Positions 1-64,000 of a DNA stretch of 64,000 nucleotides are shown here, in pieces. Both the position numbers and the translations under genes were made by a program. The stretch comes from a virus. How positions within the stretch are numbered: position 1 is the first letter of the stretch; every line of letters begins with the position of its first letter. The notes under the pieces were generated by a model. The model had not been told where the DNA came from. It worked only from the letters and a program-made list of their open reading frames with translations, and searched no databases. Location: positions 1 through 64,000 of IMG/VR virus record IMGVR_UViG_3300021375_000017, one strand, 5' to 3'.

Positions 1-1
1 G

Positions 2-811
2 TGGAATGGGAAGAAATTGACTGCAATGAATTCTTTTGACCCATCAAGTCATTCAGTTTCTTATATTTGGTATGCACCTGATCATGTTCGTGCATGGAGA
101 AAAGAAGTTTATGAAAAAATTGGTGGTCATAATGTAGATCTATCAATTTGTGATGATCATGAATTAATGATTCGTACTTATCTTGAAACTAAGTACTATC
201 ACATCCCAGAAGTTCTCTATGTGTATCGAATCTCTGGAGATAATAGTTGGTTAGAAAGATGTGATGCAATTCAAATTAAAACAAAAGAACTTCACAATCA
301 GTATGCACAACTTTTAGCAGAAAGAGATGCAGACCTAAAAGATTTGATGAAGATTGACCTTGGTGGTGGATTATTCCCAAGAAAAGGTTATACAACAATC
401 GATCAAGAAGAGGGTCACATTACTTGTGATCTAAATGAAGGTATTCCTCTACCTGATAATAGTGTTGGAGTTATCAATGCATCTCACCTAATTGAGCATC
501 TTAAAGATCCAATTAAGACTATGAGGGAAATTCATCGTGTTCTAGCACATGGTGGATGGGCATTTATCGAAGTTCCCTCTACTGATGGTAGAGGTGCATG
601 GCAAGATCCAACTCATGTTTCATTCTGGAATGAGAATTCTTTTTGGTATTATACCAAACAATCTCATGCACAATTTATTCGTAATACGGACATCAAGTTT
701 TCATGTTTAAGACTAGAAACAAACTGGTGGGACAATAACATTGCAGTTGTTAATACTCATCTTGTTGCAGTGAAAGATGGTGTGAGATACCCAGGTCCTA
801 TTGAGATGTGA
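2..811 (+). CDS. 5'-truncated fusion of a family-2 glycosyltransferase C-terminus and a class I SAM-dependent methyltransferase
   Basis: Frame is open from the window edge. GT2-like KIGGH..ICDDHELMIR, then methyltransferase motifs IDLGGG, SHLIEHL and RVLAHGG. Confidence 0.65.
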   Translation, partial: WNGKKLTAMNSFDPSSHSVSYIWYAPDHVRAWRKEVYEKIGGHNVDLSICDDHELMIRTYLETKYYHIPEVLYVYRISGDNSWLERCDAIQIKTKELHNQYAQLLAERDADLKDLMKIDLGGGLFPRKGYTTIDQEEGHITCDLNEGIPLPDNSVGVINASHLIEHLKDPIKTMREIHRVLAHGGWAFIEVPSTDGRGAWQDPTHVSFWNENSFWYYTKQSHAQFIRNTDIKFSCLRLETNWWDNNIAVVNTHLVAVKDGVRYPGPIEM

Positions 812-875
812 CTTGAGATAAAAAATATTACATCATCGTTTATATTTTTGATAAATAATAAGAGAATTCATACCA

Positions 876-2312
876 ATGTCTGTAGTAACTGATCTTGAAA
901 AAAGTTTAGTCAAGCTGAATGATGTAACTTATGATTCAGTAGATAAACTTATGAAGAAAGTTGCGAAAGATAATGACATCTCTGCAACAGAACTTCATCA
1001 TAAGTTCAAGGCTAAACACAATATGATTCCCGACGATTGGATTAAAACACAAATGCAGGAAGGTAATCTACATAAGTGGTTCAAAGGATCCAAGTCTAAA
1101 GACGGTAAGTCTGGTTGGGTCAATGTTGTAACAGGTGGAACTTGTACAAGTGATGAACCTGGTGAAGGAACCCCTAAGTGTGTCTCTTCGGCAAAGAGAA
1201 CTTCTATGACTAAGGCAGAGAGACTTTCTGCTTCTAGAAGGAAGAAAAAAGCTGATCCTGGACAACAATCAAAGACTGGTGCGGCCAAACCAACTTACGT
1301 TTCCACAGATCCTAAGAAAAAAATGAAAGAAGAAATGGAAATCAATGAAGCAGACAAGAAAGGTAAGGGTAGTGGCAAGAAAGACGCATGTTACCATAAA
1401 GTAAAGGCCTCTGCATCGGTATGGCCCTCCGCATATGCTTCTGGTCGTTTGGTTCAGTGTCGTAAGAAAGGTGCTGCCAACTATGGTAAATCAAAGAACG
1501 AAGAATTTATGATTCTTCCAGAATTGACTGACCTTCAAATTCGGTGTATGGAAGCTGCAGGTATTGAAGTAGAAGTTATTAATGAGAAGTGCTGGGATGG
1601 TTATACTCAAAAGGGTATGAAGAAGAAGGGTAAAAAAGTAGTCCCTAATTGTGTTCCCGTTGGTGAAGAGACCAAAGAGAAAGAAGAAACTATTGAAGAG
1701 GCTGTAAGAATTCCAGCCAAAACCGGAAACATCTATATGGTTGGGTTTAGTTGGAAAGGTAGATATATGCTTATTAAATTATTCTTCCCAACAGTTCATA
1801 GACCTTCAAAAAAAGAAGTACTTGATGCCATTGAGAAAATCTATCCTGGAGCATTAGTTCAGAGATATGATATGGCAACATATCAACCAGGAGAATCTCT
1901 TCTTCATGTTGAAGAGCATGATAAATCTAGTAAGAGTTGTTCTAAAGGTGAATACTATTGTAATGACTCTAAAAAATGTAAATCAATTCCTAAAGGTTAT
2001 CATGTAATGCCCAATGGTGATCTGATGAAAGATGAGGATCACGATGAAGGTGAAGGTGGTGATATGAGTGAAGGAGCTGCATGGACTAAAAAAGAAGGTC
2101 AGAATAAATCTGGTGGTCTTAACGAAAAAGGACGTAAGTCTTATGAAAAAGAAAATCCTGGTTCCGATCTAAAAACACCTTCAAAGAAGGTTGGTAACAA
2201 GAGAAGATCATCATTCTGTGCAAGAATGAAAGGAATGAGAAAGAGACAGAAACCTTCTAATAACACAGGTGACGATAGATTGTCCAAATCACTCAGAGCG
2301 TGGAACTGTTGA
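876..2312 (+). CDS. Modular late protein, probable head-internal or virion protein
   Basis: Late promoter GATAAATA at 850-857. Lys-rich modules are separated by hydrophobic-X-E sites. Confidence 0.55.
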   Translation: MSVVTDLEKSLVKLNDVTYDSVDKLMKKVAKDNDISATELHHKFKAKHNMIPDDWIKTQMQEGNLHKWFKGSKSKDGKSGWVNVVTGGTCTSDEPGEGTPKCVSSAKRTSMTKAERLSASRRKKKADPGQQSKTGAAKPTYVSTDPKKKMKEEMEINEADKKGKGSGKKDACYHKVKASASVWPSAYASGRLVQCRKKGAANYGKSKNEEFMILPELTDLQIRCMEAAGIEVEVINEKCWDGYTQKGMKKKGKKVVPNCVPVGEETKEKEETIEEAVRIPAKTGNIYMVGFSWKGRYMLIKLFFPTVHRPSKKEVLDAIEKIYPGALVQRYDMATYQPGESLLHVEEHDKSSKSCSKGEYYCNDSKKCKSIPKGYHVMPNGDLMKDEDHDEGEGGDMSEGAAWTKKEGQNKSGGLNEKGRKSYEKENPGSDLKTPSKKVGNKRRSSFCARMKGMRKRQKPSNNTGDDRLSKSLRAWNC

Positions 2313-2313
2313 T

Positions 2314-2652
2314 ATGAAAGACTTCAAAGATTTTATAAAGGAGTCGGTCACTATTCATGGTGACTTCAATGGAACACTTAATGTAGGTGGTGATAATTCT
2401 GCTTCTCCAGAACAACAGGTGGAAGAGAACTATCAATATCTTGCAGACTTTGTTTGGATGGGTAGTATTTACAGAGTACGGTTAGAACAGGTTGACTCAG
2501 TAAGACTTCCAACTAATCAAGAGTTGGCAGAACAACTGCAAAGTGAATATCCTGGTGCAATTGTTCAAAGGGTATATCCAGTAGAACAAAAACCAACAGT
2601 GAAATTTGGTGATATTAAAAGATATCATCCTGGTAAATTAGATTGGGTATAG
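2314..2652 (+). CDS. Hypothetical protein with a capsid-targeting-like N-terminus (MKDFKDFIKES)
   Basis: ATG at 2314 directly after the upstream stop. Shares a W.G..Y...P...E.....YPGA.VQR domain with 876-2312. Confidence 0.55.
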   Translation: MKDFKDFIKESVTIHGDFNGTLNVGGDNSASPEQQVEENYQYLADFVWMGSIYRVRLEQVDSVRLPTNQELAEQLQSEYPGAIVQRVYPVEQKPTVKFGDIKRYHPGKLDWV

Positions 2653-2655
2653 ATT

Positions 2656-3582
2656 ATGGCTATTTGGAATTCTGGAATAGGTACATTTCTTAAACAAGAG
2701 ACTACCTTGTTTGAAGTGATGGGGATTGCATCAAGTGATGGTCAATATATTTCTACTGATAATAGATTTCCCGTAGATGCTAATATATCAGGAATCTCTT
2801 CAGATACAGTTATCTCCATTGGCAATAGTATTACGGTAAATCAAGGAACTTCACCTTGGGTTGTATCACCCATACCCCAAATTTCTTTACCTCCAGGATA
2901 CGGACAAATCCACAAGTTTGGTGCTGTTCCTGAAATGAGTCAAAATACTAATGGAACGATTTGGGATGAGAATGACACAAATTATCCTTGGGATACAATT
3001 TCTGCAGGCAGTCAACTTGAAGTTCGAGTTGTAGAGCCAAATAATGAAAATAGTACTAGTACTGACCTTGATGGAGATACTGTAGAGATACAAGGACTTG
3101 ATGTAAATTACAATGTCATTACAGAGACTGTAACTATATCTGGATTCTCAGCAACTACTACTAATACATTTTACAGAGTGTATAGAGCGATCTATGCAAA
3201 CACTGCTGATATTGCAAACAGTAAGCGTATTCTAATAAGAGTATCTACCACCACTGTTGCAAAAATATTAGAAAATATAGGACAGACATTGATGTCTGTA
3301 TATACTGTTCCTGCAGGTAAAACTGGTTCTATAATGAGATTAGATGTAACTGCACAAGGAACAGCAACAGGTAGTTTTAAACTGTATGTTCGTGAAGGTG
3401 GTACAGGGAATTTTGTTGTGAAGCATATCGCAGAAGTAAATGGTGTTGGTGGTCCATATCAACTTACTTATCCAATTCCTCAGTCATTCCCAGAAAAAAC
3501 AGATATTGATGCGAGAATGCATACATTATCAAATAATGGTAGATATACCTGCACTTTTGATATTTTACTTACGGATAATTAA
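2656..3582 (+). CDS. Hypothetical beta-rich virion structural protein
   Basis: 308-aa ORF rich in T, S and G, in the late gene region. Confidence 0.5.
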   Translation: MAIWNSGIGTFLKQETTLFEVMGIASSDGQYISTDNRFPVDANISGISSDTVISIGNSITVNQGTSPWVVSPIPQISLPPGYGQIHKFGAVPEMSQNTNGTIWDENDTNYPWDTISAGSQLEVRVVEPNNENSTSTDLDGDTVEIQGLDVNYNVITETVTISGFSATTTNTFYRVYRAIYANTADIANSKRILIRVSTTTVAKILENIGQTLMSVYTVPAGKTGSIMRLDVTAQGTATGSFKLYVREGGTGNFVVKHIAEVNGVGGPYQLTYPIPQSFPEKTDIDARMHTLSNNGRYTCTFDILLTDN

Positions 3583-3584
3583 TT

Positions 3585-4466
3585 ATGAGTAATGTTGACA
3601 TATATTTGGGTAATCCAAATCTCAAGAAAGCTAATACAGCCATTGAGTTTACCCAAGATAACATTGAAGAATATATTAAGTGTAAAGAAGACCCGGTTTA
3701 TTTTGCAAAGAACTATGTTCAGATTGTGACTCTAGACCATGGTCTTCAACCCTTTAAGTTGTATGACTTTCAGGAAAAACTAGTAAAGAACTTTCACGAA
3801 AAGAGATTTAATATCTGTAAGATGCCACGTCAGACTGGAAAGTCTACTACTGTAGTATCTTTTCTATTACATTATGCCATCTTCAATGATAGTGTCAATA
3901 TTGGTATTCTTGCAAACAAAGCATCCACGGCAAGAGAACTTCTTGGAAGGTTACAGATTGCTTATGAGAACCTACCTAAGTGGATGCAACAAGGGATTCT
4001 AGCATGGAACAAAGGTAGTTTGGAACTAGAGAATGGTAGTAAGATATTAGCAGCATCTACGTCTGCTTCTGCTGTTCGAGGTATGTCATTTAACATCCTC
4101 TTCCTTGACGAATTTGCATTCGTTCCAAACCATGTTGCAGACTCATTCTTTGCATCTGTTTATCCTACGATTACTTCTGGTAAATCTACAAAGGTAATTA
4201 TTGTTTCTACCCCACACGGTATGAATCACTTCTACCGTATGTGGCATGATGCGGAAAGAGGATTCAATGACTACACCCCAACAGATGTTCATTGGTCTCA
4301 AGTACCTGGTAGAGATGAAGTCTGGAAAGAACAGACTATTAAGAACACATCAGAACAACAGTTCAAAGTTGAGTTTGAGTGCGTTGGAGGTAATACATTG
4401 GTAGAAGTTGAGAAAGATGATATTATCAGTGAGATGAGGATAGAGGATTTATACAATACAATGTGA
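3585..4466 (+). CDS. gp17: Terminase large subunit, N-terminal part, fused to a 28-aa split-intein N-fragment (4380-4463)
   Basis: Walker A PRQTGKS and Walker B LFLDEFAF. After ...KVEFE the ORF ends in intein block A, CVGGNTLVEVE...IEDLYNTM*. Confidence 0.95.
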   Translation: MSNVDIYLGNPNLKKANTAIEFTQDNIEEYIKCKEDPVYFAKNYVQIVTLDHGLQPFKLYDFQEKLVKNFHEKRFNICKMPRQTGKSTTVVSFLLHYAIFNDSVNIGILANKASTARELLGRLQIAYENLPKWMQQGILAWNKGSLELENGSKILAASTSASAVRGMSFNILFLDEFAFVPNHVADSFFASVYPTITSGKSTKVIIVSTPHGMNHFYRMWHDAERGFNDYTPTDVHWSQVPGRDEVWKEQTIKNTSEQQFKVEFECVGGNTLVEVEKDDIISEMRIEDLYNTM

Positions 4467-4477
4467 GTTTCTTGGAT

Positions 4478-4485
4478 TATAAATA
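4478..4485 (+). promoter_or_regulatory. T4-type late promoter for the terL-associated endonuclease
   Basis: Perfect TATAAATA ending 12 nt before ATG 4498. Confidence 0.75.
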
Positions 4486-4497
4486 AAAATAAAAGTT

Positions 4498-5067
4498 ATG
4501 TATTATATTTACTTATTGAGAGATGATTATGGTGATGTCAAATATGTTGGTCAAACACAACAGATTGATGTTAGGAAAAGAGACCACAAAAGATTAAAAC
4601 CACCACATACATTTGAGATTTTATATGAAAATCTTAAAGTGTCTGATGCCAAGATGTTGGAAATAGAAAATATAGATAAGTATGATACATATAGAAATGG
4701 ATGGAATAAATCCTCTGGTGGGGAAGGATTTGATGATTATGAAAGAAAGGGTATTGGGGGAGTAAAGAAAGGAAATGTGCCTTGGAATAAAGGTAAAAAG
4801 GGATGTTTTAGTGAAGAAACTATCCAAAAGTTTAGTAATACAAGAAAAGGTATTGCCTGGAGTAGAAAACTTACTGACAAACAAATCACACAAATAAGAA
4901 ACTTGTATCAAGAACAACCACATGTTGATGGTGTTGGAGATGTAGCAAAAAATGGAAGAAAAATGTCTTATATTCAAGCATTTTGTAAGAAATACTGTAG
5001 TGATTATAATATAACACCACAAGGAATGAAACGTATTATATTAAAGGAGTGTTGGGCAAATGTATAA
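4498..5067 (+). mobile_element. GIY-YIG homing endonuclease between the terL split-intein halves
   Basis: YYIY...KYVGQT...R...H...E...N nuclease motifs and a NUMOD-like PWNKGKKG..SEET. Confidence 0.85.
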
Positions 5068-6244
5068 AATAAACAACAATATAAAAGTAAAGACACCAAC
5101 TGGATTTCAATCATTTAGTGGAATACAGAAAGTTTTCAAACCATTTTATCATTGGATTATTTTTGATGATGGAAGTGAGATAAAATGTTCTGATAATCAT
5201 TCATTTGGGAGTGAGAAGATAAAGGCATCTTCTCTAAAACTTGATGACATTATTCAAGGAAAAAAAGTTGTATATAATGAAATAGTTGAGGAAGGAATAT
5301 ACTTATATGATTTATTGGATGTAGGGGAAGAAAACCTATACATTACCAATAAAATAGTTTCACATAATTGTGAGTTCCTAGGTTCTGTTGATACACTCAT
5401 TGCGCCATCAAAACTTAAAACATTAGTCTATGAGAATCCTATTCAGAGAAATGCTGGATTAGATGTCTTTGAAACAGTCAAAGAGAATCATGATTATATT
5501 ATGACTGTTGACGTTGCCAGAGGAGTTGGTGGAGACTACTCTGCATTTGTTGTTATTGATATTACCACATTCCCACATAGATTGGTCGCAAAGTATAGGG
5601 ATAATGAAATCAAACCAATGTTATTTCCAAGTGTCATCTATGAAGTAGCAAAGAATTATAATGAAGCATTTATACTCTGTGAGGTCAATGACGTTGGAGA
5701 CCAGGTGGCTAGTATTCTTCAATATGACCTGGAGTATCAAAACTTGTTAATGTGCTCTATGAGAGGTAGAGCAGGTCAGATTGTTGGTCAAGGATTCTCT
5801 GGTAAGAAGACACAACTTGGTGTCAAGATGTCCAAAACTGTAAAGAAAGTTGGTTCTCTCAATCTTAAAACAATGATTGAAGAGGATAAACTCATTCTCT
5901 GGGATTATGAGATTATTTCAGAACTGACTACATTCATTCAGAAGAACAATTCCTTTGAAGCAGAAGAAGGATGTAATGATGACCTTGCAATGTGTCTGGT
6001 AATCTATGCATGGATGGTCGCACAGGATTATTTTAAAGAACTAACTGATCAGGATGTCAGAAAGAGATTATATGAAGAACAGAAAAACCAGATTGAACAG
6101 GACATGGCTCCATTTGGTTTCTTAGATGATGGTTTGGGTGAAGACAATTTTGTAGATGGTGATGGAGACAGATGGTACACACAAAACAATAAAATGGATG
6201 AATATGGAAACACTGCTGGTGGTTGGGAACTCTGGAATTACTGA
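5060..6244 (+). CDS. gp17: 103-aa split-intein C-fragment (5060-5368) fused to the terminase large subunit C-terminal nuclease part
   Basis: Intein block B CSDNH, block F YDLLDV and block G VSHN, then the C-extein CEFLGS with VDVARG and DDLAM motifs. Confidence 0.95.
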   Translation: MYKINNNIKVKTPTGFQSFSGIQKVFKPFYHWIIFDDGSEIKCSDNHSFGSEKIKASSLKLDDIIQGKKVVYNEIVEEGIYLYDLLDVGEENLYITNKIVSHNCEFLGSVDTLIAPSKLKTLVYENPIQRNAGLDVFETVKENHDYIMTVDVARGVGGDYSAFVVIDITTFPHRLVAKYRDNEIKPMLFPSVIYEVAKNYNEAFILCEVNDVGDQVASILQYDLEYQNLLMCSMRGRAGQIVGQGFSGKKTQLGVKMSKTVKKVGSLNLKTMIEEDKLILWDYEIISELTTFIQKNNSFEAEEGCNDDLAMCLVIYAWMVAQDYFKELTDQDVRKRLYEEQKNQIEQDMAPFGFLDDGLGEDNFVDGDGDRWYTQNNKMDEYGNTAGGWELWNY

Positions 6245-6474
6245 TGGATTTAGATGGTCAGATAAAACTTGGACACTTACTTCTGAACGATAGGAAGTGT
6301 AGAACTTGTGGAGAGACAAAGAACTTGATAGAAGGTTTTTATAGGACAAGAAAAGATAGAGGGCCTGTCGCATCTTCTTATTCTTACGAATGTAAAGAGT
6401 GTACTGTTAGAAGAGTTGTACAGAATAGAAAGAAAATGACTCCATTTGTTGATTGGAATTATCCAGATTGGTGA
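6243..6474 (+). CDS. Small zinc-finger protein (CxxC...CxxC)
   Basis: CRTC and CKEC motifs. Likely start MDLDGQ overlaps the terL stop. Confidence 0.55.
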
Positions 6475-6552
6475 CTCACGTCGTATTTCCCCACTGAAAA
6501 GACCCATAATCATAAATATTTTTAGATAAACTGAGATCACGGAGAAAAATTC

Positions 6553-8745
6553 ATGGCGACTCCTCAATTATCTCCAGGCTTAATTGTCAGAGAAGTTGAC
6601 TTAACAGTAGGAAGAGCAGATAACGTTCTTGATAACATCGGTGCAATTGCCGGTCCATTTGAACTTGGACCAGTAAATGAGGCGATTGACATCACGACAG
6701 AACAAGAACTCATTAATTCCTTTGGTAAGCCACTTTCTACTGACAGACAGTATGAGTACTGGATGACGGCATCTTCCTACCTGTCGTATGGTGGTGTACT
6801 TAAGGTGGCCAGAGTTGCTGGTTCTACATTGGGTAACTCCAATGCTGGTGCTGGAGTTGCCTCTACATCGATGACTGGTAATGGTAGAATTGATAACTAC
6901 GATGACTACCAGGCCAATCACACAACTGATACTACTTGGAACTACGCAGCTAAGAACCCTGGTAAGTGGGCAAACAATCTGAAAGTATGTGTTATTGATA
7001 ATGCTGCTGACCAAACAATTGGAATCAATACTACTAACCCTGGTACCAGTGGAGCACTGGTTGGTAACGGTGTTACTGTAAGTCTCAGTGGTGTTGTTAT
7101 TCCTGGTGCAGGTACTACTTCAGTATTCAACGGTTACCTCAAAGGTATTATTACTGGTGTTACAACTGATGCCACTAGTGGTGCTAGTTCAATTGACGTT
7201 AAAATTGTTTCCAGAGTTTCTGGAAGCACCGAAACTAAAATCAATTATCAACAGAGTAATAGTGCTGCATCAATCGCAGTTTCTGACACTGTAAACTTTG
7301 TTAATAACTCTGGTATCAGCACAGGTACTTCACAAGCAGCAACAACTTCTGTTGACTGGTATGATCAACAAAGTCTTGGACTCACCAATTCCACAGTTTT
7401 TTGGAAGTCAATTGCACCGAGACCAGTAGCGTCAAACTATGTTACTCAGAGAAAAGGTGGAAATGACGGTATTCACGTTGTAGTTGTTGATGACACTGGT
7501 TCAGTAACAGGTATTCAAGGAAACATCCTTGAGAAGTTTACGAATCTTTCTAAGGCAGTAGATGCTACCTCTGATGGTAACGCGCCAACGAAGACTTACT
7601 ATAAGAACTTTGTTGCTGACAATTCAGCATACATTTATGCAGGTAAGAATCCTTCACAAGAAGCTGATACTTATTGGAACACTAGTCCATTGGCTTCAGG
7701 TTTCTCTGCGGCATTCACTCCAATCACAACTGGAGCAGGTCTTTGGGGATTAGAAGCACAGGGTGTTACCTTCTCTTCTATTGGTTCAGTAAGTTACACC
7801 TTTACTGGTGGTGTTGATTATTCCGCAAACGGTGGAATGGAGGCTCAACTGGGAGACTTGAACACTGCTTACGATTTGTTCTCTAATAAAGATGAGATCG
7901 AAGTTGATTACGTGATCATGGGTCCTGGTTTGAGTGATGAGTCACAATCACAAGCCAAGGCAAATAAAGTCATCTCTATTGCTGAGGCGAGAAAAGATTG
8001 TGTTGCAACTGTGTCACCACACAGAGCAAACGTTGTTAATGTTACCAACACAACCACTGCTACAAGTAATCTGTTGAGATACTACTCACCACTTACTTCT
8101 TCATCGTATGCAGTCTTTGATAGTGGTTATAAGTATACTTTTGATAGATTCAATAACGAGTTCAGATACATTCCATGTAACGGTGATGTTGCTGGACTGA
8201 TGACTAGAACTAACCTGGTTGCCTTCCCATGGTTCTCACCTGCAGGTACTCAAAGAGGAACTCTGAATAATGCCATCAAGTTGGCATATAATCCCACTAA
8301 GGCTCAAAGAGATCAACTTTATCCTGCAAGAGTTAACTCCATCATCAATCAAAAAGGTAGTGGAATCATTCTCTTCGGTGATAAGACTGGTCTTGGTTAC
8401 GCTTCTGCATTCGACAGAATCAACGTAAGAAGACTGTTCCTCACAGTTGAACAGGCACTTGAAGGAGCTGCAAATTCTCAACTCTTTGAGCTCAATGATA
8501 GTAACACAAGGTCGAATTTCGTTAACATTGTTGAACCATACTTGAGAGATGTTCAGGCTAAGAGGGGTGTTTACGACTTCCTCATTGTTTGTGATGATAC
8601 CAACAATACTCCTGAAGTAATTGACAACAATGAGTTTAGGGCAGACATCTACCTGAAACCAACCAAGTCGATTAACTTTGTCACTCTCACCTTCATTGCT
8701 ACAAGAACTGGTGTCCAGTTCTCTGAAGTTGCAGGTCGTGGTTAA
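6553..8745 (+). CDS. gp18: Tail sheath protein
   Basis: LSPG..VREVDLT N-terminus, WFSPAG, RINVRRLF and IKP.KSINFVTL-type C-terminus. Confidence 0.95.
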   Translation: MATPQLSPGLIVREVDLTVGRADNVLDNIGAIAGPFELGPVNEAIDITTEQELINSFGKPLSTDRQYEYWMTASSYLSYGGVLKVARVAGSTLGNSNAGAGVASTSMTGNGRIDNYDDYQANHTTDTTWNYAAKNPGKWANNLKVCVIDNAADQTIGINTTNPGTSGALVGNGVTVSLSGVVIPGAGTTSVFNGYLKGIITGVTTDATSGASSIDVKIVSRVSGSTETKINYQQSNSAASIAVSDTVNFVNNSGISTGTSQAATTSVDWYDQQSLGLTNSTVFWKSIAPRPVASNYVTQRKGGNDGIHVVVVDDTGSVTGIQGNILEKFTNLSKAVDATSDGNAPTKTYYKNFVADNSAYIYAGKNPSQEADTYWNTSPLASGFSAAFTPITTGAGLWGLEAQGVTFSSIGSVSYTFTGGVDYSANGGMEAQLGDLNTAYDLFSNKDEIEVDYVIMGPGLSDESQSQAKANKVISIAEARKDCVATVSPHRANVVNVTNTTTATSNLLRYYSPLTSSSYAVFDSGYKYTFDRFNNEFRYIPCNGDVAGLMTRTNLVAFPWFSPAGTQRGTLNNAIKLAYNPTKAQRDQLYPARVNSIINQKGSGIILFGDKTGLGYASAFDRINVRRLFLTVEQALEGAANSQLFELNDSNTRSNFVNIVEPYLRDVQAKRGVYDFLIVCDDTNNTPEVIDNNEFRADIYLKPTKSINFVTLTFIATRTGVQFSEVAGRG

Positions 8746-8783
8746 TAACTATTACAAATATCTAAAACAGGAGTACTAAACCA

Positions 8784-9416
8784 ATGGCAGAAGCAAAAAC
8801 CATTTCTCAATTCAAATCAAAATTGGCGGGTGGTGCAGCCCGTAACAATTTATTTGAAGTTTCAATCCCTTCGTTTCCTTCAGCAATAAGTGATGCTTGG
8901 AACTCTGGTGACAATGGTGAGAACGGAGTTTTTAAATTCCTCTGTAAGGCAGCCAACCTTCCAGCATCAACCGTTGCCGCCATCGATATTCCTTTCAGAG
9001 GTAGAAATCTGAAAGTTGCTGGTGACAGAACGTTTGCTGATTGGACCGTCACCGTCATGAATGACGAAGACTTCAAACTCAGAACCGCTTTTGAAAAGTG
9101 GTCTAATGTTCTTAGTAAATTGGAAGACAACACAGGTGTAACGAATCCAGGTTCTTACATGACTGATGCATATGTCCAACAACTTGGTAGAGGACGTGAG
9201 AAGTTCTCCACTTCAAACGGTGGTGGTGAACATTCTGTTCTTAGAACTTATAAGTTCTATGACATTTGGCCAAATGACATCAGTGCAATTGATTTGAACT
9301 ATGATTCAGCCAATTCAATCGAAACATTCACTGTAAACTTCAGTGTTCAATACTTCACCATCGGTGAATCACCTGAATCCAACACTGGTTCTGCGACAGA
9401 AGAATTGATTCGTTGA
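8784..9416 (+). CDS. gp19: Tail tube protein
   Basis: GGAARNNLFEV and FRGR.LKVAGDRTF..WTVT motifs; synteny. Confidence 0.93.
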   Translation: MAEAKTISQFKSKLAGGAARNNLFEVSIPSFPSAISDAWNSGDNGENGVFKFLCKAANLPASTVAAIDIPFRGRNLKVAGDRTFADWTVTVMNDEDFKLRTAFEKWSNVLSKLEDNTGVTNPGSYMTDAYVQQLGRGREKFSTSNGGGEHSVLRTYKFYDIWPNDISAIDLNYDSANSIETFTVNFSVQYFTIGESPESNTGSATEELIR

Positions 9417-9453
9417 TAAATACTAGAACAGAAGTTTCTAGTCAATAATAATA

Positions 9454-11121
9454 ATGGCGAGATTATTTGGATTCTCAATTGAAGATAACGAAAAACCCTC
9501 ACCTGGCGTAGTATCTCCGGTTCCACCATCTAAGGATGATGGTTCCGAACACTATGTTAGTTCAGGGTTTTTTGGTTCATATGTAGATATTGAAGGGACA
9601 TATAAAACAGAAAACGACCTTATTCGTAGGTATCGTTCCATGGCACTCTATCCTGAGTGTGATAGTGCAATCGAAGATATTGTAAACGAAGCAATTGTCT
9701 CAGATACCAATGACAGTCCTGTTCAGATTGAACTATCTAATCTGAATGCCAGTGATGGTATTAAAAAGAAAGTCAGAGAAGAATTTAAGTATATTCTTGA
9801 GTTACTTGACTTTGATAAGAAGGCCCATGAAATCTTCCGTAACTGGTATATTGACGGAAGACTATACTACAACAAAGTAATTGATATAAAAAAACCTGAA
9901 GAAGGTATTCAAGAACTGAGATATATTGACGCTTCTAAGATGAAGTATGTCAGACAGTTGAAGAAGAAAGGTAAGGATAGTGTTCAAACAGCACAAAACC
10001 AGTTCACAAGTAGTGAAGGGACTGGATATGACTTTCCAGAAATTGAAGAATATTTCATCTATACACCAGGTGGTCAAGGTGGAAACAGTTCTGCTTCTGG
10101 ATATGGTGGTGCTGTAAAAGGTATTAAGATGACCAAGGATTCGGTCACTTATTGTACCTCTGGATTGGTAGATAGAAATAAAGGTAATACTCTTTCCTGG
10201 TTGCATAAGTCAATCAAACCTCTTAATCAGTTGATGATGATTGAGGATTCCCTTGTTATCTACAGAATTTCAAGAGCTCCTGAAAGAAGAATCTTCTATA
10301 TCGATGTTGGTAACCTTCCTAAGATGAAGGCGGAACAGTATCTTCGTGATGTTATGATGAGGTATCGTAACAAACTGGTATATAACGCAGACACTGGTGA
10401 AATCAAGGATGATAAAAAGTTCATGTCTATGATGGAAGACTTCTGGCTTCCTAGACGTGAAGGTGGTCGTGGTACTGAGATTACTACACTTCCTGGTGGT
10501 CAGAACCTTGGTGAAATCACTGATATCAATTACTTCCAAAGGAAACTTTATAGAGCATTGAATGTTCCTGAGACTAGAATTGAAGGAGAAGGTGGTGGTA
10601 TGTCACTGGGCCGTTCTTCTGAAATCCTGAGAGATGAAGTCAAGTTCTCCAAGTTTGTTGGAAGAATGAGAAAGAGATTCTCTGCAATGTTCAGTGATAT
10701 GTTGAAGACTCAACTTATCCTGAAGAATGTCATTACTCCCGAAGATTGGGAGTACATGAATGATCATATCCAGTATGACTTCCTATATGACAATCACTTT
10801 GCAGAACTGAAAGAAGCAGAACTTCTGACTGAGAGACTTAATCTTCTTCAGACTGTTGAACCTTACATCGGTAGATTCTATTCACAGGATTATGTAAGAA
10901 GACATGTTCTTCACCAAACTGATAGTGATATCTTTGAACAAGACACTCTTATTGAAAAAGAAATTGAGAACGGTGTCATTCCTGACCCTAATGCAATGGT
11001 AGATCCTATGGCAATGGAAGGTGGTGAGGCATTACCACCAGGTCAAGAATCATCTGGTGACCCAATTCAGGCACCTCCAATTCCCAAAGATCCCGATATG
11101 GGTGGTCAGGGAGTCATCTAA
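9454..11121 (+). CDS. gp20: Portal vertex protein
   Basis: RAPERRIFYIDVGNLPK and EDFWLPRREGGRGTEI. Confidence 0.97.
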   Translation: MARLFGFSIEDNEKPSPGVVSPVPPSKDDGSEHYVSSGFFGSYVDIEGTYKTENDLIRRYRSMALYPECDSAIEDIVNEAIVSDTNDSPVQIELSNLNASDGIKKKVREEFKYILELLDFDKKAHEIFRNWYIDGRLYYNKVIDIKKPEEGIQELRYIDASKMKYVRQLKKKGKDSVQTAQNQFTSSEGTGYDFPEIEEYFIYTPGGQGGNSSASGYGGAVKGIKMTKDSVTYCTSGLVDRNKGNTLSWLHKSIKPLNQLMMIEDSLVIYRISRAPERRIFYIDVGNLPKMKAEQYLRDVMMRYRNKLVYNADTGEIKDDKKFMSMMEDFWLPRREGGRGTEITTLPGGQNLGEITDINYFQRKLYRALNVPETRIEGEGGGMSLGRSSEILRDEVKFSKFVGRMRKRFSAMFSDMLKTQLILKNVITPEDWEYMNDHIQYDFLYDNHFAELKEAELLTERLNLLQTVEPYIGRFYSQDYVRRHVLHQTDSDIFEQDTLIEKEIENGVIPDPNAMVDPMAMEGGEALPPGQESSGDPIQAPPIPKDPDMGGQGVI

Positions 11122-11148
11122 ATACCAATGTAATGAAATCATTTAGAC

Positions 11149-11367
11149 ATGGATGAACTTATGGATCTTTTGGTGACGGACGGTAGTTCTTCCCAAATTA
11201 GTGATCATATTAAAGATATTCTTTTTGCAAAGAGTGCAGAAAATATTGAAACAATAAGACCAAATGTAGCAGCATCAATCTTTGATGGTGATGTGAATCT
11301 TGATCCTGAAGAAGGTGAAGAAGAATTTGTATCTGATGTTAATTTTGAACCAGAAACAGAAGAATAA
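11149..11367 (+). CDS. Small acidic prohead-core-region protein
   Basis: Lies between gp20 and gp21, downstream of a CTAAATA late promoter. Confidence 0.55.
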   Translation: MDELMDLLVTDGSSSQISDHIKDILFAKSAENIETIRPNVAASIFDGDVNLDPEEGEEEFVSDVNFEPETEE

Positions 11368-11403
11368 TAAATAACTATTATACAACAATTGTAATTAAAG
11401 ATA

Positions 11404-11952
11404 ATGGCGACCAAACCAGTAGGTGTAAATACAACTTTTGCAACAAGTTCTTCTTCAGCACAATCTGTAGTTTTTGCACATCAGAGTGATTCTTTAAGAG
11501 TTGTGGCAGAAGGTGTTGGTGTTCATGTTGCATTCGGCACTAATCCAACCGCAACAGTCGATGATTTCTACGTTTCCTCCTTTGAGGCAACTGAAATTTC
11601 ATTAGGACCTGTTGCAACAAATAGAATTGTTGGTATCACTACTGGTACTAAAACAACACTTGATTTTCCAGAGGGACAGGCTTCACCATTTGTTGTGGGT
11701 GATTCAGTTACACTTACTGTATCTGGTGTTTCTGCCTTTGACTTTGAACATAAGATTGTAGATGAGGTTAAGACATCATCGAGAGTTGATGGATATTACA
11801 GTACAAGAATTGTTGTCAATCACGACTCTAGTTCTGTTACTGACGTTTATGACCAAAACAACTGGGCACAATTGAGAGGTTCTTTCAAAGTTGCCGTCAA
11901 GACTAATGCCGGAACTGGTACCGTCTTTTTACAACAAGTACAAGTATCCTGA
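11404..11952 (+). CDS. Hypothetical virion protein
   Basis: 182-aa beta-rich ORF in the head module. Confidence 0.55.
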   Translation: MATKPVGVNTTFATSSSSAQSVVFAHQSDSLRVVAEGVGVHVAFGTNPTATVDDFYVSSFEATEISLGPVATNRIVGITTGTKTTLDFPEGQASPFVVGDSVTLTVSGVSAFDFEHKIVDEVKTSSRVDGYYSTRIVVNHDSSSVTDVYDQNNWAQLRGSFKVAVKTNAGTGTVFLQQVQVS

Positions 11953-11960
11953 GAAAACAA

Positions 11961-12611
11961 ATGAAACTCATCAGAGAAGAAATCGAATCAGTTGAATTTA
12001 TCGTTGAAGAACGTAACGGTAAGAAGAATATGTTCATTGAAGGTATCTTCCTTCAAGGGGATATCTGTAATCGTAATGGAAGAATGTATCAGATGGAAGG
12101 CCTGAGAAAGGAAGTCCAAAGATACACAGAAAACCATATCAATTCTGGAAGAGCCCTTGGAGAACTGGGTCATCCTGACGGTCCTACTGTCAATCTTGAT
12201 AGAGTTTCTCACAAAATCATTTCACTTAAGGAAAGTGGAACAAACTTCATTGGTAAGGCGAAGATTCTCTCTACCCCCATGGGTAAAATTGCAGAATCAC
12301 TTATCTCTGAAGGAGTAAAACTTGGTGTCTCTTCTAGAGGTATTGGTTCACTCAAACAAACAAGAGAGGGTGTGAATGTAGTTGGTGATGACTTTATGTT
12401 GGCAACAGCCGCTGATATTGTTGCTGATCCTTCTGCTCCTGATGCTTTCGTCGAAGGTATCATGGAAGGTAAAAATTGGGTATGGGATGGTGGTATCCTT
12501 AGGGAACAACAAGCTGCCAAAACATATAAGCAAATTAATACACTTGTCACACAAAAACAATTGGACGAACAGAAACTTAATCTGTTTAACGATTTTTTAA
12601 ACAATCTGTGA
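11961..12611 (+). CDS. gp21: Prohead protease
   Basis: ALGELGHP, GVSSRG.GS and DIVADPSAPDAFV. Confidence 0.96.
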   Translation: MKLIREEIESVEFIVEERNGKKNMFIEGIFLQGDICNRNGRMYQMEGLRKEVQRYTENHINSGRALGELGHPDGPTVNLDRVSHKIISLKESGTNFIGKAKILSTPMGKIAESLISEGVKLGVSSRGIGSLKQTREGVNVVGDDFMLATAADIVADPSAPDAFVEGIMEGKNWVWDGGILREQQAAKTYKQINTLVTQKQLDEQKLNLFNDFLNNL

Positions 12612-12671
12612 TAAGAATAACAAATTATAAATAAATATAGATTATACATAGGTTAATCGGAGTAAGTTCAA

Positions 12672-13733
12672 ATGTCTCGTGGAGATTTACAAGAAATGGA
12701 GCAATCTAAGACTGCTGTGAATGCGAACGCAAAACCTGCTGAGGGTATGCCGAAGCTTTCAAATCCTGGCGAAGGGTTGTCTGGTTCATACGAAGATCTT
12801 GGTGGTCCTACCCCTGAGAACTACAGTCCTACTAACGATTCTGCAAAGCTCAAAGAGCCTAAGATCGCTACTGTCAAGGATGTAGTAAACAAGGGTGCTA
12901 AACCTGCAGATCCAATGAAGAAGATGGCCAAAGAAGAAATCGAATCAGAAGAAGAGGTTCTTGAAGAGGATCAAGTCACTACTGATGAGGTTGTTGCTGA
13001 AGTTGAAGAGTATGACATCGATGAAGATGTTAATGCCCTCCTCGGTGGCGAAGAACTTTCCGAAGAGTTTAGAGAAAAAGCCAAAACAATTTTTGAAGCG
13101 GCTTTGACTTCTAAAGTCAAAGAAATCCAGGAAACCCTGGAAACACAATACGCAGAAGCACTTGCTGAAGAAGCACAATCCCAAAAGGCCCAACTTCAAG
13201 AGCGTGTTGATTCCTATCTTGAGTACGTTGCTCAAGAATGGATGTCTGAGAACCAACTCGCTATCGAGCATGGTTTGAAGACTGAAATGACTGAATCATT
13301 CCTTGGTGGAATGAAGAGTCTTTTTGAAGAACATTATGTAACTATTCCTGAAGATAAATATGATGTGCTTGAGAGCATGGTAGAAAAACTTGATGATATG
13401 GAGACAAAACTCAACGAGCAGATTGAGAAGAACATCTCCCTTAATGGCCGTCTTGCAGAGTCGGTTGCCGATGGAATCCTTGATTCCGTTTCAGAGGGTC
13501 TTGCATCAACTCAGAAAGAGAAGCTCGCTTCACTTGCCGAAAGTGTTGAGTTTGAAAGTGAAGAAGAGTATCGTGAAAAGCTGGAGACTCTGAAGGAGTC
13601 GTACTTCTCCAGAACAGCTACAGCAAAATCAGAAGCCCCACAAACAATTTCTGAAGGAGTTGATTCAACTCCAGCACCCGTTGGTTCGTCCATGGATGCC
13701 TATCTCAGAACGTTGGGTGCATTCAAAAAGTGA
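12672..13733 (+). CDS. gp22: Prohead core scaffolding protein
   Basis: Acidic coiled coil with LSEEFREKAKTIFEAA and VDSYLEYV; synteny. Confidence 0.92.
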   Translation: MSRGDLQEMEQSKTAVNANAKPAEGMPKLSNPGEGLSGSYEDLGGPTPENYSPTNDSAKLKEPKIATVKDVVNKGAKPADPMKKMAKEEIESEEEVLEEDQVTTDEVVAEVEEYDIDEDVNALLGGEELSEEFREKAKTIFEAALTSKVKEIQETLETQYAEALAEEAQSQKAQLQERVDSYLEYVAQEWMSENQLAIEHGLKTEMTESFLGGMKSLFEEHYVTIPEDKYDVLESMVEKLDDMETKLNEQIEKNISLNGRLAESVADGILDSVSEGLASTQKEKLASLAESVEFESEEEYREKLETLKESYFSRTATAKSEAPQTISEGVDSTPAPVGSSMDAYLRTLGAFKK

Positions 13734-13777
13734 ATTTAATATTAATTCAAACAAAGCAAACTATTAGGTAAAAGCAA

Positions 13778-15208
13778 ATGTTTCAATCCGAACATCTGCA
13801 GGAAAAGTGGAGTCCACTTCTCGATTATGAGGGTCTTGATCCAATCAAAGACGCCCATCGTAGAAGCGTAACTGCAGTCCTGCTCGAGAACCAAGAGAAA
13901 TTCCTCCGTGAGGAGCAAGCATTCAGTCAGGGTATCAACCTGATGGAATCCCCCACTAACTCTGCAGGTAGTAACCCTGCTGGTTTTAGTGGTTCCGCAG
14001 CCGCAGCAGGTCCTGTTGCTGGTTTCGACCCCGTTCTGATCTCCTTGATCAGACGTTCAATGCCTAACCTGGTCGCATATGACCTGGCTGGTGTTCAACC
14101 AATGAATGGTCCTACTGGACTTATCTTTGCAATGCGTTCCCGCTACTCTGAGAGAGGTCAGGGTCAAGCTGGTGCAGAAGCACTGTTCAACGAAGCCGAT
14201 ACCGCCTATTCAGGTCAGGATGCTGGTTTCGATCTGACCGGTGGTATGACCGACGTTCGTGCTGGTCTTGGTACCACTGCTCAGTCCGGTTCTAACCCTG
14301 CTGTTCTTAACCCTGTTGGCACTGCCAACTCCGAAGGTTATGTCGTCGGTCAGGGTATGCAGACAGGTGATGCTGAAGCCCTTGATGGTGATGCAGCTAA
14401 CGCCTTCAACCAGATGGCCTTCTCGATCGAGAAAGTCACTGTAACCGCCAAGTCTAGAGCACTCAAGGCTGAGTACTCCTTGGAACTGGCACAAGACCTT
14501 AAGGCAATCCACGGTCTTAACGCTGAAGCAGAACTTGCTAACATCCTCTCTACTGAAATCCTTGCGGAAATCAACAGAGAAGTTATCAGAACAATCTACA
14601 AGGTTGCTGAGCAAGGTGCTGTTTCTAACACCGCAACTGCTGGTGTATTTGACCTGGACATCGACTCTAATGGTCGTTGGTCTGTTGAGAAGTTCAAAGG
14701 ACTTCTGTTCCAAATCGAAAGAGATGCCAACGCGATTGCACAACGCACTCGTAGAGGGAAAGGCAACATGGTTCTGTGTTCCGCAGACGTTGCTTCCGCT
14801 CTGACCATGGCTGGTATCCTTGATTACACCCCTGCATTGAATGCAAACCTGAATGTCGATGACACAGGTAACACATTCGCGGGTACAATCAACGGTAAGT
14901 TCCGCGTATACATCGATCCCTATTCTGCTAACCTTACCTCCGGTAATGCCGCAGGTGGTAACCAGTATTACGTCGTTGGTTATAAGGGTTCTTCACCTTA
15001 TGACGCAGGTCTGTTCTACTGTCCTTACGTTCCTCTTCAGATGGTTCGTGCAGTTGGAGAAAATAGTTTCCAACCAAAAATCGGTTTCAAAACGCGCTAT
15101 GGTTTGGTTGCCAACCCATTCGCAGAAGGAACCACACAGGGTCTTGGACGCCTCCGTGTCAACAGCAACCGCTACTACAGAAGAGTTGCAGTCAAAAATC
15201 TTATGTGA
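13778..15208 (+). CDS. gp23: Major capsid protein
   Basis: GVQPMNGPTGLIFAMR, AKSRALKAEYS.ELAQDLKAIHGL and FQPKIGFKTRYG. Confidence 0.98.
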   Translation: MFQSEHLQEKWSPLLDYEGLDPIKDAHRRSVTAVLLENQEKFLREEQAFSQGINLMESPTNSAGSNPAGFSGSAAAAGPVAGFDPVLISLIRRSMPNLVAYDLAGVQPMNGPTGLIFAMRSRYSERGQGQAGAEALFNEADTAYSGQDAGFDLTGGMTDVRAGLGTTAQSGSNPAVLNPVGTANSEGYVVGQGMQTGDAEALDGDAANAFNQMAFSIEKVTVTAKSRALKAEYSLELAQDLKAIHGLNAEAELANILSTEILAEINREVIRTIYKVAEQGAVSNTATAGVFDLDIDSNGRWSVEKFKGLLFQIERDANAIAQRTRRGKGNMVLCSADVASALTMAGILDYTPALNANLNVDDTGNTFAGTINGKFRVYIDPYSANLTSGNAAGGNQYYVVGYKGSSPYDAGLFYCPYVPLQMVRAVGENSFQPKIGFKTRYGLVANPFAEGTTQGLGRLRVNSNRYYRRVAVKNLM

Positions 15209-15237
15209 GTCACTGCCCTACGGGGCATCACATTCAC

Positions 15238-15262
15238 AAGAGACCTTCGGGTCTCTTTTTTT
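15238..15262 (+). terminator. Rho-independent terminator after gp23
   Basis: AAGAGACC-TTCG-GGTCTCTT followed by a T run. Confidence 0.9.
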
Positions 15263-15280
15263 ATGCTTACATATAAATAG

Positions 15281-15886
15281 TTGAAAACAAATATAATAGT
15301 GGCTAATAATACATCTGGTGTAAGGATCGCTCAAAACAGTGGTCAACCCACTAGTAGAAACTTTCTGACTCCATCTGGATTTACTTTTCAGGTCCAAAGG
15401 GCACCTAAGGTTACCTATTACGGTAATCTAATAACCCTTCCTGGATTAGATTTACCATTTGTTGTTCAGAATACTTATCTCAAGGAAGTTCCATATCCTG
15501 GGGATGTTCTTGGATTTGAAGACCTAAGATTGAGGTTCTTGGTAGATTCAAATCTTGAAAACTACATGGAGATACAGAACTGGTTAAGAGGTTTAGGTTT
15601 CCCAGAAAGTCTTCAAGAAATTTATGACTTTCAAGATGAAGAAACTCCCTACAATAGAGGACAACCAGAAAAAAGTCAGTTGAACTTATATTCAGATGGT
15701 ACTTTGACTATACTTGATCAACTGAACAATCCTAAGTTCAAAGTGATATTTAATGACTTGTTTCCAATATCATTAACAACGTTGACCTTTGATGCCACTT
15801 TAACAAGTGAACAATTCTTTACAGCAGAGGTGGTTTTCAAGTATACTATATACGAAATACGTGAAATTGATTGTAGTCAATGTTAG
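15281..15886 (+). CDS. gp3: Tail completion / sheath-stabilising protein
   Basis: RNFL.P.GF.F, FLVD..LENY.EI.NWLRGLG and SDGTL motifs; TATAAATA upstream. Start uncertain (TTG 15281 or GTG 15299). Confidence 0.8.
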   Translation: MKTNIIVANNTSGVRIAQNSGQPTSRNFLTPSGFTFQVQRAPKVTYYGNLITLPGLDLPFVVQNTYLKEVPYPGDVLGFEDLRLRFLVDSNLENYMEIQNWLRGLGFPESLQEIYDFQDEETPYNRGQPEKSQLNLYSDGTLTILDQLNNPKFKVIFNDLFPISLTTLTFDATLTSEQFFTAEVVFKYTIYEIREIDCSQC

Positions 15887-16317
15887 TTGATCTTGAAACA
15901 ATTCAGAAGATGTGGGAAACAGATTCTAAAATGGATATTGATAATCTCCATACAGACTCTTTAAATATCCCTATTCTTCACGGAAAATATCATGAACTTT
16001 ATAACAATATTCTCCTTCTGAGAAAGAAGGCAGAACAACAAAGAAAAAATATCCGACATGAGAGGTATGAATATTTTAGTGGGAAAGCAGACCCTGAGGT
16101 CTATATTGAAAATCCATTTCCCAAAAAAATCAGAGATAAAGACACTATGCAAAAATATATGGACGCAGATACAAAACTCTCAGGAGTTTCGTTGAAAATA
16201 GAATACTACTCAGTAATGCTAGATTACCTAGAAAGTATTCTCAAACAGATTACACAAAGAAATTACCAAATAAAGAATGCTATAGATTTTATTAAATTCA
16301 GTAGTGGTATGGGATAG
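15880..16317 (+). CDS. uvsY: Recombination mediator UvsY
   Basis: IP.LH.KY, Y.GKA.PEVY and IKNAI motifs; upstream of uvsW. Confidence 0.85.
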   Translation: MLVDLETIQKMWETDSKMDIDNLHTDSLNIPILHGKYHELYNNILLLRKKAEQQRKNIRHERYEYFSGKADPEVYIENPFPKKIRDKDTMQKYMDADTKLSGVSLKIEYYSVMLDYLESILKQITQRNYQIKNAIDFIKFSSGMG

Positions 16318-16349
16318 TGAGATAAATATACATAACTGATTTTTATGTT

Positions 16350-17816
16350 ATGTCTCACTTGACAATTGAGAAAGTCAATGAAGTATACCTAAAAATCACC
16401 ACAGAACCTCATGTTGAGCACGAACTAAAAGATAGATTTACCTTTGAAGTACCTGGTGCAAAGTTCATGCCCCAATACAGAAGTAAGTATTGGGATGGAC
16501 ATGTACATCTATACAATCTGAAGACTAAAAGAATATATTGTGGACTATTAGATAAGATTATTGCATTCTGTGAGAATGCTGGATACACCTACAACTTTAA
16601 TGAAAACAAGTTCTATGGAATGCCTTTTGAGGTAAATGAATTTGTGAATAAAGAAGGTGTAAAGGATTATATGAAATCCCTATCACCAGAAATTACACCT
16701 AGGGATTATCAGGTGGATGGTGTCTATGATGCGCTAAGGTATAATAGAAAGTTATTAATTAGTCCAACTGGTTCAGGTAAGTCATTTATGATTTATGCTG
16801 TTGTTAGGTATCATGTTGCGAAGGAAAATAAAATCTTACTGGTTGTTCCAACTACTTCACTGGTTGAACAGATGTATAAAGACTTCTCTTCCTATGGATG
16901 GGATGCAGAGAACCATTGTCATAGAATCTATGCTGGTCGTGAGAGAGTTAACACTAATGAAGTAACTATCACCACTTGGCAGTCTGTCTATCAGTTAGAT
17001 AAGAAGTTCTTTGAAGAGTATGATGTAGTGATCGGTGATGAGGCTCACTTGTTTAAAAGTAAGTCACTAGTAAGTCTTATGGACAAACTTGCTGATGCTA
17101 AGTATAGATATGGATTCACTGGAACATTAGATGGGTCACAGACCCATAAGTGGGTGTTAGAGGGGTTGTTTGGACCATCATATAAAGTCACTCAAACAAA
17201 GAAATTACAGGATGAAGGTTATCTTGCAACTCTTGATATTCAGTGTCTTGTTTTGAAATATAAACCAAAAAAGTTTGATACCTATGAAGATGAAATTCAA
17301 CACCTAATTGGTCATGAAAATAGAAATAAGTTTATAACAAATCTTACTGTTGATTTAAAAGGTAATACTCTTCTACTATACGCAAGAGTGGAGAAGCATG
17401 GTGCCATACTTTATGACCTGATAAATAAAAAGGTAACAGGTGATAGAAGAGTTTTCTTTATTCACGGTGGTGTTGATGCCGAGGATAGAGAACAAGTAAG
17501 AGAAATTACTGAAAGAGAAGATGGTGCTATCATCGTTGCATCATATGGAACTTTCAGTACTGGTATCAATATTAAAAAACTTCATAATGTAATATTTGCC
17601 TCTCCATCCAAATCAAGAATCCGTAATCTTCAAAGTATTGGTAGAGTCCTAAGAAAAGGCAAAGATAAGACTAAAGCAAAACTGTATGATATTGCAGACG
17701 ACTTCACAATAGGGTCAAGAAAAAACTACACCTTGAATCATTTCATTGAACGCATAAAAACCTATGTTTCTGAACAATTCAATTATGACATTACAACAAT
17801 AAACATCAAAGACTAA
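16350..17816 (+). CDS. uvsW: SF2 helicase UvsW
   Basis: SPTGSGKS, DEAH, TGT and QSIGRVLR. Confidence 0.95.
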   Translation: MSHLTIEKVNEVYLKITTEPHVEHELKDRFTFEVPGAKFMPQYRSKYWDGHVHLYNLKTKRIYCGLLDKIIAFCENAGYTYNFNENKFYGMPFEVNEFVNKEGVKDYMKSLSPEITPRDYQVDGVYDALRYNRKLLISPTGSGKSFMIYAVVRYHVAKENKILLVVPTTSLVEQMYKDFSSYGWDAENHCHRIYAGRERVNTNEVTITTWQSVYQLDKKFFEEYDVVIGDEAHLFKSKSLVSLMDKLADAKYRYGFTGTLDGSQTHKWVLEGLFGPSYKVTQTKKLQDEGYLATLDIQCLVLKYKPKKFDTYEDEIQHLIGHENRNKFITNLTVDLKGNTLLLYARVEKHGAILYDLINKKVTGDRRVFFIHGGVDAEDREQVREITEREDGAIIVASYGTFSTGINIKKLHNVIFASPSKSRIRNLQSIGRVLRKGKDKTKAKLYDIADDFTIGSRKNYTLNHFIERIKTYVSEQFNYDITTINIKD

Positions 17817-17828
17817 AGGAGGTAACCA

Positions 17829-18215
17829 ATGGCCATAGAGGATGATTTTTATTGTACGATAAAATTGAAATGTGGTGATGAAATTTTTTGTAAGGTAGCA
17901 GCAACTGAAGAAGAAGATAGAACTCTTCTTTTACTTTCCAATCCAATCACTGTAGAAGAGATTGTTGTCAGAGGAACCGTAACTGGTTACAAAGTAGAAC
18001 CTTGGTTAAAGACTACAGAAGAAGATTTGATTATTATCAATATGGATGATGTTCTTACAATGACTGAGAACAGTAATATAGATATGATTGTTTATTATCA
18101 TGATTACTTGAGAAAGAATAACAAAGAGAATAAATCTAGTCTCTCTAAGGAGATGGGATATATTTCTTCTGTTAAGGAAGCAAAGAAATCTCTAGAGAGA
18201 CTCTATAATAGTTGA
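17829..18215 (+). CDS. Conserved hypothetical protein, possibly Sm-like fold
   Basis: IKLKCGDEI...L.NPI...PW pattern; AGGAGG ribosome binding site. Confidence 0.55.
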   Translation: MAIEDDFYCTIKLKCGDEIFCKVAATEEEDRTLLLLSNPITVEEIVVRGTVTGYKVEPWLKTTEEDLIIINMDDVLTMTENSNIDMIVYYHDYLRKNNKENKSSLSKEMGYISSVKEAKKSLERLYNS

Positions 18216-18279
18216 GTTATATAACCTATAACATCCTTATGAACCCGGACAAGCCTAATCCTACTCCCATTTTGGATAC

Positions 18280-18308
18280 TTGTCAACTATATGTTTTTCT
18301 GATATAAT
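18280..18308 (+). promoter_or_regulatory. Sigma70-like promoter upstream of gp55
   Basis: TTGTCA-N17-TATAAT. Confidence 0.7.
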
Positions 18309-18333
18309 ATAGAGAGAATATAAATGATGACTG

Positions 18334-18834
18334 ATGCCCATTCAACCGATGACTACGATGAAAAGAGGAAGAAATTCTGAACACTACGTCAATAATAAAG
18401 AGTTCCTTGAAGCTCTTGAAAATTACTTTGCCGAAGTAGAACGTGCTAAGTTGAATGATAAACCAAAGCCTCCTATTCCTAGGTACATTGGTGAGTGTTT
18501 TCTAAAGATTGCAAATCATCTATCATACAAACCTAACTTCGTGAACTATATGTTCAAGGATGATATGATTTGTGATGGTATTGAAAACTGTGTCCGATAC
18601 ATTCATAACTTTAGTCCTGAGAAGTCAAAGAATCCCTTTGCATATTTCACTCAGATTATCTACTACGCATTCTTGAGAAGGATCCAACACGAAAAGAAAC
18701 AATTAGAAATCAAAAATAAAATTCTTGAGAAGACTAATTTCGATGAAGTCTTTGATACGAATGATCTTGACAGTAGTAATTATTCCGACTATAATTCCAT
18801 TAAAGACAGTGTGCATTCCAAACTTAGATACTGA
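18334..18834 (+). CDS. gp55: Late-transcription sigma factor
   Basis: HYVNNKEFL and NPFAYFTQIIYYAFLRRI. Confidence 0.96.
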   Translation: MPIQPMTTMKRGRNSEHYVNNKEFLEALENYFAEVERAKLNDKPKPPIPRYIGECFLKIANHLSYKPNFVNYMFKDDMICDGIENCVRYIHNFSPEKSKNPFAYFTQIIYYAFLRRIQHEKKQLEIKNKILEKTNFDEVFDTNDLDSSNYSDYNSIKDSVHSKLRY

Positions 18835-19874
18835 TGCGTGTAGCTATTATTACAGACCAGCATTTTGGGTGTCGTAAGAACTCTAAGATATTTCATGATT
18901 ACTTCTTAGAGTTCTATAATGAAGTCTTCTTTCCATATCTAGAATCAATGGGTATCACCACAGTGATTGATATGGGAGATACATTTGATAGTCGTAAAGG
19001 TATTGACTTCTCTGCACTGGCATGGGCCAAAGACAATTATTATGATCGTCTGAAAGATATGGGCATCACTGTCCATACCATTGTCGGAAATCATACCGCA
19101 TACTACAAGAACACTAACAAGGTCAATGCAGTAGATCTTTTACTTCGTGAATATGAGAATGTTCATGTTTATGATACTGTCACTGAAGTTGAACTTGATG
19201 GTCTCCCTATACTATTCATTCCATGGATCAATAAAGAAAATGAAGAGAGTACTTATAAATCTATTCAAAATTCAACTAGCATATGTGCGATGGGGCACCT
19301 TGAGCTTAACGGATTTAGAGTTAATAAACAAGTCGTCATGGATCATGGTGGTGAGAGCAAGTTATATTCAAAGTTCTCAAAGGTCTTCTCTGGTCACTAC
19401 CACACTAGATCGGATGATGGACGGATCTTCTACCTAGGTAATCCCTATGAAATGTTCTGGACAGACGTTGGTGATAAGAGAGGTTTTACCGTCTTTGAGA
19501 CAAGGACTCAAGAACATTTTCATGTAGATAATCCTTACAATCTCTTTCATGTCCTATACTATGATGATGATGATGCAGCACTTCTAAATACATCAATCTA
19601 CGAAGATAAGATCGTTAAGGTTGTTGTTCGTAACAAACCAAGAATGAAAGAGTTTGAAAAGTATATTGATAAGTTATACTCTTCAAATGTTCATGAACTT
19701 AAAATCGTAGAGAACTTCCAACTTCAGGAGTCGGAAGATTTTGAAGTTGAAGAGTCAGAAGATACATTTTCTATTCTTGATAGATATATTGAGGAATCAG
19801 AAACTGAATTGGACAAATCAATCATTCAGAACCTGATTAGAGAAATCTATCAAGAAGCTTGTGAGATGACATAA
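18834..19874 (+). CDS. gp47: Recombination endonuclease subunit (Mre11/SbcD-like)
   Basis: TDQHFG, GDTFD, GNH and SGHYH. Confidence 0.95.
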   Translation: MRVAIITDQHFGCRKNSKIFHDYFLEFYNEVFFPYLESMGITTVIDMGDTFDSRKGIDFSALAWAKDNYYDRLKDMGITVHTIVGNHTAYYKNTNKVNAVDLLLREYENVHVYDTVTEVELDGLPILFIPWINKENEESTYKSIQNSTSICAMGHLELNGFRVNKQVVMDHGGESKLYSKFSKVFSGHYHTRSDDGRIFYLGNPYEMFWTDVGDKRGFTVFETRTQEHFHVDNPYNLFHVLYYDDDDAALLNTSIYEDKIVKVVVRNKPRMKEFEKYIDKLYSSNVHELKIVENFQLQESEDFEVEESEDTFSILDRYIEESETELDKSIIQNLIREIYQEACEMT

Positions 19875-20155
19875 TGTATATCATTGCAGTTAAAGGAATG
19901 GAAAAGGATGGGGCCTATTCAGTATCCGATGAAGATGGTGATAAGATCCTTTATCTGTTTGAAGAAGAAGACGATGCAACTCGGTTTGCATTACAATTGG
20001 AAGAAGACTGTGGTTTTCCAACTATGACCACTCTAGAGATTGATGATGTACTAATGATTAAGACCTGTGAGATGCATGATCATAGGTACGCTGTGATAAC
20101 ACCCAATGACATTGTGATTCCTAAAACACATTATGATACTATTTCAAAAGATTAA
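19874..20155 (+). CDS. Conserved hypothetical protein
   Basis: ORF coupled between gp47 and gp46. Confidence 0.65.
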   Translation: MYIIAVKGMEKDGAYSVSDEDGDKILYLFEEEDDATRFALQLEEDCGFPTMTTLEIDDVLMIKTCEMHDHRYAVITPNDIVIPKTHYDTISKD

Positions 20156-21845
20156 ATGGAAAAATCTACTCAGCACCGGGAACCACTTTACAGAAGTAAG
20201 TCTAGACAAAGATCAAACTACTCTCATTATTGGAACTAACGGTGCAGGTAAGTCCACTGTTCTTGATGCATTATGTTTTGTTTTGTATGGAAAGGCGTTC
20301 AGAAAAATCAATAAGAACCAGTTAATCAATACAACGAATGAGAAAGGAACTGTTGTAGAGATTGAATTTAATGTTAATGGAACAGAATGGAAAGTTGTTC
20401 GTGGAATCAAACCCAACAACTTTGAGATCTATAAAGACAATGAATTTCTAGACCAATCTCATTCTGCTATTGATCAACAGAAGTGGTTAGAACAGAATGT
20501 TCTGAAGATGAATTATAAATCATTTACACAAATCATTATCTTAGGTAGTAGTTCCTTTGTTCCATTCATGCAACTCCCCTCATCTAGTCGTAGAGAAGTT
20601 GTAGAAGAACTGTTGGACATTAAAATCTTTTCATCTATGAACAGTCTCATCAAGGAGAGGATTCGCTCTCACAAAGAAGAGATCAGAACTTTTGAGTTAT
20701 CAAAAACCTCTGTCAAAGATAAAATTTCTATGCAAGAGAGGTTTATTGAAGAGGTTGAGACTACTAGTAAATCTAATATCAAAGACAAGGAAGATAAGAT
20801 TAAAAGTATTCTCAATGAAGAGAATGACTTGATGAATGAGAATATAAAATTGTCAGAAGAACTTGATGATTTTGAAAGAGCTATTCAAGTTTATACTGGA
20901 GCATCAGATAAGTTAAAGAAGTTAGGTAACATTAAAGGCAAATTGTCCCAGAAAGTATCAACTATTACTAAGGAACATAAATTTTTCACAGAGAATACGG
21001 TTTGTCCTACCTGTACACAGGACATTGAGGAAGAGTTCCGAATAAATAAAATTGATGACGCTCAAAATAAGGCTAAGGAGTTGCAATCTGGTTTTATAGA
21101 ACTGGAGAAGGCAATTAATGATGAAGAAGACCGAGAGCGTCAATTCAATTCACTCACTAAGGAGATCCTAACTCTCACACATGGTATTTCTAAAAACAAT
21201 ATTCAAATCGCTGGATGTCAAAAACAAATCAGAGATTTGGAATCGGAAATTCAAAGAGTTACCGAACAACTTGCAAACAGAAATATTGAGCATGACAAAT
21301 TAGCTGAACTCAAACAAAAACTAAAGAGTACACAAGATAAACTTTCTGAGAAAAGAGAAGACATCTTCTATCATGACTTCACCTACGGTCTTCTAAAAGA
21401 CGGGGGAGTAAAATCAAAGATTATCAAGAAGTATCTTCCTCTTATTAATCAGCAGGTTAATAAGTATCTACAGATGATGGAGTTTTATATCAATTTTACT
21501 TTGGATAGTGAATTCAATGAGAGTATAGAATCTCCAATACATGAGGATTTTACTTATAGTAGTTTCTCAGAAGGAGAAAAACTCAGAATTGATTTATCCC
21601 TCCTCTTTACTTGGAGAGAAGTATCCAGACATAAAAACTCTGTGAATACTAACTTGATGATACTGGATGAAATCTGTGATTCCTCTCTGGATGGGACTGG
21701 AAATGATGAGTTTCTCAAAATTATTAGATACAATCAACCTAATGCAAATGTATTTGTAATCTCTCATAAAGAGGGATTAGAAGACAAATTTGACAAAATA
21801 TTAAGATTTGAGAAAGTAAAAGGATTCTCCAGATTATCTCCCTAA
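20133..21845 (+). CDS. gp46: Recombination ATPase subunit (Rad50/SbcC-like)
   Basis: GTNGAGKS, CPTC zinc hook, FSEGEK and LDE Walker B. Confidence 0.96.
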   Translation: MILFQKIKWKNLLSTGNHFTEVSLDKDQTTLIIGTNGAGKSTVLDALCFVLYGKAFRKINKNQLINTTNEKGTVVEIEFNVNGTEWKVVRGIKPNNFEIYKDNEFLDQSHSAIDQQKWLEQNVLKMNYKSFTQIIILGSSSFVPFMQLPSSSRREVVEELLDIKIFSSMNSLIKERIRSHKEEIRTFELSKTSVKDKISMQERFIEEVETTSKSNIKDKEDKIKSILNEENDLMNENIKLSEELDDFERAIQVYTGASDKLKKLGNIKGKLSQKVSTITKEHKFFTENTVCPTCTQDIEEEFRINKIDDAQNKAKELQSGFIELEKAINDEEDRERQFNSLTKEILTLTHGISKNNIQIAGCQKQIRDLESEIQRVTEQLANRNIEHDKLAELKQKLKSTQDKLSEKREDIFYHDFTYGLLKDGGVKSKIIKKYLPLINQQVNKYLQMMEFYINFTLDSEFNESIESPIHEDFTYSSFSEGEKLRIDLSLLFTWREVSRHKNSVNTNLMILDEICDSSLDGTGNDEFLKIIRYNQPNANVFVISHKEGLEDKFDKILRFEKVKGFSRLSP

Positions 21846-21869
21846 ATAGATTAGGTTAGATGAGGTGTT

Positions 21870-22478
21870 ATGGGATATATCTATAAGATTATCAATAATG
21901 TGAATGGTAAATTCTATATTGGTAAAACAGAGAGGACAATTGGGTATAGATTTTCTACACACAAATCCTCCTCTGTTTCACCTAAAGATTATTTTCATAG
22001 GGCATTGAAAAAATATGGTGTGGAGAATTTCTCTATTATTTCTCTTAAAGAAATAAGAGAAGAGGATGATATTAATGAATTAGAGAGACACTATATTAAG
22101 TGGTTGAAACCTCACTACAACCTCAAAGAAGGTGGTGAAGGTGGAAGACACTCTGATATATCAAGACAGAGGATGAGTAAATCTCAATTTGGTGTGAAGA
22201 GAAATCACACACCAGAAAACAGAAAGAAAACCAGTAAAAAGATTAGTGAGTCAAACAAAGGTAAGAATACCTGGACTCAAAATAAGAAGTGGTGGAATAA
22301 TGGTGTTGAGTGTAAATATCAAGAAACACAACCAGAAGGATTTGTAAGAGGAAGATTACCAAAACACAAGAGAGGCCTAACACCGGGATTGGAACTCGGA
22401 ACCAAACTCAATCTTACAGAGGAAGAAAGAAAGAGAAGAAGTAATCACCTTAAACAAGTCCGAAGAAAGGTGTTATAA
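21870..22478 (+). mobile_element. Free-standing GIY-YIG (Seg-like) homing endonuclease
   Basis: GYIYKI.N..NGKFYIGKT, R...H, E and YN...GG motifs; NUMOD3-like repeats and WWNNG...GF.RGR tail. CTAAATA promoter at 21842-21848. Confidence 0.88.
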
Positions 22479-22500
22479 TACTGAGAACCACCGTATCCTA

Positions 22501-22674
22501 ATGACTATTCCAAACTGGCAACACCACTCCAAGAAGGAAAAGAAGAGAAAACTTAAACCCCAAGCGATGAGGGCAAGAAGAGAAGCCCTCCGCCACTTCA
22601 AGAAGTGTCACCCAACCTCCCAGAAACGGGGGGTTTTGTCGTATATTAGCTACATACCAAACCAAAACCTATGA
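22501..22674 (+). CDS. Small basic hypothetical protein (MTIPNWQHHSKK..., 57 aa)
   Basis: Read by hand. Its stop overlaps the next ATG (ATGA); TATAAT lies upstream. Confidence 0.5.
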   Translation: MTIPNWQHHSKKEKKRKLKPQAMRARREALRHFKKCHPTSQKRGVLSYISYIPNQNL

Positions 22675-24791
22675 CCGTCAATCTAGAAGTCAAAGGAAAT
22701 GTGGCTCGTCTCTTGGCCACTGAGAACCTGATTGTTGAAAATAAGAAAGTACATACGGCATCATTCAATGTTGAGACCCGTGTTCTGACTCTACCTCTAT
22801 GGCAGAAGTCTTCTAATGAAGTCTATGACCTATTGGTTGCTCATGAAGTCTCTCACGCCCTATACACACCTAATGAGGATTGGGATCCAGCAGTTCCACA
22901 CCAGTTCTTAAATGTGGTGGAGGATGTTCGTGTAGAGAAACTCATTAAACGTAAGTTTGCTGGTCTATCTAAAACCTTCTATCGTGGTTACCAACAGTTC
23001 TATGAGGAAGACTTCTTTGAGGTAGAAGGTAAAGATGTCAATAATATGAATCTTGCCGATAAGATTAATATTTACTCCAAGATTGGTAGTTTCCTCCCAG
23101 TAACCTTTACAGAAGAAGAGAAAGAAATTCTAGATCTTGTCAATATGGCAAATACATTTGATGAGGCACAGGTTGCAGCCCTTTGTCTCTACAAATTTTG
23201 TAAGGAAGAGAGTGAGAAGGAGAGGGAAGAAGCAGATGTTCAACTTCCTAATAGTAATAGTGAAGAGAAGCAACCTGTTTCAGATTCTGGTGAAGAATCC
23301 CAACCCGTTGATAGTCAACCTCAAGACACAGAAGAAGAGGAAGATGAAGGTCAAGGTGGTACAGGAGAACAACTCTCACAAAGTGATGAACTAGAAGTAG
23401 AAACTGATACCGCATCTACAAATAACATTCAAGATTTGGTAGATAGTAATGCATCCTCTAGTCAATATCTTGAGTTTGTAGATCTTGATCTCACTAAGAT
23501 TATTAACTCCAATAAGGAAGTTCATGATTATATTGAGGACTTCTGGAAACCTCATTCAGAAGAAGAGTTCTCATTTGCAGATAGTAAGTATGAAACTTTT
23601 AAGAATTCAGCTCAAAAGGAAGTAAACTATCTGGTCAAAGAGTTTGAGATGAAGAAGGCGGCAAGTTCTTATGCACGTGCATCTGTATCACGTACTGGAG
23701 TTCTGGACTGTACCAAACTTCACACCTACAAATACAATGAAGACCTCTTCAAGAAAGTAACTACACTCCCTGATGGTAAGAATCATGGTCTAGTATTTGT
23801 TCTTGATTGGTCTGGTTCTATGAATAATGTCTTGGAGGATACTGTCAAACAACTCTATAGTTTGATTTGGTTCTGTAAGAAAGTTGGTATTCCTTTTGGT
23901 GTCTATACATTTACTCAAACATTCAATGTTGTTCCTGTTGATTATGATAAGTTTGGTCGTATCGAACCTGAACCCAATTACAGTAGAACAAAAGGTTCTT
24001 TCCACATCAGTAATGACTTCTCTTTGATGGAGTTCTTTACTTCCAATACATCTCAAAAAGTTCTTGATCGTCAGATGAGGAATATTCATAGGGTTGTAAT
24101 TTCTCAACGTCATTACAATTCTCCCCATGAACCACCCCGTCTGGGTCTCTCTGGAACTCCTCTAAATGAAACTATACTGACTCTTCGTCAACTTATTCCT
24201 TCTCTTCAAAGTAAGTGGAATGTTGAGAAAATTCAGTGTGTGATGTTGACTGATGGTGAATCAAATCACCTCACTGCAGATCGTTGGCTTTCTAAAGAAG
24301 ATGAACCTTATATTTGTAATCGTGATCCTGGTTATACTGGTCGTTGGTCCAGGCGTCGTCTTCATCCAACTAGAGACTTTATTCGTAATCGTAAAACTGG
24401 TGTCACCTATGCAGTATCTCCAAAGTATTGGGAATTCACTAATACTCTTGTTAAGTGTGTGAAAGATGAACTCCCCTTTGTCAACTTTATTGGTATCCGC
24501 CTACTTAGCGGCCGTGATGCAAATGAGTTCATCCGTAGATACAATAATGGATATAGTCTTGAAAGTGGTAAACTGATGGCAGAATGGAAAAAGAATAGAA
24601 GTATCTCTTTAAAAATGGTTGGATATGATGCATACTTTGGTATCTCATCCAACTCACTTTCTACTGATACTACTTTTGATGTTGATGAAGGTGCCACCAA
24701 GGCAAAGATTAAATCTGCATTCATCAAGTCTCTAAAGACCAAAAAACTAAATAAGAAAGTTCTAAACGAGTTTGTAGAACTGATCTCCTGA
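22671..24791 (+). CDS. CobT-like protein with an N-terminal HExxH metallopeptidase-like domain and a C-terminal VWA domain
   Basis: AHEVSH, EDVRVE, an acidic linker, MIDAS DWSGS and TDGE. Confidence 0.8.
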   Translation: MTVNLEVKGNVARLLATENLIVENKKVHTASFNVETRVLTLPLWQKSSNEVYDLLVAHEVSHALYTPNEDWDPAVPHQFLNVVEDVRVEKLIKRKFAGLSKTFYRGYQQFYEEDFFEVEGKDVNNMNLADKINIYSKIGSFLPVTFTEEEKEILDLVNMANTFDEAQVAALCLYKFCKEESEKEREEADVQLPNSNSEEKQPVSDSGEESQPVDSQPQDTEEEEDEGQGGTGEQLSQSDELEVETDTASTNNIQDLVDSNASSSQYLEFVDLDLTKIINSNKEVHDYIEDFWKPHSEEEFSFADSKYETFKNSAQKEVNYLVKEFEMKKAASSYARASVSRTGVLDCTKLHTYKYNEDLFKKVTTLPDGKNHGLVFVLDWSGSMNNVLEDTVKQLYSLIWFCKKVGIPFGVYTFTQTFNVVPVDYDKFGRIEPEPNYSRTKGSFHISNDFSLMEFFTSNTSQKVLDRQMRNIHRVVISQRHYNSPHEPPRLGLSGTPLNETILTLRQLIPSLQSKWNVEKIQCVMLTDGESNHLTADRWLSKEDEPYICNRDPGYTGRWSRRRLHPTRDFIRNRKTGVTYAVSPKYWEFTNTLVKCVKDELPFVNFIGIRLLSGRDANEFIRRYNNGYSLESGKLMAEWKKNRSISLKMVGYDAYFGISSNSLSTDTTFDVDEGATKAKIKSAFIKSLKTKKLNKKVLNEFVELIS

Positions 24792-24874
24792 CCAGTTTCT
24801 AAACAGTCCACTCTGCCCCCTGACTCTGCCTCACTCTGCCCTATAATAAACAAGTAAACAAAGACCCCCGTAAC

Positions 24875-25984
24875 ATGGCATTGTCCACAGAATACATCGT
24901 CACATCTCTTCAAAACCTTTATGGTGAGACTGTGACCTCTGGTGATGTTCGTGCCTGGTGTGCAATGAATGGAACCACCTACAATACTGTTAGTAAAAAA
25001 CTAGATGAATATAAAGTTAGTCGTGGGAAGTGGAATCTGACTATTCAAGAAAAACTGGAACAAACTTATCAAGCTCCAACAGGTCTTCCTGTCGTTGAAC
25101 AAAATCTCACTCCAGTAAAAGATGATACCTTCGTCAAGTTTGGTAACTTTAATGATATTAAAAAAATTATTAAGTCCAATCTATTCTATCCAACGTTTAT
25201 TACGGGTCTGTCGGGTAATGGTAAAACGCTATCTATTGAACAGGCTTGTGCCCAACTTGGTAGAGAACTAATCCGTGTAAACATTACTATTGAAACTGAT
25301 GAAGACGATCTTATTGGTGGCTTCCGTCTTATTGATGGGAACACCGTATGGCACAATGGCCCAGTCATTGAGGCCCTCGAACGGGGAGCCATCTTGCTCC
25401 TTGATGAGTTGGACCTCGCCTCAAACAAAATCCTTTGTCTTCAATCAGTTCTTGAGGGGAAAGGAGTTTTCCTCAAGAAGATTGGTAGGAACGTTTCCCC
25501 AAAGACAGGTTTTAACATCTTCGCAACAGCAAACACTAAAGGAAAAGGATCTGACGACGGACGATTTATTGGTACTAATGTGCTCAACGAAGCATTCCTT
25601 GAGCGATTTCCAATAACCTTTGAACAAGAGTATCCTTCATCTTCTATTGAACAGAAGATCCTTGAAGGTGTATGTCTAGAACTTGGTATTGAAGATAGTT
25701 CATTCATCAAGCATCTCTGTGACTGGGCCGATATCATCCGTAAGACCTTCTATGATGGTGGTGTGGATGAAGTCATCTCTACCCGTCGTTTGGTTCACAT
25801 CATTCGGGCTTACAGTATTTTTAATGATAAGTCTAAGGCCATTGGAGTTTGCCTGAACCGATTCGATGACGAGACAAAACAGTCCTTTATGGAATTGTAT
25901 GACAAGGTTGATGCAGACTTTGTTATTCCTACAGAGGAAACTATTCTTGTTAACTCACCAACTCCTGTTGACAGTTCCATGTAA
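24875..25984 (+). CDS. cobS: CobS/MoxR-like AAA+ ATPase
   Basis: GLSGNGKT, LLLDELD, TANTKG, AFLERF and STRRL. Confidence 0.88.
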   Translation: MALSTEYIVTSLQNLYGETVTSGDVRAWCAMNGTTYNTVSKKLDEYKVSRGKWNLTIQEKLEQTYQAPTGLPVVEQNLTPVKDDTFVKFGNFNDIKKIIKSNLFYPTFITGLSGNGKTLSIEQACAQLGRELIRVNITIETDEDDLIGGFRLIDGNTVWHNGPVIEALERGAILLLDELDLASNKILCLQSVLEGKGVFLKKIGRNVSPKTGFNIFATANTKGKGSDDGRFIGTNVLNEAFLERFPITFEQEYPSSSIEQKILEGVCLELGIEDSSFIKHLCDWADIIRKTFYDGGVDEVISTRRLVHIIRAYSIFNDKSKAIGVCLNRFDDETKQSFMELYDKVDADFVIPTEETILVNSPTPVDSSM

Positions 25985-25996
25985 TTTTGATATAAT
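25968..25996 (+). promoter_or_regulatory. Consensus sigma70 promoter upstream of the sliding-clamp operon
   Basis: TTGACA-N17-TATAAT, a perfect match. Confidence 0.85.
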
Positions 25997-26026
25997 TGGG
26001 GGAGGTAATACTGCCTTCCCCTTATT

Positions 26027-26386
26027 ATGGACAGCATAACTTTTATTAATGGACCACTTATGGATGACAAAATTGAATTGACTGACCTTAAACCATCTCC
26101 CAATAGAAAGTATAATGAAGATAAAATCTTGAAGGAGTTGTCAGATTATATTTCTGGCACATACAACCAACATTATTCTGCTGGTACTGATAGAGTACAA
26201 ACACTTGACCTCATTGAAGCCTGTGGAGATGGTGAATCATTCTGTCGGTCTAACATTCTAAAGTATGCCTCTCGATATGATAAGAAAGGTACAGCAAGAC
26301 GTGACATCTTAAAGATTCTGCATTATGCAGTTCTTCTGTTACACTTCAATGACAAAAACGCACAACGTGAAACTTACCCTCAATGA
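26027..26386 (+). CDS. Conserved T4-like hypothetical protein (DUF3310-like)
   Basis: TYNQHY...FCRSNILKYASRYDKKG...DILK. Confidence 0.65.
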   Translation: MDSITFINGPLMDDKIELTDLKPSPNRKYNEDKILKELSDYISGTYNQHYSAGTDRVQTLDLIEACGDGESFCRSNILKYASRYDKKGTARRDILKILHYAVLLLHFNDKNAQRETYPQ

Positions 26387-27057
26387 CAATGAAACTCTCT
26401 GACAAGACTGTAAACATCCTGAAGAACTTCTCTTCTATCAATCAGTCTATCCTTTTCAAGGAAGGTAATAAACTCCGAACTATTTCGGTAATGAAAAACA
26501 TTCTGGCAGAGGCTGAGATTGATGAGGATTTTCCTAGGGACTTTGGTATCTATGACTTGAATCAGTTTCTTAATGGTTTGAATCTTCATGCTAGTCCTGA
26601 CCTGGACTTTGATAATGAAGGATATGTTGTCATCAAAGAAGGTCGCTCTCGTTCCAAGTATTTCTTTGCTGATAAGAATGTTATCGTGACTCCTCCTGAC
26701 AAAGATATCACTCTTCCTTCTGAAGATGTTGCCTTTGATCTGGATACCCAGCAGTTGGATAAACTCCTCAAGGCTGCAGCCGTTTATCAAGTACCCGATC
26801 TCTCTGTCGTTGGTGAGAATGGTGTTGTTAAAGTGGTTGTCCGTGACAAGAAGAATGACACATCAAACAACTTCCAAATTGTTGTTGGTGAGACAACTTC
26901 AGAGTTCTTCTTCAACTTCAAAGTTGAGAATATTAAGATCATTCCTGGAACATATGAGGTTGCTGTATCCCAGAAACTCCTGGCCAAGTTCACTAACAAG
27001 AACTATGACTTGCAGTATTACATTGCATTGGAACCTGATTCCACCTTCGGAGGTTGA
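26383..27057 (+). CDS. gp45: Sliding clamp
   Basis: MKLS..T..ILKNFSSINQSI and FGIYDLNQFL. Confidence 0.95.
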   Translation: MTMKLSDKTVNILKNFSSINQSILFKEGNKLRTISVMKNILAEAEIDEDFPRDFGIYDLNQFLNGLNLHASPDLDFDNEGYVVIKEGRSRSKYFFADKNVIVTPPDKDITLPSEDVAFDLDTQQLDKLLKAAAVYQVPDLSVVGENGVVKVVVRDKKNDTSNNFQIVVGETTSEFFFNFKVENIKIIPGTYEVAVSQKLLAKFTNKNYDLQYYIALEPDSTFGG

Positions 27058-27058
27058 T

Positions 27059-27214
27059 GTGACACAGTGGGAACTGACATACAGACTCCCCACCACGGGG
27101 AGTAAGTATCATAAAATGATTGTGGAAGCAAATTACCAACATGATGCAAAAAAGATTGCACAGGCTCAAGTTCCCTCTGCCACGATTTGTGGTGGAGCCA
27201 GACGTGTCCGTTGA
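27059..27214 (+). CDS. Small hypothetical protein
   Basis: GGAGG ribosome binding site and GTG start just after the gp45 stop (3' part of track ORF 26726-27214). Confidence 0.45.
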   Translation: MTQWELTYRLPTTGSKYHKMIVEANYQHDAKKIAQAQVPSATICGGARRVR

Positions 27215-27221
27215 TATTCCT

Positions 27222-27416
27222 ATGAGAATTATAGGTAGTATCACTGTGATTGCTGCCTACTTTGTAGTCTTACATGTGAATGTGTTAGCAGGTGTTGTAA
27301 TGAACGTTATAGCAGATTGTTTATCAGTTCCCTACTTTGTTAGAACTAAATCATGGGATGTAGTTATTATGCTAAGTTTTTTATTAGCAATCAGTTTCAG
27401 TAAATTATTAACATGA
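27222..27416 (+). CDS. Small membrane protein
   Basis: Hydrophobic segments. Start is uncertain; stop is coupled to the next ORF. Confidence 0.5.
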   Translation: MRIIGSITVIAAYFVVLHVNVLAGVVMNVIADCLSVPYFVRTKSWDVVIMLSFLLAISFSKLLT

Positions 27417-27922
27417 CAAATTGGAAAGAAAAATATAATGAATTGACGGATTCTGAACTCAACAAAATTGCAGTTCTTCGTGTCATGGAATGTACTAATG
27501 GAATTATTCAACATTCATTTAGAGATAAATCTCCTGACGCATTAACTATCGAAGAGACAAGAGCAACAATGAAGTTCAGTATGTCATGTATGAAGAACAT
27601 GGTAATTCCTCTTAAAGAAGAAACCATCACATTCAAACCTACAACAGAAGAACTTCTTCGTCGGGCCAGAGAACTATACGTCAGTGGTGTCAAACAGGGT
27701 AATGATGAGGACTTCAAAGAGTTCATGGAAATCTCTAAAGCCACTGCACAAGTATGTGGTATGAGAAGAATTATTGACGCCAAGAAGATTCTTGAACAAA
27801 ACGTTGACGTGTTTCCCCCAGGTACATTAGATTGGGGTGTAAGTTACCTTATGCAATTCTTTACTGATGAATATCTTCGTGACTTCTTCCAATCCGGTGG
27901 ATTCGGCAATAGTCCTTCCTGA
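27413..27922 (+). CDS. Hypothetical protein
   Basis: 169-aa ORF with ATGA coupling. Confidence 0.55.
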   Translation: MTNWKEKYNELTDSELNKIAVLRVMECTNGIIQHSFRDKSPDALTIEETRATMKFSMSCMKNMVIPLKEETITFKPTTEELLRRARELYVSGVKQGNDEDFKEFMEISKATAQVCGMRRIIDAKKILEQNVDVFPPGTLDWGVSYLMQFFTDEYLRDFFQSGGFGNSPS

Positions 27923-28379
27923 CAAACATATTGTAAAGATGCCCTTAGAGACCTGTCAGATGCTCTCTATCGTCTGTTCAGACAAGTGGGGGCATGGTTA
28001 TGGTACTTTGCCTAAGGCAGACGGTAACCCCTATGCTACAGAGAAAGGAGCATTCCGCAATCACCCTTGCACCAAGTGGGCAAACGAGACTGTAGCAAAC
28101 TCTAGATGGTTACTTGCTCATGGTATTGCATTATGTGAAGAGTATTTCAATCGATATGGGAAATGCCATACTTGCTTCAAGACTCTCCTTGCTGCTGATG
28201 AAATCATTCCTTATGTGAAATGGGATGGTCATACTCCTTTTGTTCGTGCAATGCCTGAGGAGTTCAAGTTTGATGATAGTATTGACACACTCACTGCTTA
28301 CAAAATGTACATTGCATCTAAACCATGGGTGAAAGATAACTATCTTCGTCTCCCTGATCGTAAACCTGAATGGATATGA
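27867..28379 (+). CDS. Pyrimidine-dimer glycosylase (DenV)-superfamily-like conserved protein
   Basis: MNIF...DKH.VKMP.E..QMLS, HPCT.W and EY..RYGK.H. Confidence 0.65.
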   Translation: MNIFVTSSNPVDSAIVLPDKHIVKMPLETCQMLSIVCSDKWGHGYGTLPKADGNPYATEKGAFRNHPCTKWANETVANSRWLLAHGIALCEEYFNRYGKCHTCFKTLLAADEIIPYVKWDGHTPFVRAMPEEFKFDDSIDTLTAYKMYIASKPWVKDNYLRLPDRKPEWI

Positions 28380-28528
28380 AAACTACATTAACTGTTAGTG
28401 ACGATGGAATCCTTACATTTCCTGACGATCTGATGAAAGAACTTGGATGGAAAGAAGGTGATCTACTACAATGGATTGACAACAATGATGGTTCTTTCTC
28501 TCTAGTAAAAAATGACGAAACACTTTAA
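28376..28528 (+). CDS. AbrB/MazE-like DNA-binding protein (50 aa)
   Basis: Read by hand: LTFPDDLMKELGWKEGDLLQW, the AbrB swapped-hairpin pattern. Confidence 0.6.
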   Translation: MKTTLTVSDDGILTFPDDLMKELGWKEGDLLQWIDNNDGSFSLVKNDETL

Positions 28529-28721
28529 ACAAACTTGTGACAAACCATATGATCGTCATGATTATAAAATGGTGTACTCAAACAATCAATCTGTGGTGGT
28601 AGATTCATGGGAACAAGTTCGACAAATTTGGTGGGAAACTCCATCAGAATTTCAATCTCATATTGAAGTGTTGGATAAAATTAATATCCGTCCCAAACAC
28701 ATGACCAAAGGATTTGTATGA
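28512..28721 (+). CDS. Hypothetical protein
   Basis: Coupled short ORF. Confidence 0.5.
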   Translation: MTKHFKQTCDKPYDRHDYKMVYSNNQSVVVDSWEQVRQIWWETPSEFQSHIEVLDKINIRPKHMTKGFV

Positions 28722-28909
28722 TCATTGATTATGATCACAACCAAGTACCAGTTCCACAAGAAATAGTTGATTTTTGTGACCACTTCACCTATAATGCTGA
28801 ACGTGATGAACTGAGGTACCTTGATTGTGTCTATATGCATATGGGGTATTATGGTGGTGACCCTACACAACTTGAACAGATGAGACAACGTATTTTACCT
28901 ATTTTTTGA
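28718..28909 (+). CDS. Hypothetical protein
   Basis: Coupled short ORF. Confidence 0.5.
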   Translation: MIIDYDHNQVPVPQEIVDFCDHFTYNAERDELRYLDCVYMHMGYYGGDPTQLEQMRQRILPIF

Positions 28910-28916
28910 ATTTATT

Positions 28917-29861
28917 ATGAACAATGATTTTTTGTGGTGCGAGCGTTACAGACCACAGACCATTGATGAATGTATCCTCCCTGAGGCTACAAAGAAAACC
29001 TTTAAAGAATTTCTAGATAAGGGTGAGGTTCCTAATCTTCTTCTTTCTGGTCCTCCTGGTGTAGGTAAGACCACTGTCGCTAAAGCCCTTTGTAATCAAC
29101 TTGGAGTAGATTCCTATGTCATCAACGGATCCGATGAAGGTAGATTTCTTGACACTGTACGGAATCAGGCCAAGAACTTTGCTTCGACCGTATCACTTTC
29201 GTCAGATGCAAAACACAAAGTCATCATCATTGACGAAGCTGATAACACAGGGAACGATGTACAACTCCTCTTACGGGCAAACATTGAGACGTTTTATAAC
29301 AACTGTCGATTCATCTTCACCTGCAATTATAAAAACAAAATCATCGAACCCCTACATTCTAGGTGTGCCGTCATTGACTTTGGAATCAAGGGAAAAGAAC
29401 GACAGGAAATTGCAGCAGGATTCTTCAAACGTCTCCAAGAAATCCTGGATGCAGAAGGTATTAAATATGATAACAAGGTCTTGGTAGAACTCATCAACAA
29501 ACACTTCCCTGATTGGCGTCGTGTTCTGAATGAGTGTCAAAGGTATTCCACTAGTGGTAGTATTGACTCTGCTATTCTTGCATCATTCTCTGACGTATCT
29601 GTAAATGACCTCATCAAAAACCTCAAAGAAAAGAACTTCTCCGAAGTTCGCAAGTGGGTTGTTTCTAACCTGGACAATGATGCTAGTGTCCTTTTCCGTC
29701 GTATTTACGATGCTCTTGTTGTATCCCTTGAAAACAATAGTATTCCTGCTGCTGTGTTGGTTCTTGCTAAGTATCAGTATCAAATGGCATTTTGTACGGA
29801 CCAGGAGATAAATATGCTTGCTTGTTTGACTGAAATAATGGTGGAGTGCGAGTTCCGTTAA
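28917..29861 (+). CDS. gp44: Clamp loader large subunit
   Basis: W.ERYRP, GPPGVGKTT, IIDEAD and SRC. Confidence 0.96.
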   Translation: MNNDFLWCERYRPQTIDECILPEATKKTFKEFLDKGEVPNLLLSGPPGVGKTTVAKALCNQLGVDSYVINGSDEGRFLDTVRNQAKNFASTVSLSSDAKHKVIIIDEADNTGNDVQLLLRANIETFYNNCRFIFTCNYKNKIIEPLHSRCAVIDFGIKGKERQEIAAGFFKRLQEILDAEGIKYDNKVLVELINKHFPDWRRVLNECQRYSTSGSIDSAILASFSDVSVNDLIKNLKEKNFSEVRKWVVSNLDNDASVLFRRIYDALVVSLENNSIPAAVLVLAKYQYQMAFCTDQEINMLACLTEIMVECEFR

Positions 29862-29878
29862 TTAACTAATAAAAAACA

Positions 29879-30169
29879 ATGAATGTAAAACTATTTCGTA
29901 TTATCACTGGTGAAGAAGTGATTGCAGAACTTCTTTCTGAAGATGACTCAACTGTGACTCTTCAGAATGGTCTAGTTGTTCTCCCTTCAGGACAGAGTGT
30001 TGGGTTTGCTCCATGGGCAATGGTGATTGATAAGGATCAACCTGAGATCACGGTAAGTAGAACACACATCGTATACATCGCTGAGGTTGATGAAGGTATC
30101 ACCAAGAAGTATAATGAAGTATATGGAAGTAAACTGGTAACACCAGACAAAAAGAAATTGATTCTTTAA
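29879..30169 (+). CDS. Conserved hypothetical protein, possibly Sm-like
   Basis: TGEEVIAE...FAPW pattern. Confidence 0.6.
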   Translation: MNVKLFRIITGEEVIAELLSEDDSTVTLQNGLVVLPSGQSVGFAPWAMVIDKDQPEITVSRTHIVYIAEVDEGITKKYNEVYGSKLVTPDKKKLIL

Positions 30170-30172
30170 ATT

Positions 30173-30553
30173 ATGGAACTTAAGGACTGGTTGAACTCAA
30201 TTAATTTTACCAAGGAGAATCTGATTAAAGATGAACCTTCTTTGGCAAAAGACTATCCACCATACATCATCAATCGTTGTCTCTCTGGACACATGGATTG
30301 TATTATGTTTGCCAACGAGATGAACAAGTACAGTTTTTTAGATAAAGATATGCAATATGAATTTTATCTAAATATATTGAGAAAGAGGAAGAGATTCTCT
30401 CCCTGGCTCCGCAAAGATAAGATCTCAGATTTAGAGATTGTGAAACGTTACTATGGTTATAGTAATGAAAAGGCTTCTCAGGCTTTGAAAATTTTATCCA
30501 ATGAGCAACTTAATTTTATTAAACAACGACTTGAAACTGGTGGAAAAAAATGA
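30173..30553 (+). CDS. gp62: Clamp loader small subunit
   Basis: YPPYIINRCLS, ANEMN and YYGYS.EKA. Confidence 0.93.
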   Translation: MELKDWLNSINFTKENLIKDEPSLAKDYPPYIINRCLSGHMDCIMFANEMNKYSFLDKDMQYEFYLNILRKRKRFSPWLRKDKISDLEIVKRYYGYSNEKASQALKILSNEQLNFIKQRLETGGKK

Positions 30554-30993
30554 CACAGACTGTTGAGCCTCAGGTTGATTGGTCAAGAGACCAAATGGTA
30601 GAGGTTAGGCTAAATGAACCTGATGATTTCTTAAAAGTTCGTGAGACTCTGACCCGTATTGGGGTTGCCTCTAGAAAAGAAAAGAAACTTTACCAATCCT
30701 GTCATATTCTACATAAGCAAGGTAAATACTATATCGTACACTTTAAGGAGTTATTTGCCCTTGATGGTAAATACGCTAATCTTACTGTTAATGATGTTCA
30801 GCGTAGGAACCGTATTACTCGCTTGCTTGTTGATTGGGGCTTGATAGATGTTGTCATCGAAGAATCAATTCAAGATATTGCACCATTGAATCAAATCAAA
30901 GTACTCCCTTACAGAGAGAAGACAGAGTGGATTCTAGAACAGAAGTATAATATTGGTAAGAAGAATAATATCAAGGTTGGCCAACCTGAATAA
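30550..30993 (+). CDS. regA: Translational repressor RegA
   Basis: FLKVRETLTRIG and LYQSCHILHKQG.YYIVHFKELF. Confidence 0.96.
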   Translation: MTQTVEPQVDWSRDQMVEVRLNEPDDFLKVRETLTRIGVASRKEKKLYQSCHILHKQGKYYIVHFKELFALDGKYANLTVNDVQRRNRITRLLVDWGLIDVVIEESIQDIAPLNQIKVLPYREKTEWILEQKYNIGKKNNIKVGQPE

Positions 30994-31042
30994 ATAAGAC
31001 TGAGACTCCTTTCGTGCGGTCTCTACAAAAGTCGGAACACCC

Positions 31043-31077
31043 AAAGACCTCTTGTCTCTTGACAGGGGTCTTTTTTT
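31043..31077 (+). terminator. Rho-independent terminator overlapping the -35 box of a sigma70 promoter
   Basis: AAAGACC(T)CTTGTC / GACAGGGGTCTTT stem plus a T run. TTGACA at 31059, 17-nt spacer, TATACT at 31082; TATAAATA at 31089. Confidence 0.7.
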
Positions 31078-31159
31078 ATGTTATACTGTATAAATAAATT
31101 CGTTCTCCATGAAAAGAACTTAATTGCTTCTTGATTGGAAATTAAAAAAGAGGTAAACC

Positions 31160-32854
31160 ATGATTACACCAGAGGTGTATGAAGAATTTCGTACAGATGT
31201 TCTTAGCGTAATTAATAATCAAGAAATTTTTACATTAGCAAAAATAAAAGTTTTTATCAAACAAATGGCCGCTGGCAAGTCATGGTTCCAAGGTAAAGAA
31301 TTGTCGCCAGAGTTATATAAAGTATTTTGTAATCAAAAGTTTAATATTCGCGTAGCACCAAAAAACGAAACATGTAACGATGGTATCTTTGAAAAGGAAA
31401 CCGTTGTGGATGGTAAAAAATATAAGTACAGGGACATCACCCACATTAAAGATTCTTTGATGATGGATGAGTTTTTGTCTGATTGTTTTGACACAGATAA
31501 TATCTATATTTTTTCAATCACTCATGCTAAATTTGGAATTTATTTTGAATGTTTTCTCAGATATGCCCTGTGTACAGTCCTGTGGATTGAAGAAGTTCAT
31601 GAGTGTTTAGCAGTAGGTGATCCCGGATCAACTGCATATCAATATGGGACAGGATATAATACTCCATTTGATGCAAAGGTTGCATTGAGATTTAGAGAAT
31701 GGATGAAAATTAATGGAAGAGTATTAGCGTTCACTGCTACTCCAACCCTGCATCAGCAAGAGTATGATGAATATATTATTGATGGTGGTATAAAAACAGA
31801 TCAAAAATTCTCTGATTTATTCTATAAGTGTAATGAACTTACAAATCTAGATTCTTTAATCCCTAACCAAGCTTGGGTGGATAAAACTATTCGATATAAC
31901 CTTGTTTATAGAAAGACACAGGAATGTGTTGACCCGCATGTAGGAACTATGATTGATAGTTTATTAAACAGGGAATCTGAGTTAGAAGAACAAAAAAAAG
32001 TAGATCCCAATGTTCAATCAAAACTTACATCTCTGATTCGATGTGGTCAGGGTGGTGGAGCCTGGGGATGCCCTATTCATAAAGGTCCATTTGGTGGATC
32101 CGGCAAAAGAGATCCAATTGAACATGATATTGGAATGGTTCAAATTGTTGGAAAGCATCTTCAACAAAGAGGATTTGATTGTAATTCTCGTATGATTGCT
32201 ACTCTTCAGGAATCTGGTAGTGGTGGTAATAGAATCTGGAATTTAAATGGAGAGGTAGTCGAAAAGAAATTGTCATGGGAAGATGTGAAGAATCGTTTAA
32301 ATGATAATGATGATCTACTCCGACACTTAATTGTTGTAAATCGTGGTGGATCTGGAATTAATGTTTATAATATTGGAGCAATTTTTATTGCTTCTGTTAG
32401 AGATGCTCTTTGGTCCAGGGAACACATCCCATGTCAAGTTTTGGGAAGAGGTGTACGTTGTAATTGGGGATATGGAAATATTGGAAGAAAATATAATAAC
32501 GATTTGCGTAATTTTATCCCTGTCAAACAACTTGAAGGTAATATTGAAACTACTGTCGAAGTAATTAAAACAGCAAATAAATTAGATATTTGGTACCCTA
32601 GAGGACTTACCGACAGGGGTAGTAAAACTAAAGTTGATGTATGGGAAGATTCAGTTACTATTTTTAGACGTGACTATTGTAATTCTATACAAGATGGATA
32701 TTCTTGGTTACATGATCAAACCGGAACTAAACCCTCAATGATTGAAAGTGCATTACCTTTACCGGGGAAACTTCTGTGTCCACATTGTGGAAACCCAGTT
32801 TATTATTCTGGAGATAAAACGGGTGATGGAACACTATTACCATTCTTTGAATAA
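31160..32854 (+). CDS. Divergent SF2 helicase-like / restriction-Res-like ATPase
   Basis: QMAAGKS (I), IEEVHE (II), TATP (III), GINV (V), QVLGRGVR (VI) and a C-terminal CPHCG. Confidence 0.6.
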   Translation: MITPEVYEEFRTDVLSVINNQEIFTLAKIKVFIKQMAAGKSWFQGKELSPELYKVFCNQKFNIRVAPKNETCNDGIFEKETVVDGKKYKYRDITHIKDSLMMDEFLSDCFDTDNIYIFSITHAKFGIYFECFLRYALCTVLWIEEVHECLAVGDPGSTAYQYGTGYNTPFDAKVALRFREWMKINGRVLAFTATPTLHQQEYDEYIIDGGIKTDQKFSDLFYKCNELTNLDSLIPNQAWVDKTIRYNLVYRKTQECVDPHVGTMIDSLLNRESELEEQKKVDPNVQSKLTSLIRCGQGGGAWGCPIHKGPFGGSGKRDPIEHDIGMVQIVGKHLQQRGFDCNSRMIATLQESGSGGNRIWNLNGEVVEKKLSWEDVKNRLNDNDDLLRHLIVVNRGGSGINVYNIGAIFIASVRDALWSREHIPCQVLGRGVRCNWGYGNIGRKYNNDLRNFIPVKQLEGNIETTVEVIKTANKLDIWYPRGLTDRGSKTKVDVWEDSVTIFRRDYCNSIQDGYSWLHDQTGTKPSMIESALPLPGKLLCPHCGNPVYYSGDKTGDGTLLPFFE

Positions 32855-32972
32855 AACCGAATAAAAATCTACGGAGTTCACTACCCCGTTTTTTTGTTTT
32901 TTCTGTTATAAATAATGAGTGAACGCCTTCGGGGTTCACACAATCAAATCTCGCTTATTTAAGGAGAAGTAC

Positions 32973-33404
32973 ATGACCAATCTCATGAAGTATAATGCTG
33001 CCGACCTGGACAAATTCATGGACAGGATTACGCGCAACACAATTGGAATGGATGACTACATTGATAGAATCCTAAGAGGTCAAGAAACATCAAACTATCC
33101 TCCATACAACCTCATTCAAGTCAGTGACACAGAATCACAACTAGAGTTAGCTTTGGCAGGATTCAAACCAGAAGAAGTCAATGTCTACACAGAAGAAGGA
33201 AAACTTTTCGTCGAAGGAAAACGAGAAGAATCCACAGAGAAAACAACATTCGTCCACAGAGGAGTGGCTGCAAGATCTTTCACCAGAGCTTGGACACTGG
33301 CAGAGGATACGGAAGTTGGATCAGTTAAATTTGAGAATGGGCTCTTAACGATTTCTATGAAGAGGATTGTTCCAGAACATCATCAACGTAAGAACTGGTT
33401 CTAA
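32973..33404 (+). CDS. hsp20: Small heat-shock protein (Hsp20/IbpA family)
   Basis: NYPPYNL, LALAGF, HRGVAARSF and FENGLL. AAGGAG ribosome binding site before ATG 32973. Confidence 0.93.
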   Translation: MTNLMKYNAADLDKFMDRITRNTIGMDDYIDRILRGQETSNYPPYNLIQVSDTESQLELALAGFKPEEVNVYTEEGKLFVEGKREESTEKTTFVHRGVAARSFTRAWTLAEDTEVGSVKFENGLLTISMKRIVPEHHQRKNWF

Positions 33405-33425
33405 ATAGAACGTATCGTCGCCGCA

Positions 33426-33466
33426 GAGGGGTAACTGGCACAATCCAGTGACAACCCCTCTTTTTT
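33426..33466 (+). terminator. Terminator-like hairpin after hsp20
   Basis: GAGGGG...CCCCTC outer stem, ACTGG/CCAGT inner stem and a T run. Confidence 0.65.
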
Positions 33467-33499
33467 ATGTTATAATTTATAAGAGGTATATTGTAAAAG

Positions 33500-33871
33500 A
33501 TGACTGTTAAACTATTACTATTGAAGTCTGGAGAAGACGTTATCGCAGACGTAAAAGAGATGTGTGTTGGTGATGAGGAAAAACCTACAGTGGTTGGTTA
33601 TTTTCTTAGATACCCTTGTCGAGTAAAATTGGTTGGACAAGATACGGATCATAAGGGAGATAAACAGCACCCGTTTAGAATGCAACTTACTCCATGGATG
33701 CCCCTAAGTAAAGATGAAATGATTCCTGTTGTTGCAGATTGGGTTGTCACTGCAACTGAACCAATTGATGAACTAAAAGAAGCTTACGAAAAAGGAGTAG
33801 AGAAAAATGAAAATAGAAAACTTGAAACTACTGTCACTGACGGATCAGAGACTGATCCTGACACAGATTGA
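33500..33871 (+). CDS. Conserved hypothetical protein
   Basis: LLKSGEDVIAD...PWMPLS; sits upstream of gp43. Confidence 0.65.
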   Translation: MTVKLLLLKSGEDVIADVKEMCVGDEEKPTVVGYFLRYPCRVKLVGQDTDHKGDKQHPFRMQLTPWMPLSKDEMIPVVADWVVTATEPIDELKEAYEKGVEKNENRKLETTVTDGSETDPDTD

Positions 33872-34073
33872 AGAGGTCTCAGCAGACCTGGGTGAACCAG
33901 ACTGTAAACTGATAGAACCTTTTATTCTTAATGCCAGTACAATGACACTATCCCCATGGTTTGTTGACATCACAAATCAGAATGAGTTTATGATTCATTC
34001 TGAAAAGATTTTGACAATTATGGAACCTAACAGTAAACTGAAAGTGATGTATGAGGACTTACTTAAGGAATGA
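33807..34073 (+). CDS. Conserved hypothetical protein
   Basis: GEPDCKLIEP motif; coupled to gp43. Confidence 0.6.
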   Translation: MKIENLKLLSLTDQRLILTQIEEVSADLGEPDCKLIEPFILNASTMTLSPWFVDITNQNEFMIHSEKILTIMEPNSKLKVMYEDLLKE

Positions 34074-36610
34074 ATTTCTATACAAACATACAGATGATTG
34101 GAAATCAATTCCTTGTTCGTGGTTATGAGGACGGAAAGAGAGTTCACTATCGTGATACCAACTATCGTCCAACTCTGTATGTTAACTCTAAAGTCCCCAC
34201 AAAATACAAAACTCTGGAAGGTGAATATGTTGAGGAAATTCAACCTGGAACAGTAAAGGACTGTAGAGACTTTTATAAGAAGTATGATGAGATCGAGAAC
34301 TTCAAGATCTATGGTAATGAGAGATATATCTACCAATACATTTCTGACAAGTATCCTCAGGATGAGATAAAGTTTGACATCAAGAAGATGAGACTTTTGA
34401 CTATCGATATTGAGGTCTCATCAGAAGAGGGATTTCCTGACCCAGAACATTGTTCTGAGGAGATGTTGACCATCTCTATTCAGGATTATGCAACTAAGAA
34501 AATTACAACTTGGGGCAGAAAACCATATACCCCTAGTCAGGACAATGTGACCTATCATTATTATCCTGAAGAAAGAGAAATGCTTGGTGCATTCATTGAT
34601 TGGTGGATGAATGACTATCCTGATGTTGTGACTGGGTGGAATACCCGTCTGTACGACATCCCATATATCTGTGGAAGGATCGATAGGGTTCTGGGTGAGA
34701 GGGCCCTTAGGAATCTGTCTCCATGGGGTCTAGCGACCAAGAGAGAGACTTGGATCAATGGCCGTATGTTTTATATCTACGATATTGGTGGTATCACTGA
34801 CCTAGACTATCTGGAGTTGTATAAGAAGTTTACTTATGTGAATCGTGAGTCTTACCGACTGGACTTCATTGCAGAGGTTGAACTTGGTCAAAAGAAATTA
34901 GACCACTCTGAGTTTGATACATTCAAAGACTTCTATACTGGTGATTGGAAAAAGTTTGTAGATTACAACATCGTTGACGTGGAACTTGTTGACCGTATGG
35001 AAGACAAGATGAAACTGATTGAGTTGGTTATCACCATGGCATACGATGGTAAGGTAAACTTTGGTGACCCAATGTTCCAAGTTAGATTGTGGGACACCAT
35101 TATCTACAACTATTTGAAGAAGAGGAATATTGTTATTCCTCCAAGGATCAATACTGATAAGAGTGAAAAGTTTGCTGGGGCCTATGTAAAGGAACCCAAA
35201 CCAGGTGTATATGATTGGGTTGTAAGTTTTGACTTGAACTCACTTTATCCGCATTTAATTATGCAATACAATATCTCACCTGAGACACTTCAGGAAGAGA
35301 AGCACCCATCAGTTACCATTCAAAAGATTCTTGATGAGAAACTTGATTTTCAGATGTATAAGGACTATGCGGTCTGTGCCAATGGTGCAATGTACCGTAA
35401 AGATGTGAAAGGTTTCCTACCTGAACTGATGGAGAAGATGTATGCTGAACGTAAGGCATTCAAGAAGGAGATGTTGAAGTCTAAACAGAAACTGGTTGAC
35501 ATTGAATCAAAACTGAAGACCAATAAGGATCCAGTTCTCCGTAGACAGAGAGAACAAACCATCAAAGATATTGCTAAGTTCAATAACTTTCAGATGGTGA
35601 GAAAGATTTGTTTGAACTCTGCCTACGGTGCAATTGGTAATGCATACTTTAGATATTTCAAACTTGCCAATGCAGAAGCGATTACGATGTCAGGTCAGAC
35701 ATCTATTCGTTGGATTGAAAATCATATGAATGAATATCTAAATAACTTACTTTCAACAGAAGATGTAGATTATGTCATCGCATCTGACACCGATTCAATC
35801 TATCTTAACTTTGGACCTATTGTTGATAAATTTCTTGGTGATAAAGTTAACGATACGAGCAAGGTTGTTTCTATCATTGACAAAGTCTGTCAAGAGAAAC
35901 TGGAACCGTTCATCGAAACATCTTATCAAAATCTTGCGACGTATGTAAACGCATACGATCAGAAGATGCAGATGAAACGGGAGAACATTGCAGACCGTGG
36001 AATTTGGACTGCAAAGAAGAGATACATTCTCAATGTATGGGATAGTGAAGGTGTTAGGTATGAAGATCCTAAACTTAAGATCATGGGTATTGAGGCAGTC
36101 AAGTCATCCACTCCAGCACCCTGTAGGAGTATGATTAAGGATGCTCTCAAACTAATGATGAATGGAACAGAAGATGATGTGATTGAGTATATTGATAAGT
36201 GTAGAAGTGACTTTAAGAAACTTCCCATTGAAGCTATTTCTTTCCCTAGATCTGTTTCTGATGCCCAGAAGTATAAGGCACATGCAACGATCTACTCAAA
36301 GGGAACTCCTATTCATTGTCGTGGTGCCCTATTGTTCAATCACTACATAAAAGAAAAGAAGTTAACAAACAAATATTCACTTATCAATAACGGTGAAAAG
36401 ATTAAATTTTGTTATCTTAAAAAACCAAATATCATCCATGAGAATGTGATCTCATTTATTTCAGAGTTTCCAACAGAGTTGGGACTTGACCAATATGTGG
36501 ATTATGACTTACAATTTGAAAAGGCATTCTTAGAACCTCTCAAGGTCATTCTTGATGCCATTGGATGGAATGTAACTAAGATAAATACTTTAGAAAGTTT
36601 TTTTATGTAA
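34070..36610 (+). CDS. gp43: Family B DNA polymerase
   Basis: Exonuclease DIE motif, SFDLNSLYP, K...NSAYG and SDTDS. Confidence 0.98.
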   Translation: MNFYTNIQMIGNQFLVRGYEDGKRVHYRDTNYRPTLYVNSKVPTKYKTLEGEYVEEIQPGTVKDCRDFYKKYDEIENFKIYGNERYIYQYISDKYPQDEIKFDIKKMRLLTIDIEVSSEEGFPDPEHCSEEMLTISIQDYATKKITTWGRKPYTPSQDNVTYHYYPEEREMLGAFIDWWMNDYPDVVTGWNTRLYDIPYICGRIDRVLGERALRNLSPWGLATKRETWINGRMFYIYDIGGITDLDYLELYKKFTYVNRESYRLDFIAEVELGQKKLDHSEFDTFKDFYTGDWKKFVDYNIVDVELVDRMEDKMKLIELVITMAYDGKVNFGDPMFQVRLWDTIIYNYLKKRNIVIPPRINTDKSEKFAGAYVKEPKPGVYDWVVSFDLNSLYPHLIMQYNISPETLQEEKHPSVTIQKILDEKLDFQMYKDYAVCANGAMYRKDVKGFLPELMEKMYAERKAFKKEMLKSKQKLVDIESKLKTNKDPVLRRQREQTIKDIAKFNNFQMVRKICLNSAYGAIGNAYFRYFKLANAEAITMSGQTSIRWIENHMNEYLNNLLSTEDVDYVIASDTDSIYLNFGPIVDKFLGDKVNDTSKVVSIIDKVCQEKLEPFIETSYQNLATYVNAYDQKMQMKRENIADRGIWTAKKRYILNVWDSEGVRYEDPKLKIMGIEAVKSSTPAPCRSMIKDALKLMMNGTEDDVIEYIDKCRSDFKKLPIEAISFPRSVSDAQKYKAHATIYSKGTPIHCRGALLFNHYIKEKKLTNKYSLINNGEKIKFCYLKKPNIIHENVISFISEFPTELGLDQYVDYDLQFEKAFLEPLKVILDAIGWNVTKINTLESFFM

Positions 36611-36613
36611 AGT

Positions 36614-37300
36614 ATGACCATGGGCAAATATTATACTTATGCCTATTTGCGTGAAGATGGAACTCCTTATTATATCGGTAAAGGATTAAAAAACAGGAAA
36701 TCTAAAAAGCATTTTAGAAGAAATGGAAAAGTATTTTCTCCTCCATCAGAAGATAAAATAATTATTCTCAAACAGAATTTAACTGAAAAAGAAGCATTTA
36801 AGCACGAAATTTATATGATTTCCGTTTTGGGTAGAAAAGATTTGGGGACTGGTATTTTGAGAAATTTGACTGAAGGTGGTGAAGGGAGTAGTGGATATAA
36901 ACACTCCGATGAATTTAAATCTAAAATTAGAAAAGTTCAGAGTGGTAGAGTTATTTCCAATACAACTAAAGAAAAAATGAGAAATGCAAATCTTGGAAAA
37001 GTTTTATCTGATGAACATAAAAAAAAGATTGGAGAATCGCAAGGGGGGAAAGTTGTAAATGAGGAGGTTAGAAAAAAAATAAGTAATACACTAAAAGGAA
37101 AAAAACATAGTCCAGAAAGAATTAATAATATAAGAAAGGGAATGGGATGTGAAACTTATAAATTCATTTCCCCAGAAGGTAAAATAATTGAAGTTGATAA
37201 TATGACGCAATTCTGCTATGATAGAAATCTACAGCAAAGTTGTATGTCAAACATCTGGAACAATAAAAGAAACTTTCATAAAGGATGGAAAAAAGCATAA
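36614..37300 (+). mobile_element. Free-standing GIY-YIG-variant homing endonuclease with NUMOD3 repeats
   Basis: YYTYAYLREDGTPYYIGKG, LRNLTEGGEG, H/LS.E.K.KI repeats and HKGW end. GATAAATA at 36580-36587 inside the gp43 end. Confidence 0.85.
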
Positions 37301-38217
37301 TGGACTTTTTATCAGATATTGTAAAAGAGATTGGAGATGACTTTACCAAACTTGCTGCCGACATCGATGACACTGAGACATATGTGGACACAGGTTCGTT
37401 CGTTCTTAACGCTCTTGTATCTGGGTCTATCCGTGGTGGTGTATCTGGGAATAAAATTACTGCAATTGCTGGCGAAAGTTCTACTGGAAAGACTTTCTTT
37501 TCACTCGCAGTGGTCAAGAACTTCTTGGATACTAATCCCGATGCATATTGCCTTTATTTTGATACTGAGGCAGCAGTTAATAAGTCACTACTAGTAAGTC
37601 GTGGCATTGATCTGAATCGACTAGTTGTTGTTAATGTCGTTACCATTGAGGAGTTTAGGAGTAAGGCTCTCAAGGCGGTAGACATGTATTCAAAAAAACC
37701 TGAAGATGAACGTAAACCTTGTATGTTTGTGTTAGATTCTTTAGGAATGCTTTCTACAGAGAAAGAAATCACTGATGCCCTCAATGAGAAACTTGTCCGT
37801 GATATGACAAAATCTCAGTTGATTAAAGGGGCTTTCAGAATGTTGACTCTTAAATTGGGTCAAGCCAAAATACCAATGATTGTAACCAATCACACCTATG
37901 ATGTCATCGGAGCTTATGTTCCTACAAAGGAAATGGGTGGGGGTTGTTTAGTTGCGGGAACTAAGATACAAACAGAAAATGGTTCTATTCCTATTGAATC
38001 TATTCAAGTTGGTGACAAAGTGAGAACTATGTTTGGTTATTCATCAGTTACTGACACTTTCCATTTCACCGATAAAGATGTTTATGAATTGGAATTGGAA
38101 GATGGAGAAACTATTAGATGTTCTGGCGAACATAAGTTTTTAGTAGATACTGGAGATGGTTATGAATGGAAATCCGTTACTGAGTTATTACCTTCAGATA
38201 CTATCAAATCTATGTGA
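37300..38217 (+). CDS. uvsX: UvsX recombinase, N-terminal part, fused to a 90-aa split-intein N-fragment (37945-38214)
   Basis: GESSTGKT, DSLGML and TNHTY. After MGGG come intein block A CLVAGTKI and block B CSGEHKF. Confidence 0.93.
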   Translation: MDFLSDIVKEIGDDFTKLAADIDDTETYVDTGSFVLNALVSGSIRGGVSGNKITAIAGESSTGKTFFSLAVVKNFLDTNPDAYCLYFDTEAAVNKSLLVSRGIDLNRLVVVNVVTIEEFRSKALKAVDMYSKKPEDERKPCMFVLDSLGMLSTEKEITDALNEKLVRDMTKSQLIKGAFRMLTLKLGQAKIPMIVTNHTYDVIGAYVPTKEMGGGCLVAGTKIQTENGSIPIESIQVGDKVRTMFGYSSVTDTFHFTDKDVYELELEDGETIRCSGEHKFLVDTGDGYEWKSVTELLPSDTIKSM

Positions 38218-38259
38218 AAGTTGGTTCTGGACTAAATAATAATAATTGAGTCCAGAACC

Positions 38260-38931
38260 TTGTTTTTATCCAATAAGTATACTGATTGTTATTTCCGTAT
38301 TATTAATAAGGCAAATCTTAGGAAACTTCCTCAAATTACTGAATGTCATCATATTATACCTAAATCATTAGGTGGAGGAGAAGAACCAGAAAACAAAGTA
38401 TATCTAACACCAAGAGAACATTTTGTCTGTCATCATCTTCTTCTGAAGATGTTAGAGGGAAAATCAAAACAGAAAATGTGTTATGCTTTTTATAGAATGA
38501 ACTCCAGTAATAATGGAGTTAGGTGTGAAAATCTCAATTCTTATGATAGAATAAGAGAACACTACTCTCATCTCACTTCTGGAGTAAATAACCCATTTTA
38601 TGGGAAGGGGCATTTTGGATATTCTAACCCAATGTCCAAACCTGAGGTTCGGGAGAAACATAAACAAATAGTTTCTTCACCTGAACATAGAAAGATGATG
38701 AGTGATAAAATGTCTGGTGAAAATAATCCATTTTACGGAAGAACTCATTCAGATGAAACCAAGAAACATCTTTCTGAGTTGGCGTCTCAGAGAACAGGTG
38801 AAAACTCTTCCCGTTATGGGAAGAAACACAGACGAGTTGTTTGTGAACACTGCCAAAAAGAAATTACTTACCCAATGTATAAGAGGTGGCATGGAACGAA
38901 TTGTAAAGTCTATCAAGAAAATAAAGACTGA
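38260..38931 (+). mobile_element. HNH (MobE-like) homing endonuclease between the uvsX split-intein halves
   Basis: ECHHIIPKSLGG...NKVYLTPREHFVCHHLL, G.NNPFYG NUMOD3 repeats and a CEHC...H..NC zinc finger. TTG start. Confidence 0.88.
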
Positions 38932-39367
38932 GGATGTTTATGACATCACAGTTGAAGGAGAACATCATTATATTCTTGGTAATGGTGTCGTGTCTCACAA
39001 TTCTGGCCTTAAGTATGCAGCGTCTACAATCATCTATCTCTCAAAGAAAAAGGAAAAGGATGGAACAGAAGTGGTCGGCAATCTTATCAAGGCTAAGACT
39101 GCTAAGTCGCGTTTAAGTAAAGAGAATAAAGATGTTACTATACGTCTCTATTACGATGAACGTGGTCTTGATAGGTATTACGGTCTCTTAGAACTTGGAG
39201 AACTTGGTGGACTATGGAAAAACGTTGCAGGACGTTATGAGATGGATGGTAAGAAAGTCTATGCTAAGGCCATCCTGAAAGAACCTGAGACTTATTTTAC
39301 ACCTGAAGTGATGGAAAAACTAGATGAAATCGCAAAAGAACAATTCTCTTATGGTTCGTCATTATGA
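38891..39367 (+). CDS. uvsX: 37-aa split-intein C-fragment (38891-39001) fused to the UvsX C-terminal part
   Basis: AAGAGG ribosome binding site. MERIVKSI...VYDITVEGEHHYILGNGVVSHN is followed by SGLKYAAS...KSR...GLDRYYGL. Confidence 0.92.
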   Translation: MERIVKSIKKIKTEDVYDITVEGEHHYILGNGVVSHNSGLKYAASTIIYLSKKKEKDGTEVVGNLIKAKTAKSRLSKENKDVTIRLYYDERGLDRYYGLLELGELGGLWKNVAGRYEMDGKKVYAKAILKEPETYFTPEVMEKLDEIAKEQFSYGSSL

Positions 39368-39866
39368 TGTTGTTCCAGAGTCATACTGTAAAAAACTAAT
39401 TGAGATATTTGAAAACTCCTCTAATCAGGAGTTTATCAATAATGATCACAAACCATGTTTCAGTCAGGTTAATCTGAGTAAAGAAAATCCTGAAATGGTC
39501 AGACAAATCATTCCCATTATTAAAGGTGTACATACTCTGTATAAGAAGGAAACCAAATCTTATTTTCTTCCAGAGTTAAATGCCCTTGAAGAACTTAGGA
39601 TTAAAAGATACCTTCCTAATGGTGAGGAAAGGTTTGATGAACATGTAGACGTGACTGACTATCCCTCATCAAGAAGGTCAGTTGCATTTTTATTTTATCT
39701 GAATACTAATGATGGTAATACAGTTTTTTCTAAACAGAAGTTGAACATTAAACCAAAGTGTGGTAGGGTAGTAGTATTCCCTCCTACATGGGAATATCCT
39801 CATGCAAGACTCCCCCCAACAACTAGTAACAAATACATCATGAGTACATATATTCACTATGGATAA
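39351..39866 (+). CDS. 2OG-Fe(II) oxygenase
   Basis: HVD, FLFYLN, VVVFPP.W.YPH and KYIMSTY. Confidence 0.8.
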   Translation: MVRHYDVVPESYCKKLIEIFENSSNQEFINNDHKPCFSQVNLSKENPEMVRQIIPIIKGVHTLYKKETKSYFLPELNALEELRIKRYLPNGEERFDEHVDVTDYPSSRRSVAFLFYLNTNDGNTVFSKQKLNIKPKCGRVVVFPPTWEYPHARLPPTTSNKYIMSTYIHYG

Positions 39867-40491
39867 GGTTGAATTTTTAGTTCTGAAAAATCTAATACAC
39901 AATGAAAAATACTTGAGAAAGGTTCTTCCATTCATTAAAGAAGAATATTTTGATGATACTAAATATAAGGTAATCTTCGACGAGATCTCTACCTTTACTG
40001 CTGAGTATAACGAACTCCCTACAAAAGAGATTCTCAATATTGAGATTGAAAAGAGAAGAGATATTAATGAGGACTCTTATAAACAGATTTCTCATGTAGT
40101 TAATTGTCTTGAGGACGATGTTGTAGAGTTTGATTGGTTGGTTAACACTACTGAGAAGTGGTGTCGTGACCGTGCCATTTATCTTGCCTTGATTGAATCC
40201 ATTCAGATTGCTGATGGAGGAGATGTCAAGAAGGCACCAGATGCCATTCCATCTATTCTGTCTGATGCTCTGGCAGTTAGTTTTGACAACCATGTAGGAC
40301 ATGATTACCTTGAAGATTATGAATCACGATACGAGTCTTATCACAGGAAGGAGGAGAGAATTGAATTCGATCTCGACTATTTTAACAAAATCACGAAAGG
40401 TGGGCTCCCTAACAAAACTCTTAACATCGCACTTGCTGGTTGCGTTCATCCAGAAACTAAAGTTAAAATTAGATTTAAGAAGATTTCTTGA
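39859..40491 (+). CDS. gp41: Replicative helicase, N-terminal part, fused to a 16-aa split-intein N-fragment (40441-40488)
   Basis: EKWCRDRA, SFDNHVGHDY and KITKGGLP.KTLNIALAG, then CVHPETKVKIRFKKIS*. Confidence 0.92.
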   Translation: MDKVEFLVLKNLIHNEKYLRKVLPFIKEEYFDDTKYKVIFDEISTFTAEYNELPTKEILNIEIEKRRDINEDSYKQISHVVNCLEDDVVEFDWLVNTTEKWCRDRAIYLALIESIQIADGGDVKKAPDAIPSILSDALAVSFDNHVGHDYLEDYESRYESYHRKEERIEFDLDYFNKITKGGLPNKTLNIALAGCVHPETKVKIRFKKIS

Positions 40492-41143
40492 TTATGGAAT
40501 TTGGTGCTGGTTCTCCAGTTCCAAATTTCCATCCTTCGTTTAATTTAGTATCAATATTTTCTGGTAGTATTCTTTTCCATCCCTTTGTTCCTGGTAAGTA
40601 CATTACCTTTTTTCCTTTATGTGCTTTACCTCCAAGAGATGCTCTTTGTTGTCTTCCTTGATTAGACGCCCAGTAATTGAATTCTTTAGATGCTCTTTGC
40701 TTTCCTCCAAAAGATGCTCTTTCCTTTCTACCTTCTTCTGTACTCCAGTAATAAAAATTTTTAATGTTATCTTTTAAATATTCTTGTTTTTGAGTTTCCA
40801 TTCCTTTGACCATCCATTCTTTTCTTTCATCTATTGGAACAGAAAAGAAACCAATCTTATTATCTCTACAAAATTCCCCAATTATTTTTCTATATTGTGG
40901 AGATAAGTTTGCTCCTAACATTTTCATAGACCTTAAGTCATTTGGATTTTTGTATATTTTCCATAACAAATAATGTGCTATGATATGTTCTCTAACATTT
41001 AGGTATGTAAGGTTACAATCATCATCTGTTCCTCCCATATGTTTAGGAACAACATGATGTTCGTGTAGTCCTGAATATTTTTTATAATCTTCTTTTCTTG
41101 ACTTATTGCCTTTGCATAAGTTAGAATAGATACGATCAAACAT
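40475..41143 (-). mobile_element. HNH homing endonuclease lying antisense between the gp41 split-intein halves
   Basis: HEHHVVPKHMGG...NLTYL.VREH..AHYLL. Minus-strand TATAAATA at 41166-41173. Confidence 0.88.
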
Positions 41144-41177
41144 TCCCTGTCCCTGCTACTGCTATTATTTATATAAA

Positions 41178-42353
41178 ATGTGGATTGAAAAAGAAACAAC
41201 AATTGCTGAAATCAAAACATTACTTGATAATGGATATGAAGTAGAAGTTGATTCTCCCGATGGATATGTTCCAGTTAATTTCTTTATTAACAAAGGAATG
41301 TATGATGAATATGTTTTGAGAATCGATGGCATTGATGAACTTATAAGATGCAATGCCAATCATTTATTTCAGACATCTTTGGGGTGGATGAGTGCATCGC
41401 ATCTTTATAAAAAATATAAAATAATGCATTTTTTAACCGAGAGTGGTTATAAACTTGGTAGTGTATTTAAAACAGGAAATCAAATACCTATTGTTGATAT
41501 TAATGTAAATCATCCAAATCACAGGTATTATACTAATGGAGTTTCTTCTCATAATACTGGCGTCGGGAAATCTCTATTCATGTGCCATGTGGCTAGCTCC
41601 GTCTTGCTCCAAGGGAGGAACGTTCTCTACATTACAATGGAGATGGCAGAAGAGCGCATTGCTGAAAGAATTGATGCGAACCTCTTGAATGTAAATATCC
41701 AGGAAATTGTTGACCTTCCAAAACAAATGTTTGAAACAAAGGTTACAAACCTGGCACAAAAGACTCAAGGTCACCTAATTATTAAGGAGTATCCTACTGC
41801 CTCTGCTCATGCTGGACACTTCAAATCACTTCTTAATGAACTTGCACTTAAGAAGTCATTTCGACCTGATATTATTTTCATTGATTACCTTAATATATGT
41901 TCTTCCGAAAGATATCGCGGAAATAGCACTGTCAATTCATATTCATATATTAAAGCAATTGCTGAAGAACTTAGAGGACTTGCTGTTGAAGCAAACGTCC
42001 CTATCATATCTGCCACTCAGACCACTCGTTCTGGTTATGGTAGCTCTGACGTTGAGCTTACTGACACTAGTGAGTCCTTTGGTCTCCCTGCTACTGCTGA
42101 TCTTATGTTTGCCCTTATTTCGACTGAAGAGTTGGAATCGTTGGGACAAATACTTGTAAAGCAATTGAAGAATAGGTATAATGATTACTCTGTCCATAGA
42201 CGTTTTGTTGTTGGTATTGATCGTGCCAAGATGAGATTATATGATTGTGAACAGTCTGCACAGGATGACCTTCTTGACAATGGTAAGGAAGAAGAGTACA
42301 ATAATGATGAACAAGAAAAACCTAAAAAATCATTTAGTGGATTTAAATTTTAA
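41178..42353 (+). CDS. gp41: 126-aa split-intein C-fragment (41178-41555) fused to the helicase C-terminal part
   Basis: Block B CNANH, block F IVDINV and block G SSHN, then TGVGKS, which completes Walker A. DYLNIC, SESFG and KNRY follow. Confidence 0.93.
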   Translation: MWIEKETTIAEIKTLLDNGYEVEVDSPDGYVPVNFFINKGMYDEYVLRIDGIDELIRCNANHLFQTSLGWMSASHLYKKYKIMHFLTESGYKLGSVFKTGNQIPIVDINVNHPNHRYYTNGVSSHNTGVGKSLFMCHVASSVLLQGRNVLYITMEMAEERIAERIDANLLNVNIQEIVDLPKQMFETKVTNLAQKTQGHLIIKEYPTASAHAGHFKSLLNELALKKSFRPDIIFIDYLNICSSERYRGNSTVNSYSYIKAIAEELRGLAVEANVPIISATQTTRSGYGSSDVELTDTSESFGLPATADLMFALISTEELESLGQILVKQLKNRYNDYSVHRRFVVGIDRAKMRLYDCEQSAQDDLLDNGKEEEYNNDEQEKPKKSFSGFKF

Positions 42354-42757
42354 TGACTGTAAATACTGAAGCATATCTTGAATTTGTCAATGCCGTCACC
42401 TCACAACAAAGTAAAGATCACGAAGCATTCCTCTATCGTCTTCAAGAATTGGAAGGCCAAGAGTTTCCTACCGAGCGACTGTTTACTGCTGCTGTAGGAA
42501 TGTCTGCTGAGGCAGGTGAGTTTACTGAAGTTGTCAAGAAGATCGTCTTCCAAGGTAAACCAGTAAATGAAGAAAACTTATTTCATCTGAAACGTGAACT
42601 TGGTGATATTATGTGGTATGTTGCTCAAGCGTGTATGGGTCTTGATACGACCATTGATGAAATTATTGAGATGAATGTTGAGAAACTGAAGTCTCGTTAT
42701 CCTGGTGGAGAATTTTCCGTAAAACATTCCGAAGTCCGAAAGGAAGGTGATGTATGA
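42353..42757 (+). CDS. mazG: MazG-family nucleotide pyrophosphohydrolase
   Basis: EAGEF.E.VKK, ELGDIMWY and N..KL..RYP. Confidence 0.9.
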   Translation: MTVNTEAYLEFVNAVTSQQSKDHEAFLYRLQELEGQEFPTERLFTAAVGMSAEAGEFTEVVKKIVFQGKPVNEENLFHLKRELGDIMWYVAQACMGLDTTIDEIIEMNVEKLKSRYPGGEFSVKHSEVRKEGDV

Positions 42758-43449
42758 CCTACGACTTCTCATTTGCACATTCACCTGAAGGATTTGATAA
42801 TCATATCAACGATAGTATTCGTGGATATTCAAACCTCCTAGAAGATACTGTATCGTTCTCTCGATACTTTGTGGAGGATCATACTAAAGTTGTTGATGTT
42901 GGATGTTCAACTGGTAAACTTACCAAGATGATTATTGACAACAATCCTAATCGTCAGTACGCACATTATGTGGGTGTAGAACTTGCTGGTAGTTTTTATG
43001 ATGATCTTGAGGAACGTCATATAGAGGTTCGTAAAGAATACCCTGGTGCATTGTTAGAATGGGTTCGTGGTAATGTCACTAACTATGAGTTCAAGAACTG
43101 TTCTCTAGTAACATCACTGTTTACTCTACAGTTTATGCCCAAGACTACCAGACAAGATACGATCAATAAGATCTATAATGGTCTCAATGAAGGTGGTGCA
43201 TTTATCTTTGCTGAGAAGTTGATGTGTGAGAATGCATTCTTTCAAGAACTTCTTACCTTTAATCATTATGATTACAAGAGAAAGACTTTCAGTGCAGAAC
43301 AAATCATGGATAAGGAGAAACAACTTCGTGATATGTTGAAACCTAATACATGGTCTGAACTAAGAGATATGGTGATGACTGCGGGGTTCAAAGACTGTCA
43401 GATCTTCTGGAGAAACCATCAGTTCGTTGGAGTTATTGCAATTAAGTAA
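42754..43449 (+). CDS. cmoA: CmoA-like carboxy-S-adenosylmethionine synthase homologue
   Basis: Collinear with bacterial CmoA by eye: S.RGYSN, VD.GCS.G, FTLQF, R...I.KIY.GL..GGA...EK, H.D.KR, AGF and F....AIK. Confidence 0.75.
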   Translation: MTYDFSFAHSPEGFDNHINDSIRGYSNLLEDTVSFSRYFVEDHTKVVDVGCSTGKLTKMIIDNNPNRQYAHYVGVELAGSFYDDLEERHIEVRKEYPGALLEWVRGNVTNYEFKNCSLVTSLFTLQFMPKTTRQDTINKIYNGLNEGGAFIFAEKLMCENAFFQELLTFNHYDYKRKTFSAEQIMDKEKQLRDMLKPNTWSELRDMVMTAGFKDCQIFWRNHQFVGVIAIK

Positions 43450-44846
43450 TGTGTGGAATTATTGGTGGATTTGATATTCCACAAATTGAAAAAGGTTTGA
43501 ACTCTATTATTCATAGGGGACCAGATAACCAACAGATTGTCCAAATGGAGAACATCTATTTTGGACATGTTCGTTTGTCTATTATTGATACTAGTAATGA
43601 GTCAAATCAGCCATTTGTTTATGGTGACACCACCATGATCTTCAATGGTACCATTTGGAACTATCGTGAGTTAAGAGAAGAATTGAATATTGAAACAAAG
43701 ACTTCAGGTGACACTGAGGTACTTTGTGCTATCTTGGATAGGTATGGTATTGAAGGATTGAATAAAGTTCAAGGAATGTTTGCCATTGCATTTACTCAAG
43801 GAGACGGTTCTATTACTATTGTGAGAGACCGTCATGGTGAAGTTCCTCTTCATTACTCTCTCCTTACAGGTCTCTTTCCATCATTCTCTTTCTGTTCAGA
43901 GATCAAAGGTCTTTTGGCAATGGGGGAGATTGGTAAAACAGTTAAAATGTTAGAACCCGGATCATTTATTAAGGTTTCCTCTGATTACTCTGTAAAAGAG
44001 GGGTATTGGTATAACGTCAGAGAACATATCGAAGATACTTCTACATGGAACTTTAATGATTCTAAAGCGATGGTTTATAGAAACATTGTGATGGGTTCAT
44101 TTGAAAGAACTGTTGCCGATGTTCCTGTTGCATGCTTACTCTCTGGTGGTATTGATTCTGCTATCACAACTCTCATTGCATCTAAACACATCCCAAACTT
44201 GGTGACATATACTGCAGTCCATGATGAGAACTCAAAAGATTTAAAGTCTGCTAGAAAAGTTGCTAAATATTTGGGAGTTGAACTCCGAGAAGTTATAGTT
44301 CAACCACCTACCATCGATGATGTTAATGATGTTATCAATACCATTGAGATGCCATATAAGGCCCAAGTAGAGATTGGATATCCTTGTATTCAACTTGCAA
44401 AAAGAATCCATGAAGATGGTTTTAAGGTGATTATGTCAGGTGAAGGTAGTGACGAACTCTGGGCATCCTATGGTATGAGTTACCATGGTATTAAGGATAA
44501 AGGTTGGACTGACTATAGAATAGGACTCTTTGGTTCACAACATCGTAAAAATTTCACAAGATGTAATAAGATTTTTATGAAGTATGGTATTGAATGTAGA
44601 CTACCTTTTTTAAACACTCAGTTAGTAGAGACTGCACTTGGTCTCAGTCAAGATACTGTTTGGGACGGTAAAGCTAGACCTAAAGCAATTCTCCAAGAGG
44701 CTTTCAGAGGTCAACTCCCAGATGATATTGTTGATAGAAAGAAGGTAGCATTTCAGGATGGTATGGGAATCAAATCTCTTTACGAAGACATTGTAGATTC
44801 TCCAAAAACATATTACACTAAACACTATAAGAAACAGTTCTCATGA
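43449..44846 (+). CDS. Asparagine synthetase B-like glutamine amidotransferase / ATP-dependent amidase
   Basis: Ntn MCGI, HRGPD, H.RLSIID, FNG.IWN, SGDTEV, PP-loop LSGGIDS, SGEGSDE and R.PFL. Confidence 0.88.
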   Translation: MCGIIGGFDIPQIEKGLNSIIHRGPDNQQIVQMENIYFGHVRLSIIDTSNESNQPFVYGDTTMIFNGTIWNYRELREELNIETKTSGDTEVLCAILDRYGIEGLNKVQGMFAIAFTQGDGSITIVRDRHGEVPLHYSLLTGLFPSFSFCSEIKGLLAMGEIGKTVKMLEPGSFIKVSSDYSVKEGYWYNVREHIEDTSTWNFNDSKAMVYRNIVMGSFERTVADVPVACLLSGGIDSAITTLIASKHIPNLVTYTAVHDENSKDLKSARKVAKYLGVELREVIVQPPTIDDVNDVINTIEMPYKAQVEIGYPCIQLAKRIHEDGFKVIMSGEGSDELWASYGMSYHGIKDKGWTDYRIGLFGSQHRKNFTRCNKIFMKYGIECRLPFLNTQLVETALGLSQDTVWDGKARPKAILQEAFRGQLPDDIVDRKKVAFQDGMGIKSLYEDIVDSPKTYYTKHYKKQFS

Positions 44847-46012
44847 AACTCCCCTACAAATTACAAGATGTTTATGACGGTGAAGCTCAACAGAAGTTCA
44901 CTGTCATTTCTACGTTCGCTGGTGGAGGTGGTTCGTCCACTGGTTATCGTCTTGCAGGTGGTAAGATCCTCTGTATCAATGAGTTTGTAGAAGAGGCAAG
45001 AAATACTTATTCCGAGAATTATCCATCTACTACTATTTTACCTGGTGATATTAAGGAGTTGACAGGTAAAGACTTCCTTGAAGCCACTGGTCTCAAACAA
45101 GGAGAACTTGATATTCTTGATGGTTCACCACCATGTTCTGCATTCTCTGTTGCAGGTTCAATGTGTCATAACATCTATGAAGAAGAGAGGGTAGACTTAT
45201 TTGGAAACACCTACACCACTAGAGTTAGTGGTAAACATTCTGATGGTTGGGGAAAGACAAAAACTTATTCTGACGGTAAACAAGTTGAAAATATTGAAGA
45301 TTTGTTTTTTGAATATATCCGTATAGCAAAAGACATTCAACCAAAAGTAATTGTTGCAGAGAATGTCAAAGGATTGACTGTTGGTGAAGCTAAAACATAC
45401 TATGCAAAGATTACAAATGCATTTACAGAAATTGGATACCTAGTCACTTCTAAAGTAATGAAAGCATCAAATCATGGTGTGGGACAAGGACGGGAGAGAC
45501 TTATCTTTATTGGAGTTCGTGAAGATATTGCAGATAAGATCGGAATGTTGATTACTGGAGTCAATAGTATATTTCCCAGACCTTCAAAAGAATCAACTAC
45601 AATTTCTGATATCATTGATGGTGTTGAGAATAATTCTGAAGATGTTAAAACTCTTACTGAAAAGTTGGTAAGTAGTAACATATACAAAAATGTTATCAGT
45701 AAGATGCCCAAGAATCCAGATAAAGTTTTGACTGGTATGGACTATCACCCTAAAGGACATTGTTTTAATACAAAGAGAGTCTCTTTAAAAAAACCATCTC
45801 CAACTCTTACTGCTAGTGGTGGTTTGATTCATTGGAACGAAGATCGTCCATTGACTGTTCCAGAACTTAAACGTATTCAATCACTTCCTGATGACTTTGT
45901 TTTGACTGGTACATATTCTCAACAGTCTGAAAGAGTGGGTAGAATGGTTCCACCTCTGATGATGAAAGCAATAGCAGAAAACATTTACAAAGAAGTCCTA
46001 TCTAAACTATAG
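44843..46012 (+). CDS. DNA cytosine-C5 methyltransferase-fold enzyme, predicted carboxymethyltransferase
   Basis: Motif I FAGGGG, IV GSPPC, VI ENV, VIII Q.RER, IX R.LT..E..RIQ, and X VGRMVPP (Arg in place of Asn). Confidence 0.88.
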   Translation: MKLPYKLQDVYDGEAQQKFTVISTFAGGGGSSTGYRLAGGKILCINEFVEEARNTYSENYPSTTILPGDIKELTGKDFLEATGLKQGELDILDGSPPCSAFSVAGSMCHNIYEEERVDLFGNTYTTRVSGKHSDGWGKTKTYSDGKQVENIEDLFFEYIRIAKDIQPKVIVAENVKGLTVGEAKTYYAKITNAFTEIGYLVTSKVMKASNHGVGQGRERLIFIGVREDIADKIGMLITGVNSIFPRPSKESTTISDIIDGVENNSEDVKTLTEKLVSSNIYKNVISKMPKNPDKVLTGMDYHPKGHCFNTKRVSLKKPSPTLTASGGLIHWNEDRPLTVPELKRIQSLPDDFVLTGTYSQQSERVGRMVPPLMMKAIAENIYKEVLSKL

Positions 46013-46061
46013 AAACTCTTCAATATAAATAATGATAATAGAAGTTGTTAGAACTAAAACC

Positions 46062-47534
46062 ATGTCGGATATGAGTAATCTGTACAGAGCTTATTCAGCT
46101 GTACACAGTTCTGAAGTTAGTGATCAGTTGAGTGAGTCTAGAGATCTCATTTCTGATATGCAGTTCAACCAACTGAACTCCTCTGATCTTCAGGAAGTTG
46201 CTGAAGAGATTCTGGAAGAGATGTTTGAACTTAGTCTTGATATTGAACAATCTTCTGATATCATTGCTGATATTTTGAGTGAGGCACTGAAGACCAGTCA
46301 GTCTGACCTCAAGTCACAAAAGATTGACTATATTGGAGAAGCATTTGATGCTGCTCTTGAGAATGGTCATACTGTAGAAAGATTCCTTGGTTATAGAAGG
46401 TCTAAGAAAGTTCAGGAGAACTTCCACAATACTTCCAACGAAGATCGTAGTAGTAAGAGACTTCACGAAGCCCTGATTGCTCAAGAGAGAAAGAACATCA
46501 AAGAAGGTATTCTTTCCCTGATTGAGAAGAAGACAAAAGATTCTTCTTACCTTGAGACCAACATGAAGAAGAGAGCGGAGAATAATGAGAAGGCCCGTAA
46601 GGACATGGAGAAGATGGGTTCAATGAAGAACCCCCAACTTGAAGAGTTCTCTCAAATCAGAAAAGATTGGAGTAGTGCCTACTCTTCCATCTATGAGAAG
46701 ATGGATCCTGTTGGTCAGGAAGATGGTGACATCGATAATGATGGTGATGAGGATAAGTCTGATAAGTATCTTGCTAATCGTCGTAAGGCCATTGGTAAGT
46801 CTATGGGTAAGAAAGGTAAGTGTGAGAAGTGTGGTAAAGATCCCTGTGAGTGTGATAAGAAAGAAGTAGAAGAAGGTTACAAGGAACTTCCTAAGAACAA
46901 GATGTTCCGTAAGGCAGGTAACCTAGGACGTGAAGCGATCAGTACTCCTATTGATCCTGAGAAGCGTCAAAAGGCATATGATCGTTCTAAGAAAATCGTT
47001 AAGACTCTCAACAAAGCAAACGAAGAAGTCCAACAGGTTGATGAAGCAATCACCAGCGAAAAGGGTAAAGAAAAAATGAAGAAGATGATTGATGCTCGCA
47101 CCACTGATTCTGGTAGAGCAAAGCCAGGTAAAGGTCAAAACGTTAAAGACATTAGGCACATTGGTCGTGCTAATGTTGATGGGTATGGTGGTACACCTTC
47201 CAATCTAAAGGTTGCCAAGAACCCAGTAAAATCTAACTTCACTGGTCTCAATAGTGGAACCGGCAACAAAGCAGCAAAAAGAGCAGCAGCACTAAAGAAA
47301 GAAGAAGTAACATTCTCTGAAGCTGAACTGAAAGCCATTCAGACAAAGGTTGATGCATGGGATGTTGAAGAAGGTTATCAGCGTAATCCCGAGAAGGGAG
47401 AGGCTCAAGCAAGAAAGTCTGAAACTTCTGGTCAAAAGACAGAGAGAAATGTCCGTGATAGACTGAAGACTATGGATCCTAAGAAGGCTGAAGCAATGAA
47501 GAAACAGATGAGAGCTGTTGGTTTAAGTGTTTGA
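46062..47534 (+). CDS. Modular late protein, probable head-internal protein
   Basis: TATAAATA at 46025. Acidic N-half, then basic modules separated by hydrophobic-X-E sites. Confidence 0.55.
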   Translation: MSDMSNLYRAYSAVHSSEVSDQLSESRDLISDMQFNQLNSSDLQEVAEEILEEMFELSLDIEQSSDIIADILSEALKTSQSDLKSQKIDYIGEAFDAALENGHTVERFLGYRRSKKVQENFHNTSNEDRSSKRLHEALIAQERKNIKEGILSLIEKKTKDSSYLETNMKKRAENNEKARKDMEKMGSMKNPQLEEFSQIRKDWSSAYSSIYEKMDPVGQEDGDIDNDGDEDKSDKYLANRRKAIGKSMGKKGKCEKCGKDPCECDKKEVEEGYKELPKNKMFRKAGNLGREAISTPIDPEKRQKAYDRSKKIVKTLNKANEEVQQVDEAITSEKGKEKMKKMIDARTTDSGRAKPGKGQNVKDIRHIGRANVDGYGGTPSNLKVAKNPVKSNFTGLNSGTGNKAAKRAAALKKEEVTFSEAELKAIQTKVDAWDVEEGYQRNPEKGEAQARKSETSGQKTERNVRDRLKTMDPKKAEAMKKQMRAVGLSV

Positions 47535-47549
47535 TATCTCGGAGTCCCG

Positions 47550-49583
47550 ATGAAAGACGTATTTAAATTTCTAAAGGACTCTAGAAAACTCCTGGAGTCC
47601 ACAACCTCTGAGAGGGCGGCTGAACTTGGTTACGAATATCGTGCCCGTGGAGTTTGGGGTGACCCAAGAACCAATAAGAGATATAGGACTGATGGTAATC
47701 GTTTCGTAGAGATTGACGAACCTAAAAAACAAGAAAGAGATCCTAAGGAAAAGGAACCCAAAACACTTTCCCAATTCAAGAAAGATGTTCCTCAACAGAA
47801 ACAACCTGAAGAGGAAGTACCTTCTGTTGCAAATCAGATGGATAGAGTTGTTCCTGGTGGACCAACTGAAACTGCAATAAGTTCAGGTGACCAGAAGACT
47901 GTTGAAAAACAACTCTCTCGTGGTAGAGAGAATGTTCAAAGTCCTGAGAGAAAGAAGCAAGTTGCTCAACAAGCATCTGATATTATTGCACAGTTACAAG
48001 CAGAGAAAGAGGCCGAAGAGAAGGCTGAACTGGAGGCAGAAGCACAGGCTCAGGCAGAATTAGAAAATCAAGAACCAGTAGAACCAGAAAAAGGTCCAGA
48101 GGATTTTAGGACTATTGATGATGTAGTTGCAGAGAAAGAAGAAGAGATTGACTATAATGATGATGAAGAAGCCTTTGAACAAGAGTATGAAGCATATGAA
48201 AAAGAAGCAGCAGAGATGATGAAGTCTCTGACTGACCGTCAAAAAAAGATGATGGAGAAAAAGTTTGCTTCTTTCACAGAAAGTTTGAAGAAGATTCCTT
48301 CTGCAACAGATAAGAAATCATTCCTTCAGTCAATGGCTCATGCAAAGTCATTTGAAGGTCGTGTGAATGCTGGTGCTGGTAAGAATAACCTTGGTTATGC
48401 TGACATTCAGAACTTAATGGCCAATCGTGATCGTTTATTGGAAGGTTATGGTGATGGATCTCCAGAACAAATCAAAAAGTTTGTACAATCTGTAAGAGCT
48501 ATTAAGGTATCTGATGAATTTGTAGATGCTTCTTTTGAAGTTCTTCCTGATGCGTTCAAAAAATCACTAAGTGGTAAGGGTCAAGTAACAACTGACAAGT
48601 ATGTGTCTGACGATAAGGCACATAAAGATATGCATTATCTTGGTAGAAATGAAGATGGTACTGCCAGAAGAGGTCCTGCTAGTAATAAAGACAGAGCAAA
48701 GTTGATGTGGAGAATCTACCTAGAACAGGGTGGACGTGATGCATACACAGGTCTTCCTCTAGACCTCCAAGCCATGGACCTAGAACATGTTCGTGGGTTC
48801 AACAATAAAGATGGTGGAAAACCTGGTAAGGTAGAGTGGGAACAAAGAGAGAATGATGATAACATGACTCTTATTAATTCCAATGTCAACCAACAGAAGG
48901 TAGACCTTTCAATGGAGGAATTCTTTAAGAAGAAGGTTGACCCTAATAAGGACAAAGGAGAAGCTGACTTTGGTGGTATTGAAAAACTATTTGACAAACA
49001 AAACCAGATTGGTACTGTTGGAGATGAGTTAGCACAAACACTTCTTGGTGAAGGTGGTAAGGGATTGGCCGAGGGTGTATCAAGAGAAATTCTTGATGAA
49101 CACTTTGCATCTGATGACAATAGTTACAATAGTCTGAGAGAAGAGTTCCGTAAGGTAGCAACTACACCAAAAGATAAGGCAAAGGCTGCTGGTATGAAGT
49201 CTAAACTTGGTAAGACACTTCTTAAAGCAACTGGTCTTGCTCGTGGTATTACTGATAAGAGTGGTAGAAGAACTGTTGCACTACAAGAAAATGTATATCG
49301 TGGTTTCTTGAAGTCCATGGCAAATGCAAAACCTGCAGACCGTCAAAAATATATGGATGGTTGGGCAGAGGCTATCAAACAGGGTAATGAGGAGAGAGAA
49401 CCAAAGGCAGTTAACCGTAAGTTACTTGAACTTGGTTTGATTGATGAGGACATCCTGAATGATAAGAAATTAGGTAAAGTTTTTAAAGAAGAATACGATG
49501 AAACTAGGAGAACATCTAAAACATATGGTAGGATGTTTATATCCAAGTACCACAAGGATAATAAATACTTCTATGGAATCTGA
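47550..49583 (+). CDS. Large protein with a C-terminal HNH nuclease domain of Cas9-HNH-like pattern
   Basis: IYLEQGGRDAYTG..LD...DLEH...DNMTL.....N..K at about 48700-48900. Confidence 0.6.
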   Translation: MKDVFKFLKDSRKLLESTTSERAAELGYEYRARGVWGDPRTNKRYRTDGNRFVEIDEPKKQERDPKEKEPKTLSQFKKDVPQQKQPEEEVPSVANQMDRVVPGGPTETAISSGDQKTVEKQLSRGRENVQSPERKKQVAQQASDIIAQLQAEKEAEEKAELEAEAQAQAELENQEPVEPEKGPEDFRTIDDVVAEKEEEIDYNDDEEAFEQEYEAYEKEAAEMMKSLTDRQKKMMEKKFASFTESLKKIPSATDKKSFLQSMAHAKSFEGRVNAGAGKNNLGYADIQNLMANRDRLLEGYGDGSPEQIKKFVQSVRAIKVSDEFVDASFEVLPDAFKKSLSGKGQVTTDKYVSDDKAHKDMHYLGRNEDGTARRGPASNKDRAKLMWRIYLEQGGRDAYTGLPLDLQAMDLEHVRGFNNKDGGKPGKVEWEQRENDDNMTLINSNVNQQKVDLSMEEFFKKKVDPNKDKGEADFGGIEKLFDKQNQIGTVGDELAQTLLGEGGKGLAEGVSREILDEHFASDDNSYNSLREEFRKVATTPKDKAKAAGMKSKLGKTLLKATGLARGITDKSGRRTVALQENVYRGFLKSMANAKPADRQKYMDGWAEAIKQGNEEREPKAVNRKLLELGLIDEDILNDKKLGKVFKEEYDETRRTSKTYGRMFISKYHKDNKYFYGI

Positions 49584-49589
49584 TAAAAG

Positions 49590-50855
49590 ATGAAAAGTTT
49601 CTTTAGATTTATTACAGAAGCAAGAAGTACACCTGTATCTGAGAAGGCCAAGAAGCTTGGTTTAGTCAGTGATGGTAGTGGTGGATGGAAAGATAGAGCA
49701 GGTAAGACTGTTGCGAGAACAGTTGGTGGTGAACTTAAGTTTACTGATAGAGGAACATCATCAGTTCAGTCTGATGGTGGTCAACAACCCGTAGCACAAC
49801 AGAGACAAGAAGTTCCTCAACAAAAGAGAGCGTCAACTGAAGAACCTACTGAGAGAAGAAGTGGTGGTGATGATGAGGAAGAAGGTGGAGATGGTAAAAG
49901 GACTGGAGAAAATGCAACCCTAGTATTTGGTAGATTTAATCCCCCAACTGTAGGACATAAGAAACTTCTTGATGCAGCTCTTCAGATTTCAGGTGATGGT
50001 GACCTGAGAATTTATCCTTCCAGATCGGTTGATCCTAAGAAAAATCCTTTAGAGACTGGTCAGAAGACAGAACTCATGAAGAAGATGTTCCCCGATCATA
50101 GTGATAATATTATTAATGATGAGAGTATCAAAACTATATTTGATGCATTGAAGTTGGCAAGTAATGATGGATTCTCAAATGTAAAAATTGTTGTAGGTTC
50201 TGATCGTGTTGCTGAGTTTGACAATCTAGCTCAGAAATACAATGGTAAACTATATGACTTTGAAGAGATTGAAACTATCTCTGCTGGAGAAAGAGATGAA
50301 GATGCAGAAGGTGTTTCTGGAATGTCTGCCTCTAAGATGAGAAAGGCTGCAACAGAGAATGACTTTGAGACATTCAGAAAAGGTATTCCTGATACTTTGG
50401 ATGATACTGCAACAAAACAGATGATGAATACTGTTCGTAAAGCAATGCAGGTTCAGACAGAATCTTGGAGTCTATGGGAAATTGCTCCTAAGTTTGACTG
50501 GAAGAACTTGAGAGAGAACTATGTAACTGGTAAGATCTTTAAGATTAATCAGTTGGTAGAGAATTTGAATACAGGATTTGTAGGTAAGATTGTTCGTAGA
50601 GGAACTAACTATCTTATTTGTGTGACAGAAGATAATATTATGTTTAAGTCCTGGATCCGTGATCTCCGTGAATATGAAGAGAAGAAACCTGATACCCGTG
50701 TTGGAAGTCCTGGTTACTTTAAGTATGCTGCCAAGATGACACCTGGTTTTGATAAAGGAGATAAGACCAATCTTCAACCTGGCGGAAAACCTTACAAAGG
50801 CCCTAAGACAAATATCAAGGAATTCATAAATAGATACAAAAGTAGAAATCTCTGA
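49590..50855 (+). CDS. Cytidylyltransferase-like (HxGH-family) nucleotidyltransferase
   Basis: FGRFNPPTVGH, VVGSDR and MSASKMR. Confidence 0.8.
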   Translation: MKSFFRFITEARSTPVSEKAKKLGLVSDGSGGWKDRAGKTVARTVGGELKFTDRGTSSVQSDGGQQPVAQQRQEVPQQKRASTEEPTERRSGGDDEEEGGDGKRTGENATLVFGRFNPPTVGHKKLLDAALQISGDGDLRIYPSRSVDPKKNPLETGQKTELMKKMFPDHSDNIINDESIKTIFDALKLASNDGFSNVKIVVGSDRVAEFDNLAQKYNGKLYDFEEIETISAGERDEDAEGVSGMSASKMRKAATENDFETFRKGIPDTLDDTATKQMMNTVRKAMQVQTESWSLWEIAPKFDWKNLRENYVTGKIFKINQLVENLNTGFVGKIVRRGTNYLICVTEDNIMFKSWIRDLREYEEKKPDTRVGSPGYFKYAAKMTPGFDKGDKTNLQPGGKPYKGPKTNIKEFINRYKSRNL

Positions 50856-50860
50856 GATTC

Positions 50861-51403
50861 ATGAAAAGGAAAAATAAATTCTCGGATTGGAGAGAAGACC
50901 TGATTGAAGTTGCTGGTATTCCTGAACAGGAACCAAAGACTGATACTGATTCTGAGAAAGAGATTACTGAGAAGAAGATAAAGAATAAGATTGTAATTAA
51001 TCCCTCAATGAAGGAAGCCTTTGAAGAAATTGGTGGTACACTTCTTGAAGTTACAGAACTTGATGAGAAGATGGACATGAAGAAGGCTGATATGGGAGAT
51101 GTCATTGACGACTTCTATAAGTCTGATGCTCCTCAGTTCAAAGGTAAGTCAAAGAAAAAAAGACGTGAGATGGCCATTGCAGCCAAGTTGAATACTGAAG
51201 CCATGAGTGTAGTTGATCAGATGAAAGCATCTGCAGAGTATTGGAAAAAGAATCCTCGTAAGGATTACAAAGCTGGTGATGGTGTCAAGAGAAATGAACG
51301 TGACGCTAGAGTCAATGCAGCAAGAAAGCCTAAAGATACAAGAACTTCACAACAAAGGATGAATGATGCTGTTGGAAAATCACGTGTAGGAGAGAGTGAT
51401 TGA
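50861..51403 (+). CDS. Hypothetical late protein
   Basis: CATAAATA upstream; DFYKSDAPQFKGKSK module. Confidence 0.55.
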   Translation: MKRKNKFSDWREDLIEVAGIPEQEPKTDTDSEKEITEKKIKNKIVINPSMKEAFEEIGGTLLEVTELDEKMDMKKADMGDVIDDFYKSDAPQFKGKSKKKRREMAIAAKLNTEAMSVVDQMKASAEYWKKNPRKDYKAGDGVKRNERDARVNAARKPKDTRTSQQRMNDAVGKSRVGESD

Positions 51404-51424
51404 TATATAGAGTATAGATACCCA

Positions 51425-51637
51425 ATGAGGTTTATCATGCTCACATTCCTACTCCCACTTGCATCCAAAATTATTTCTGATGCTGTCAACAAAATTCCAG
51501 AAAATGAAGAACTGGGTGAGAAACTTGTTGAGATCTGTCTTGCTATTCTTTCTAAGGCAGTTAAGTTGACCAAGACTGATATGGATGACCAACTTCTTGA
51601 AGTTGTAACCAAGGCAATTAAGAACAGAGAAGAGTAA
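51425..51637 (+). CDS. Small hypothetical protein
   Basis: 70-aa amphipathic ORF with T.TDMDD motif. Confidence 0.55.
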   Translation: MRFIMLTFLLPLASKIISDAVNKIPENEELGEKLVEICLAILSKAVKLTKTDMDDQLLEVVTKAIKNREE

Positions 51638-51705
51638 AAACCTGAGATATAGTCTCTCTAGTTTTTATAAATATTTCTATCTAACAAAGTTTATTAGGAA
51701 AAGAC

Positions 51706-52464
51706 ATGGCACTTTGGGGAAATAATGACAATGTAGATAGCGTAGGTGCTGTCGTCCTAGATTATGATACTGGTGTTGTTACTGGAACCGGTACTTCTTT
51801 TGGCCAGACCGGATCTGCTCAAGAGGGTGATGTACTCCGTTTTGGCACTAAGGCAACTACTTACTTTGGTGATGCAGTAATCGTTTCGATTGCATCTACC
51901 GTCCAATGTACTATTGGTTCTACTGCAGGTCTTTCTGGTGCCGCTATTGCCGGTGTACAGTTCGGAGTATCACAACTTCCAAAATATACTATTCTTGACA
52001 ATACATACAGTGAAACAAGAGCAGAAAATACATCTTTACTTGCAATTGTAAATACTTCGACCAGTACTATAGCAGTTGGTGGAACCACATTGATTCCTGT
52101 AACTTCTGCTGAGGGAATCATTGTCGGAGATAGTCTTGAGGGTCCAACGTTCTCATCAACTTTAATTTCTGTTGTAGCTGATACACAACTGACTCTTGCA
52201 AGTGCTATTGGTGCAGGTGCTACCGTTAGTGCTGGTGCTGCACTCACAGTCAGTAGAGCACAAGGTGGGTATGATGCATTTGTTTACGGTACTAATGAAG
52301 TTTCGACTGAAGCTGAAACAGGTACTCAATATGAACTAACTCATGGTGGTTGGGTTGGTGTTACAACTTATACTGATAATGAAGGTAATTTGAGAGTTAA
52401 GAAAGAAACTCTGGTCGCAATGTCTGGTATTACCACAGGCGGAACAGACTACCACACTCCCTGA
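51706..52464 (+). CDS. Virion structural protein
   Basis: TATAAATA at 51666. MALWG start, H.GWVG...G.LRVK.ETLVAMS end, G/T/A-rich. Confidence 0.65.
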   Translation: MALWGNNDNVDSVGAVVLDYDTGVVTGTGTSFGQTGSAQEGDVLRFGTKATTYFGDAVIVSIASTVQCTIGSTAGLSGAAIAGVQFGVSQLPKYTILDNTYSETRAENTSLLAIVNTSTSTIAVGGTTLIPVTSAEGIIVGDSLEGPTFSSTLISVVADTQLTLASAIGAGATVSAGAALTVSRAQGGYDAFVYGTNEVSTEAETGTQYELTHGGWVGVTTYTDNEGNLRVKKETLVAMSGITTGGTDYHTP

Positions 52465-52470
52465 TAAGTA

Positions 52471-52863
52471 ATGATTTTCAATGAATTGAACGAAGGGAAT
52501 TTCCTTCTCTTTGCTATTAAATATTATGAAAATCCTCAGGCCTTAACAAAGGAGGATTTTAATAAAGACTTGAATCACTTCAAGTATATTAAGAGACTCC
52601 TGAAAAGATATAAGAATAGCGGTGAACTAAAGATACACTTACTGATAAATCACTTTATCATATTGTATAATATCTTTGGTGATGCCGCTACTCCTATGTT
52701 GTTTTATAAAATTGAAAAAGATCTGTGGACAACTGTAAAAACATTCATTGTTTTTATGGACAAACTACCTGAGTATCCTCATACTTATATTCATGATATT
52801 GAGATGGATCAAACATGCCTAGAAGAACTGGAGCGAGTTACCAATGGACAAGGACAAGATTGA
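52471..52863 (+). CDS. Conserved T4-like hypothetical protein
   Basis: FAIKYY.NP...FKYIKRLL...NHFIILYNIFG. Confidence 0.7.
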   Translation: MIFNELNEGNFLLFAIKYYENPQALTKEDFNKDLNHFKYIKRLLKRYKNSGELKIHLLINHFIILYNIFGDAATPMLFYKIEKDLWTTVKTFIVFMDKLPEYPHTYIHDIEMDQTCLEELERVTNGQGQD

Positions 52864-53167
52864 TAAGTTTGTAGATGCATTTCGTTCAGCAATGTATAAT
52901 GAGTTCAGTGTCAATGAGGAAGGCATGGTGGCAAATCCTCCTGGGGGATCTGGTGGATTTAGTGGTTCCTCCGCTGCTGCTGGTCCTACTGCTGGTTACG
53001 ACCCCGTTATGAAATTGGATGGTAGAAATAAGTATGTTAGAAAGGCTATCAAAGATTTGATGGATAGGAAACAGAAGAGAGTAGATAAGAAGGCTAAGAA
53101 AAAAGCATTAGAATTTAACCCATACTTCAAACCCTTCAATGGATCAGGTAAAGGTAGCTCTAATTGA
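52844..53167 (+). CDS. Hypothetical protein
   Basis: GGF.GS....GP.AGYDP motif. Confidence 0.55.
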   Translation: MDKDKIDKFVDAFRSAMYNEFSVNEEGMVANPPGGSGGFSGSSAAAGPTAGYDPVMKLDGRNKYVRKAIKDLMDRKQKRVDKKAKKKALEFNPYFKPFNGSGKGSSN

Positions 53168-53510
53168 GCAAAAATTAGATGATCTTAAACCTATCATCGT
53201 CAAATTGGACAAAGCAATTGAGAAATTATCTGAGGTAAATATATCAGTTAGCAGGATGCTTGCTGTCCATGAAGAGCGAATATCAAAACAAGAAGAGATT
53301 GACATTGTACTCTTTGCAAAAATTGACAAACTCCGTGATAAAATGGACGCAGATCATGACAGTGTGCTGCAAAGACTACGTGGACTAGAGAAACGTGTCT
53401 GGATGGCAGTTGGTGGATTGGCAGTACTGTCATTCATCGTATCACCAATGATGCAGAACATGTTGACACCACTACCCATACCCACTACAATGGTAAGAGG
53501 TTCTTCCTGA
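53139..53510 (+). CDS. Coiled-coil protein with a C-terminal transmembrane helix
   Basis: Heptad region, then WMAVGGLAVLSFIV. Confidence 0.55.
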   Translation: MDQVKVALIEQKLDDLKPIIVKLDKAIEKLSEVNISVSRMLAVHEERISKQEEIDIVLFAKIDKLRDKMDADHDSVLQRLRGLEKRVWMAVGGLAVLSFIVSPMMQNMLTPLPIPTTMVRGSS

Positions 53511-53516
53511 TGACTA

Positions 53517-54506
53517 ATGGATTTTATTGATGTCAAATATATTCAACTTATATCATCAAGACTCCAGAAGTTCAAGAAGATAAAACCAAACCTGTATAAC
53601 TGTCGTTGTCCTATCTGTGGGGACTCCCAGAAGGATAAGAAGAAGGCTAGAGGGTACTTCTACCGTATTAAGAATAATACCAACTACAAGTGTCATAACT
53701 GTGGGTTGAACATATCATTCAATAACTTCCTGAAACAGTTTGATGAACCTACTCATAAAGAATATATCTTTGAAAAGTTTAAAGGTAATCATACCGGGAA
53801 GAATTATCCAGTAGAACAACCAAAAGATATCTTTAAAAGGGTTGAGAGTTCTAAACCAACCTTTAAGAAAAAGGTAAAGATTGACTTACCTAATGCCTTT
53901 GATGTTAATGTGTCAAAAGAGTATCTCCATAACAGAGCCATCTTTGATGGAAATTTTTACTATGCAGAAAACTTTCAGGTGTTTGTAAATACTCTGAAAC
54001 CAGGGTCATTTACAAATACCAAATATGGTGAGAAAAGAATTGTGATTCCTCTTGTTAGGGATGACAAACTTATTGGTGTGCAGGGAAGAGCACTCTCCTC
54101 AAACCCTGTTAAATACTTAACCATTATGTTGGAAGAGGATGAACTCAAGGTGTATGGCCTTGATACAATTGACAAGGAGAATCCAATTTATGTCACAGAA
54201 GGACCATTTGACTCCACTTTCTTATCCAACGCTATTGCTATGTGTGGTAGTGATGTTGACCTCAGCACTATTGATTATCAATTCATATACGTCTATGACA
54301 ACGAACCAAGAAACAAACAAATCGTTGATCGAATCTCAAAACAAATTGATAGTGGGGAAAGGATAGTCATATGGCCATCTAACATTAAGGAGAAAGACAT
54401 TAATGATATGATCCTATGTGGTCATAATGTGAAAGAGGTGGTAGAGAAGAACATCTATCAAGGATTAGAAGCAAAACTTAAGTTTACAACCTGGAAGAGA
54501 GTATGA
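53517..54506 (+). CDS. gp61: DNA primase
   Basis: CPICGDS...CHNC zinc finger, TOPRIM EGPFDS, DNEPRN and KDINDM. Confidence 0.95.
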   Translation: MDFIDVKYIQLISSRLQKFKKIKPNLYNCRCPICGDSQKDKKKARGYFYRIKNNTNYKCHNCGLNISFNNFLKQFDEPTHKEYIFEKFKGNHTGKNYPVEQPKDIFKRVESSKPTFKKKVKIDLPNAFDVNVSKEYLHNRAIFDGNFYYAENFQVFVNTLKPGSFTNTKYGEKRIVIPLVRDDKLIGVQGRALSSNPVKYLTIMLEEDELKVYGLDTIDKENPIYVTEGPFDSTFLSNAIAMCGSDVDLSTIDYQFIYVYDNEPRNKQIVDRISKQIDSGERIVIWPSNIKEKDINDMILCGHNVKEVVEKNIYQGLEAKLKFTTWKRV

Positions 54507-56803
54507 GCAACGGTATCAAGGTACAAAAAAGAAATGGTGATGTAGAGAAACTAGACCTGGACAAAATGCATCTCATGGTTGATGAGGCATGTAAAGATCT
54601 TGCAGGAGTCTCAGCATCACAGGTAGAGATGACATCTGGTATTCAGTTCTACGATGGTATTACTACTGATGAGATTCAAGATATTCTTATCCGTAGTGCC
54701 AGTGACCTGATTGATTTGGAACATCCAAACTATCAGTTCGTTGCTGCACGTCTTCTTCTATTCACTCTTCGTAAGCAAGTCTTTCAGAATAAGAAAGGTG
54801 ATGCTCCTGGGTTGAGGGAACATATTGAGAAGTGTGCATATAATGATCATTACGATAAACAGATTTTTGAAAAGTATTCTCTTGAAGAGATTGATAAGGT
54901 AAATACTTTTATCTACCATGATCGTGACATGTTGTTTACCTATGCTGGTCTTCGCCAGGTAGTTGACAAGTATCTGGTTCAAGATCGTAGTACTGGGGAA
55001 GTGTTTGAGACCCCTCAGTTCATGTATATCATGATTGCCCTTACCATCTTTCAGGATTACCCAAAGGAGACCCGTCTTGACTACGTCAAAAGATACTACA
55101 ACGCAATCTCCAAACATCGACTCAACATCCCCACACCAATCATGGCGGGAGTTAGAACACCACTTAGACAATTTGCTTCTTGTGTTCTTGTTGATGTTGA
55201 TGACTCCCTCGATTCTATCTTTAGCTCTGATATGGCTATTGGCAGATACGTTGCACAAAGGGCGGGTATCGGTATCAACGCAGGTAGAATCCGTGGCATC
55301 AACGCTAAAATCAGAGGTGGAGAAGTGCAGCACACAGGTGTTGTTCCTTTCCTTAAAAAGTTTGAATCAACTGTACGATGCTGCACGCAAAATGGGATTC
55401 GTGGTGGATCAGCAACAGTCCACTTCCCCATCTGGCACCAAGAAATAGAAGATATTATTGTTCTCAAGAACAATAAGGGTACAGAAGACAACCGAGTGAG
55501 GAAACTTGACTACTCAATCCAAATTTCAAAGATTTTCTACGAACGTTTCATTGCGAATGGAGAGATTAGCTTATTCTCACCGCATGACGTACCGGGCTTG
55601 TATGATTCCTTTGGTACTGATAGGTTCGATGACCTATATGTTGGTTTTGAACGAGATGAGTCTATTCCAAGAAAGACTATCGGAGCACAAGAACTCTTTC
55701 TAGATCTTCTGAAAGAGAGAGCAGAGACTGGTCGTATCTACATTATGAATATCGACCACTGTAATAGTCACTCTTCCTTCAAGGACAAGGTGAACATGAG
55801 TAACCTGTGTCAAGAGATTACACTTCCGACAGACCCTATCAATCACATTGATGATGTTGTTGGTGAGATTGCTTTATGTATTCTGTCTGCAGTTAATGTG
55901 GGCAAGATTCGTTCTGATGAGGAACTTGAAGATTTGTGTGATCTTTCAGTCCGTGGTTTAGAAGAACTGATAGACTATCAGGAGTATCCTGTAAGGGCCG
56001 CAGAGATAGCTACAAAGGCCCGTAGATCCCTTGGTGTAGGTTTCATTGGTCTTGCACACTATCTGGCTAAACTGGGGCATAATTACGACAGTCAAGAGGC
56101 ATGGGATGCCGTTCATCAACTCTCAGAATCCTTCCAGTATTATCTTTTGAAGTCTTCAAATGAACTTGCTAAAGAAAAAGGACATTGTGAATATTTTGGT
56201 AGAACGAAGTATGCAGACGGGATCCTTCCTATTGACACATACAAGAAGGACGTGGACGAAGTTTCATCACAGGAGTTACAGCATGATTGGGAGAGTCTAC
56301 GATCATCTATATCCACCCACGGACTTAGACACTCAACACTGTCTGCTCAGATGCCATCAGAAAGCAGTTCCGTTGTGTCAAACGCAACAAATGGAATTGA
56401 GCCACCTAGAGACTATCTGTCCATTAAGAAAAGCAAAAAGGGTCCGCTTAAGCAGATTGTTCCACAGTATGGTTCTCTTAAAAACAACTATACTCTTCTT
56501 TGGGACATGGCTTCTAATCGTGGTTATATCAATGTTGTAGCAGTGATGCAGAAGTTCTTTGACCAAGCCATCAGTGGTAACTGGTCTTATAACCCTGAGA
56601 ACTACCCTGATAATGAGGTTCCAGTCTCTGTAATGGCACAAGACTTCTTGACAACATACAAGTTGGGATGGAAGACTAGTTATTATCAGAATACATATGA
56701 TATCAAGACTGATGAAGCACCAGAAGAAACTCCCGAACTTCAAAATCTCCTAAATGATATTATGGAGTCCGATGAGGACGATTGTGAAAGCTGTAAAATT
56801 TAG
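54503..56803 (+). CDS. nrdA: Class Ia ribonucleotide reductase alpha subunit
   Basis: ATP-cone, QFASCVL, SNLCQEI, MPSESSS and C-terminal CESC. Uninterrupted. Confidence 0.97.
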   Translation: MSNGIKVQKRNGDVEKLDLDKMHLMVDEACKDLAGVSASQVEMTSGIQFYDGITTDEIQDILIRSASDLIDLEHPNYQFVAARLLLFTLRKQVFQNKKGDAPGLREHIEKCAYNDHYDKQIFEKYSLEEIDKVNTFIYHDRDMLFTYAGLRQVVDKYLVQDRSTGEVFETPQFMYIMIALTIFQDYPKETRLDYVKRYYNAISKHRLNIPTPIMAGVRTPLRQFASCVLVDVDDSLDSIFSSDMAIGRYVAQRAGIGINAGRIRGINAKIRGGEVQHTGVVPFLKKFESTVRCCTQNGIRGGSATVHFPIWHQEIEDIIVLKNNKGTEDNRVRKLDYSIQISKIFYERFIANGEISLFSPHDVPGLYDSFGTDRFDDLYVGFERDESIPRKTIGAQELFLDLLKERAETGRIYIMNIDHCNSHSSFKDKVNMSNLCQEITLPTDPINHIDDVVGEIALCILSAVNVGKIRSDEELEDLCDLSVRGLEELIDYQEYPVRAAEIATKARRSLGVGFIGLAHYLAKLGHNYDSQEAWDAVHQLSESFQYYLLKSSNELAKEKGHCEYFGRTKYADGILPIDTYKKDVDEVSSQELQHDWESLRSSISTHGLRHSTLSAQMPSESSSVVSNATNGIEPPRDYLSIKKSKKGPLKQIVPQYGSLKNNYTLLWDMASNRGYINVVAVMQKFFDQAISGNWSYNPENYPDNEVPVSVMAQDFLTTYKLGWKTSYYQNTYDIKTDEAPEETPELQNLLNDIMESDEDDCESCKI

Positions 56804-56816
56804 ACTAGAGGCGTAA

Positions 56817-58007
56817 ATGCAGTACGATTTCGTAGCAAGTAAAGAGTATAATAATGATAATAAGACTATTCAGGGAATGACAGTCTTCAATACCGAACAG
56901 GTCAATACCAAGAAACAACCAATGTTTTTTGGTAAACCACTTGGTATTCAAAGATATGATTCGTACAAGTATCCAGTTTTTGAGAAACTAACAACTCAAC
57001 AACTGGGGTATTTCTGGAGACCAGAGGAAGTTTCTCTCCAGAAAGATAGAGCAGACTATCAATTACTTCGTCCAGAACAGAAACATATCTATACTTCTAA
57101 CCTGAAGTACCAGATTATGTTGGACTCTGTTCAGGGTCGTGGCCCTGGTATGGCATTCATTCCTTACTGTTCCTTACCTGAATTGGAAGCTTGTATGGAA
57201 GTCTGGGGATTTATGGAGATGATCCATAGCCGTTCCTACACATACATCATTAAGAATGTGTATCCTGATCCTAGTGATATCTTTGATCATATTATCAATG
57301 ACCCACGTATCCTTGAAAGGGCTTCAAGTGTTACTGAGTCCTATGATGACTTTATTAATAGTGCCCAACAATGGGGTAACGGTAATATGTGGAAAGAAGA
57401 TTTCCGTGACACATATGCATCCAAAGAAGATATCAAAAATGTCAAAAGAAAACTCTATAGAGCAGTTGCAAACGTAAATATTCTTGAGGGTATCAGGTTC
57501 TACGTTAGTTTTGCTTGTTCTTTCGCCTTTGGTGAACTTAAACTCATGGAAGGATCTTCCAAAATCATTTCACTAATTGCAAGAGATGAGAACCAACACC
57601 TAGCCATTACTCAGAATATCCTGAACAAGTGGAAAGATGGTGATGATCCTGAGATGAAACAGATTGCCAAGGAAGAAGAAGAGTGGGTCTACGCAATGTT
57701 TGACCGTGCAGTAAACGAAGAGAAGAAGTGGGCAGACTATCTGTTCCGTGATGGATCAATGATTGGTTTGAACGATGTTCTTCTTCAAAGATATGTTGAG
57801 TGGATTGCTAATCGCCGTATGAAGGCTATTGGTTTGAAACCTGTGTATGATGTTGCTGCTAAGAACAATCCTCTTCCCTGGACACAACATTGGATCTCTT
57901 CTAAGGGTCTTCAGGTTGCGCCCCAGCAAACTCAAGTGCAGTCGTATGTGGTTGGTGGAATTAAACAAGATGTCAGTAAAGATACATTTTCTGATTTTAA
58001 ACTTTAA
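56817..58007 (+). CDS. nrdB: Class Ia ribonucleotide reductase beta subunit
   Basis: FWRPEE, EMIHSRSY, LEGIRFYVSF and RDENQH. Confidence 0.97.
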   Translation: MQYDFVASKEYNNDNKTIQGMTVFNTEQVNTKKQPMFFGKPLGIQRYDSYKYPVFEKLTTQQLGYFWRPEEVSLQKDRADYQLLRPEQKHIYTSNLKYQIMLDSVQGRGPGMAFIPYCSLPELEACMEVWGFMEMIHSRSYTYIIKNVYPDPSDIFDHIINDPRILERASSVTESYDDFINSAQQWGNGNMWKEDFRDTYASKEDIKNVKRKLYRAVANVNILEGIRFYVSFACSFAFGELKLMEGSSKIISLIARDENQHLAITQNILNKWKDGDDPEMKQIAKEEEEWVYAMFDRAVNEEKKWADYLFRDGSMIGLNDVLLQRYVEWIANRRMKAIGLKPVYDVAAKNNPLPWTQHWISSKGLQVAPQQTQVQSYVVGGIKQDVSKDTFSDFKL

Positions 58008-58064
58008 TTGACTTTAAGACTGAAATGTAGTATTATATAAATATTATTAGAGTTCAGTCTTAAA

Positions 58065-58685
58065 ATGAATAATTATATTCTTTATTATTACTTAAGGGAG
58101 GACTTCGGTTCCCCCTTTTATGTTGGTTATGGAAAACCGAGAAGAATTAATTCCAGACACTCTAGAAGAAATGGTGCTGAAATTTTACCACATAGAGAGA
58201 GGAGATGGATTGTAAAATCTGGTTTATCTAAAGAAGAAGCAATAGAACTTGAGATAAAACATATAGCACTCTGGAAAAGAGAATGTGATGGTGGTGTATT
58301 GTTAAATCAAAATCTTGGTGGAGAAGGAAAACCTGGAGGACAAAAAACAAAAGGTTTTAGTGGTAGAAAGCACACTGAAGAAGCAAAGAAAAAAATAAGT
58401 GAAAAAGTTGCAGGAAAAAATAATCCAAGTTATGGTGTTCCTTGTAGTAAAGAACGAAAAAGAAAAATAAGTGAAAGAGCAAAAGAAAGATTTGCCGAAG
58501 GATTTAAATCTCCTTCATCAGTAACTTATCTTTTAACAAGTCATTCTAAAGAAAAATTTAAGGTATTTGGAGAACTTAAAAAGTTTTGTAAGTCTCAAAA
58601 TATTTCATACGCAACGATGCGCGCAGCAATTCTTTATGATAGAAAAGGTCCTAGAAGAAATGGATGGAGTATTGAGAAAATTTAG
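58065..58685 (+). mobile_element. Free-standing GIY-YIG-variant homing endonuclease
   Basis: YILYYYLRED.GSPFYVGYG, LLNQNLGGEG and NUMOD3 (HTEEAKKKIS, GKNNPSYG). TATAAATA at 58036-58043. Confidence 0.83.
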
Positions 58686-59073
58686 GATATCATTACCAGA
58701 AGATAAGTGTGTGATAAAACTTCAGGAATATTGTAAGTTTTCTTATACTCTTTTAAAAGTTCCTGTAGTATCTAAGCCTTTATGCGCTGGCGCAAACTGC
58801 CACAATAATGTAAATCATTATGGGAATACTTATGGTGGAGAAAAAATAAGCGGTTATTATTTAATTACAGATATTGATGATGAAACTTATGGATGTGCTA
58901 TATACCATAGTATTTGGAAAAATACTTATGGAGACTTAATAGACATAACACCATTTGATGATGGAAGAGAATATAATATGTTTTCTGTGTTGGATGATAC
59001 CGATTATTACTCTGGAGTTGTTTATGATGGAAAAGATTATAAATTATTAGAACCCGGACTTAATATTGTTTAA
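58567..59073 (+). CDS. Hypothetical protein with a possible Cys-His-Asp (transglutaminase-like) triad
   Basis: NCHNNV...YHSIW...IDITP. True start is probably downstream of 58567. Confidence 0.45.
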   Translation: MENLKSFVSLKIFHTQRCAQQFFMIEKVLEEMDGVLRKFRISLPEDKCVIKLQEYCKFSYTLLKVPVVSKPLCAGANCHNNVNHYGNTYGGEKISGYYLITDIDDETYGCAIYHSIWKNTYGDLIDITPFDDGREYNMFSVLDDTDYYSGVVYDGKDYKLLEPGLNIV

Positions 59074-59112
59074 GATGTCAAAAAAGACACGTTCTCAGGA
59101 TTCCAACTCTAA
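59072..59112 (+). pseudogene. Relic duplicate of the nrdB 3' end
   Basis: From 59074 it reads DVKKDTFSGFQL*, against the current nrdB end DVSKDTFSDFKL*. Both copies start AAGATGTCA. Confidence 0.8.
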
Positions 59113-59184
59113 GGTTAAGGCCAAGAGACAGGATGATTGGTGGTTCCATGAGGAGCCACTAAATACCACAGATACAATGGATAT

Positions 59185-59628
59185 GTGTGTGATTACGAAA
59201 ATCCGTGGTTGTTTCAAGGACAACCTTTTCTATCTGAGGATATTGGTGATTCTTTCGGCTTTGTCTATAGGATTACAAACCTCAAGAATGGTAGAAAATA
59301 CATCGGGCGAAAGTACTTTTGGTCCAAACGAAAGCCTAGAGCTACAGTTAAGAACAAGTCAAGGCGAAGAGTTACAACTGAAAGTGACTGGAAAAAATAC
59401 TACGGAAGTTGTCCAGAGCTTAAGGACGATCTTACAAAGTATGGAAAGGAATCTTTTAGTAGAGAGATCATCTCACTCCATGTAACACTGGGAAAGGTAA
59501 ACTTTGAGGAGACCCGTCAGTTGTTTCTGAATGAGGTTCTGTCCCAAAAGTTGACAGATGAGACTCCTTTGTATTATAATTCCAACATCCTTGGTCGGTA
59601 CTACCGCAAGGATTATTTTAACAAGTAA
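59185..59628 (+). CDS. GIY-YIG domain endonuclease of the conserved T4-like type
   Basis: GFVYRITN..NGRKYIGRK, YYGS and YNSNI. CTAAATA upstream. Confidence 0.75.
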   Translation: MCDYENPWLFQGQPFLSEDIGDSFGFVYRITNLKNGRKYIGRKYFWSKRKPRATVKNKSRRRVTTESDWKKYYGSCPELKDDLTKYGKESFSREIISLHVTLGKVNFEETRQLFLNEVLSQKLTDETPLYYNSNILGRYYRKDYFNK

Positions 59629-59642
59629 ACTGATTTGGATTA

Positions 59643-60266
59643 ATGATTAAGAAAATTTTTATGGGGTTGGTTAGTGTCACTACCCTTACTACAGCATGTG
59701 TGGCATCAACAAACCTTGATAAAGAGCTTAATGACATTACAGGAACTGCTCCTACCATAGAAGGTGTAGAGGAAACACCTACAGAGGAATTGGTAAAGGT
59801 AGAAAAAACCTGGAACTGTCCTACATGTTCTCCCAATGAACAATATGTTCTTAAGAAACTTCAGGAATATACTAAAATTAGTGATCGTAATGCTCTTGCA
59901 ACGATCATGGGAAACATTAAATCAGAATCAAACTTTCGTGCCAACATCTGTGAAGGTGGTGCCCGTGTCTCCTACACTGAATGTAAGTCTGGTGGATTTG
60001 GATTGATTCAGTGGACTAGTATCGGACGGTATAAAGGTCTCGGAAATTTCTGTGCTAGATATCAGTGTGATCCTAGTAGTTTAGAAGGTCAAGTTCGTTG
60101 GATGGTTAATGAACCAATCTTCCAACGTGTCCTCCCTGAGTTTGAAGGACATGGAGATACTATTCCTCAGTATATGTCACATGCATATTACTGGTTAGGA
60201 TGGGGGATCAAAGGATATCGTGAACAGTATGCATATGATTATAGTAAGAAAATGGTATTGATATAA
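59643..60266 (+). CDS. Phage tail-lysozyme-like lytic enzyme with an N-terminal signal peptide / lipobox
   Basis: IMGNIKSES and GFGLIQWT motifs; N-terminus MIKK-hydrophobic-TTAC. Confidence 0.65.
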   Translation: MIKKIFMGLVSVTTLTTACVASTNLDKELNDITGTAPTIEGVEETPTEELVKVEKTWNCPTCSPNEQYVLKKLQEYTKISDRNALATIMGNIKSESNFRANICEGGARVSYTECKSGGFGLIQWTSIGRYKGLGNFCARYQCDPSSLEGQVRWMVNEPIFQRVLPEFEGHGDTIPQYMSHAYYWLGWGIKGYREQYAYDYSKKMVLI

Positions 60267-60275
60267 CTGAGTCAC

Positions 60276-60306
60276 TTGACAAAGACCTCAGAGTAGTCTA
60301 TATTAT
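60276..60306 (+). promoter_or_regulatory. Sigma70-like promoter for the tRNA cluster
   Basis: TTGACA, then TATATT/TATTAT after 17-19 nt. Confidence 0.6.
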
Positions 60307-60378
60307 AAGGGTGGTTGAGAGACCACTGCGGTGATCCCCTTGGTAGTTCAGGATTAGCGGCGATAGGAACTACCACTT

Positions 60379-60451
60379 GCCCCGTTAGCTCAGGAGACAG
60401 AGCACGTTCCTTCTAAGAATGCGGTCGGGGGTGCGAATCCTCCACGGGGCG
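60379..60451 (+). tRNA. tRNA-Arg(TCT)
   Basis: Cloverleaf with GCCCCGT/ACGGGGC acceptor stem and TCT anticodon at 60412-60414. D and T loops are atypical. Confidence 0.85.
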
Positions 60452-60455
60452 TCAT

Positions 60456-60528
60456 TGACCTATAGCTCAGTTGGTAGAGCGCGGAACTGTTAATTCTGTT
60501 GTCCTAGGTTCGAGTCCTAGTGGGTCAG
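60456..60528 (+). tRNA. tRNA-Asn(GTT)
   Basis: Canonical cloverleaf: TGACCTA/TGGGTCA, CTGTTAA anticodon loop and TTCGAGT T loop. Confidence 0.93.
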
Positions 60529-60543
60529 TTGTTTTTTATTTTT

Positions 60544-60750
60544 ATGAGTCTTCCAGAATATTCATTTGGTGGTCGTCCAGTAGAGTCCACGAATCTCCTT
60601 CTACTTATTAGTGAGATGGAGGGTACATATCAACACCTTAAGTACATGGGGTTTGAGGATGATATGAATACTCTTGATGAGATGAAGAAGAGATACTACA
60701 AACTTTATTTTAGAACAAAGAAGAATGAAGCCATTCAAAATTCTAACTGA
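60544..60750 (+). CDS. Hypothetical protein
   Basis: MSLPEYSFGG start, downstream of tRNA-Asn. Confidence 0.55.
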   Translation: MSLPEYSFGGRPVESTNLLLLISEMEGTYQHLKYMGFEDDMNTLDEMKKRYYKLYFRTKKNEAIQNSN

Positions 60751-61300
60751 CGATTACTTTGTAGGAAACTTTGGATCTGTTGATGCCTCTGATGAAGTAT
60801 TAAGATGCTGTAAAAGAAATTTTCCTGATGATGATAAACTAGATTCTGGAGCACTTCGTGGCGAATCAGTGGTAGATGAGAGACTTAGGAAATGTAAGAC
60901 CAAAGGTATTAGTATAAGTCAAGTCAACTTTATTGAACAAGGACTGAGGAAGGCTATCATCTATATTAATGATATGAAGTGGAAGATGGATCTTAAACAT
61001 GAGTGGGAGTCATCTATACAATACACTAGGTATATTGGTAAAGGAGATTTTTATGGTTGGCACAAAGACAACTCTGAATCTGCAAGTAGTATAGGTGATA
61101 GGAGACTTTCTATTGTGTATTGTTTAAGTTATGAGAAAGATTATACTGGTGCAGAGTTTGAAATAAAGGAAAGTAATGGTAATATATACAGAAGAAAGTT
61201 TGATTATGGAGACTTTATTGTCTTCCCTTCAGACAAACTACATAGAGTGAATCCTTTAAAGTCTGGAAACAGAACAACCTTAGTTGGTTGGTACATGTAG
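60725..61300 (+). CDS. 2OG-Fe(II) oxygenase (prolyl-hydroxylase-like)
   Basis: WHKD, FPS..LHRV.P and G.RTTLVGW. Confidence 0.82.
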   Translation: MKPFKILTDDYFVGNFGSVDASDEVLRCCKRNFPDDDKLDSGALRGESVVDERLRKCKTKGISISQVNFIEQGLRKAIIYINDMKWKMDLKHEWESSIQYTRYIGKGDFYGWHKDNSESASSIGDRRLSIVYCLSYEKDYTGAEFEIKESNGNIYRRKFDYGDFIVFPSDKLHRVNPLKSGNRTTLVGWYM

Positions 61301-61323
61301 AGTCCATTTATCATACAAAAATT

Positions 61324-61986
61324 ATGAAAAAATTATTTGCTGCACTATTGTCATCAGTGGTTCTTACTACTCCAGTGATGGCTGACCCTGAAGTGAAGGG
61401 TTGGAAGACACATGACTCTATGGGATGTATGTTGCTTGGGGAATGTACTGATGATATTCAACAAGTCAGATCAATTAGAGACATTCAAAAGTATTATCCT
61501 AGTGATAGTTATAGTAATGTCGCTTCTGAGTTTGATTCAATTGTCCGGGCCCTTGATCAGATCGGAGTTAAAGTTTTTCTAGCGGATGAGAAATACTTTC
61601 CACCAGGTCATAGGGGTGTATATCATACAGTAACTAACAACTTTTTCCTCAACACTAACTTCATGCACAAAGAAGGTGTATTGATGAGTGTGATGAGACA
61701 TGAAGGTTGGCATGCTGCTCAAGACTGTATGGCAGGAACCATTGATAACAGTATGATTGCTATCATTCTTCCAGAAGAAGAGATTCCTGCTATCTGGAGA
61801 GAGATGGCAGAGAGAACATATCCGGCATCAGCAGTACCATGGGAATCTGAAGCAGGTTGGGCAGGTAGAACTGAAGCAGTAACCGCAAATGCACTTGCCG
61901 CATGTGCTAGGGGTTCTATGTGGACAGAGTATGAACCTACCCCAATGACGAGGGAATGGTTAGTTGAGAATGGATATATCAAATGA
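61324..61986 (+). CDS. Secreted zincin-like metallopeptidase
   Basis: Signal peptide MKKLFAALL..., RHEGWHAAQ and a downstream E.EA. Confidence 0.65.
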   Translation: MKKLFAALLSSVVLTTPVMADPEVKGWKTHDSMGCMLLGECTDDIQQVRSIRDIQKYYPSDSYSNVASEFDSIVRALDQIGVKVFLADEKYFPPGHRGVYHTVTNNFFLNTNFMHKEGVLMSVMRHEGWHAAQDCMAGTIDNSMIAIILPEEEIPAIWREMAERTYPASAVPWESEAGWAGRTEAVTANALAACARGSMWTEYEPTPMTREWLVENGYIK

Positions 61987-62022
61987 TTAAAGAATTTACT
62001 TTAGTAAAGAGGTTATACTATC

Positions 62023-62271
62023 ATGTTGGTAGTAAGATGCAAACAATGTAACACGGAGATCCATAGCACTAACAAAACACAGTCGTGCGGATGTCCTAAC
62101 ATGATGACAGTCATTGGAGAAAAGATTTCTGCAGTTGACTTAAACAAAGTCATCATGTTAAATTCACAGAAGAACACTAAACAAAAAGATGTTCTGTCTT
62201 CTCAAGACTTGATGTATCAAGAGGAGAGAAGAAGCCGAAAGGTAAAAAAACTTGATTTTGAAATTAGGTGA
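62023..62271 (+). CDS. Small zinc-ribbon protein
   Basis: CKQC...CGC. Confidence 0.6.
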   Translation: MLVVRCKQCNTEIHSTNKTQSCGCPNMMTVIGEKISAVDLNKVIMLNSQKNTKQKDVLSSQDLMYQEERRSRKVKKLDFEIR

Positions 62272-62273
62272 TT

Positions 62274-62435
62274 ATGTCTCATAACTGTATTACCGAAAAA
62301 CAGTGTCAGGAGATGATCGATAAAGCAATCGATAAACACAACAAAACTGCCTCACTCATTAGTGCTTGTATAGGTTCAGTATTACTGTTCTTCTATGCTC
62401 AAGGACTCTTGATTGTGGTAGGATTGTGGAAATAA
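62274..62435 (+). CDS. Small membrane protein (53 aa)
   Basis: Read by hand: CQEMIDKAIDKHN followed by a hydrophobic helix. Confidence 0.5.
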   Translation: MSHNCITEKQCQEMIDKAIDKHNKTASLISACIGSVLLFFYAQGLLIVVGLWK

Positions 62436-62457
62436 TAATCATATACATATTACAAGA

Positions 62458-62625
62458 ATGAAATTTTATTCCGTGGAACACTGGCAAGAGAACTGGGAAG
62501 AACTAATCTCAAAGGTTGAGAATGGTGAGTCAATAGGAATAACAAATGGAAAACATAGAGCAGTGATGGTTCCTGCAGATGAAGAAATTATAAGAATTCA
62601 TACTGAACATAATGACGCGTCGTAA
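62458..62625 (+). CDS. Phd/YefM antitoxin-like small protein (55 aa)
   Basis: Read by hand: YSV...QENWEELI.KVENGESI.IT.G...AVMVP. Confidence 0.55.
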   Translation: MKFYSVEHWQENWEELISKVENGESIGITNGKHRAVMVPADEEIIRIHTEHNDAS

Positions 62626-62959
62626 GAATAGATCATATAAAAGAGTCACAGATGATCGTGAACCAATCACAATCAAACATTCTGATATATGTTATCCAGG
62701 GGCTATCAAAGAGAAACAGGTAGATGATGCTGATACTTCTTATCCTGGTATTGTCATCAAATACGATACTGGATATCTGTTGGAAGATGGTGTTCATAGG
62801 ATAACCAAACTTCAACGTGAAGGTATCTATGAATCTCTTTTCTATGTGGTGACAGTGGAAGAATATAAGACTGGTCTGGTAGAGATGGTCTGTGGTTCTA
62901 ATCGTGTCACACTAGGAGAATGGAGCCATAACAAATTAAACTCACAAACTCATGGGTAA
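62612..62959 (+). CDS. ParB/Srx-like domain protein
   Basis: SYPGIV...YLLEDGVHR. Confidence 0.5.
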   Translation: MTRRKNRSYKRVTDDREPITIKHSDICYPGAIKEKQVDDADTSYPGIVIKYDTGYLLEDGVHRITKLQREGIYESLFYVVTVEEYKTGLVEMVCGSNRVTLGEWSHNKLNSQTHG

Positions 62960-63554
62960 GTCAAGAACAATTTCAAAAATAAACTGGTCTTGGGATTATG
63001 GAAAGGTTGTAAGTGAAATAACTTGTACTGATGGTATAACCCAAATCAGAAATAATGATAAGAGACCACCAACATATCCTGCCCATGATATCGCACATTT
63101 CATATGTGGATTTCATGAGGACTATGACTGGGATTATTTGTGGGATCAACATTCAGAATCTCTAATAAATGTCAGACTTGCAGAATATAATGCTGTCTTT
63201 ATTGAGAATCTTCTTTACTTTTATATAACAAACAAATATAAAAATAGTCCATGGACCATATTACAACTGGCAGAACCAATAAAGAAACACTTGAACTGGT
63301 TTGTTAAGGACTATTATAAATTTATCACACCAGAACTAAAACTTAGAAAAATATTTTTATCCAAACTAGATGAAAATATAGTCTGTCAACACTATCAGAC
63401 TTATCATGATGTCTGTCTACTCCAGTTAAAAACTCCTCCTGGTGAGGATGTGCGAGATATTAAACTGGCACTTACTATGGACTCAAGTCTTGACCAGAAG
63501 AACACAGAGGTGTATGATTATATCATTGAGATGAAGAGCATCTTGGGGAATTAG
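62952..63554 (+). CDS. Hypothetical protein with an HDxxH...E metal-site-like motif
   Basis: PAHDIAHF...LAEYNA. The stop codon lies inside the tRNA 5' end. Confidence 0.5.
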   Translation: MGKSRTISKINWSWDYGKVVSEITCTDGITQIRNNDKRPPTYPAHDIAHFICGFHEDYDWDYLWDQHSESLINVRLAEYNAVFIENLLYFYITNKYKNSPWTILQLAEPIKKHLNWFVKDYYKFITPELKLRKIFLSKLDENIVCQHYQTYHDVCLLQLKTPPGEDVRDIKLALTMDSSLDQKNTEVYDYIIEMKSILGN

Positions 63555-63617
63555 CAATCTGGTGAATGCACCGAGCTCATAATTCGGTTAAGGTGGGTTC
63601 GGTCCCCACATTCCCTA
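63545..63617 (+). tRNA. tRNA with CAT anticodon (elongator Met or Ile2)
   Basis: GGGGAAT/ATTCCCT acceptor stem, CCGAG-CTCATAA-TTCGG anticodon arm and GTGGG-TTCGGTC-CCCAC T arm. Confidence 0.82.
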
Positions 63618-63646
63618 TTGACATTTCGGTGTCAAACCCTTATAAT
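63618..63646 (+). promoter_or_regulatory. Consensus sigma70 promoter whose -35 box is part of a palindrome
   Basis: TTGACA-N17-TATAAT; TTGACA-N6-TGTCAA inverted repeat. Confidence 0.75.
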
Positions 63647-63667
63647 ACTAAGGTCAACAAACAAGCA

Positions 63668-63884
63668 AATGACTATCACTTCTAAGTTCAAAAAGGATCT
63701 TCAGACTCTACGTGGGGCTGCAAATGGGGACTTCTTCCTGGATGTAAAGAACCCAAAACTTTTTAAAAAAGTTCGTAAGTATTATGATAACAATGGAGTA
63801 GTATTTTCTGGTGATCCTTTGGATGATTATGATATTCTCATCGATTGTATTGCTGCAGATCTAGAAACTGTTGAGGTTGGTTGA
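63668..63884 (+). CDS. Hypothetical protein
   Basis: MTITSKFKK start, downstream of the promoter. Confidence 0.55.
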
Positions 63885-64000
63885 TTGTGAAGGTGACTAC
63901 AAAACCAACTGTTCTTCTGGAACAGTTTCCCTATCGGTATATTCAGGTCGGTGTATTAGAAATCAATGGTAAACCTGATTGTAGAATTCAGAAAGTGGAT

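What the first reader, a model, noticed from the sequence alone, without database searches (positions are those of the whole stretch)
4459..41173. All three split-intein endonuclease genes carry a copy of their intein-free target junction beside their late promoter
Seen at three independent loci. terL: CAA TGT GAG TTT CTT GGA T (4459-4477) reads Q-C-E-F-L-G against the spliced junction E|CEFLGS and abuts TATAAATA. uvsX: GGT TCT GGA CTA AA (38223-38236) reads G-S-G-L against G|SGLK and overlaps CTAAATA. gp41: on the minus strand, TATAAATA is followed by ATA GCA GTA GCA GGG ACA GGG (41165-41145), reading IAVAGTG against IALAG|TG. The copies differ from the resident alleles mostly at synonymous positions. 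Established: I-TevI represses itself through a homing-site-like operator overlapping its late promoter, and endonucleases are thought to invade splicing elements at target-like sites. Inference: this is a general target-mimic operator or invasion scar shared by GIY-YIG and HNH families, and it lets cleavage sites be read straight from sequence.
Basis: partly seen in the sequence, partly recalled or inferred. Interest (0 to 1): 0.88.

Follow-up and report, generated by a model that had tools for sequence, protein, structure and literature searches.

The report
Homing endonuclease genes carry target copies
In this cyanophage, each of three selfish endonuclease genes that split an intein carries, next to its own late promoter, a short conserved copy of the intein-free DNA it presumably attacks. 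This most likely lets the enzyme switch off its own gene, as the T4 enzyme I-TevI is known to do.

Summary
The window is a T4-like cyanomyovirus with three fractured genes (terL, uvsX, gp41). Each is a split intein interrupted by a free-standing GIY-YIG or HNH endonuclease gene (HEG).

- **The copies.** Within 40 nt upstream of each HEG start, beside a late promoter, lies a 15-21 nt copy of that gene's own intein-free junction.
- **Statistics.** Shuffle p values are 4e-4 to 8e-4 per locus. Cross-matches between a leader and the other genes' junctions sit at background.
- **Conservation.** In public viral and metagenome contigs the copy is present in 45/46 (terL), 14/16 (uvsX) and 56/65 (gp41) distinct cassettes. 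It persists where HEG synonymous sites are saturated.
- **Other support.** One distant terL clade has a changed junction and a correspondingly changed copy. The copy also stays with the shared DNA-binding half when the nuclease domain is swapped.
- **Empty sites.** HEG-less contiguous mini-inteins exist for all three genes, and their empty sites lack the copy. The copy therefore belongs to the cassette and is not a pre-existing target-like site.
- **Corrections.** In gp41 only the LAGTG core is conserved.

Best reading (about 0.55): an I-TevI-like autorepression operator. Binding is untested, and some clades lack the copy. The kind is known, but I found no earlier report for split-intein HEGs.

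The parts
3585..4466 (+). terL N fragment. N-extein runs to 4379. A 28-aa N-intein occupies 4380-4463, and the stop is at 4464-4466.
   Evidence: Terminase_6N.
4462..4477 (+). terL junction copy (CEFLG codons). It overlaps the N-intein stop and abuts the promoter.
4478..4485 (+). Late promoter TATAAATA of the terL HEG.
   Evidence: one of only 9 perfect copies in the window.
4498..5067 (+). GIY-YIG homing endonuclease gene. It has a disordered linker and a helical C-terminal DNA-binding half.
   Evidence: (PF01541), and (fold hits to the UvrC and I-TevI catalytic domains).
5060..6244 (+). terL C fragment. The C-intein is 5060-5368 and the C-extein starts at 5369.
37285..38217 (+). uvsX N fragment. 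N-extein runs to 37944 and the 90-aa N-intein is 37945-38214.
38223..38236 (+). Partial sense copy of the uvsX junction (GSGL). It is the 5' arm of the hairpin and overlaps the CTAAATA promoter variant at 38232-38238.
   Evidence: This arm has decayed in some relatives.
38242..38259 (-). Fuller inverted copy of the uvsX junction, 15/18 nt here and 18/18 in L109. It contains the 3' arm of the hairpin (38249-38259) and ends at the HEG start.
38260..38931 (+). HNH/NUMOD3 homing endonuclease gene. The start is TTG here and ATG in relatives.
38891..39367 (+). uvsX C fragment. The C-intein runs to 39001 and the C-extein starts at 39002.
39859..40491 (+). gp41 N fragment. N-extein runs to 40440, followed by a 16-aa N-intein.
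40475..41143 (-). HNH-type homing endonuclease gene, antisense to gp41.
41145..41165 (-). gp41 junction copy. The conserved core is 41159-41145, reading (L/V)AGTG. Its 3' end doubles as the ribosome-binding site.
41166..41173 (-). Late promoter TATAAATA of the gp41 HEG.
41178..42353 (+). gp41 C fragment. The C-intein is 41178-41555 and the C-extein starts at 41556.

Best explanation
Each HEG cassette that splits one of these inteins brings a compact control region at its 5' end. The region holds a stop codon for the N-intein, a 15-21 bp copy of the intein-free junction of the host gene, and a T4-type late promoter.

The junction is the sequence the endonuclease's DNA-binding module is inferred to recognise in intein-less phages. 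The copy lacks the rest of the homing site. The enzyme would therefore bind its own promoter region without cutting it and repress its own late transcription. This would work as I-TevI does at the operator over its late promoter.

In the uvsX cassette the copy is duplicated in inverted orientation. The resulting hairpin would also hide the start codon in read-through transcripts.

**Shown here:**
- the copies exist;
- each is specific for its own junction;
- they are under purifying selection;
- they are borne by the cassette;
- they lie beside the promoter.

**Inferred, not shown:** that the HEG binds the copy, that binding represses transcription, and that the junction is the homing target.
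For: 1. **Specificity.** Each leader matches only its own junction. Genome-wide pattern scans find only the copies and the resident exteins.
2. **DNA-level likeness to natural intein-free alleles.**
   - uvsX: 17/18 positions fall within population variation.
   - gp41: 20/21 positions allowed, with all invariant codon positions 1-2 kept but one.
   - terL: 13/15 to the consensus here, and 14/15 for the commonest variant of the copy.
3. **Purifying selection.**
   - The terL copy keeps 12-15/15 nt where HEG four-fold sites are 42-47% identical.
   - The gp41 LAGTG core survives to 41-47% HEG amino-acid identity, with four-fold sites at 34-40%.
   - In uvsX, where HEG four-fold sites are 54% identical, the inverted copy keeps 15/18 nt and one stem pair differs by a compensatory A-T/T-A change.
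4. **Covariation.** L023, whose junction is E|CDFVGS, carries E-CDFGG. L022 carries the same copy, but its C-extein start lies outside the fetched DNA.
5. **Link to the DNA-binding half.** L024/L025 have an HNH catalytic domain in place of GIY-YIG but share the C-terminal half. They keep the terL copy, now downstream of the promoter. In L025 it holds an in-frame stop, so the constraint is not a coding one.
6. **Position follows the HEG, not the host gene.** The copy is always at most 40 nt from the HEG start and touches the promoter, whatever the HEG's orientation.
7. **Empty sites lack it**.
8. **Precedent.** The I-TevI operator shares 15/20 nt with its homing site, overlaps its late promoter, and is bound but poorly cut. 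[quoted passage not shown]
9. **Architecture.** The terL HEG has a GIY-YIG domain, a long disordered linker and a helical C-terminal part, like I-TevI.
Against: - There is no binding, footprint or expression evidence.
- Several related or analogous cassettes lack a clear copy: the gp41 clade L087-L092/L656, L371, L405 and VP-1. It is therefore dispensable.
- Parts of the copies have other plausible duties:
  - the gp41 3' half is the Shine-Dalgarno sequence;
  - the first 5 nt of the terL copy hold the N-intein stop;
  - the uvsX copy forms a regulatory hairpin of a kind already described upstream of fractured-gene HEGs (PMC2677866).
- In terL the copy lies upstream of the promoter rather than over it.
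- In T4, removing the I-TevI operator had no noticeable effect on viability (PMC2988022), so the selective benefit is unclear.
- The C-terminal fold was not matched to the I-TevI DNA-binding domain.
Confidence: 0.55

Rival explanations
1. Inherited relic. The copy is a piece of an intein-free allele picked up at an earlier location or recombination event of the cassette. It is retained because it now supplies a stop codon, a ribosome-binding site or a hairpin arm, not because the enzyme binds it.
For: - HEG cassettes in this genome may carry duplicated ends of neighbouring genes.
- The copies overlap a stop (terL), an SD sequence (gp41) and a hairpin (uvsX).
- The differences from the resident alleles look synonymous, as a diverged coding fragment would.
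Against: - Three unrelated secondary duties would each have to preserve exactly the junction-like bases.
- In L095 the gp41 copy lies 27 nt from the ATG and is not the SD.
- In four uvsX relatives the 5' arm is gone but the inverted copy stays.
- The L025 copy holds a stop codon and the spacers vary in length, so there is no coding constraint.
- L023's copy covaries with its changed target.
Confidence: 0.2
2. A cis-acting site for mobility rather than regulation. The HEG binds, or nicks, its own cassette at the copy. This would tether donor and recipient or stimulate recombination that spreads the cassette, for example into HEG-less mini-intein alleles.
For: - HEG-bearing alleles coexist with HEG-less contiguous and HEG-less split alleles. 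In their intein parts these are 96-99% identical to the window's for uvsX, terL and gp41. This shows frequent gain or loss of the cassette.
- The copy sits a few bases inside the cassette's left boundary.
Against: - The copy always adjoins the promoter and start, which such a role does not require.
- I found no precedent for this in the papers read.
- No cleavage motif could be assessed.
Confidence: 0.13
3. A pre-existing target-like sequence in the intein at which the endonuclease gene invaded. This is the intron model of invasion at homing-site-like sequences.
For: The copy is near the cassette boundary.
Against: Empty sites in contiguous mini-inteins of all three genes lack the copy. They show no significant similarity to the junction (p = 0.71, 0.79 and 0.29).
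Confidence: 0.03
4. Chance resemblance in AT-rich leaders.
For: - The matches are short.
- At the protein level the uvsX junction ranks only about eighth in the window proteome.
Against: - Three independent loci each have p < 0.001.
- Off-diagonal scores are at background.
- L109 carries an 18/18-nt identity to its own junction.
- The copies are conserved across dozens of diverged cassettes.
Confidence: 0.01

Closest known systems
I-TevI autorepression operator in the phage T4 td intron (Edgell et al. 2004, as summarised in PMC2988022)
   Same: - It is a sequence upstream of the endonuclease ORF that resembles the homing site around the insertion point (15/20 nt).
- It overlaps a TATAAATA late promoter.
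- It is bound as tightly as the homing site but cut about 100-fold less efficiently, because the cleavage motif is missing at the right distance.
- The enzyme is a GIY-YIG endonuclease with a long linker and a separate DNA-binding domain.
   Different: - Here the host element is a split intein, not a group I intron.
- The HEG is free-standing and splits the intein.
- The mimicked sequence is a protein-splice junction.
- Three cassettes of two nuclease families sit in one genome.
- The position relative to the promoter varies: upstream, over it, or downstream.
- Nothing has been tested biochemically.
Putative operators of I-TevII and I-TevIII (PMC2988022)
   Same: They are homing-site-like sequences over middle or late promoters, including for an HNH enzyme. 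They were proposed from sequence only.
   Different: They are intron-encoded, in T4, and were described without comparative conservation data.
Fractured genes: split inteins with an intervening free-standing HEG (Dassa et al. 2009, PMC2677866)
   Same: - The gene architecture is the same, including gp41 and terL hosts.
- HEG and C-intein ORFs overlap.
- Hairpins containing TATAAATA lie upstream of the HEG.
- HEG-less derivatives exist.
   Different: That paper reports hairpins and two conserved stem motifs shared across different host genes. It does not mention any likeness to the extein junction. The gp41 and terL leaders here do not fold.
Regulatory hairpins of T-even HEGs (I-TevI; mobE of phage Aeh1), as cited in PMC2677866 and PMC2988022
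   Same: The uvsX leader is a hairpin with a late-promoter-like element in the loop and the start codon next to the 3' arm.
   Different: Here both arms are copies of the target junction. The inverted arm is kept even where the other arm has decayed.
Collaborative homing: a free-standing HEG that cuts the insertion site of an endonuclease-less intron (F-CphI and psbA in cyanophage S-PM2; recalled from the literature, not read here)
   Same: A free-standing cyanophage HEG is inferred to target the insertion site of a splicing element that shields the resident allele.
   Different: The splicing element here is an intein and the HEG sits inside it. The target is inferred only from the copy.

Membership tests
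Fractured gene (split intein + intervening free-standing HEG) | The host gene is in two ORFs. The first ends in an N-intein beginning with Cys. The second begins with a C-intein ending in HN followed by Cys, Ser or Thr. | tested here: met
   The junctions are EFE|C...SHN|CEFLGS (terL), GGG|C...SHN|SGLKY (uvsX) and LAG|C...SHN|TGVGKS (gp41).
Fractured gene (split intein + intervening free-standing HEG) | A homing-endonuclease gene with its own start lies between the halves. | tested here: met
   - terL HEG: GIY-YIG at the Pfam threshold.
- uvsX HEG: NUMOD3 above threshold, HNH below threshold.
- gp41 HEG: no Pfam hit, but tblastn matches to annotated HNH homing endonucleases.
I-TevI-type homing-site-like operator | A sequence near the HEG's own promoter resembles its homing site around the insertion point. 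| tested here: met
   Likeness to the intein-free junction is shown. That the junction is the homing site is inferred, not shown.
I-TevI-type homing-site-like operator | It overlaps or abuts a late (or middle) promoter that drives the HEG. | tested here: met
   TATAAATA touches the terL and gp41 copies. A CTAAATA variant overlaps the uvsX copy and is canonical in relative L492. Promoter activity itself was not tested.
I-TevI-type homing-site-like operator | The endonuclease binds the operator with affinity like that for the homing site. | not testable with these tools
   This needs a gel-shift or footprint assay.
I-TevI-type homing-site-like operator | The operator is cut poorly because the cleavage determinant is missing. 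| not testable with these tools
   Only 15-21 nt of the junction are copied and the flanks are unrelated. The cleavage determinants of these enzymes are unknown.
I-TevI-type homing-site-like operator | Binding lowers transcription from the promoter. | not testable with these tools
   This needs a reporter assay during infection.
I-TevI-like GIY-YIG endonuclease architecture | An N-terminal GIY-YIG domain, a long flexible linker and a separate C-terminal DNA-binding domain. | tested here: inconclusive
   The GIY-YIG fold is confirmed, with UvrC and I-TevI catalytic domains at probability 0.97-1.0. Residues 75-121 have low confidence. C-terminal helices are predicted. There is no sequence or fold match to the I-TevI DNA-binding domain.

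The most novel reading that the evidence does not exclude
Free-standing homing endonucleases of phages commonly carry a wobble-tolerant 'address label' of their target next to their promoter. If so, three things follow:
- the target of an uncharacterised HEG cassette can often be read from its own leader;
- the labels are direct sequence evidence that intein-splitting HEGs recognise the intein insertion site, which is collaborative homing between inteins and free-standing HEGs;
- the pattern of drift in the labels maps which bases the enzymes actually read.
Probability: 0.3. Interest if true: 0.75.

Novelty: new variant of a known kind. Interest (0 to 1): 0.62.

Why it matters
- **Target evidence.** Split-intein 'fractured genes' are the source of widely used protein-ligation tools such as gp41-1 and the TerL-type atypical split inteins. 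Yet the targets and regulation of their endonucleases have not been tested. A conserved, cassette-borne copy of the intein-free junction gives the first sequence-level evidence of what these enzymes recognise.
- **Wider reach of a known mechanism.** It extends I-TevI-type self-repression from introns to inteins and to free-standing HEGs of two nuclease families.
- **A recognition map.** Positions that are held versus those that drift give a ready-made guess at the recognition code.
- **Testable binding sites.** It offers candidate sites for enzymes that could be developed as sequence-specific reagents.
- **Origin of the element.** The HEG-less alleles found here show that the element arrived with the cassette.

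Tried and rejected
- **RNA structure as the common denominator.** Only the uvsX leader folds. The terL and gp41 leaders do not.
- **Translation of the copies.**
  - The frames are closed after a few codons.
  - Spacer lengths to the ATG vary by 1-6 nt in gp41 relatives.
  - The L025 copy holds an in-frame stop.
- **Generic extended promoter.** The other seven TATAAATA sites in the window share no upstream or downstream similarity with the copies.
- **Extension to the window's other free-standing HEGs** (starts at 21870, 36614 and 58065).
  - There was no significant match of their leaders to the resident flanking genes.
  - Their true targets are unknown, so this is inconclusive.
- **Out-of-sample loci.**
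  - Vibrio phage VP-1 terL (in-frame GIY-YIG) has no copy.
  - L405 (gp41-1-type site, GIY-YIG) has none at the protein level and only a marginal 13/16 DNA match to the N-extein.
  - L371 (uvsX) shows only KRLGGG against KEMGGG, p = 0.004.
- **HEG tree.** I built one to decide whether absence in L087-L092 is a loss. The deep nodes were unresolved.
- **Solved-structure searches.** Sequence searches of the three HEGs found nothing significant. Foldseek found only the GIY-YIG domain.
- **Not run.** I did not attempt RNA-seq or run look-ups, because contigs cannot show transcript starts.


Full report
**What the window is.** BLAST against phage records places the window in T4-like cyanomyoviruses of Synechococcus and Prochlorococcus. 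Three essential genes are 'fractured'.

| Gene | N part | HEG | C part |
|---|---|---|---|
| terL | 3585-4466 | GIY-YIG, 4498-5067 | 5060-6244 |
| uvsX | 37285-38217 | HNH/NUMOD3, 38260-38931 | 38891-39367 |
| gp41 | 39859-40491 | HNH-type, antisense, 40475-41143 | 41178-42353 |

Translations give the splice junctions EFE|CEFLGS, GGG|SGLKY and LAG|TGVGKS. Pfam supports the host-gene and endonuclease assignments. This architecture is the one described as fractured genes (PMC2677866).

**Checking the observation.**
- The terL copy (4462-4476) matches the resident C-extein start at 12/15 nt, with all three differences at wobble positions.
- The gp41 copy (41165-41145, minus strand) matches the spliced junction at 14/21 nt and 6/7 residues.
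- The uvsX stretch (38223-38236) reads GSGL.

The best uvsX match is on the other strand, at 38242-38259. It is 15/18 nt identical to the spliced junction and reads GSGLNY against GSGLKY.

**Is it more than chance?**
- Five thousand dinucleotide shuffles of each 60-nt leader gave p = 4e-4, 8e-4 and 6e-4.
- Each leader scores 27-32 against its own junction and 12-15, the null mean, against the other two.
- Junction patterns searched through all 64 kb on both strands hit only the copies and the resident exteins. The expected number of chance hits is 0.02-0.07.
- Ranked against about 19,800 residues of window proteome, the true junction is first for terL, tied first to third for gp41, and about eighth for uvsX.

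**Comparative evidence.** HEG and intein queries fetched several hundred loci from viral and metagenome contigs.

*terL.*
- The copy plus TATAAATA is the most conserved block upstream of the HEG. The N-intein codons and the spacer to the ATG diverge around it.
- Against relatives whose HEG four-fold sites are only 42-47% identical, the copy keeps 12-14/15 nt.
- It is present in 45 of 46 distinct HEG-bearing leaders. The one miss is a parsing slip.
- The commonest variant is 14/15 identical to the consensus of 80 intein-free alleles.
- L023, with a 41%-identical HEG, has the junction E|CDFVGS and carries E-CDFGG, a covarying change. L022 (43% identical) carries the same copy, but its C-extein start lies outside the fetched DNA.
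- L024 and L025 hold an HNH catalytic domain joined to the same C-terminal half, 48% identical over residues 83-181. They retain the copy, now between promoter and ATG. In L025 it has an in-frame stop.

*gp41.*
- All relatives down to 41% HEG identity have the same antisense architecture.
- The core coding (L/V)AGTG is kept in 56 of 65 distinct leaders.
- L093 and L095 use other wobble bases. In L095 the copy lies 27 nt from the ATG, so it is not the ribosome-binding site there.
- HEG four-fold sites in these lineages are 34-40% identical.

*uvsX.*
- The inverted copy is present in 14 of 16 distinct leaders.
- Seven of the 14 copies are an exact 17-mer that fits the consensus intein-free junction at every specified position. 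In L109 the copy matches that locus's own junction at 18/18 nt.
- One stem pair differs by a compensatory change.
- Four leaders have lost the 5' arm but keep the inverted copy.

**Where the copy comes from.** Contiguous, HEG-less mini-inteins exist at all three sites. In their intein parts they are 96-99% identical to the window's: uvsX L477/L478, terL L513 and gp41 L585-589. L620 and L651 are more diverged gp41 examples. HEG-less split forms also exist: terL L504, L507, L509, L553 and L570, and gp41 L624 and L640.

Comparing empty and filled sites defines the cassette boundaries. In terL and uvsX the cassette begins with a few bases that create the N-intein stop. The copy follows, then the promoter.

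The empty sites lack the copy and show no significant similarity to the junction (p = 0.71, 0.79 and 0.29). So the copy is part of the mobile cassette. It is not a target-like sequence that was already in the intein.

**What it most likely does.** The only property common to all three copies is that they are DNA that:
- resembles the cassette's presumptive target;
- lies at the cassette's promoter and start;
- is held by selection mainly at the bases that are invariant in natural targets, that is codon positions 1 and 2.

That is the signature expected of a site read by the endonuclease's own DNA-binding module.

The precedent is I-TevI. Its operator shares 15/20 nt with the homing site, overlaps the late promoter, is bound as well as the homing site, and is cut about 100-fold less because the cleavage motif is misplaced. 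[quoted passage not shown]

The terL HEG has the same general build: a GIY-YIG domain, a low-confidence linker and C-terminal helices. Retention of the copy when only the C-terminal half is shared (L024/L025) fits binding by that half.

In uvsX the inverted duplication adds a hairpin with a promoter-like element in its loop and the start codon at its foot. This is the translational control described for T-even HEGs and for fractured genes (PMC2677866).

I put this reading at about 0.55.

**Limits and rivals.** Nothing shows binding or repression.
- Some cassettes lack the copy:
  - the gp41 clade L087-L092/L656, which has a different hairpin;
  - L371 (uvsX), which shows only a weak likeness to the N-extein side;
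  - L405, a GIY-YIG HEG in a gp41-1-type site;
  - Vibrio phage VP-1 terL.
- The HEG tree does not resolve whether these absences are losses.
- Parts of the copies also serve as a stop codon, a ribosome-binding site or a stem.
- The window's other free-standing HEGs gave no significant leader-to-flank match.
- A relic kept for secondary duties (0.2) or a cis site for mobility (0.13) remain possible.
- Chance, and invasion at a pre-existing target-like site, are effectively excluded.

**Novelty.** The fractured-gene paper reports leader hairpins, TATAAATA and two stem motifs, but no likeness to the extein junction. Full-text searches found no paper that describes such a copy for intein-associated or free-standing HEGs. 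The mechanism proposed is a known kind. Its occurrence in split-intein cassettes of cyanophages, in three families at once and with population-scale conservation, appears to be new.

Noticed in passing
L024:2051-2638 and L025:2234-2827: A terL split-intein cassette has an HNH catalytic domain in place of the GIY-YIG domain. The C-terminal DNA-binding half is homologous, 48% identical to residues 83-181 of the window's HEG. This is a natural nuclease-domain swap on one targeting module.
   Followed up: partly
L477, L478 (uvsX); L513 (terL); L585-L589, L620, L651 (gp41): Contiguous HEG-less mini-inteins sit at the same three insertion sites. In L477/L478, L513 and L585-589 the intein parts are 96-99% identical to the window's, so presence of the cassette is polymorphic in nature. 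HEG-less split forms also exist: L504, L507, L509, L553, L570, L624 and L640.
   Followed up: partly
L477:1940-2000: The uvsX of L477 seems to carry a second intein only 10 residues upstream of the first. The sequence ...SHN|SYVPTKEMGGG|C... precedes the mini-intein.
   Followed up: no
window 41154-41165 (minus strand) and relatives L033-L081: The stretch between TATAAATA and the conserved gp41 core is a short repeat (units of about 6 nt) whose copy number varies among close relatives. The run of A before the HEG ATG also varies in length.
   Followed up: partly
window 58013-58064: A perfect 12-bp hairpin has TATAAATA in its loop and ends at the ATG of a free-standing HEG (58065-58685) downstream of nrdB. 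It folds strongly (z = -5.2). Its arms show only a weak 10/15 likeness to the nrdB 3' end.
   Followed up: partly
window 21870-22478, 36614-37300, 58065-58685; G000 about 85.1-85.5 kb: There are further free-standing HEGs (GIY-YIG and NUMOD3-bearing). One lies directly between gp43 and uvsX. The phage is unusually rich in HEGs.
   Followed up: partly
L118 (Vibrio phage VP-1, MH363700.1 74807-78149): This terL carries two inteins. One is a contiguous mini-intein at the Walker A region. The second is at the same site as here: its N part runs in frame into a GIY-YIG HEG, and its C part is annotated as a separate 'terminase like' protein.
   Followed up: partly
L405 (reverse strand 1074-3627): A gp41 fractured at a different site (...TQTTR|C...THN|SGYGN), with an intein resembling the gp41-1 type, holds a GIY-YIG HEG behind TATAAATA.
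   Followed up: partly
L020:2501-3067: The homologous 567-nt span of this terL HEG contains a stop codon, so the HEG may be broken. The junction copy upstream is still intact.
   Followed up: no
L590, L637, L654: These are gp41 cassettes with a different HEG N-terminus. Their leader keeps only the first part of the copy, reading LAGS instead of LAGTG.
   Followed up: no

Follow-up and report, generated by a model that had tools for sequence, protein, structure and literature searches.

The window that we analyzed, a stretch of 64,000 nucleotides from the virus record IMGVR_UViG_3300021375_000017, carries what we consider quite likely to be a CmoA-CmoX-CmoY-type operon for the post-replicative hypermodification of cytosine in an uncultured marine T4-like cyanomyovirus, with a long form of the ligase CmoY that would yield 5-carbamoylmethylcytosine. 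In the proposed pathway, CmoA would convert SAM and host prephenate into carboxy-SAM (Cx-SAM), and CmoX, by means of Cys98 and the carboxylate-binding Arg367, would transfer the carboxymethyl group to the C5 of cytosine in double-stranded DNA, giving 5-carboxymethylcytosine (5cxmC). The PP-loop site of the long CmoY would then adenylate the carboxylate of 5cxmC, while its N-terminal Cys-nucleophile domain would free ammonia from glutamine for the amidation, the predicted end product being the neutral 5-carbamoylmethylcytosine (dC + 57 Da), with the likely role of shielding the phage DNA from host nucleases. The CmoA and CmoX steps are established for close orthologs (85% and 76% identical, respectively), whereas we infer that the target context is GpC, that the long CmoY acts on DNA, and that the product is a primary amide.

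The CmoA/CmoX/CmoY chemistry, in which natural 5-carboxymethylcytosine serves as the anchor for amide hypermodification, is already published (PMC12783734), and the locus in the window is in itself no discovery. Yang et al. (Nat Commun 2025;17:281, December 2025; PMC12783734) proved that, in the Synechococcus phage S-B43, CmoA makes Cx-SAM, CmoX makes 5-carboxymethylcytosine, and CmoY makes an amide; SpCmoA and SpCmoX were characterized in vitro, in E. coli, and in virion DNA, SpCmoY was found to act on 5cxmC in genomic DNA and in PCR products, and the S-B43 modification was found to be post-replicative and to occur at GC motifs. An earlier reading of the window had warned that a similar pathway may have been reported in another cyanophage, which was correct, and S-B43 is that phage. 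This same sequence-only reading had proposed that the cmoA-like gene makes carboxy-SAM and that the methyltransferase installs 5-carboxymethyl-C; both proposals agree with the published pathway, at 85% identity to the characterized SpCmoA and at 76% identity to SpCmoX, with the Asn-to-Arg change present in motif X. It had also assigned the amidation of 5-carboxymethyl-C to the AsnB-like enzyme, and the paper makes this very prediction for the same ligase cluster (PMC12783734), the product being a predicted one there as well. What is added here are the invariant glutaminase residues, a K...E pair, the variation of the ligase slot, and a ligase-only phage. Our literature search on carbamoylmethylcytosine and its synonyms turned up no report of 5-carbamoylmethylcytosine in DNA, and our searches on CmoX/CmoY and 5cxmC/Cx-SAM yielded only PMC12783734 and method papers with an engineered enzyme.

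Three + strand genes, namely cmoA, an AsnB-like glutamine amidotransferase gene, and a C5-methyltransferase homolog, are translationally coupled downstream of gp41 and mazG. This arrangement, as first described from the letters, is borne out by the open reading frames, by the overlap letters, and by Pfam and NCBIfam matches of the five genes of the run that far exceed chance:

41178..42353, + strand, gp41-type DnaB helicase, C-terminal part (Pfam DnaB_C, E 9.6e-17); the overlapping run starts here
42353..42757, + strand, mazG, MazG nucleotide pyrophosphohydrolase (Pfam MazG, E 2e-08)
42754..43449, + strand, cmoA, Cx-SAM synthase, 231 aa (85% identity to SpCmoA; TIGR00740, E 1.6e-31)
43449..44846, + strand, cmoY long form, glutamine-hydrolyzing AsnB-like amide ligase, predicted 5cxmC-DNA amidotransferase, 465 aa (Pfam architecture GATase_6/7 + Asn_synthase, E 8.5e-42)
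44843..46012, + strand, cmoX, DNA cytosine C5-carboxymethyltransferase by homology, 389 aa (PF00145 DNA_methylase, E 2e-54; 8YF3 match)

The stop of the gp41 C-terminal gene overlaps the start of mazG in the letters TAATG at 42351-42355, and the junctions that follow read gtATGAcc at 42754 (mazG/cmoA), TAATG at 43447-43451 (cmoA/cmoY), and ctcATGAaa at 44843 (cmoY/cmoX). S-B43, which is Kyanoviridae-like and shares about 79% nucleotide identity with the window phage in the common core genes, also has its operon after gp41 and mazG and in the same gene order, differing by an extra 76-aa ORF between its mazG and cmoA; the mazG of the window is about 84% identical, at the nucleotide level, to its counterparts in S-RIM2 and S-T4 cyanophages. 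The virus record comprises 92 kb and is only about 48% complete, and extra modification genes could lie beyond it; chorismate mutase (PF01817) was not found within these 92 kb, about half a genome, and prephenate is therefore presumably supplied by the host. A scan of positions 39000-47000 showed no excess of promoter-like (32 vs. 28.4) or terminator-like sites (4 vs. 4.2) over shuffled sequence. A sigma-70-like site with an 11/12 match is located upstream of mazG at 42274-42302 and is only a lead.

The CmoA of the window shares 85% identity and 94% positives with SpCmoA of S-B43 over all 231 aa, and SpCmoA has been shown by assay to convert SAM and prephenate into Cx-SAM with a kcat of 2.33 s-1 (PMC12783734). 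The top PDB match of the window CmoA is the E. coli CmoA 4GEK (E 2.3e-26), and CmoA (TIGR00740) is the best NCBIfam model for this class I methyltransferase gene at 42754-43449. Both the window CmoA (109.8 bits) and the validated SpCmoA (115.6 bits) score below the TIGR00740 equivalog cut-off of 193.3, and given that the validated enzyme also falls below it, the phage clade lies outside the reach of this cut-off, and the miss of the window CmoA is uninformative. At the position of R199 of E. coli CmoA, the HMMER alignment places E190 of the window CmoA, with an Arg four residues further on; since the highly active SpCmoA has an identical DKEK-x-LRD segment, this difference is tolerated.

The window CmoX, besides its 76% identity with SpCmoX, matches PDB 8YF3 with an E of 3.6e-194, and cmoX is the sole PF00145 gene within the 92-kb record. 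Three of its features are relevant here:

45125..45136, + strand, SPPC motif (S95-C98) with the catalytic cysteine C98, identical to S95-P96-P97-C98 of SpCmoX and invariant in 7 CmoX homologs
45167..45217, + strand, insertion of 17 residues (109-125) into the loop that follows the catalytic cysteine, seen as a gap on alignment to 8YF3 and to SpCmoX
45941..45943, + strand, R367 codon in motif X (G-R-M-V), equivalent to SpCmoX R350, within ERVGRMVPP, identical in SpCmoX

The SPPC motif with its catalytic Cys was the selection criterion for CmoX in PMC12783734, and SPPC, ENV, QxRxR, and R367 are all conserved between the window CmoX and SpCmoX, with R367 being invariant among the 7 CmoX homologs (alignment A2). 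In the crystal structure of SpCmoX, R350 contacts the carboxylate of Cx-SAM, and the R350N mutant is inactive (PMC12783734). The engineered M.MpeI N374K resembles CmoX in replacing the Asn of motif X by a positive residue, in accepting Cx-SAM, and in producing 5-carboxymethylcytosine, but it carries Lys instead of Arg and targets CpG, whereas CmoX is a natural enzyme, with GpC as the target of its S-B43 ortholog (PMC12783734). By analogy, the target context of the window CmoX is probably GpC as well: SpCmoX has almost the same KGHCFNTKR...KPSPTLTASGGLIHW segment, which makes a GpC target plausible. This specificity is nevertheless not certain, given the 109-125 insertion, which is absent from SpCmoX and also found in a 62%-identical homolog, and given residues 241-300, part of the variable region, where our reading of the alignment shows clearly lower conservation with SpCmoX than in the rest of the protein.

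The middle gene of the operon encodes a different protein in the window than in S-B43. Two stretches of the long cmoY encode the catalytic motifs of its two domains:

43452..43454, + strand, Cys2 codon, N-terminal nucleophile of the glutaminase domain (the protein begins MCGI)
44142..44159, + strand, SGGIDS (residues 232-237), the PP-loop of the ATP pyrophosphatase domain, with S-G-G-x-D-S invariant in alignments A1 and A3

The residues C2, R42, N66, G67, and D88 are invariant among 33 members of the long-CmoY family and align with AsnB Cys1, Arg49, Asn74, Gly75, and Asp98, and the SGEGSDE motif is likewise invariant in the family. As modeled with AF2 (pLDDT 93.1; best Foldseek match AsnB 1CT9, TM 0.85), the long CmoY has the complete AsnB two-domain fold. 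With gp124 of the Streptomyces phage TurkishDelight (UniRef100_A0A7T0Q3R0), it shares 41% identity over the full length (E 2e-113), the same two-domain architecture, and nearly the same size (466 vs. 465 aa in the window), and gp124 also adjoins a CmoX (SPPC, GR-x-VPP) and a CmoA-like methyltransferase, although TurkishDelight is an actinophage with the order X-Y-A and ParB-like genes upstream, in contrast with the order A-Y-X and no ParB in the cyanophage operon. Judged by sequence, the window ligase belongs to the glutamine-dependent CmoY cluster A0A7T0Q3R0, lying within the membership threshold of the published network (E 1e-56, about 30% identity; PMC12783734). For this cluster, the use of glutamine-derived ammonia was predicted, and the authors obtained no soluble enzyme (PMC12783734).

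SpCmoY of S-B43, in contrast, is a protein of 271 aa with a single ATP-binding domain, a pocket for the carboxylate of glycine, and no glutaminase domain, which uses glycine and gives 5-glycylcarboxymethylcytosine, whereas the window ligase, with its 465 aa and glutaminase domain, is predicted to give a primary amide. We rejected the assignment of the window ligase as an SpCmoY-type glycine ligase on account of this length, of the glutaminase domain, and of an identity of just 21% over residues 227-450; the hhalign probability of 97% marks it as a homolog of SpCmoY and not as a member of its type. In the profile-profile alignment (hhalign), the long-form invariant residues K304 and E308 fall on the invariant K98 and E102 of SpCmoY, and this K...E pair is common to both CmoY classes, the same positions in AsnB being the V and R of its TTxR segment.

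Supposing that 5cxmC is made, it is improbable that the long ligase attaches a group other than ammonia or that the amide is processed further, for example to a hydroxamate as by TsnB9-type hydroxyamidotransferases. The outcomes within the AsnB superfamily do vary, with TsnB9 (7YLZ), beta-lactam synthetase, and carbapenam synthetase being among the fold or sequence matches of the long CmoY; the existence of CmoY ligase clusters whose amines are unknown (PMC12783734) also favors a non-ammonia product, and with the larger part of the phage genome missing from the record there is room for further amide processing. However, the long CmoY shows no variation in its Cys nucleophile or in its glutamine-binding residues, which in the known Ntn amidotransferases lead to ammonia delivery; its nearest structure is AsnB, and the overlapping gene run contains no N-hydroxylase or other tailoring gene. 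It is very unlikely that the ligase acts before the transfer, with Cx-SAM or a free nucleotide as its substrate instead of carboxymethylated DNA, as might be suggested by the Pfam result of no DNA-binding domain in the long CmoY and by its acidic pI of 5.8: SpCmoY, also with a pI of 5.8 and without a recognizable DNA-binding domain, modifies 5cxmC in DNA, CmoX keeps the Arg for the free carboxylate of Cx-SAM, without which SpCmoX (R350N) is dead, and the modification is post-replicative at GC motifs in S-B43 (PMC12783734).

The likeness of the long CmoY to AsnB (E. coli 1CT9; human ASNS 6GQ3) comprises the Ntn glutaminase and PP-loop synthetase fold (TM 0.85), the catalytic Cys, Arg, Asn-Gly, and Asp, and the SGGxDS and SGEGSDE motifs. 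The differences are an identity of only 31% to E. coli AsnB, the replacement of TTxR (TTIR) by AQxE (AQVE) in the whole long-CmoY family and of AsnB D384 by N, the absence of the internal AsnB loop and of about 70 C-terminal residues, and a genomic context of DNA modification instead of amino-acid metabolism. The TTxR segment is part of the aspartate-activating site of AsnB. In the AsnB equivalog models, the window ligase stays below both cut-offs (NF006949, 266.6 bits vs. 499; TIGR01536, 263.7 vs. 267.1), whereas E. coli AsnB scores well above them (1050 and 510 bits). In human ASNS, the acidic cluster of SGEGSDE binds the amino group of aspartate, and given that this cluster is retained, we rejected the active-site residues as a decisive argument for excluding aspartate as a substrate of the long CmoY. 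That the AsnB-like gene serves as an auxiliary metabolic gene, supplying the infected cell with free asparagine, and is a mere neighbor of the modification genes is nonetheless the least credible reading, for although the whole AsnB fold and the ASNS amino-group pocket (E332, D335, E336) are kept, the TIGR01536 score is barely below its cut-off, and relatives are annotated as asparagine synthase in their sources, these sequence differences stand against it, the long CmoY is placed with cmoA and cmoX wherever the flanks are present, under each of the three gene orders and across unrelated phage lineages, and sister phages carry at the same boundaries a proven 5cxmC-glycine ligase, or nothing, in its stead.

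As for co-occurrence across phages, which the sequence-only reading had put forward as a check, the cmoA-cmoY-cmoX trio recurs in all of the >90 related viral contigs with flanks present. It persists in the orders A-Y-X, Y-X-A, and X-Y-A, with ligase identities down to 48%, and also in a Streptomyces phage. This expectation stood in every one of the >90 contigs and failed in one genome: among the 47-52% identical ligase homologs on long contigs in IMG/VR, whose genomic context was covered, the complete 115-kb phage IMGVR_UViG_3300005323_000039 has a 48%-identical ligase homolog but neither CmoA nor a C5-methyltransferase, and therefore the long-ligase family is not strictly bound to 5cxmC. Near-identical cmoA genes adjoin a long ligase, a short ligase, or no ligase; the homology of the window to its short-ligase relatives stops at 43445-43447 and returns at 44829-44843, which are the gene boundaries, and the long ligase and the glycine ligase SpCmoY fill the same slot.

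We lean towards the view that the long CmoY yields 5-carbamoylmethylcytosine and that co-circulating cyanophages with near-identical cmoA genes differ chemically at the same cytosines through a swap of the middle gene at its boundaries. If so, 5-carbamoylmethylcytosine would be a DNA base so far unobserved in nature, and the cytosine would exist as the free carboxylate (no ligase), the primary amide (long ligase), or the glycyl amide (short ligase), a pattern that would suggest diversifying selection by host defenses that recognize modifications. The ligase slot, with its three states, offers a natural system for studying selection among cytosine adducts. Within the CmoA-CmoX-CmoY system, the largest part still uncharacterized is the glutamine-dependent ligase class, and given that the cyanophage cmoY lies between orthologs of proven, crystallized enzymes and that its close variants number in the hundreds in marine viromes, it would be a good alternative source for a soluble ligase.

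The cmoA-cmoY-cmoX operon of the window is a further case of a published system, in a version whose predicted product is 5-carbamoylmethylcytosine, a base for which our literature search found no report in DNA. It belongs to an unbroken series of overlapping plus-strand genes (41178-46012, window ORFs), as follows:

41178-42353, +, DnaB_C helicase part (ORF and family match)
42353-42757, +, MazG (family match, E 2e-08)
42754-43449, +, cmoA, methyltransferase, 231 aa (CmoA is the best NCBIfam model, E 1.6e-31)
43449-44846, +, long cmoY, AsnB-like, 465 aa (GATase_6/7 plus Asn_synthase, E 8.5e-42)
44843-46012, +, cmoX, C5-methyltransferase homolog, 389 aa (DNA_methylase, E 2e-54)

The junctions, read from the sequence, are TAATG between the DnaB_C part and mazG (42351-42355), ATGA between mazG and cmoA (42754-42757), TAATG between cmoA and cmoY (43447-43451), and ATGA between cmoY and cmoX (beginning at 44843), and together with the strong family matches they confirm as written the claim of the sequence-only reading that coupled cmoA-like, asnB-like, and C5-methyltransferase genes lie behind gp41 and mazG. 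The gp41-type helicase itself occupies two ORFs, an N part at 39859-40491 (phrog_19, DnaB-like helicase) and 41178-42353, where the DnaB_C match starts only at residue 127, with a homing/HNH endonuclease gene (40475-41143, phrog_655) on the opposite strand between both. A near-consensus sigma-70-like promoter (42274-42302; TTGACA, 17 nt, TACAAT; 11 of 12 positions) is located in the gp41 3' end, just upstream of mazG; the region around the operon as a whole has no excess of such sites over shuffled sequence. On the 3' side of cmoX (46032-50855) come two large ORFs of 500 and 677 aa, which match no Pfam family and have weak PHROG matches only, and then a cytidylyltransferase-like protein (421 aa; phrog_395, E 1.5e-104); no connection with the modification operon is evident for any of these three.

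The suspicion that a similar cyanophage pathway had already been published was borne out by Synechococcus phage S-B43, whose system was worked out by Yang et al. (Nat Commun 2025;17:281; PMC12783734). There, SpCmoA converts SAM and prephenate to carboxy-SAM (Cx-SAM); SpCmoX, a C5-methyltransferase homolog with Cx-SAM as its sole donor, forms 5-carboxymethylcytosine (5cxmC) at GC motifs; and SpCmoY, an asparagine-synthetase homolog without the glutaminase domain, joins glycine to the carboxylate with ATP, the glycyl amide being found in virion DNA on ~10% of C and ~75% of GC sites (PMC12783734).

Along its whole length, the window cmoA product shares 85% identity with SpCmoA. Its TIGR00740 score (109.8 bits) falls below the cut-off, which is uninformative because that of the validated SpCmoA (115.6 bits) does so too, and the displacement of the arginine matching E. 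coli CmoA R199 (HMMER alignment) is tolerated, given that SpCmoA, with identical local sequence, works tenfold faster than its E. coli counterpart (PMC12783734). In parallel, the cmoX product, encoded by the only PF00145 gene in the whole record, matches the SpCmoX structure 8YF3 with E 3.6e-194 (76% identity to SpCmoX) and carries SPPC (95-98), ENV, QxRxR, and ERVGRMVPP, at positions that do not vary among seven CmoX homologs, taken from cyanophage-like contigs and from a Streptomyces phage. Crystal structure 8YF3 has Arg350 in place of the motif X Asn, in contact with the carboxylate, and R350N is inactive (PMC12783734); the presence of ERVGRMVPP makes R367 of the window CmoX the equivalent of this residue. 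Unlike SpCmoX, the window enzyme has 17 extra residues (109-125) in the loop that follows its catalytic Cys, and a 62%-identical homolog has this insertion too.

The long ligase was rejected as SpCmoY itself, since the two share 21% identity in the synthetase domain only (hhalign probability 97%) and the S-B43 gene has 271 aa. The published survey counted 5,615 CmoX candidates and 2,251 associated ligases; a domain for glutamine hydrolysis marks the second-largest ligase cluster, represented by A0A7T0Q3R0, and suggests glutamine-derived ammonia as substrate, but the authors could not obtain soluble enzyme of this cluster (PMC12783734). The top phage-isolate match of our long ligase is gp124 of Streptomyces phage TurkishDelight (41% identity, full length, E 2e-113), whose gene is flanked by those of a CmoX-type and a CmoA-like methyltransferase and which, by exact-sequence look-up, is UniRef100_A0A7T0Q3R0, and this relationship places the window ligase in the predicted, uncharacterised glutamine-dependent CmoY class.

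With 33 family members as input, AlphaFold2 gave a confident model (pLDDT 93.1, pTM 0.91) that superposes on both domains of E. coli AsnB 1CT9 (TM 0.85, E 4.6e-31). Alignments with AsnB show the N-terminal Cys, the residues matching Arg49, Asn74-Gly75, and Asp98, the SGGxDS PP-loop, and most of SGEGSDE to be invariant in the family, which points to intact glutamine hydrolysis and carboxylate adenylation. The family departs from AsnB in that the TTIR segment reads A-Q-V-E with an invariant Lys just before, D384 is Asn throughout, and an internal loop and ~70 C-terminal residues are missing; the long ligase also scores under both AsnB equivalog cut-offs, which E. coli AsnB clears by a wide margin. 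In a profile-profile alignment, the invariant K304 and E308 coincide with two residues invariant in the short glycine ligase, K98 and E102, a feature common to both CmoY classes and absent in AsnB that is suggestive of a common acyl substrate, but it is not decisive, because the long form still keeps the acidic cluster that, in human ASNS, holds the amino group of aspartate.

Co-occurrence of the trio across phage genomes, put forward as a check by the sequence-only reading, was found on scanning IMG/VR with the ligase: at the 77 loci, cmoA and cmoX adjoin wherever flank exists. The order is cmoY-cmoX-cmoA for ligases 55-62% identical to the window's and cmoX-cmoY-cmoA, as in TurkishDelight, for those 48-49% identical, including a complete 109.5-kb phage. 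With CmoA as the query, the scan found 80 loci of at least 85% identity, where the neighbour is the long ligase in 50, an SpCmoY-like short ligase in 24, cmoX directly in 4, and a contig edge in 2. Given that cmoA genes with 98% protein identity to the window's stand beside either ligase, and that nucleotide homology with short-ligase or ligase-less loci ends at 43445-43447 and restarts at 44829-44843, the gene boundaries, the middle gene is, by these comparisons, an exchangeable cassette in the phage population of this virus.

Other arrangements were also seen. In some relatives the long ligase is followed by a tandem pair of CmoX paralogs (IMGVR_UViG_3300007960_000875, L123:6584-8829), visible in L042, L044-L047, L054, and L055 as ~1.1 kb of additional DNA separating cmoY from cmoX. 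The two paralogs keep SPPC and the GRMVPP arginine and differ in the variable region, a pattern suggesting that each carboxymethylates its own sequence motif. Several short-ligase relatives have an additional 315-aa ORF between cmoA and short cmoY (L111:1813-2760; sole match phrog_27790, E 4e-07), with gaps of comparable size (~1-1.5 kb) in L116, L125, L128, L136, and L142.

An exception is L185 (IMGVR_UViG_3300005323_000039), a complete phage of 115,197 bp with terminal repeats, which has a 48%-identical long ligase homolog at 4989-6413 and, across its whole genome, neither CmoA nor C5-methyltransferase, a sister genome serving as positive control of the searches. Other carboxylates may therefore be amidated by the long ligase family as well, and the L185 enzyme may act on a different carboxylated base, which weakens inference from homology alone and leaves the context-based argument for the window locus unaffected. 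Some 400 bp downstream of the L185 ligase, past a short ORF, the next large ORF (6815-8245) matches radical-SAM weakly, its 29.1 bits falling slightly short of the cut-off.

Most likely, then, CmoA would make Cx-SAM, with prephenate assumed to come from the host because a search of the record found no chorismate mutase; CmoX would carboxymethylate cytosine C5 in duplex DNA after replication; and long CmoY would adenylate the side-chain carboxylate and amidate it with ammonia channelled from glutamine, yielding 5-carbamoylmethylcytosine. The sequence-only reading had deduced this pathway correctly. High identity to the characterised S-B43 enzymes argues for the first two steps, and we infer the glutamine-dependent amidation and the GpC specificity. 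The modification probably protects against restriction, because 5cxmC blocks HhaI in the S-B43 work (PMC12783734).

The record (92,001 bp; CheckV completeness estimate 48%) has downstream core genes (ribonucleotide reductase, primase-helicase) with ~79% nucleotide identity to Synechococcus phages S-B43, S-B05, RN05-S, and RB11-B, and by this relationship its source is an uncultured T4-like cyanomyovirus. The 1,417 GpC sites of the window contain 11.7% of its cytosines, a share near the fraction modified in S-B43 DNA, and both GpC (observed/expected 0.63) and CpG (0.47) are under-represented in the 64-kb window.

Follow-up and report, generated by a model that had tools for sequence, protein, structure and literature searches.

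The open reading frame (ORF) at 44843–46012 is most probably (about 93%) an ortholog of CmoX, a DNA cytosine C5-carboxymethyltransferase, and lies in a translationally coupled mazG–cmoA–asnB-like–cmoX cassette of an uncultivated T4-like cyanophage; this assignment draws on sequence comparison with a published relative. The window, that is, the whole stretch of 64,000 nucleotides that we analyzed, covers positions 1 to 64,000 of IMG/VR record IMGVR_UViG_3300021375_000017. The source is a 92-kb linear virus record with an estimated completeness of 48%, and the deposited phages closest to it are T4-like cyanophages in the family Kyanoviridae (RN05-S, RB11-B, S-B43, S-B05, and S-CRM01). An earlier note on this DNA had read an Arg in methyltransferase motif X as the mark of carboxymethyl transfer. 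This reading is essentially right, and it is not new: the natural Asn-to-Arg carboxymethyltransferase is already known, its structure, mutagenesis, and search signature having been published in December 2025 (Yang et al., Nat Commun 2025, PMC12783734). The protein of the IMG/VR record is very probably within the candidate set of that article.

The ORF encodes a C5-cytosine methyltransferase homolog with an Arg in motif X

The ORF belongs to the C5-cytosine DNA methyltransferase superfamily. It matches PF00145 in Pfam (2e-54; 185.7 bits versus a cut-off of 22) and TIGR00675 in NCBIfam (1.6e-46; 159.5 bits versus a cut-off of 100.65), and motifs I, IV, VI, VIII, and X follow one another in the canonical order (Table 1). 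Codon n begins at 44843 + 3(n − 1); the codon of the catalytic Cys98 is at 45134–45136, and R367 is the AGA at 45941–45943, in the context ERVGRMVPP (E363 to P371). Both the translation and a direct reading of the codon confirm the Arg that had been reported in motif X, and the PC (C98), ENV, and RER motifs described as intact were all found in the 389-aa translation.

In HMMER pairwise alignments, R367 pairs with N304 in the FGNSV of M.HhaI and with the Asn in the IGNAVP of M.HaeIII, while C98 and S99 pair with C81 and Q82 of M.HhaI, respectively. The Arg is neither a sequencing error nor a chance variant, because it is invariant in 84/84 close relatives, a 90%-identity cluster with 39 members, seen in JGI, ENA, and Logan assemblies, contains this very 389-aa allele, and, of the 128 top-scoring representatives at 50% identity that can be aligned here, 91 have Arg. 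The SPPC motif with its catalytic Cys, which has the same numbering in SpCmoX (S95-P96-P97-C98; see below), is likewise invariant in all 84 close relatives. The protein shares with M.HhaI and M.HaeIII the fold, the motif order, and the covalent Cys mechanism, yet it differs from M.HhaI at two pocket positions (N304 to R367 and Q82 to S99) and from both enzymes in having ~37 extra residues between motifs IV and VI and in its predicted cofactor, carboxy-SAM (Cx-SAM) instead of SAM.

Table 1. Coordinates of the cassette genes and of the CmoX motifs in the window
Feature	Coordinates	Strand	Basis or remark
MazG-like nucleotide pyrophosphohydrolase	42353..42757	+	Pfam PF03819, 2e-08; stop overlaps cmoA start (ATGA)
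cmoA, putative carboxy-SAM synthase (SAM + prephenate -> Cx-SAM), 231 aa	42754..43449	+	TIGR00740; likeness to SpCmoA
AsnB-like glutamine-type amidotransferase, 465 aa, "CmoY" slot	43449..44846	+	Pfam GATase_6/7 and Asn_synthase
cmoX, predicted DNA cytosine C5-carboxymethyltransferase ortholog, 389 aa	44843..46012	+	Matches to PDB 8YF3 and PF00145
Motif IV, catalytic Cys98 then Ser99 (GSPPC)	45134..45139	+	HMMER versus HhaI: PCSAFS versus PCQAFS
17-aa in-frame insert, residues 109-125, loop after motif IV	45167..45217	+	Gap versus SpCmoX
Motif VI, E173-N174-V175	45359..45367	+	Columns invariant in alignment of relatives
Motif VIII, R217-E218-R219	45491..45499	+	R217 and R219 invariant in alignment of relatives
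Motif X, V365-G-R367-M-V-P-P371	45935..45955	+	Aligns with SpCmoX R350 and HhaI N304

Comparison with the crystallized ortholog SpCmoX

PDB entry 8YF3 is the DNA cytosine C5-carboxymethyltransferase SpCmoX of Synechococcus phage S-B43, crystallized with Cx-SAM (PMC12783734). The 389-aa protein matches it over its full length (E value of 3.6e-194; residues 1–389 versus 1–372, with one 17-aa gap) at ~80% identity. The two numberings are shared up to residue 108 and, after the gap, the proteins are co-linear, which makes R367 the counterpart of R350. With Cx-SAM, and not with SAM, SpCmoX modifies cytosine within GC motifs by carboxymethyl transfer; in its 1.9 Å structure, R350 stands in place of HhaI N304 and touches the carboxymethyl group of Cx-SAM, and F25, E47, F48, and D69 contact the adenine and ribose of the cofactor (PMC12783734). 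According to our alignment, every Cx-SAM-binding or catalytic residue named in that article (F25, E47, F48, D69, C98, and R350 as R367) is identical, and the ENV and RxR motifs are also shared.

It had been proposed that the Arg forms a salt bridge with the carboxylate of Cx-SAM and identifies natural DNA carboxymethyltransferases. The proposal is supported by the 80%-identical SpCmoX, by the R350 contact in 8YF3, and by the use of R350 as a search signature: a search of IMG/VR, UniProt, and MGnify with this residue and SPPC gave 5,615 candidates, on whose contigs 4,257 CmoA sequences were recognized (PMC12783734). An AF2 model of the protein, built from a 65-sequence alignment, has a pLDDT of 93.2; its top Foldseek match is 8yf3 (TMt of 0.97), and M.HhaI and M.MpeI (4dkj) are matched at a TMt of 0.78–0.80 and a TM of 0.62, respectively. 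By analogy with the 80–85% identical S-B43 orthologs, Cx-SAM use and the Arg–carboxylate contact would be expected to carry over to the protein described here. What differs from SpCmoX is the 17-aa hairpin insert (residues 109–125), a diverged stretch at residues 221–300, and motif IV, in which a Ser stands in place of the Gln.

Organization of the cassette and proposed pathway

The cassette follows a gp41-like helicase gene in the order mazG, cmoA, asnB-like, and cmoX, with start and stop codons overlapping at all three junctions (ATGA, TAATG, and ATGA, respectively); the phage cmoA, to which cmoX is linked, lies one gene upstream. S-B43, also a T4-like cyanophage, has its genes at the same genomic position, after a gp41-like helicase and mazG and next to cmoA, and MazG is found upstream of the cassette in most related cyanophage loci. 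The gp41/DnaB-like helicase of the window is split into two plus-strand pieces, at 39859–40491 (phrog_19, DnaB-like replicative helicase) and 41178–42353 (DnaB_C), with a minus-strand homing-endonuclease gene between them (40475–41143; phrog_655). Downstream of cmoX, the region at 46032–50855 is unlike S-B43 and encodes 500-aa and 677-aa proteins without Pfam domains (phrog_764/24078 and phrog_3561) as well as a 421-aa cytidylyltransferase-like protein (PF01467, phrog_395).

The product of the ORF at 42754–43449 matches the TIGR00740 CmoA model with an E value of 1.6e-31, its 109.8 bits being below the cut-off of 193.3. It is 85% identical to CmoA of S-B43 (SpCmoA), which was assayed and is a carboxy-SAM synthase (PMC12783734), and its segment QIMDKEKQLRDM is nearly the same as the corresponding EIMDKEKELRDM of SpCmoA, a fully active enzyme. 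This 85% orthology to an assayed protein supports the assignment of the gene as a probable carboxy-SAM synthase gene. Among deposited phages, 67 genomes contain CmoA homologs with 27–32% identity, and most of these genomes belong to Erwinia/Dickeya jumbo phages, PaBG-like Pseudomonas phages, and a Staphylococcus SPbeta-like phage; the tRNA-methyltransferase labels on such phage homologs may be mis-annotations of DNA-modification genes.

In the pathway that we propose, CmoA would make Cx-SAM from SAM and prephenate. CmoX would flip the cytosine out, Cys98 would attack C6, and the C5 carbanion would accept the carboxymethyl group from Cx-SAM while R367, at the position of the motif X Asn of ordinary C5-methylases, would hold the carboxylate of the cofactor; beta-elimination would then release 5-carboxymethylcytosine. 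The AsnB-like enzyme would probably adenylate the carboxylate and amidate it with glutamine-derived ammonia, yielding 5-carbamoylmethylcytosine and not the glycine amide of S-B43. CmoA and CmoX activity, Cx-SAM exclusivity, the Arg–carboxylate contact, and the GC motif were all shown on the S-B43 orthologs only (PMC12783734); for the cassette of the window, we infer both the sequence that the 389-aa CmoX allele targets and an amide as the product.

A glutamine-type AsnB homolog occupies the slot between cmoA and cmoX

In the AsnB-like protein, an N-terminal Ntn glutaminase domain (MCGIIG) is followed by a PP-loop synthetase domain (LLSGGIDS). Its match to TIGR01536 (3.9e-78; 263.7 bits) is just below the cut-off of 267.1; therefore, we describe it as AsnB-like and not as an AsnB equivalog. 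All 39 unique homologs, ranging from 37 to 99% identity, keep Cys2, R42, N66, G67, D88, and SGGxDS unchanged. The position equivalent to Glu76 of E. coli AsnB is Thr here and in 30 of the 39 homologs; glutaminase competence is thus not certain.

CmoY of S-B43 (SpCmoY) is an asparagine-synthetase-like ligase that adds glycine and, according to the supplement of the article, has no glutamine-hydrolyzing (amidase) domain (PMC12783734). We considered and rejected an SpCmoY-type glycine ligase as the identity of the gene at 43449–44846: whereas SpCmoY is a 271-aa, synthetase-only protein, the neighboring ligase here is a full-length glutamine-type AsnB homolog of 465 aa, with an extra glutaminase domain and a C-domain that is only 21% identical to SpCmoY.

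The best match in a deposited phage is gp124 of Streptomyces phage TurkishDelight (41% identity over the full length; E value of 2e-113), which an exact look-up identifies as UniProt A0A7T0Q3R0. In the CmoX article, this entry is the exemplar of the ligase cluster that ranks second in size, for which the use of glutamine-derived ammonia is predicted and from which the enzyme was not obtained soluble (PMC12783734). The gp123–gp125 region of TurkishDelight resembles our locus in having a glutamine-type AsnB homolog, flanked in that phage by two methyltransferase genes. It differs in its order (methyltransferase, amidotransferase, and methyltransferase), in the ParB-like genes upstream, and in belonging to an unrelated phage lineage with an actinomycete host.

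The cmoA/cmoX cassette is modular. Among the 80 closest IMG/VR loci, all from uncultivated cyanophages, the AsnB type is commoner than the glycine-ligase (SpCmoY) type in the cmoA–cmoX slot (50 versus 25), and the slot is empty in 3; it is also empty in RN05-S and S-CRM01. Judging from its domains and conserved residues, the AsnB-like enzyme likely amidates 5-carboxymethylcytosine to 5-carbamoylmethylcytosine. A literature search for 5-carbamoylmethylcytosine in DNA found no relevant report. We put at even odds the fuller proposal that the cassette makes this base, not yet observed, with an AsnB-type enzyme that depends on glutamine and takes the place of the glycine ligase of S-B43, and that the insert-bearing CmoX could target a non-GC sequence.

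Alternatively, CmoX may be a carboxymethyltransferase as proposed, with an AsnB-like partner that adds a non-ammonia group (an amino acid or an amine) or uses another substrate, in which case the final base would not be 5-carbamoylmethylcytosine. We regard this as the less likely outcome, though a serious one: the presumed Glu76 equivalent is Thr in most homologs, and AsnB-fold enzymes include lasso-peptide and lactam cyclases, to which there are weak NCBIfam matches. In addition, the published ligase clusters include several whose active sites are distinct and whose amines are unknown (PMC12783734). Yet the invariance of Cys2, R42, N66, G67, and D88 across 37–99% identity is hard to explain without glutamine hydrolysis, and the AsnB-type gene is always in the cmoA–cmoX slot (50 of the 80 closest loci). 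Amidation with glutamine-derived ammonia thus remains the scenario that we favor.

The motif X Arg and a possible partner in motif IV

The earlier note had also predicted that an R367N mutant would revert to methylation. The ortholog contradicts this prediction, since SpCmoX R350N is inactive with both SAM and Cx-SAM (PMC12783734). The equivalence that it drew between R367 and N374 of M.MpeI is supported indirectly, by the alignment with HhaI N304 and by the literature, in which HhaI Q82/N304 and MpeI Q136/N374 are treated as the same conserved motif IV/X positions; a direct alignment was not obtained, as the HMMER match to M.MpeI (4dkj) covers residues 161–282 only and the C-terminal fragment alone had no MpeI match. 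The motif X Arg of CmoX is likewise said to mirror MpeI N374K (PMC12783734).

To enlarge the cofactor pocket, methyltransferase engineering mutates HhaI Q82 and N304 as a pair, and a single change, N374K in M.MpeI or N377K in M.MedI, is enough to gain carboxymethyl transfer. In both the engineered enzymes and the natural family, the motif X Asn is replaced by a positively charged residue that pairs with the carboxylate of Cx-SAM. In contrast, the engineered enzymes carry Lys and not Arg, are CpG specific, and keep methylation, while the natural family uses Cx-SAM only and, in S-B43, has a GC target. One natural homolog (P0025) has Lys at motif X (FERIGKSVPP) and Ala after PC, mirroring the engineered M.MpeI N374K; in a viral-contig scan seeded with this sequence, the relatives were all of the Arg or Asn type.

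Among the 50%-identity representatives, the residue after PC is Ala or Ser in 71/91 Arg-type proteins and Gln in only 1/91, as opposed to Gln in 21/28 Asn-type proteins. The main text of the CmoX article does not mention this difference at the Q82 position (PMC12783734). When phylogeny is taken into account, the covariation of motifs IV and X is suggestive only, with ~3 concordant, 0 discordant, and 3 uninformative independent contrasts (median P value of 0.25). The dead R350N mutant and the distinct motif IV pocket residue of the Arg-type proteins make it probable that the Arg/Asn switch is accompanied by one or more additional changes. The tendency of Arg-type proteins to lack the motif IV Gln (HhaI Q82) may explain the dead R350N mutant and suggests a two-residue signature.

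These data bear on whether Arg or Asn at motif X could by itself set carboxymethyl or methyl transfer, with R367N producing an ordinary methylase. The gain of carboxymethyl transfer by one change in M.MpeI and M.MedI, albeit in the opposite direction, would agree with such a switch, as would the lability suggested by a FastTree phylogeny of 125 representatives, on which R and N interchange at motif X at least 6–11 times. However, the loss of activity of SpCmoX R350N with either cofactor (PMC12783734) and the differing motif IV pocket make it improbable, and we favor a motif X Arg that acts together with other changes.

A residue other than Asn at motif X does not always mean Cx-SAM. Namely, Leu-type relatives (PCPP...IGLMVAP; IMG/VR loci L267–L275, e.g., L269:5441–9286) have no cmoA. 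These C5-methylases are flanked by genes for a dNMP kinase, a TET/JBP-like dioxygenase, and a DNA alpha-glucosyltransferase homolog, which form a different cytosine hypermodification cassette, presumably the phage route from 5mC to 5hmC to the glucosylated base.

Arg-type enzymes are linked to cmoA

To score linkage, we built a CmoA profile iteratively from fetched IMG/VR loci, which converged at 188 matches with a clean score gap, sorted the C5-methylase ORFs by their motif X residue, and counted cmoA when it was within 5 kb. The enrichment next to cmoA that the earlier note anticipated for enzymes with a GR-type motif X was borne out: cmoA is present for 170/196 unique Arg-type ORFs from three scans and for none of the Asn-type relatives (0/8 in the first scans and 0/6 in a later one), a control set that is small (14), as a scan seeded with Asn-type representatives gave mostly Arg-type viral loci. 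When at least 2.5 kb of flanking sequence is available on both sides, the proportion for the Arg type rises to 57/57, and among close relatives cmoA is found in all 64 loci with enough upstream sequence. After clustering at 70% identity, cmoA accompanies 54/58 Arg-type and 0/7 Asn-type clusters. The first Arg- versus Asn-type comparison has a raw Fisher P value of 2.8e-07, calculated over loci that are related and not phylogenetically independent. Overall, the results support an association of the Arg type with cmoA, the direction of which is unambiguous and agrees with the published numbers. The Arg/Asn contrast also provides an independent negative control beside the published work on CmoX (PMC12783734).

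An ordinary SAM-dependent 5mC methyltransferase with a neutral motif X Arg, next to a cmoA serving tRNA modification, would satisfy the Pfam and NCBIfam models, which say only C5 DNA methylase, and would have company in other non-Asn variants of apparently ordinary methylases, such as the Leu type beside TET/JBP and glucosyltransferase genes, but it is very improbable given that the 80%-identical SpCmoX uses Cx-SAM only and not SAM, that an invariant Arg goes closely with cmoA whereas Asn-type relatives show no such linkage, and that the CmoX article reports no CmoB-type tRNA enzyme for these phages (PMC12783734).

Some loci carry tandem pairs of Arg-type CmoX genes beside one cmoA (IMG/VR loci L187, L188, L189, L203, L207, L218, L215, L219, and L245). 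In one example, the motif X of the first paralog is ERCGRMVPP and that of the second is ERCGRMVPS. Such tandem paralogs suggest two carboxymethyltransferases with different targets in one phage.

A lineage-specific insert and probable exchange of cmoX alleles

The spacing from PC to ENV is 75 residues in the CmoX ortholog of the window and ~38 in HhaI and HaeIII. The insertion of ~35–40 aa that had been noticed after the PC motif is therefore real relative to these enzymes, but it is made of two layers, and only 17 aa are lineage specific. According to the consensus lines, a ~20-aa WGK..YSD segment occurs throughout the subfamily, also in Asn-type members, whereas the 17-aa insert (residues 109–125) is present in 9/84 relatives, all from this lineage. 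Nearly all members of the 39-member 90%-identity cluster are 389 aa long. A search for direct or inverted repeats flanking the insert found none. In the AF2 model, this region contains strands at 112–117 and 123–128 with a pLDDT of 65–74, and the insert is predicted, with modest confidence, to form a beta-hairpin. Since the Foldseek library contains 333 residues of the 8yf3 chain, versus 372 in the sequence, we infer that part of the loop region after motif IV is disordered in the crystal.

The divergence of this allele from the 372-aa clade is found mainly in the loop and in residues 221–300, the presumed target-recognition region, which is 44–66% identical to SpCmoX and its 372-aa clade. Because of this low identity and of the 17-aa insert in the catalytic-loop region, the activity level and the sequence specificity could differ from those of SpCmoX. 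At another IMG/VR locus (L015), compared with 42364–46865 of the window, the CmoA and AsnB-like proteins are 98–99% identical, while CmoX, which lacks the insert there, is only 81% identical. This disparity indicates a probable exchange of cmoX alleles by recombination within one cassette.

Implications

With the role of the motif X Arg already published, the remaining interest of the locus lies in a predicted glutamine-type ligase and in a CmoX allele bearing an insert. It offers a clear natural instance of the glutamine-type ligase variant. If the proposed product is true, 5-carbamoylmethylcytosine would add a new base to those of DNA and give DNA labeling chemistry a further amide-type handle.
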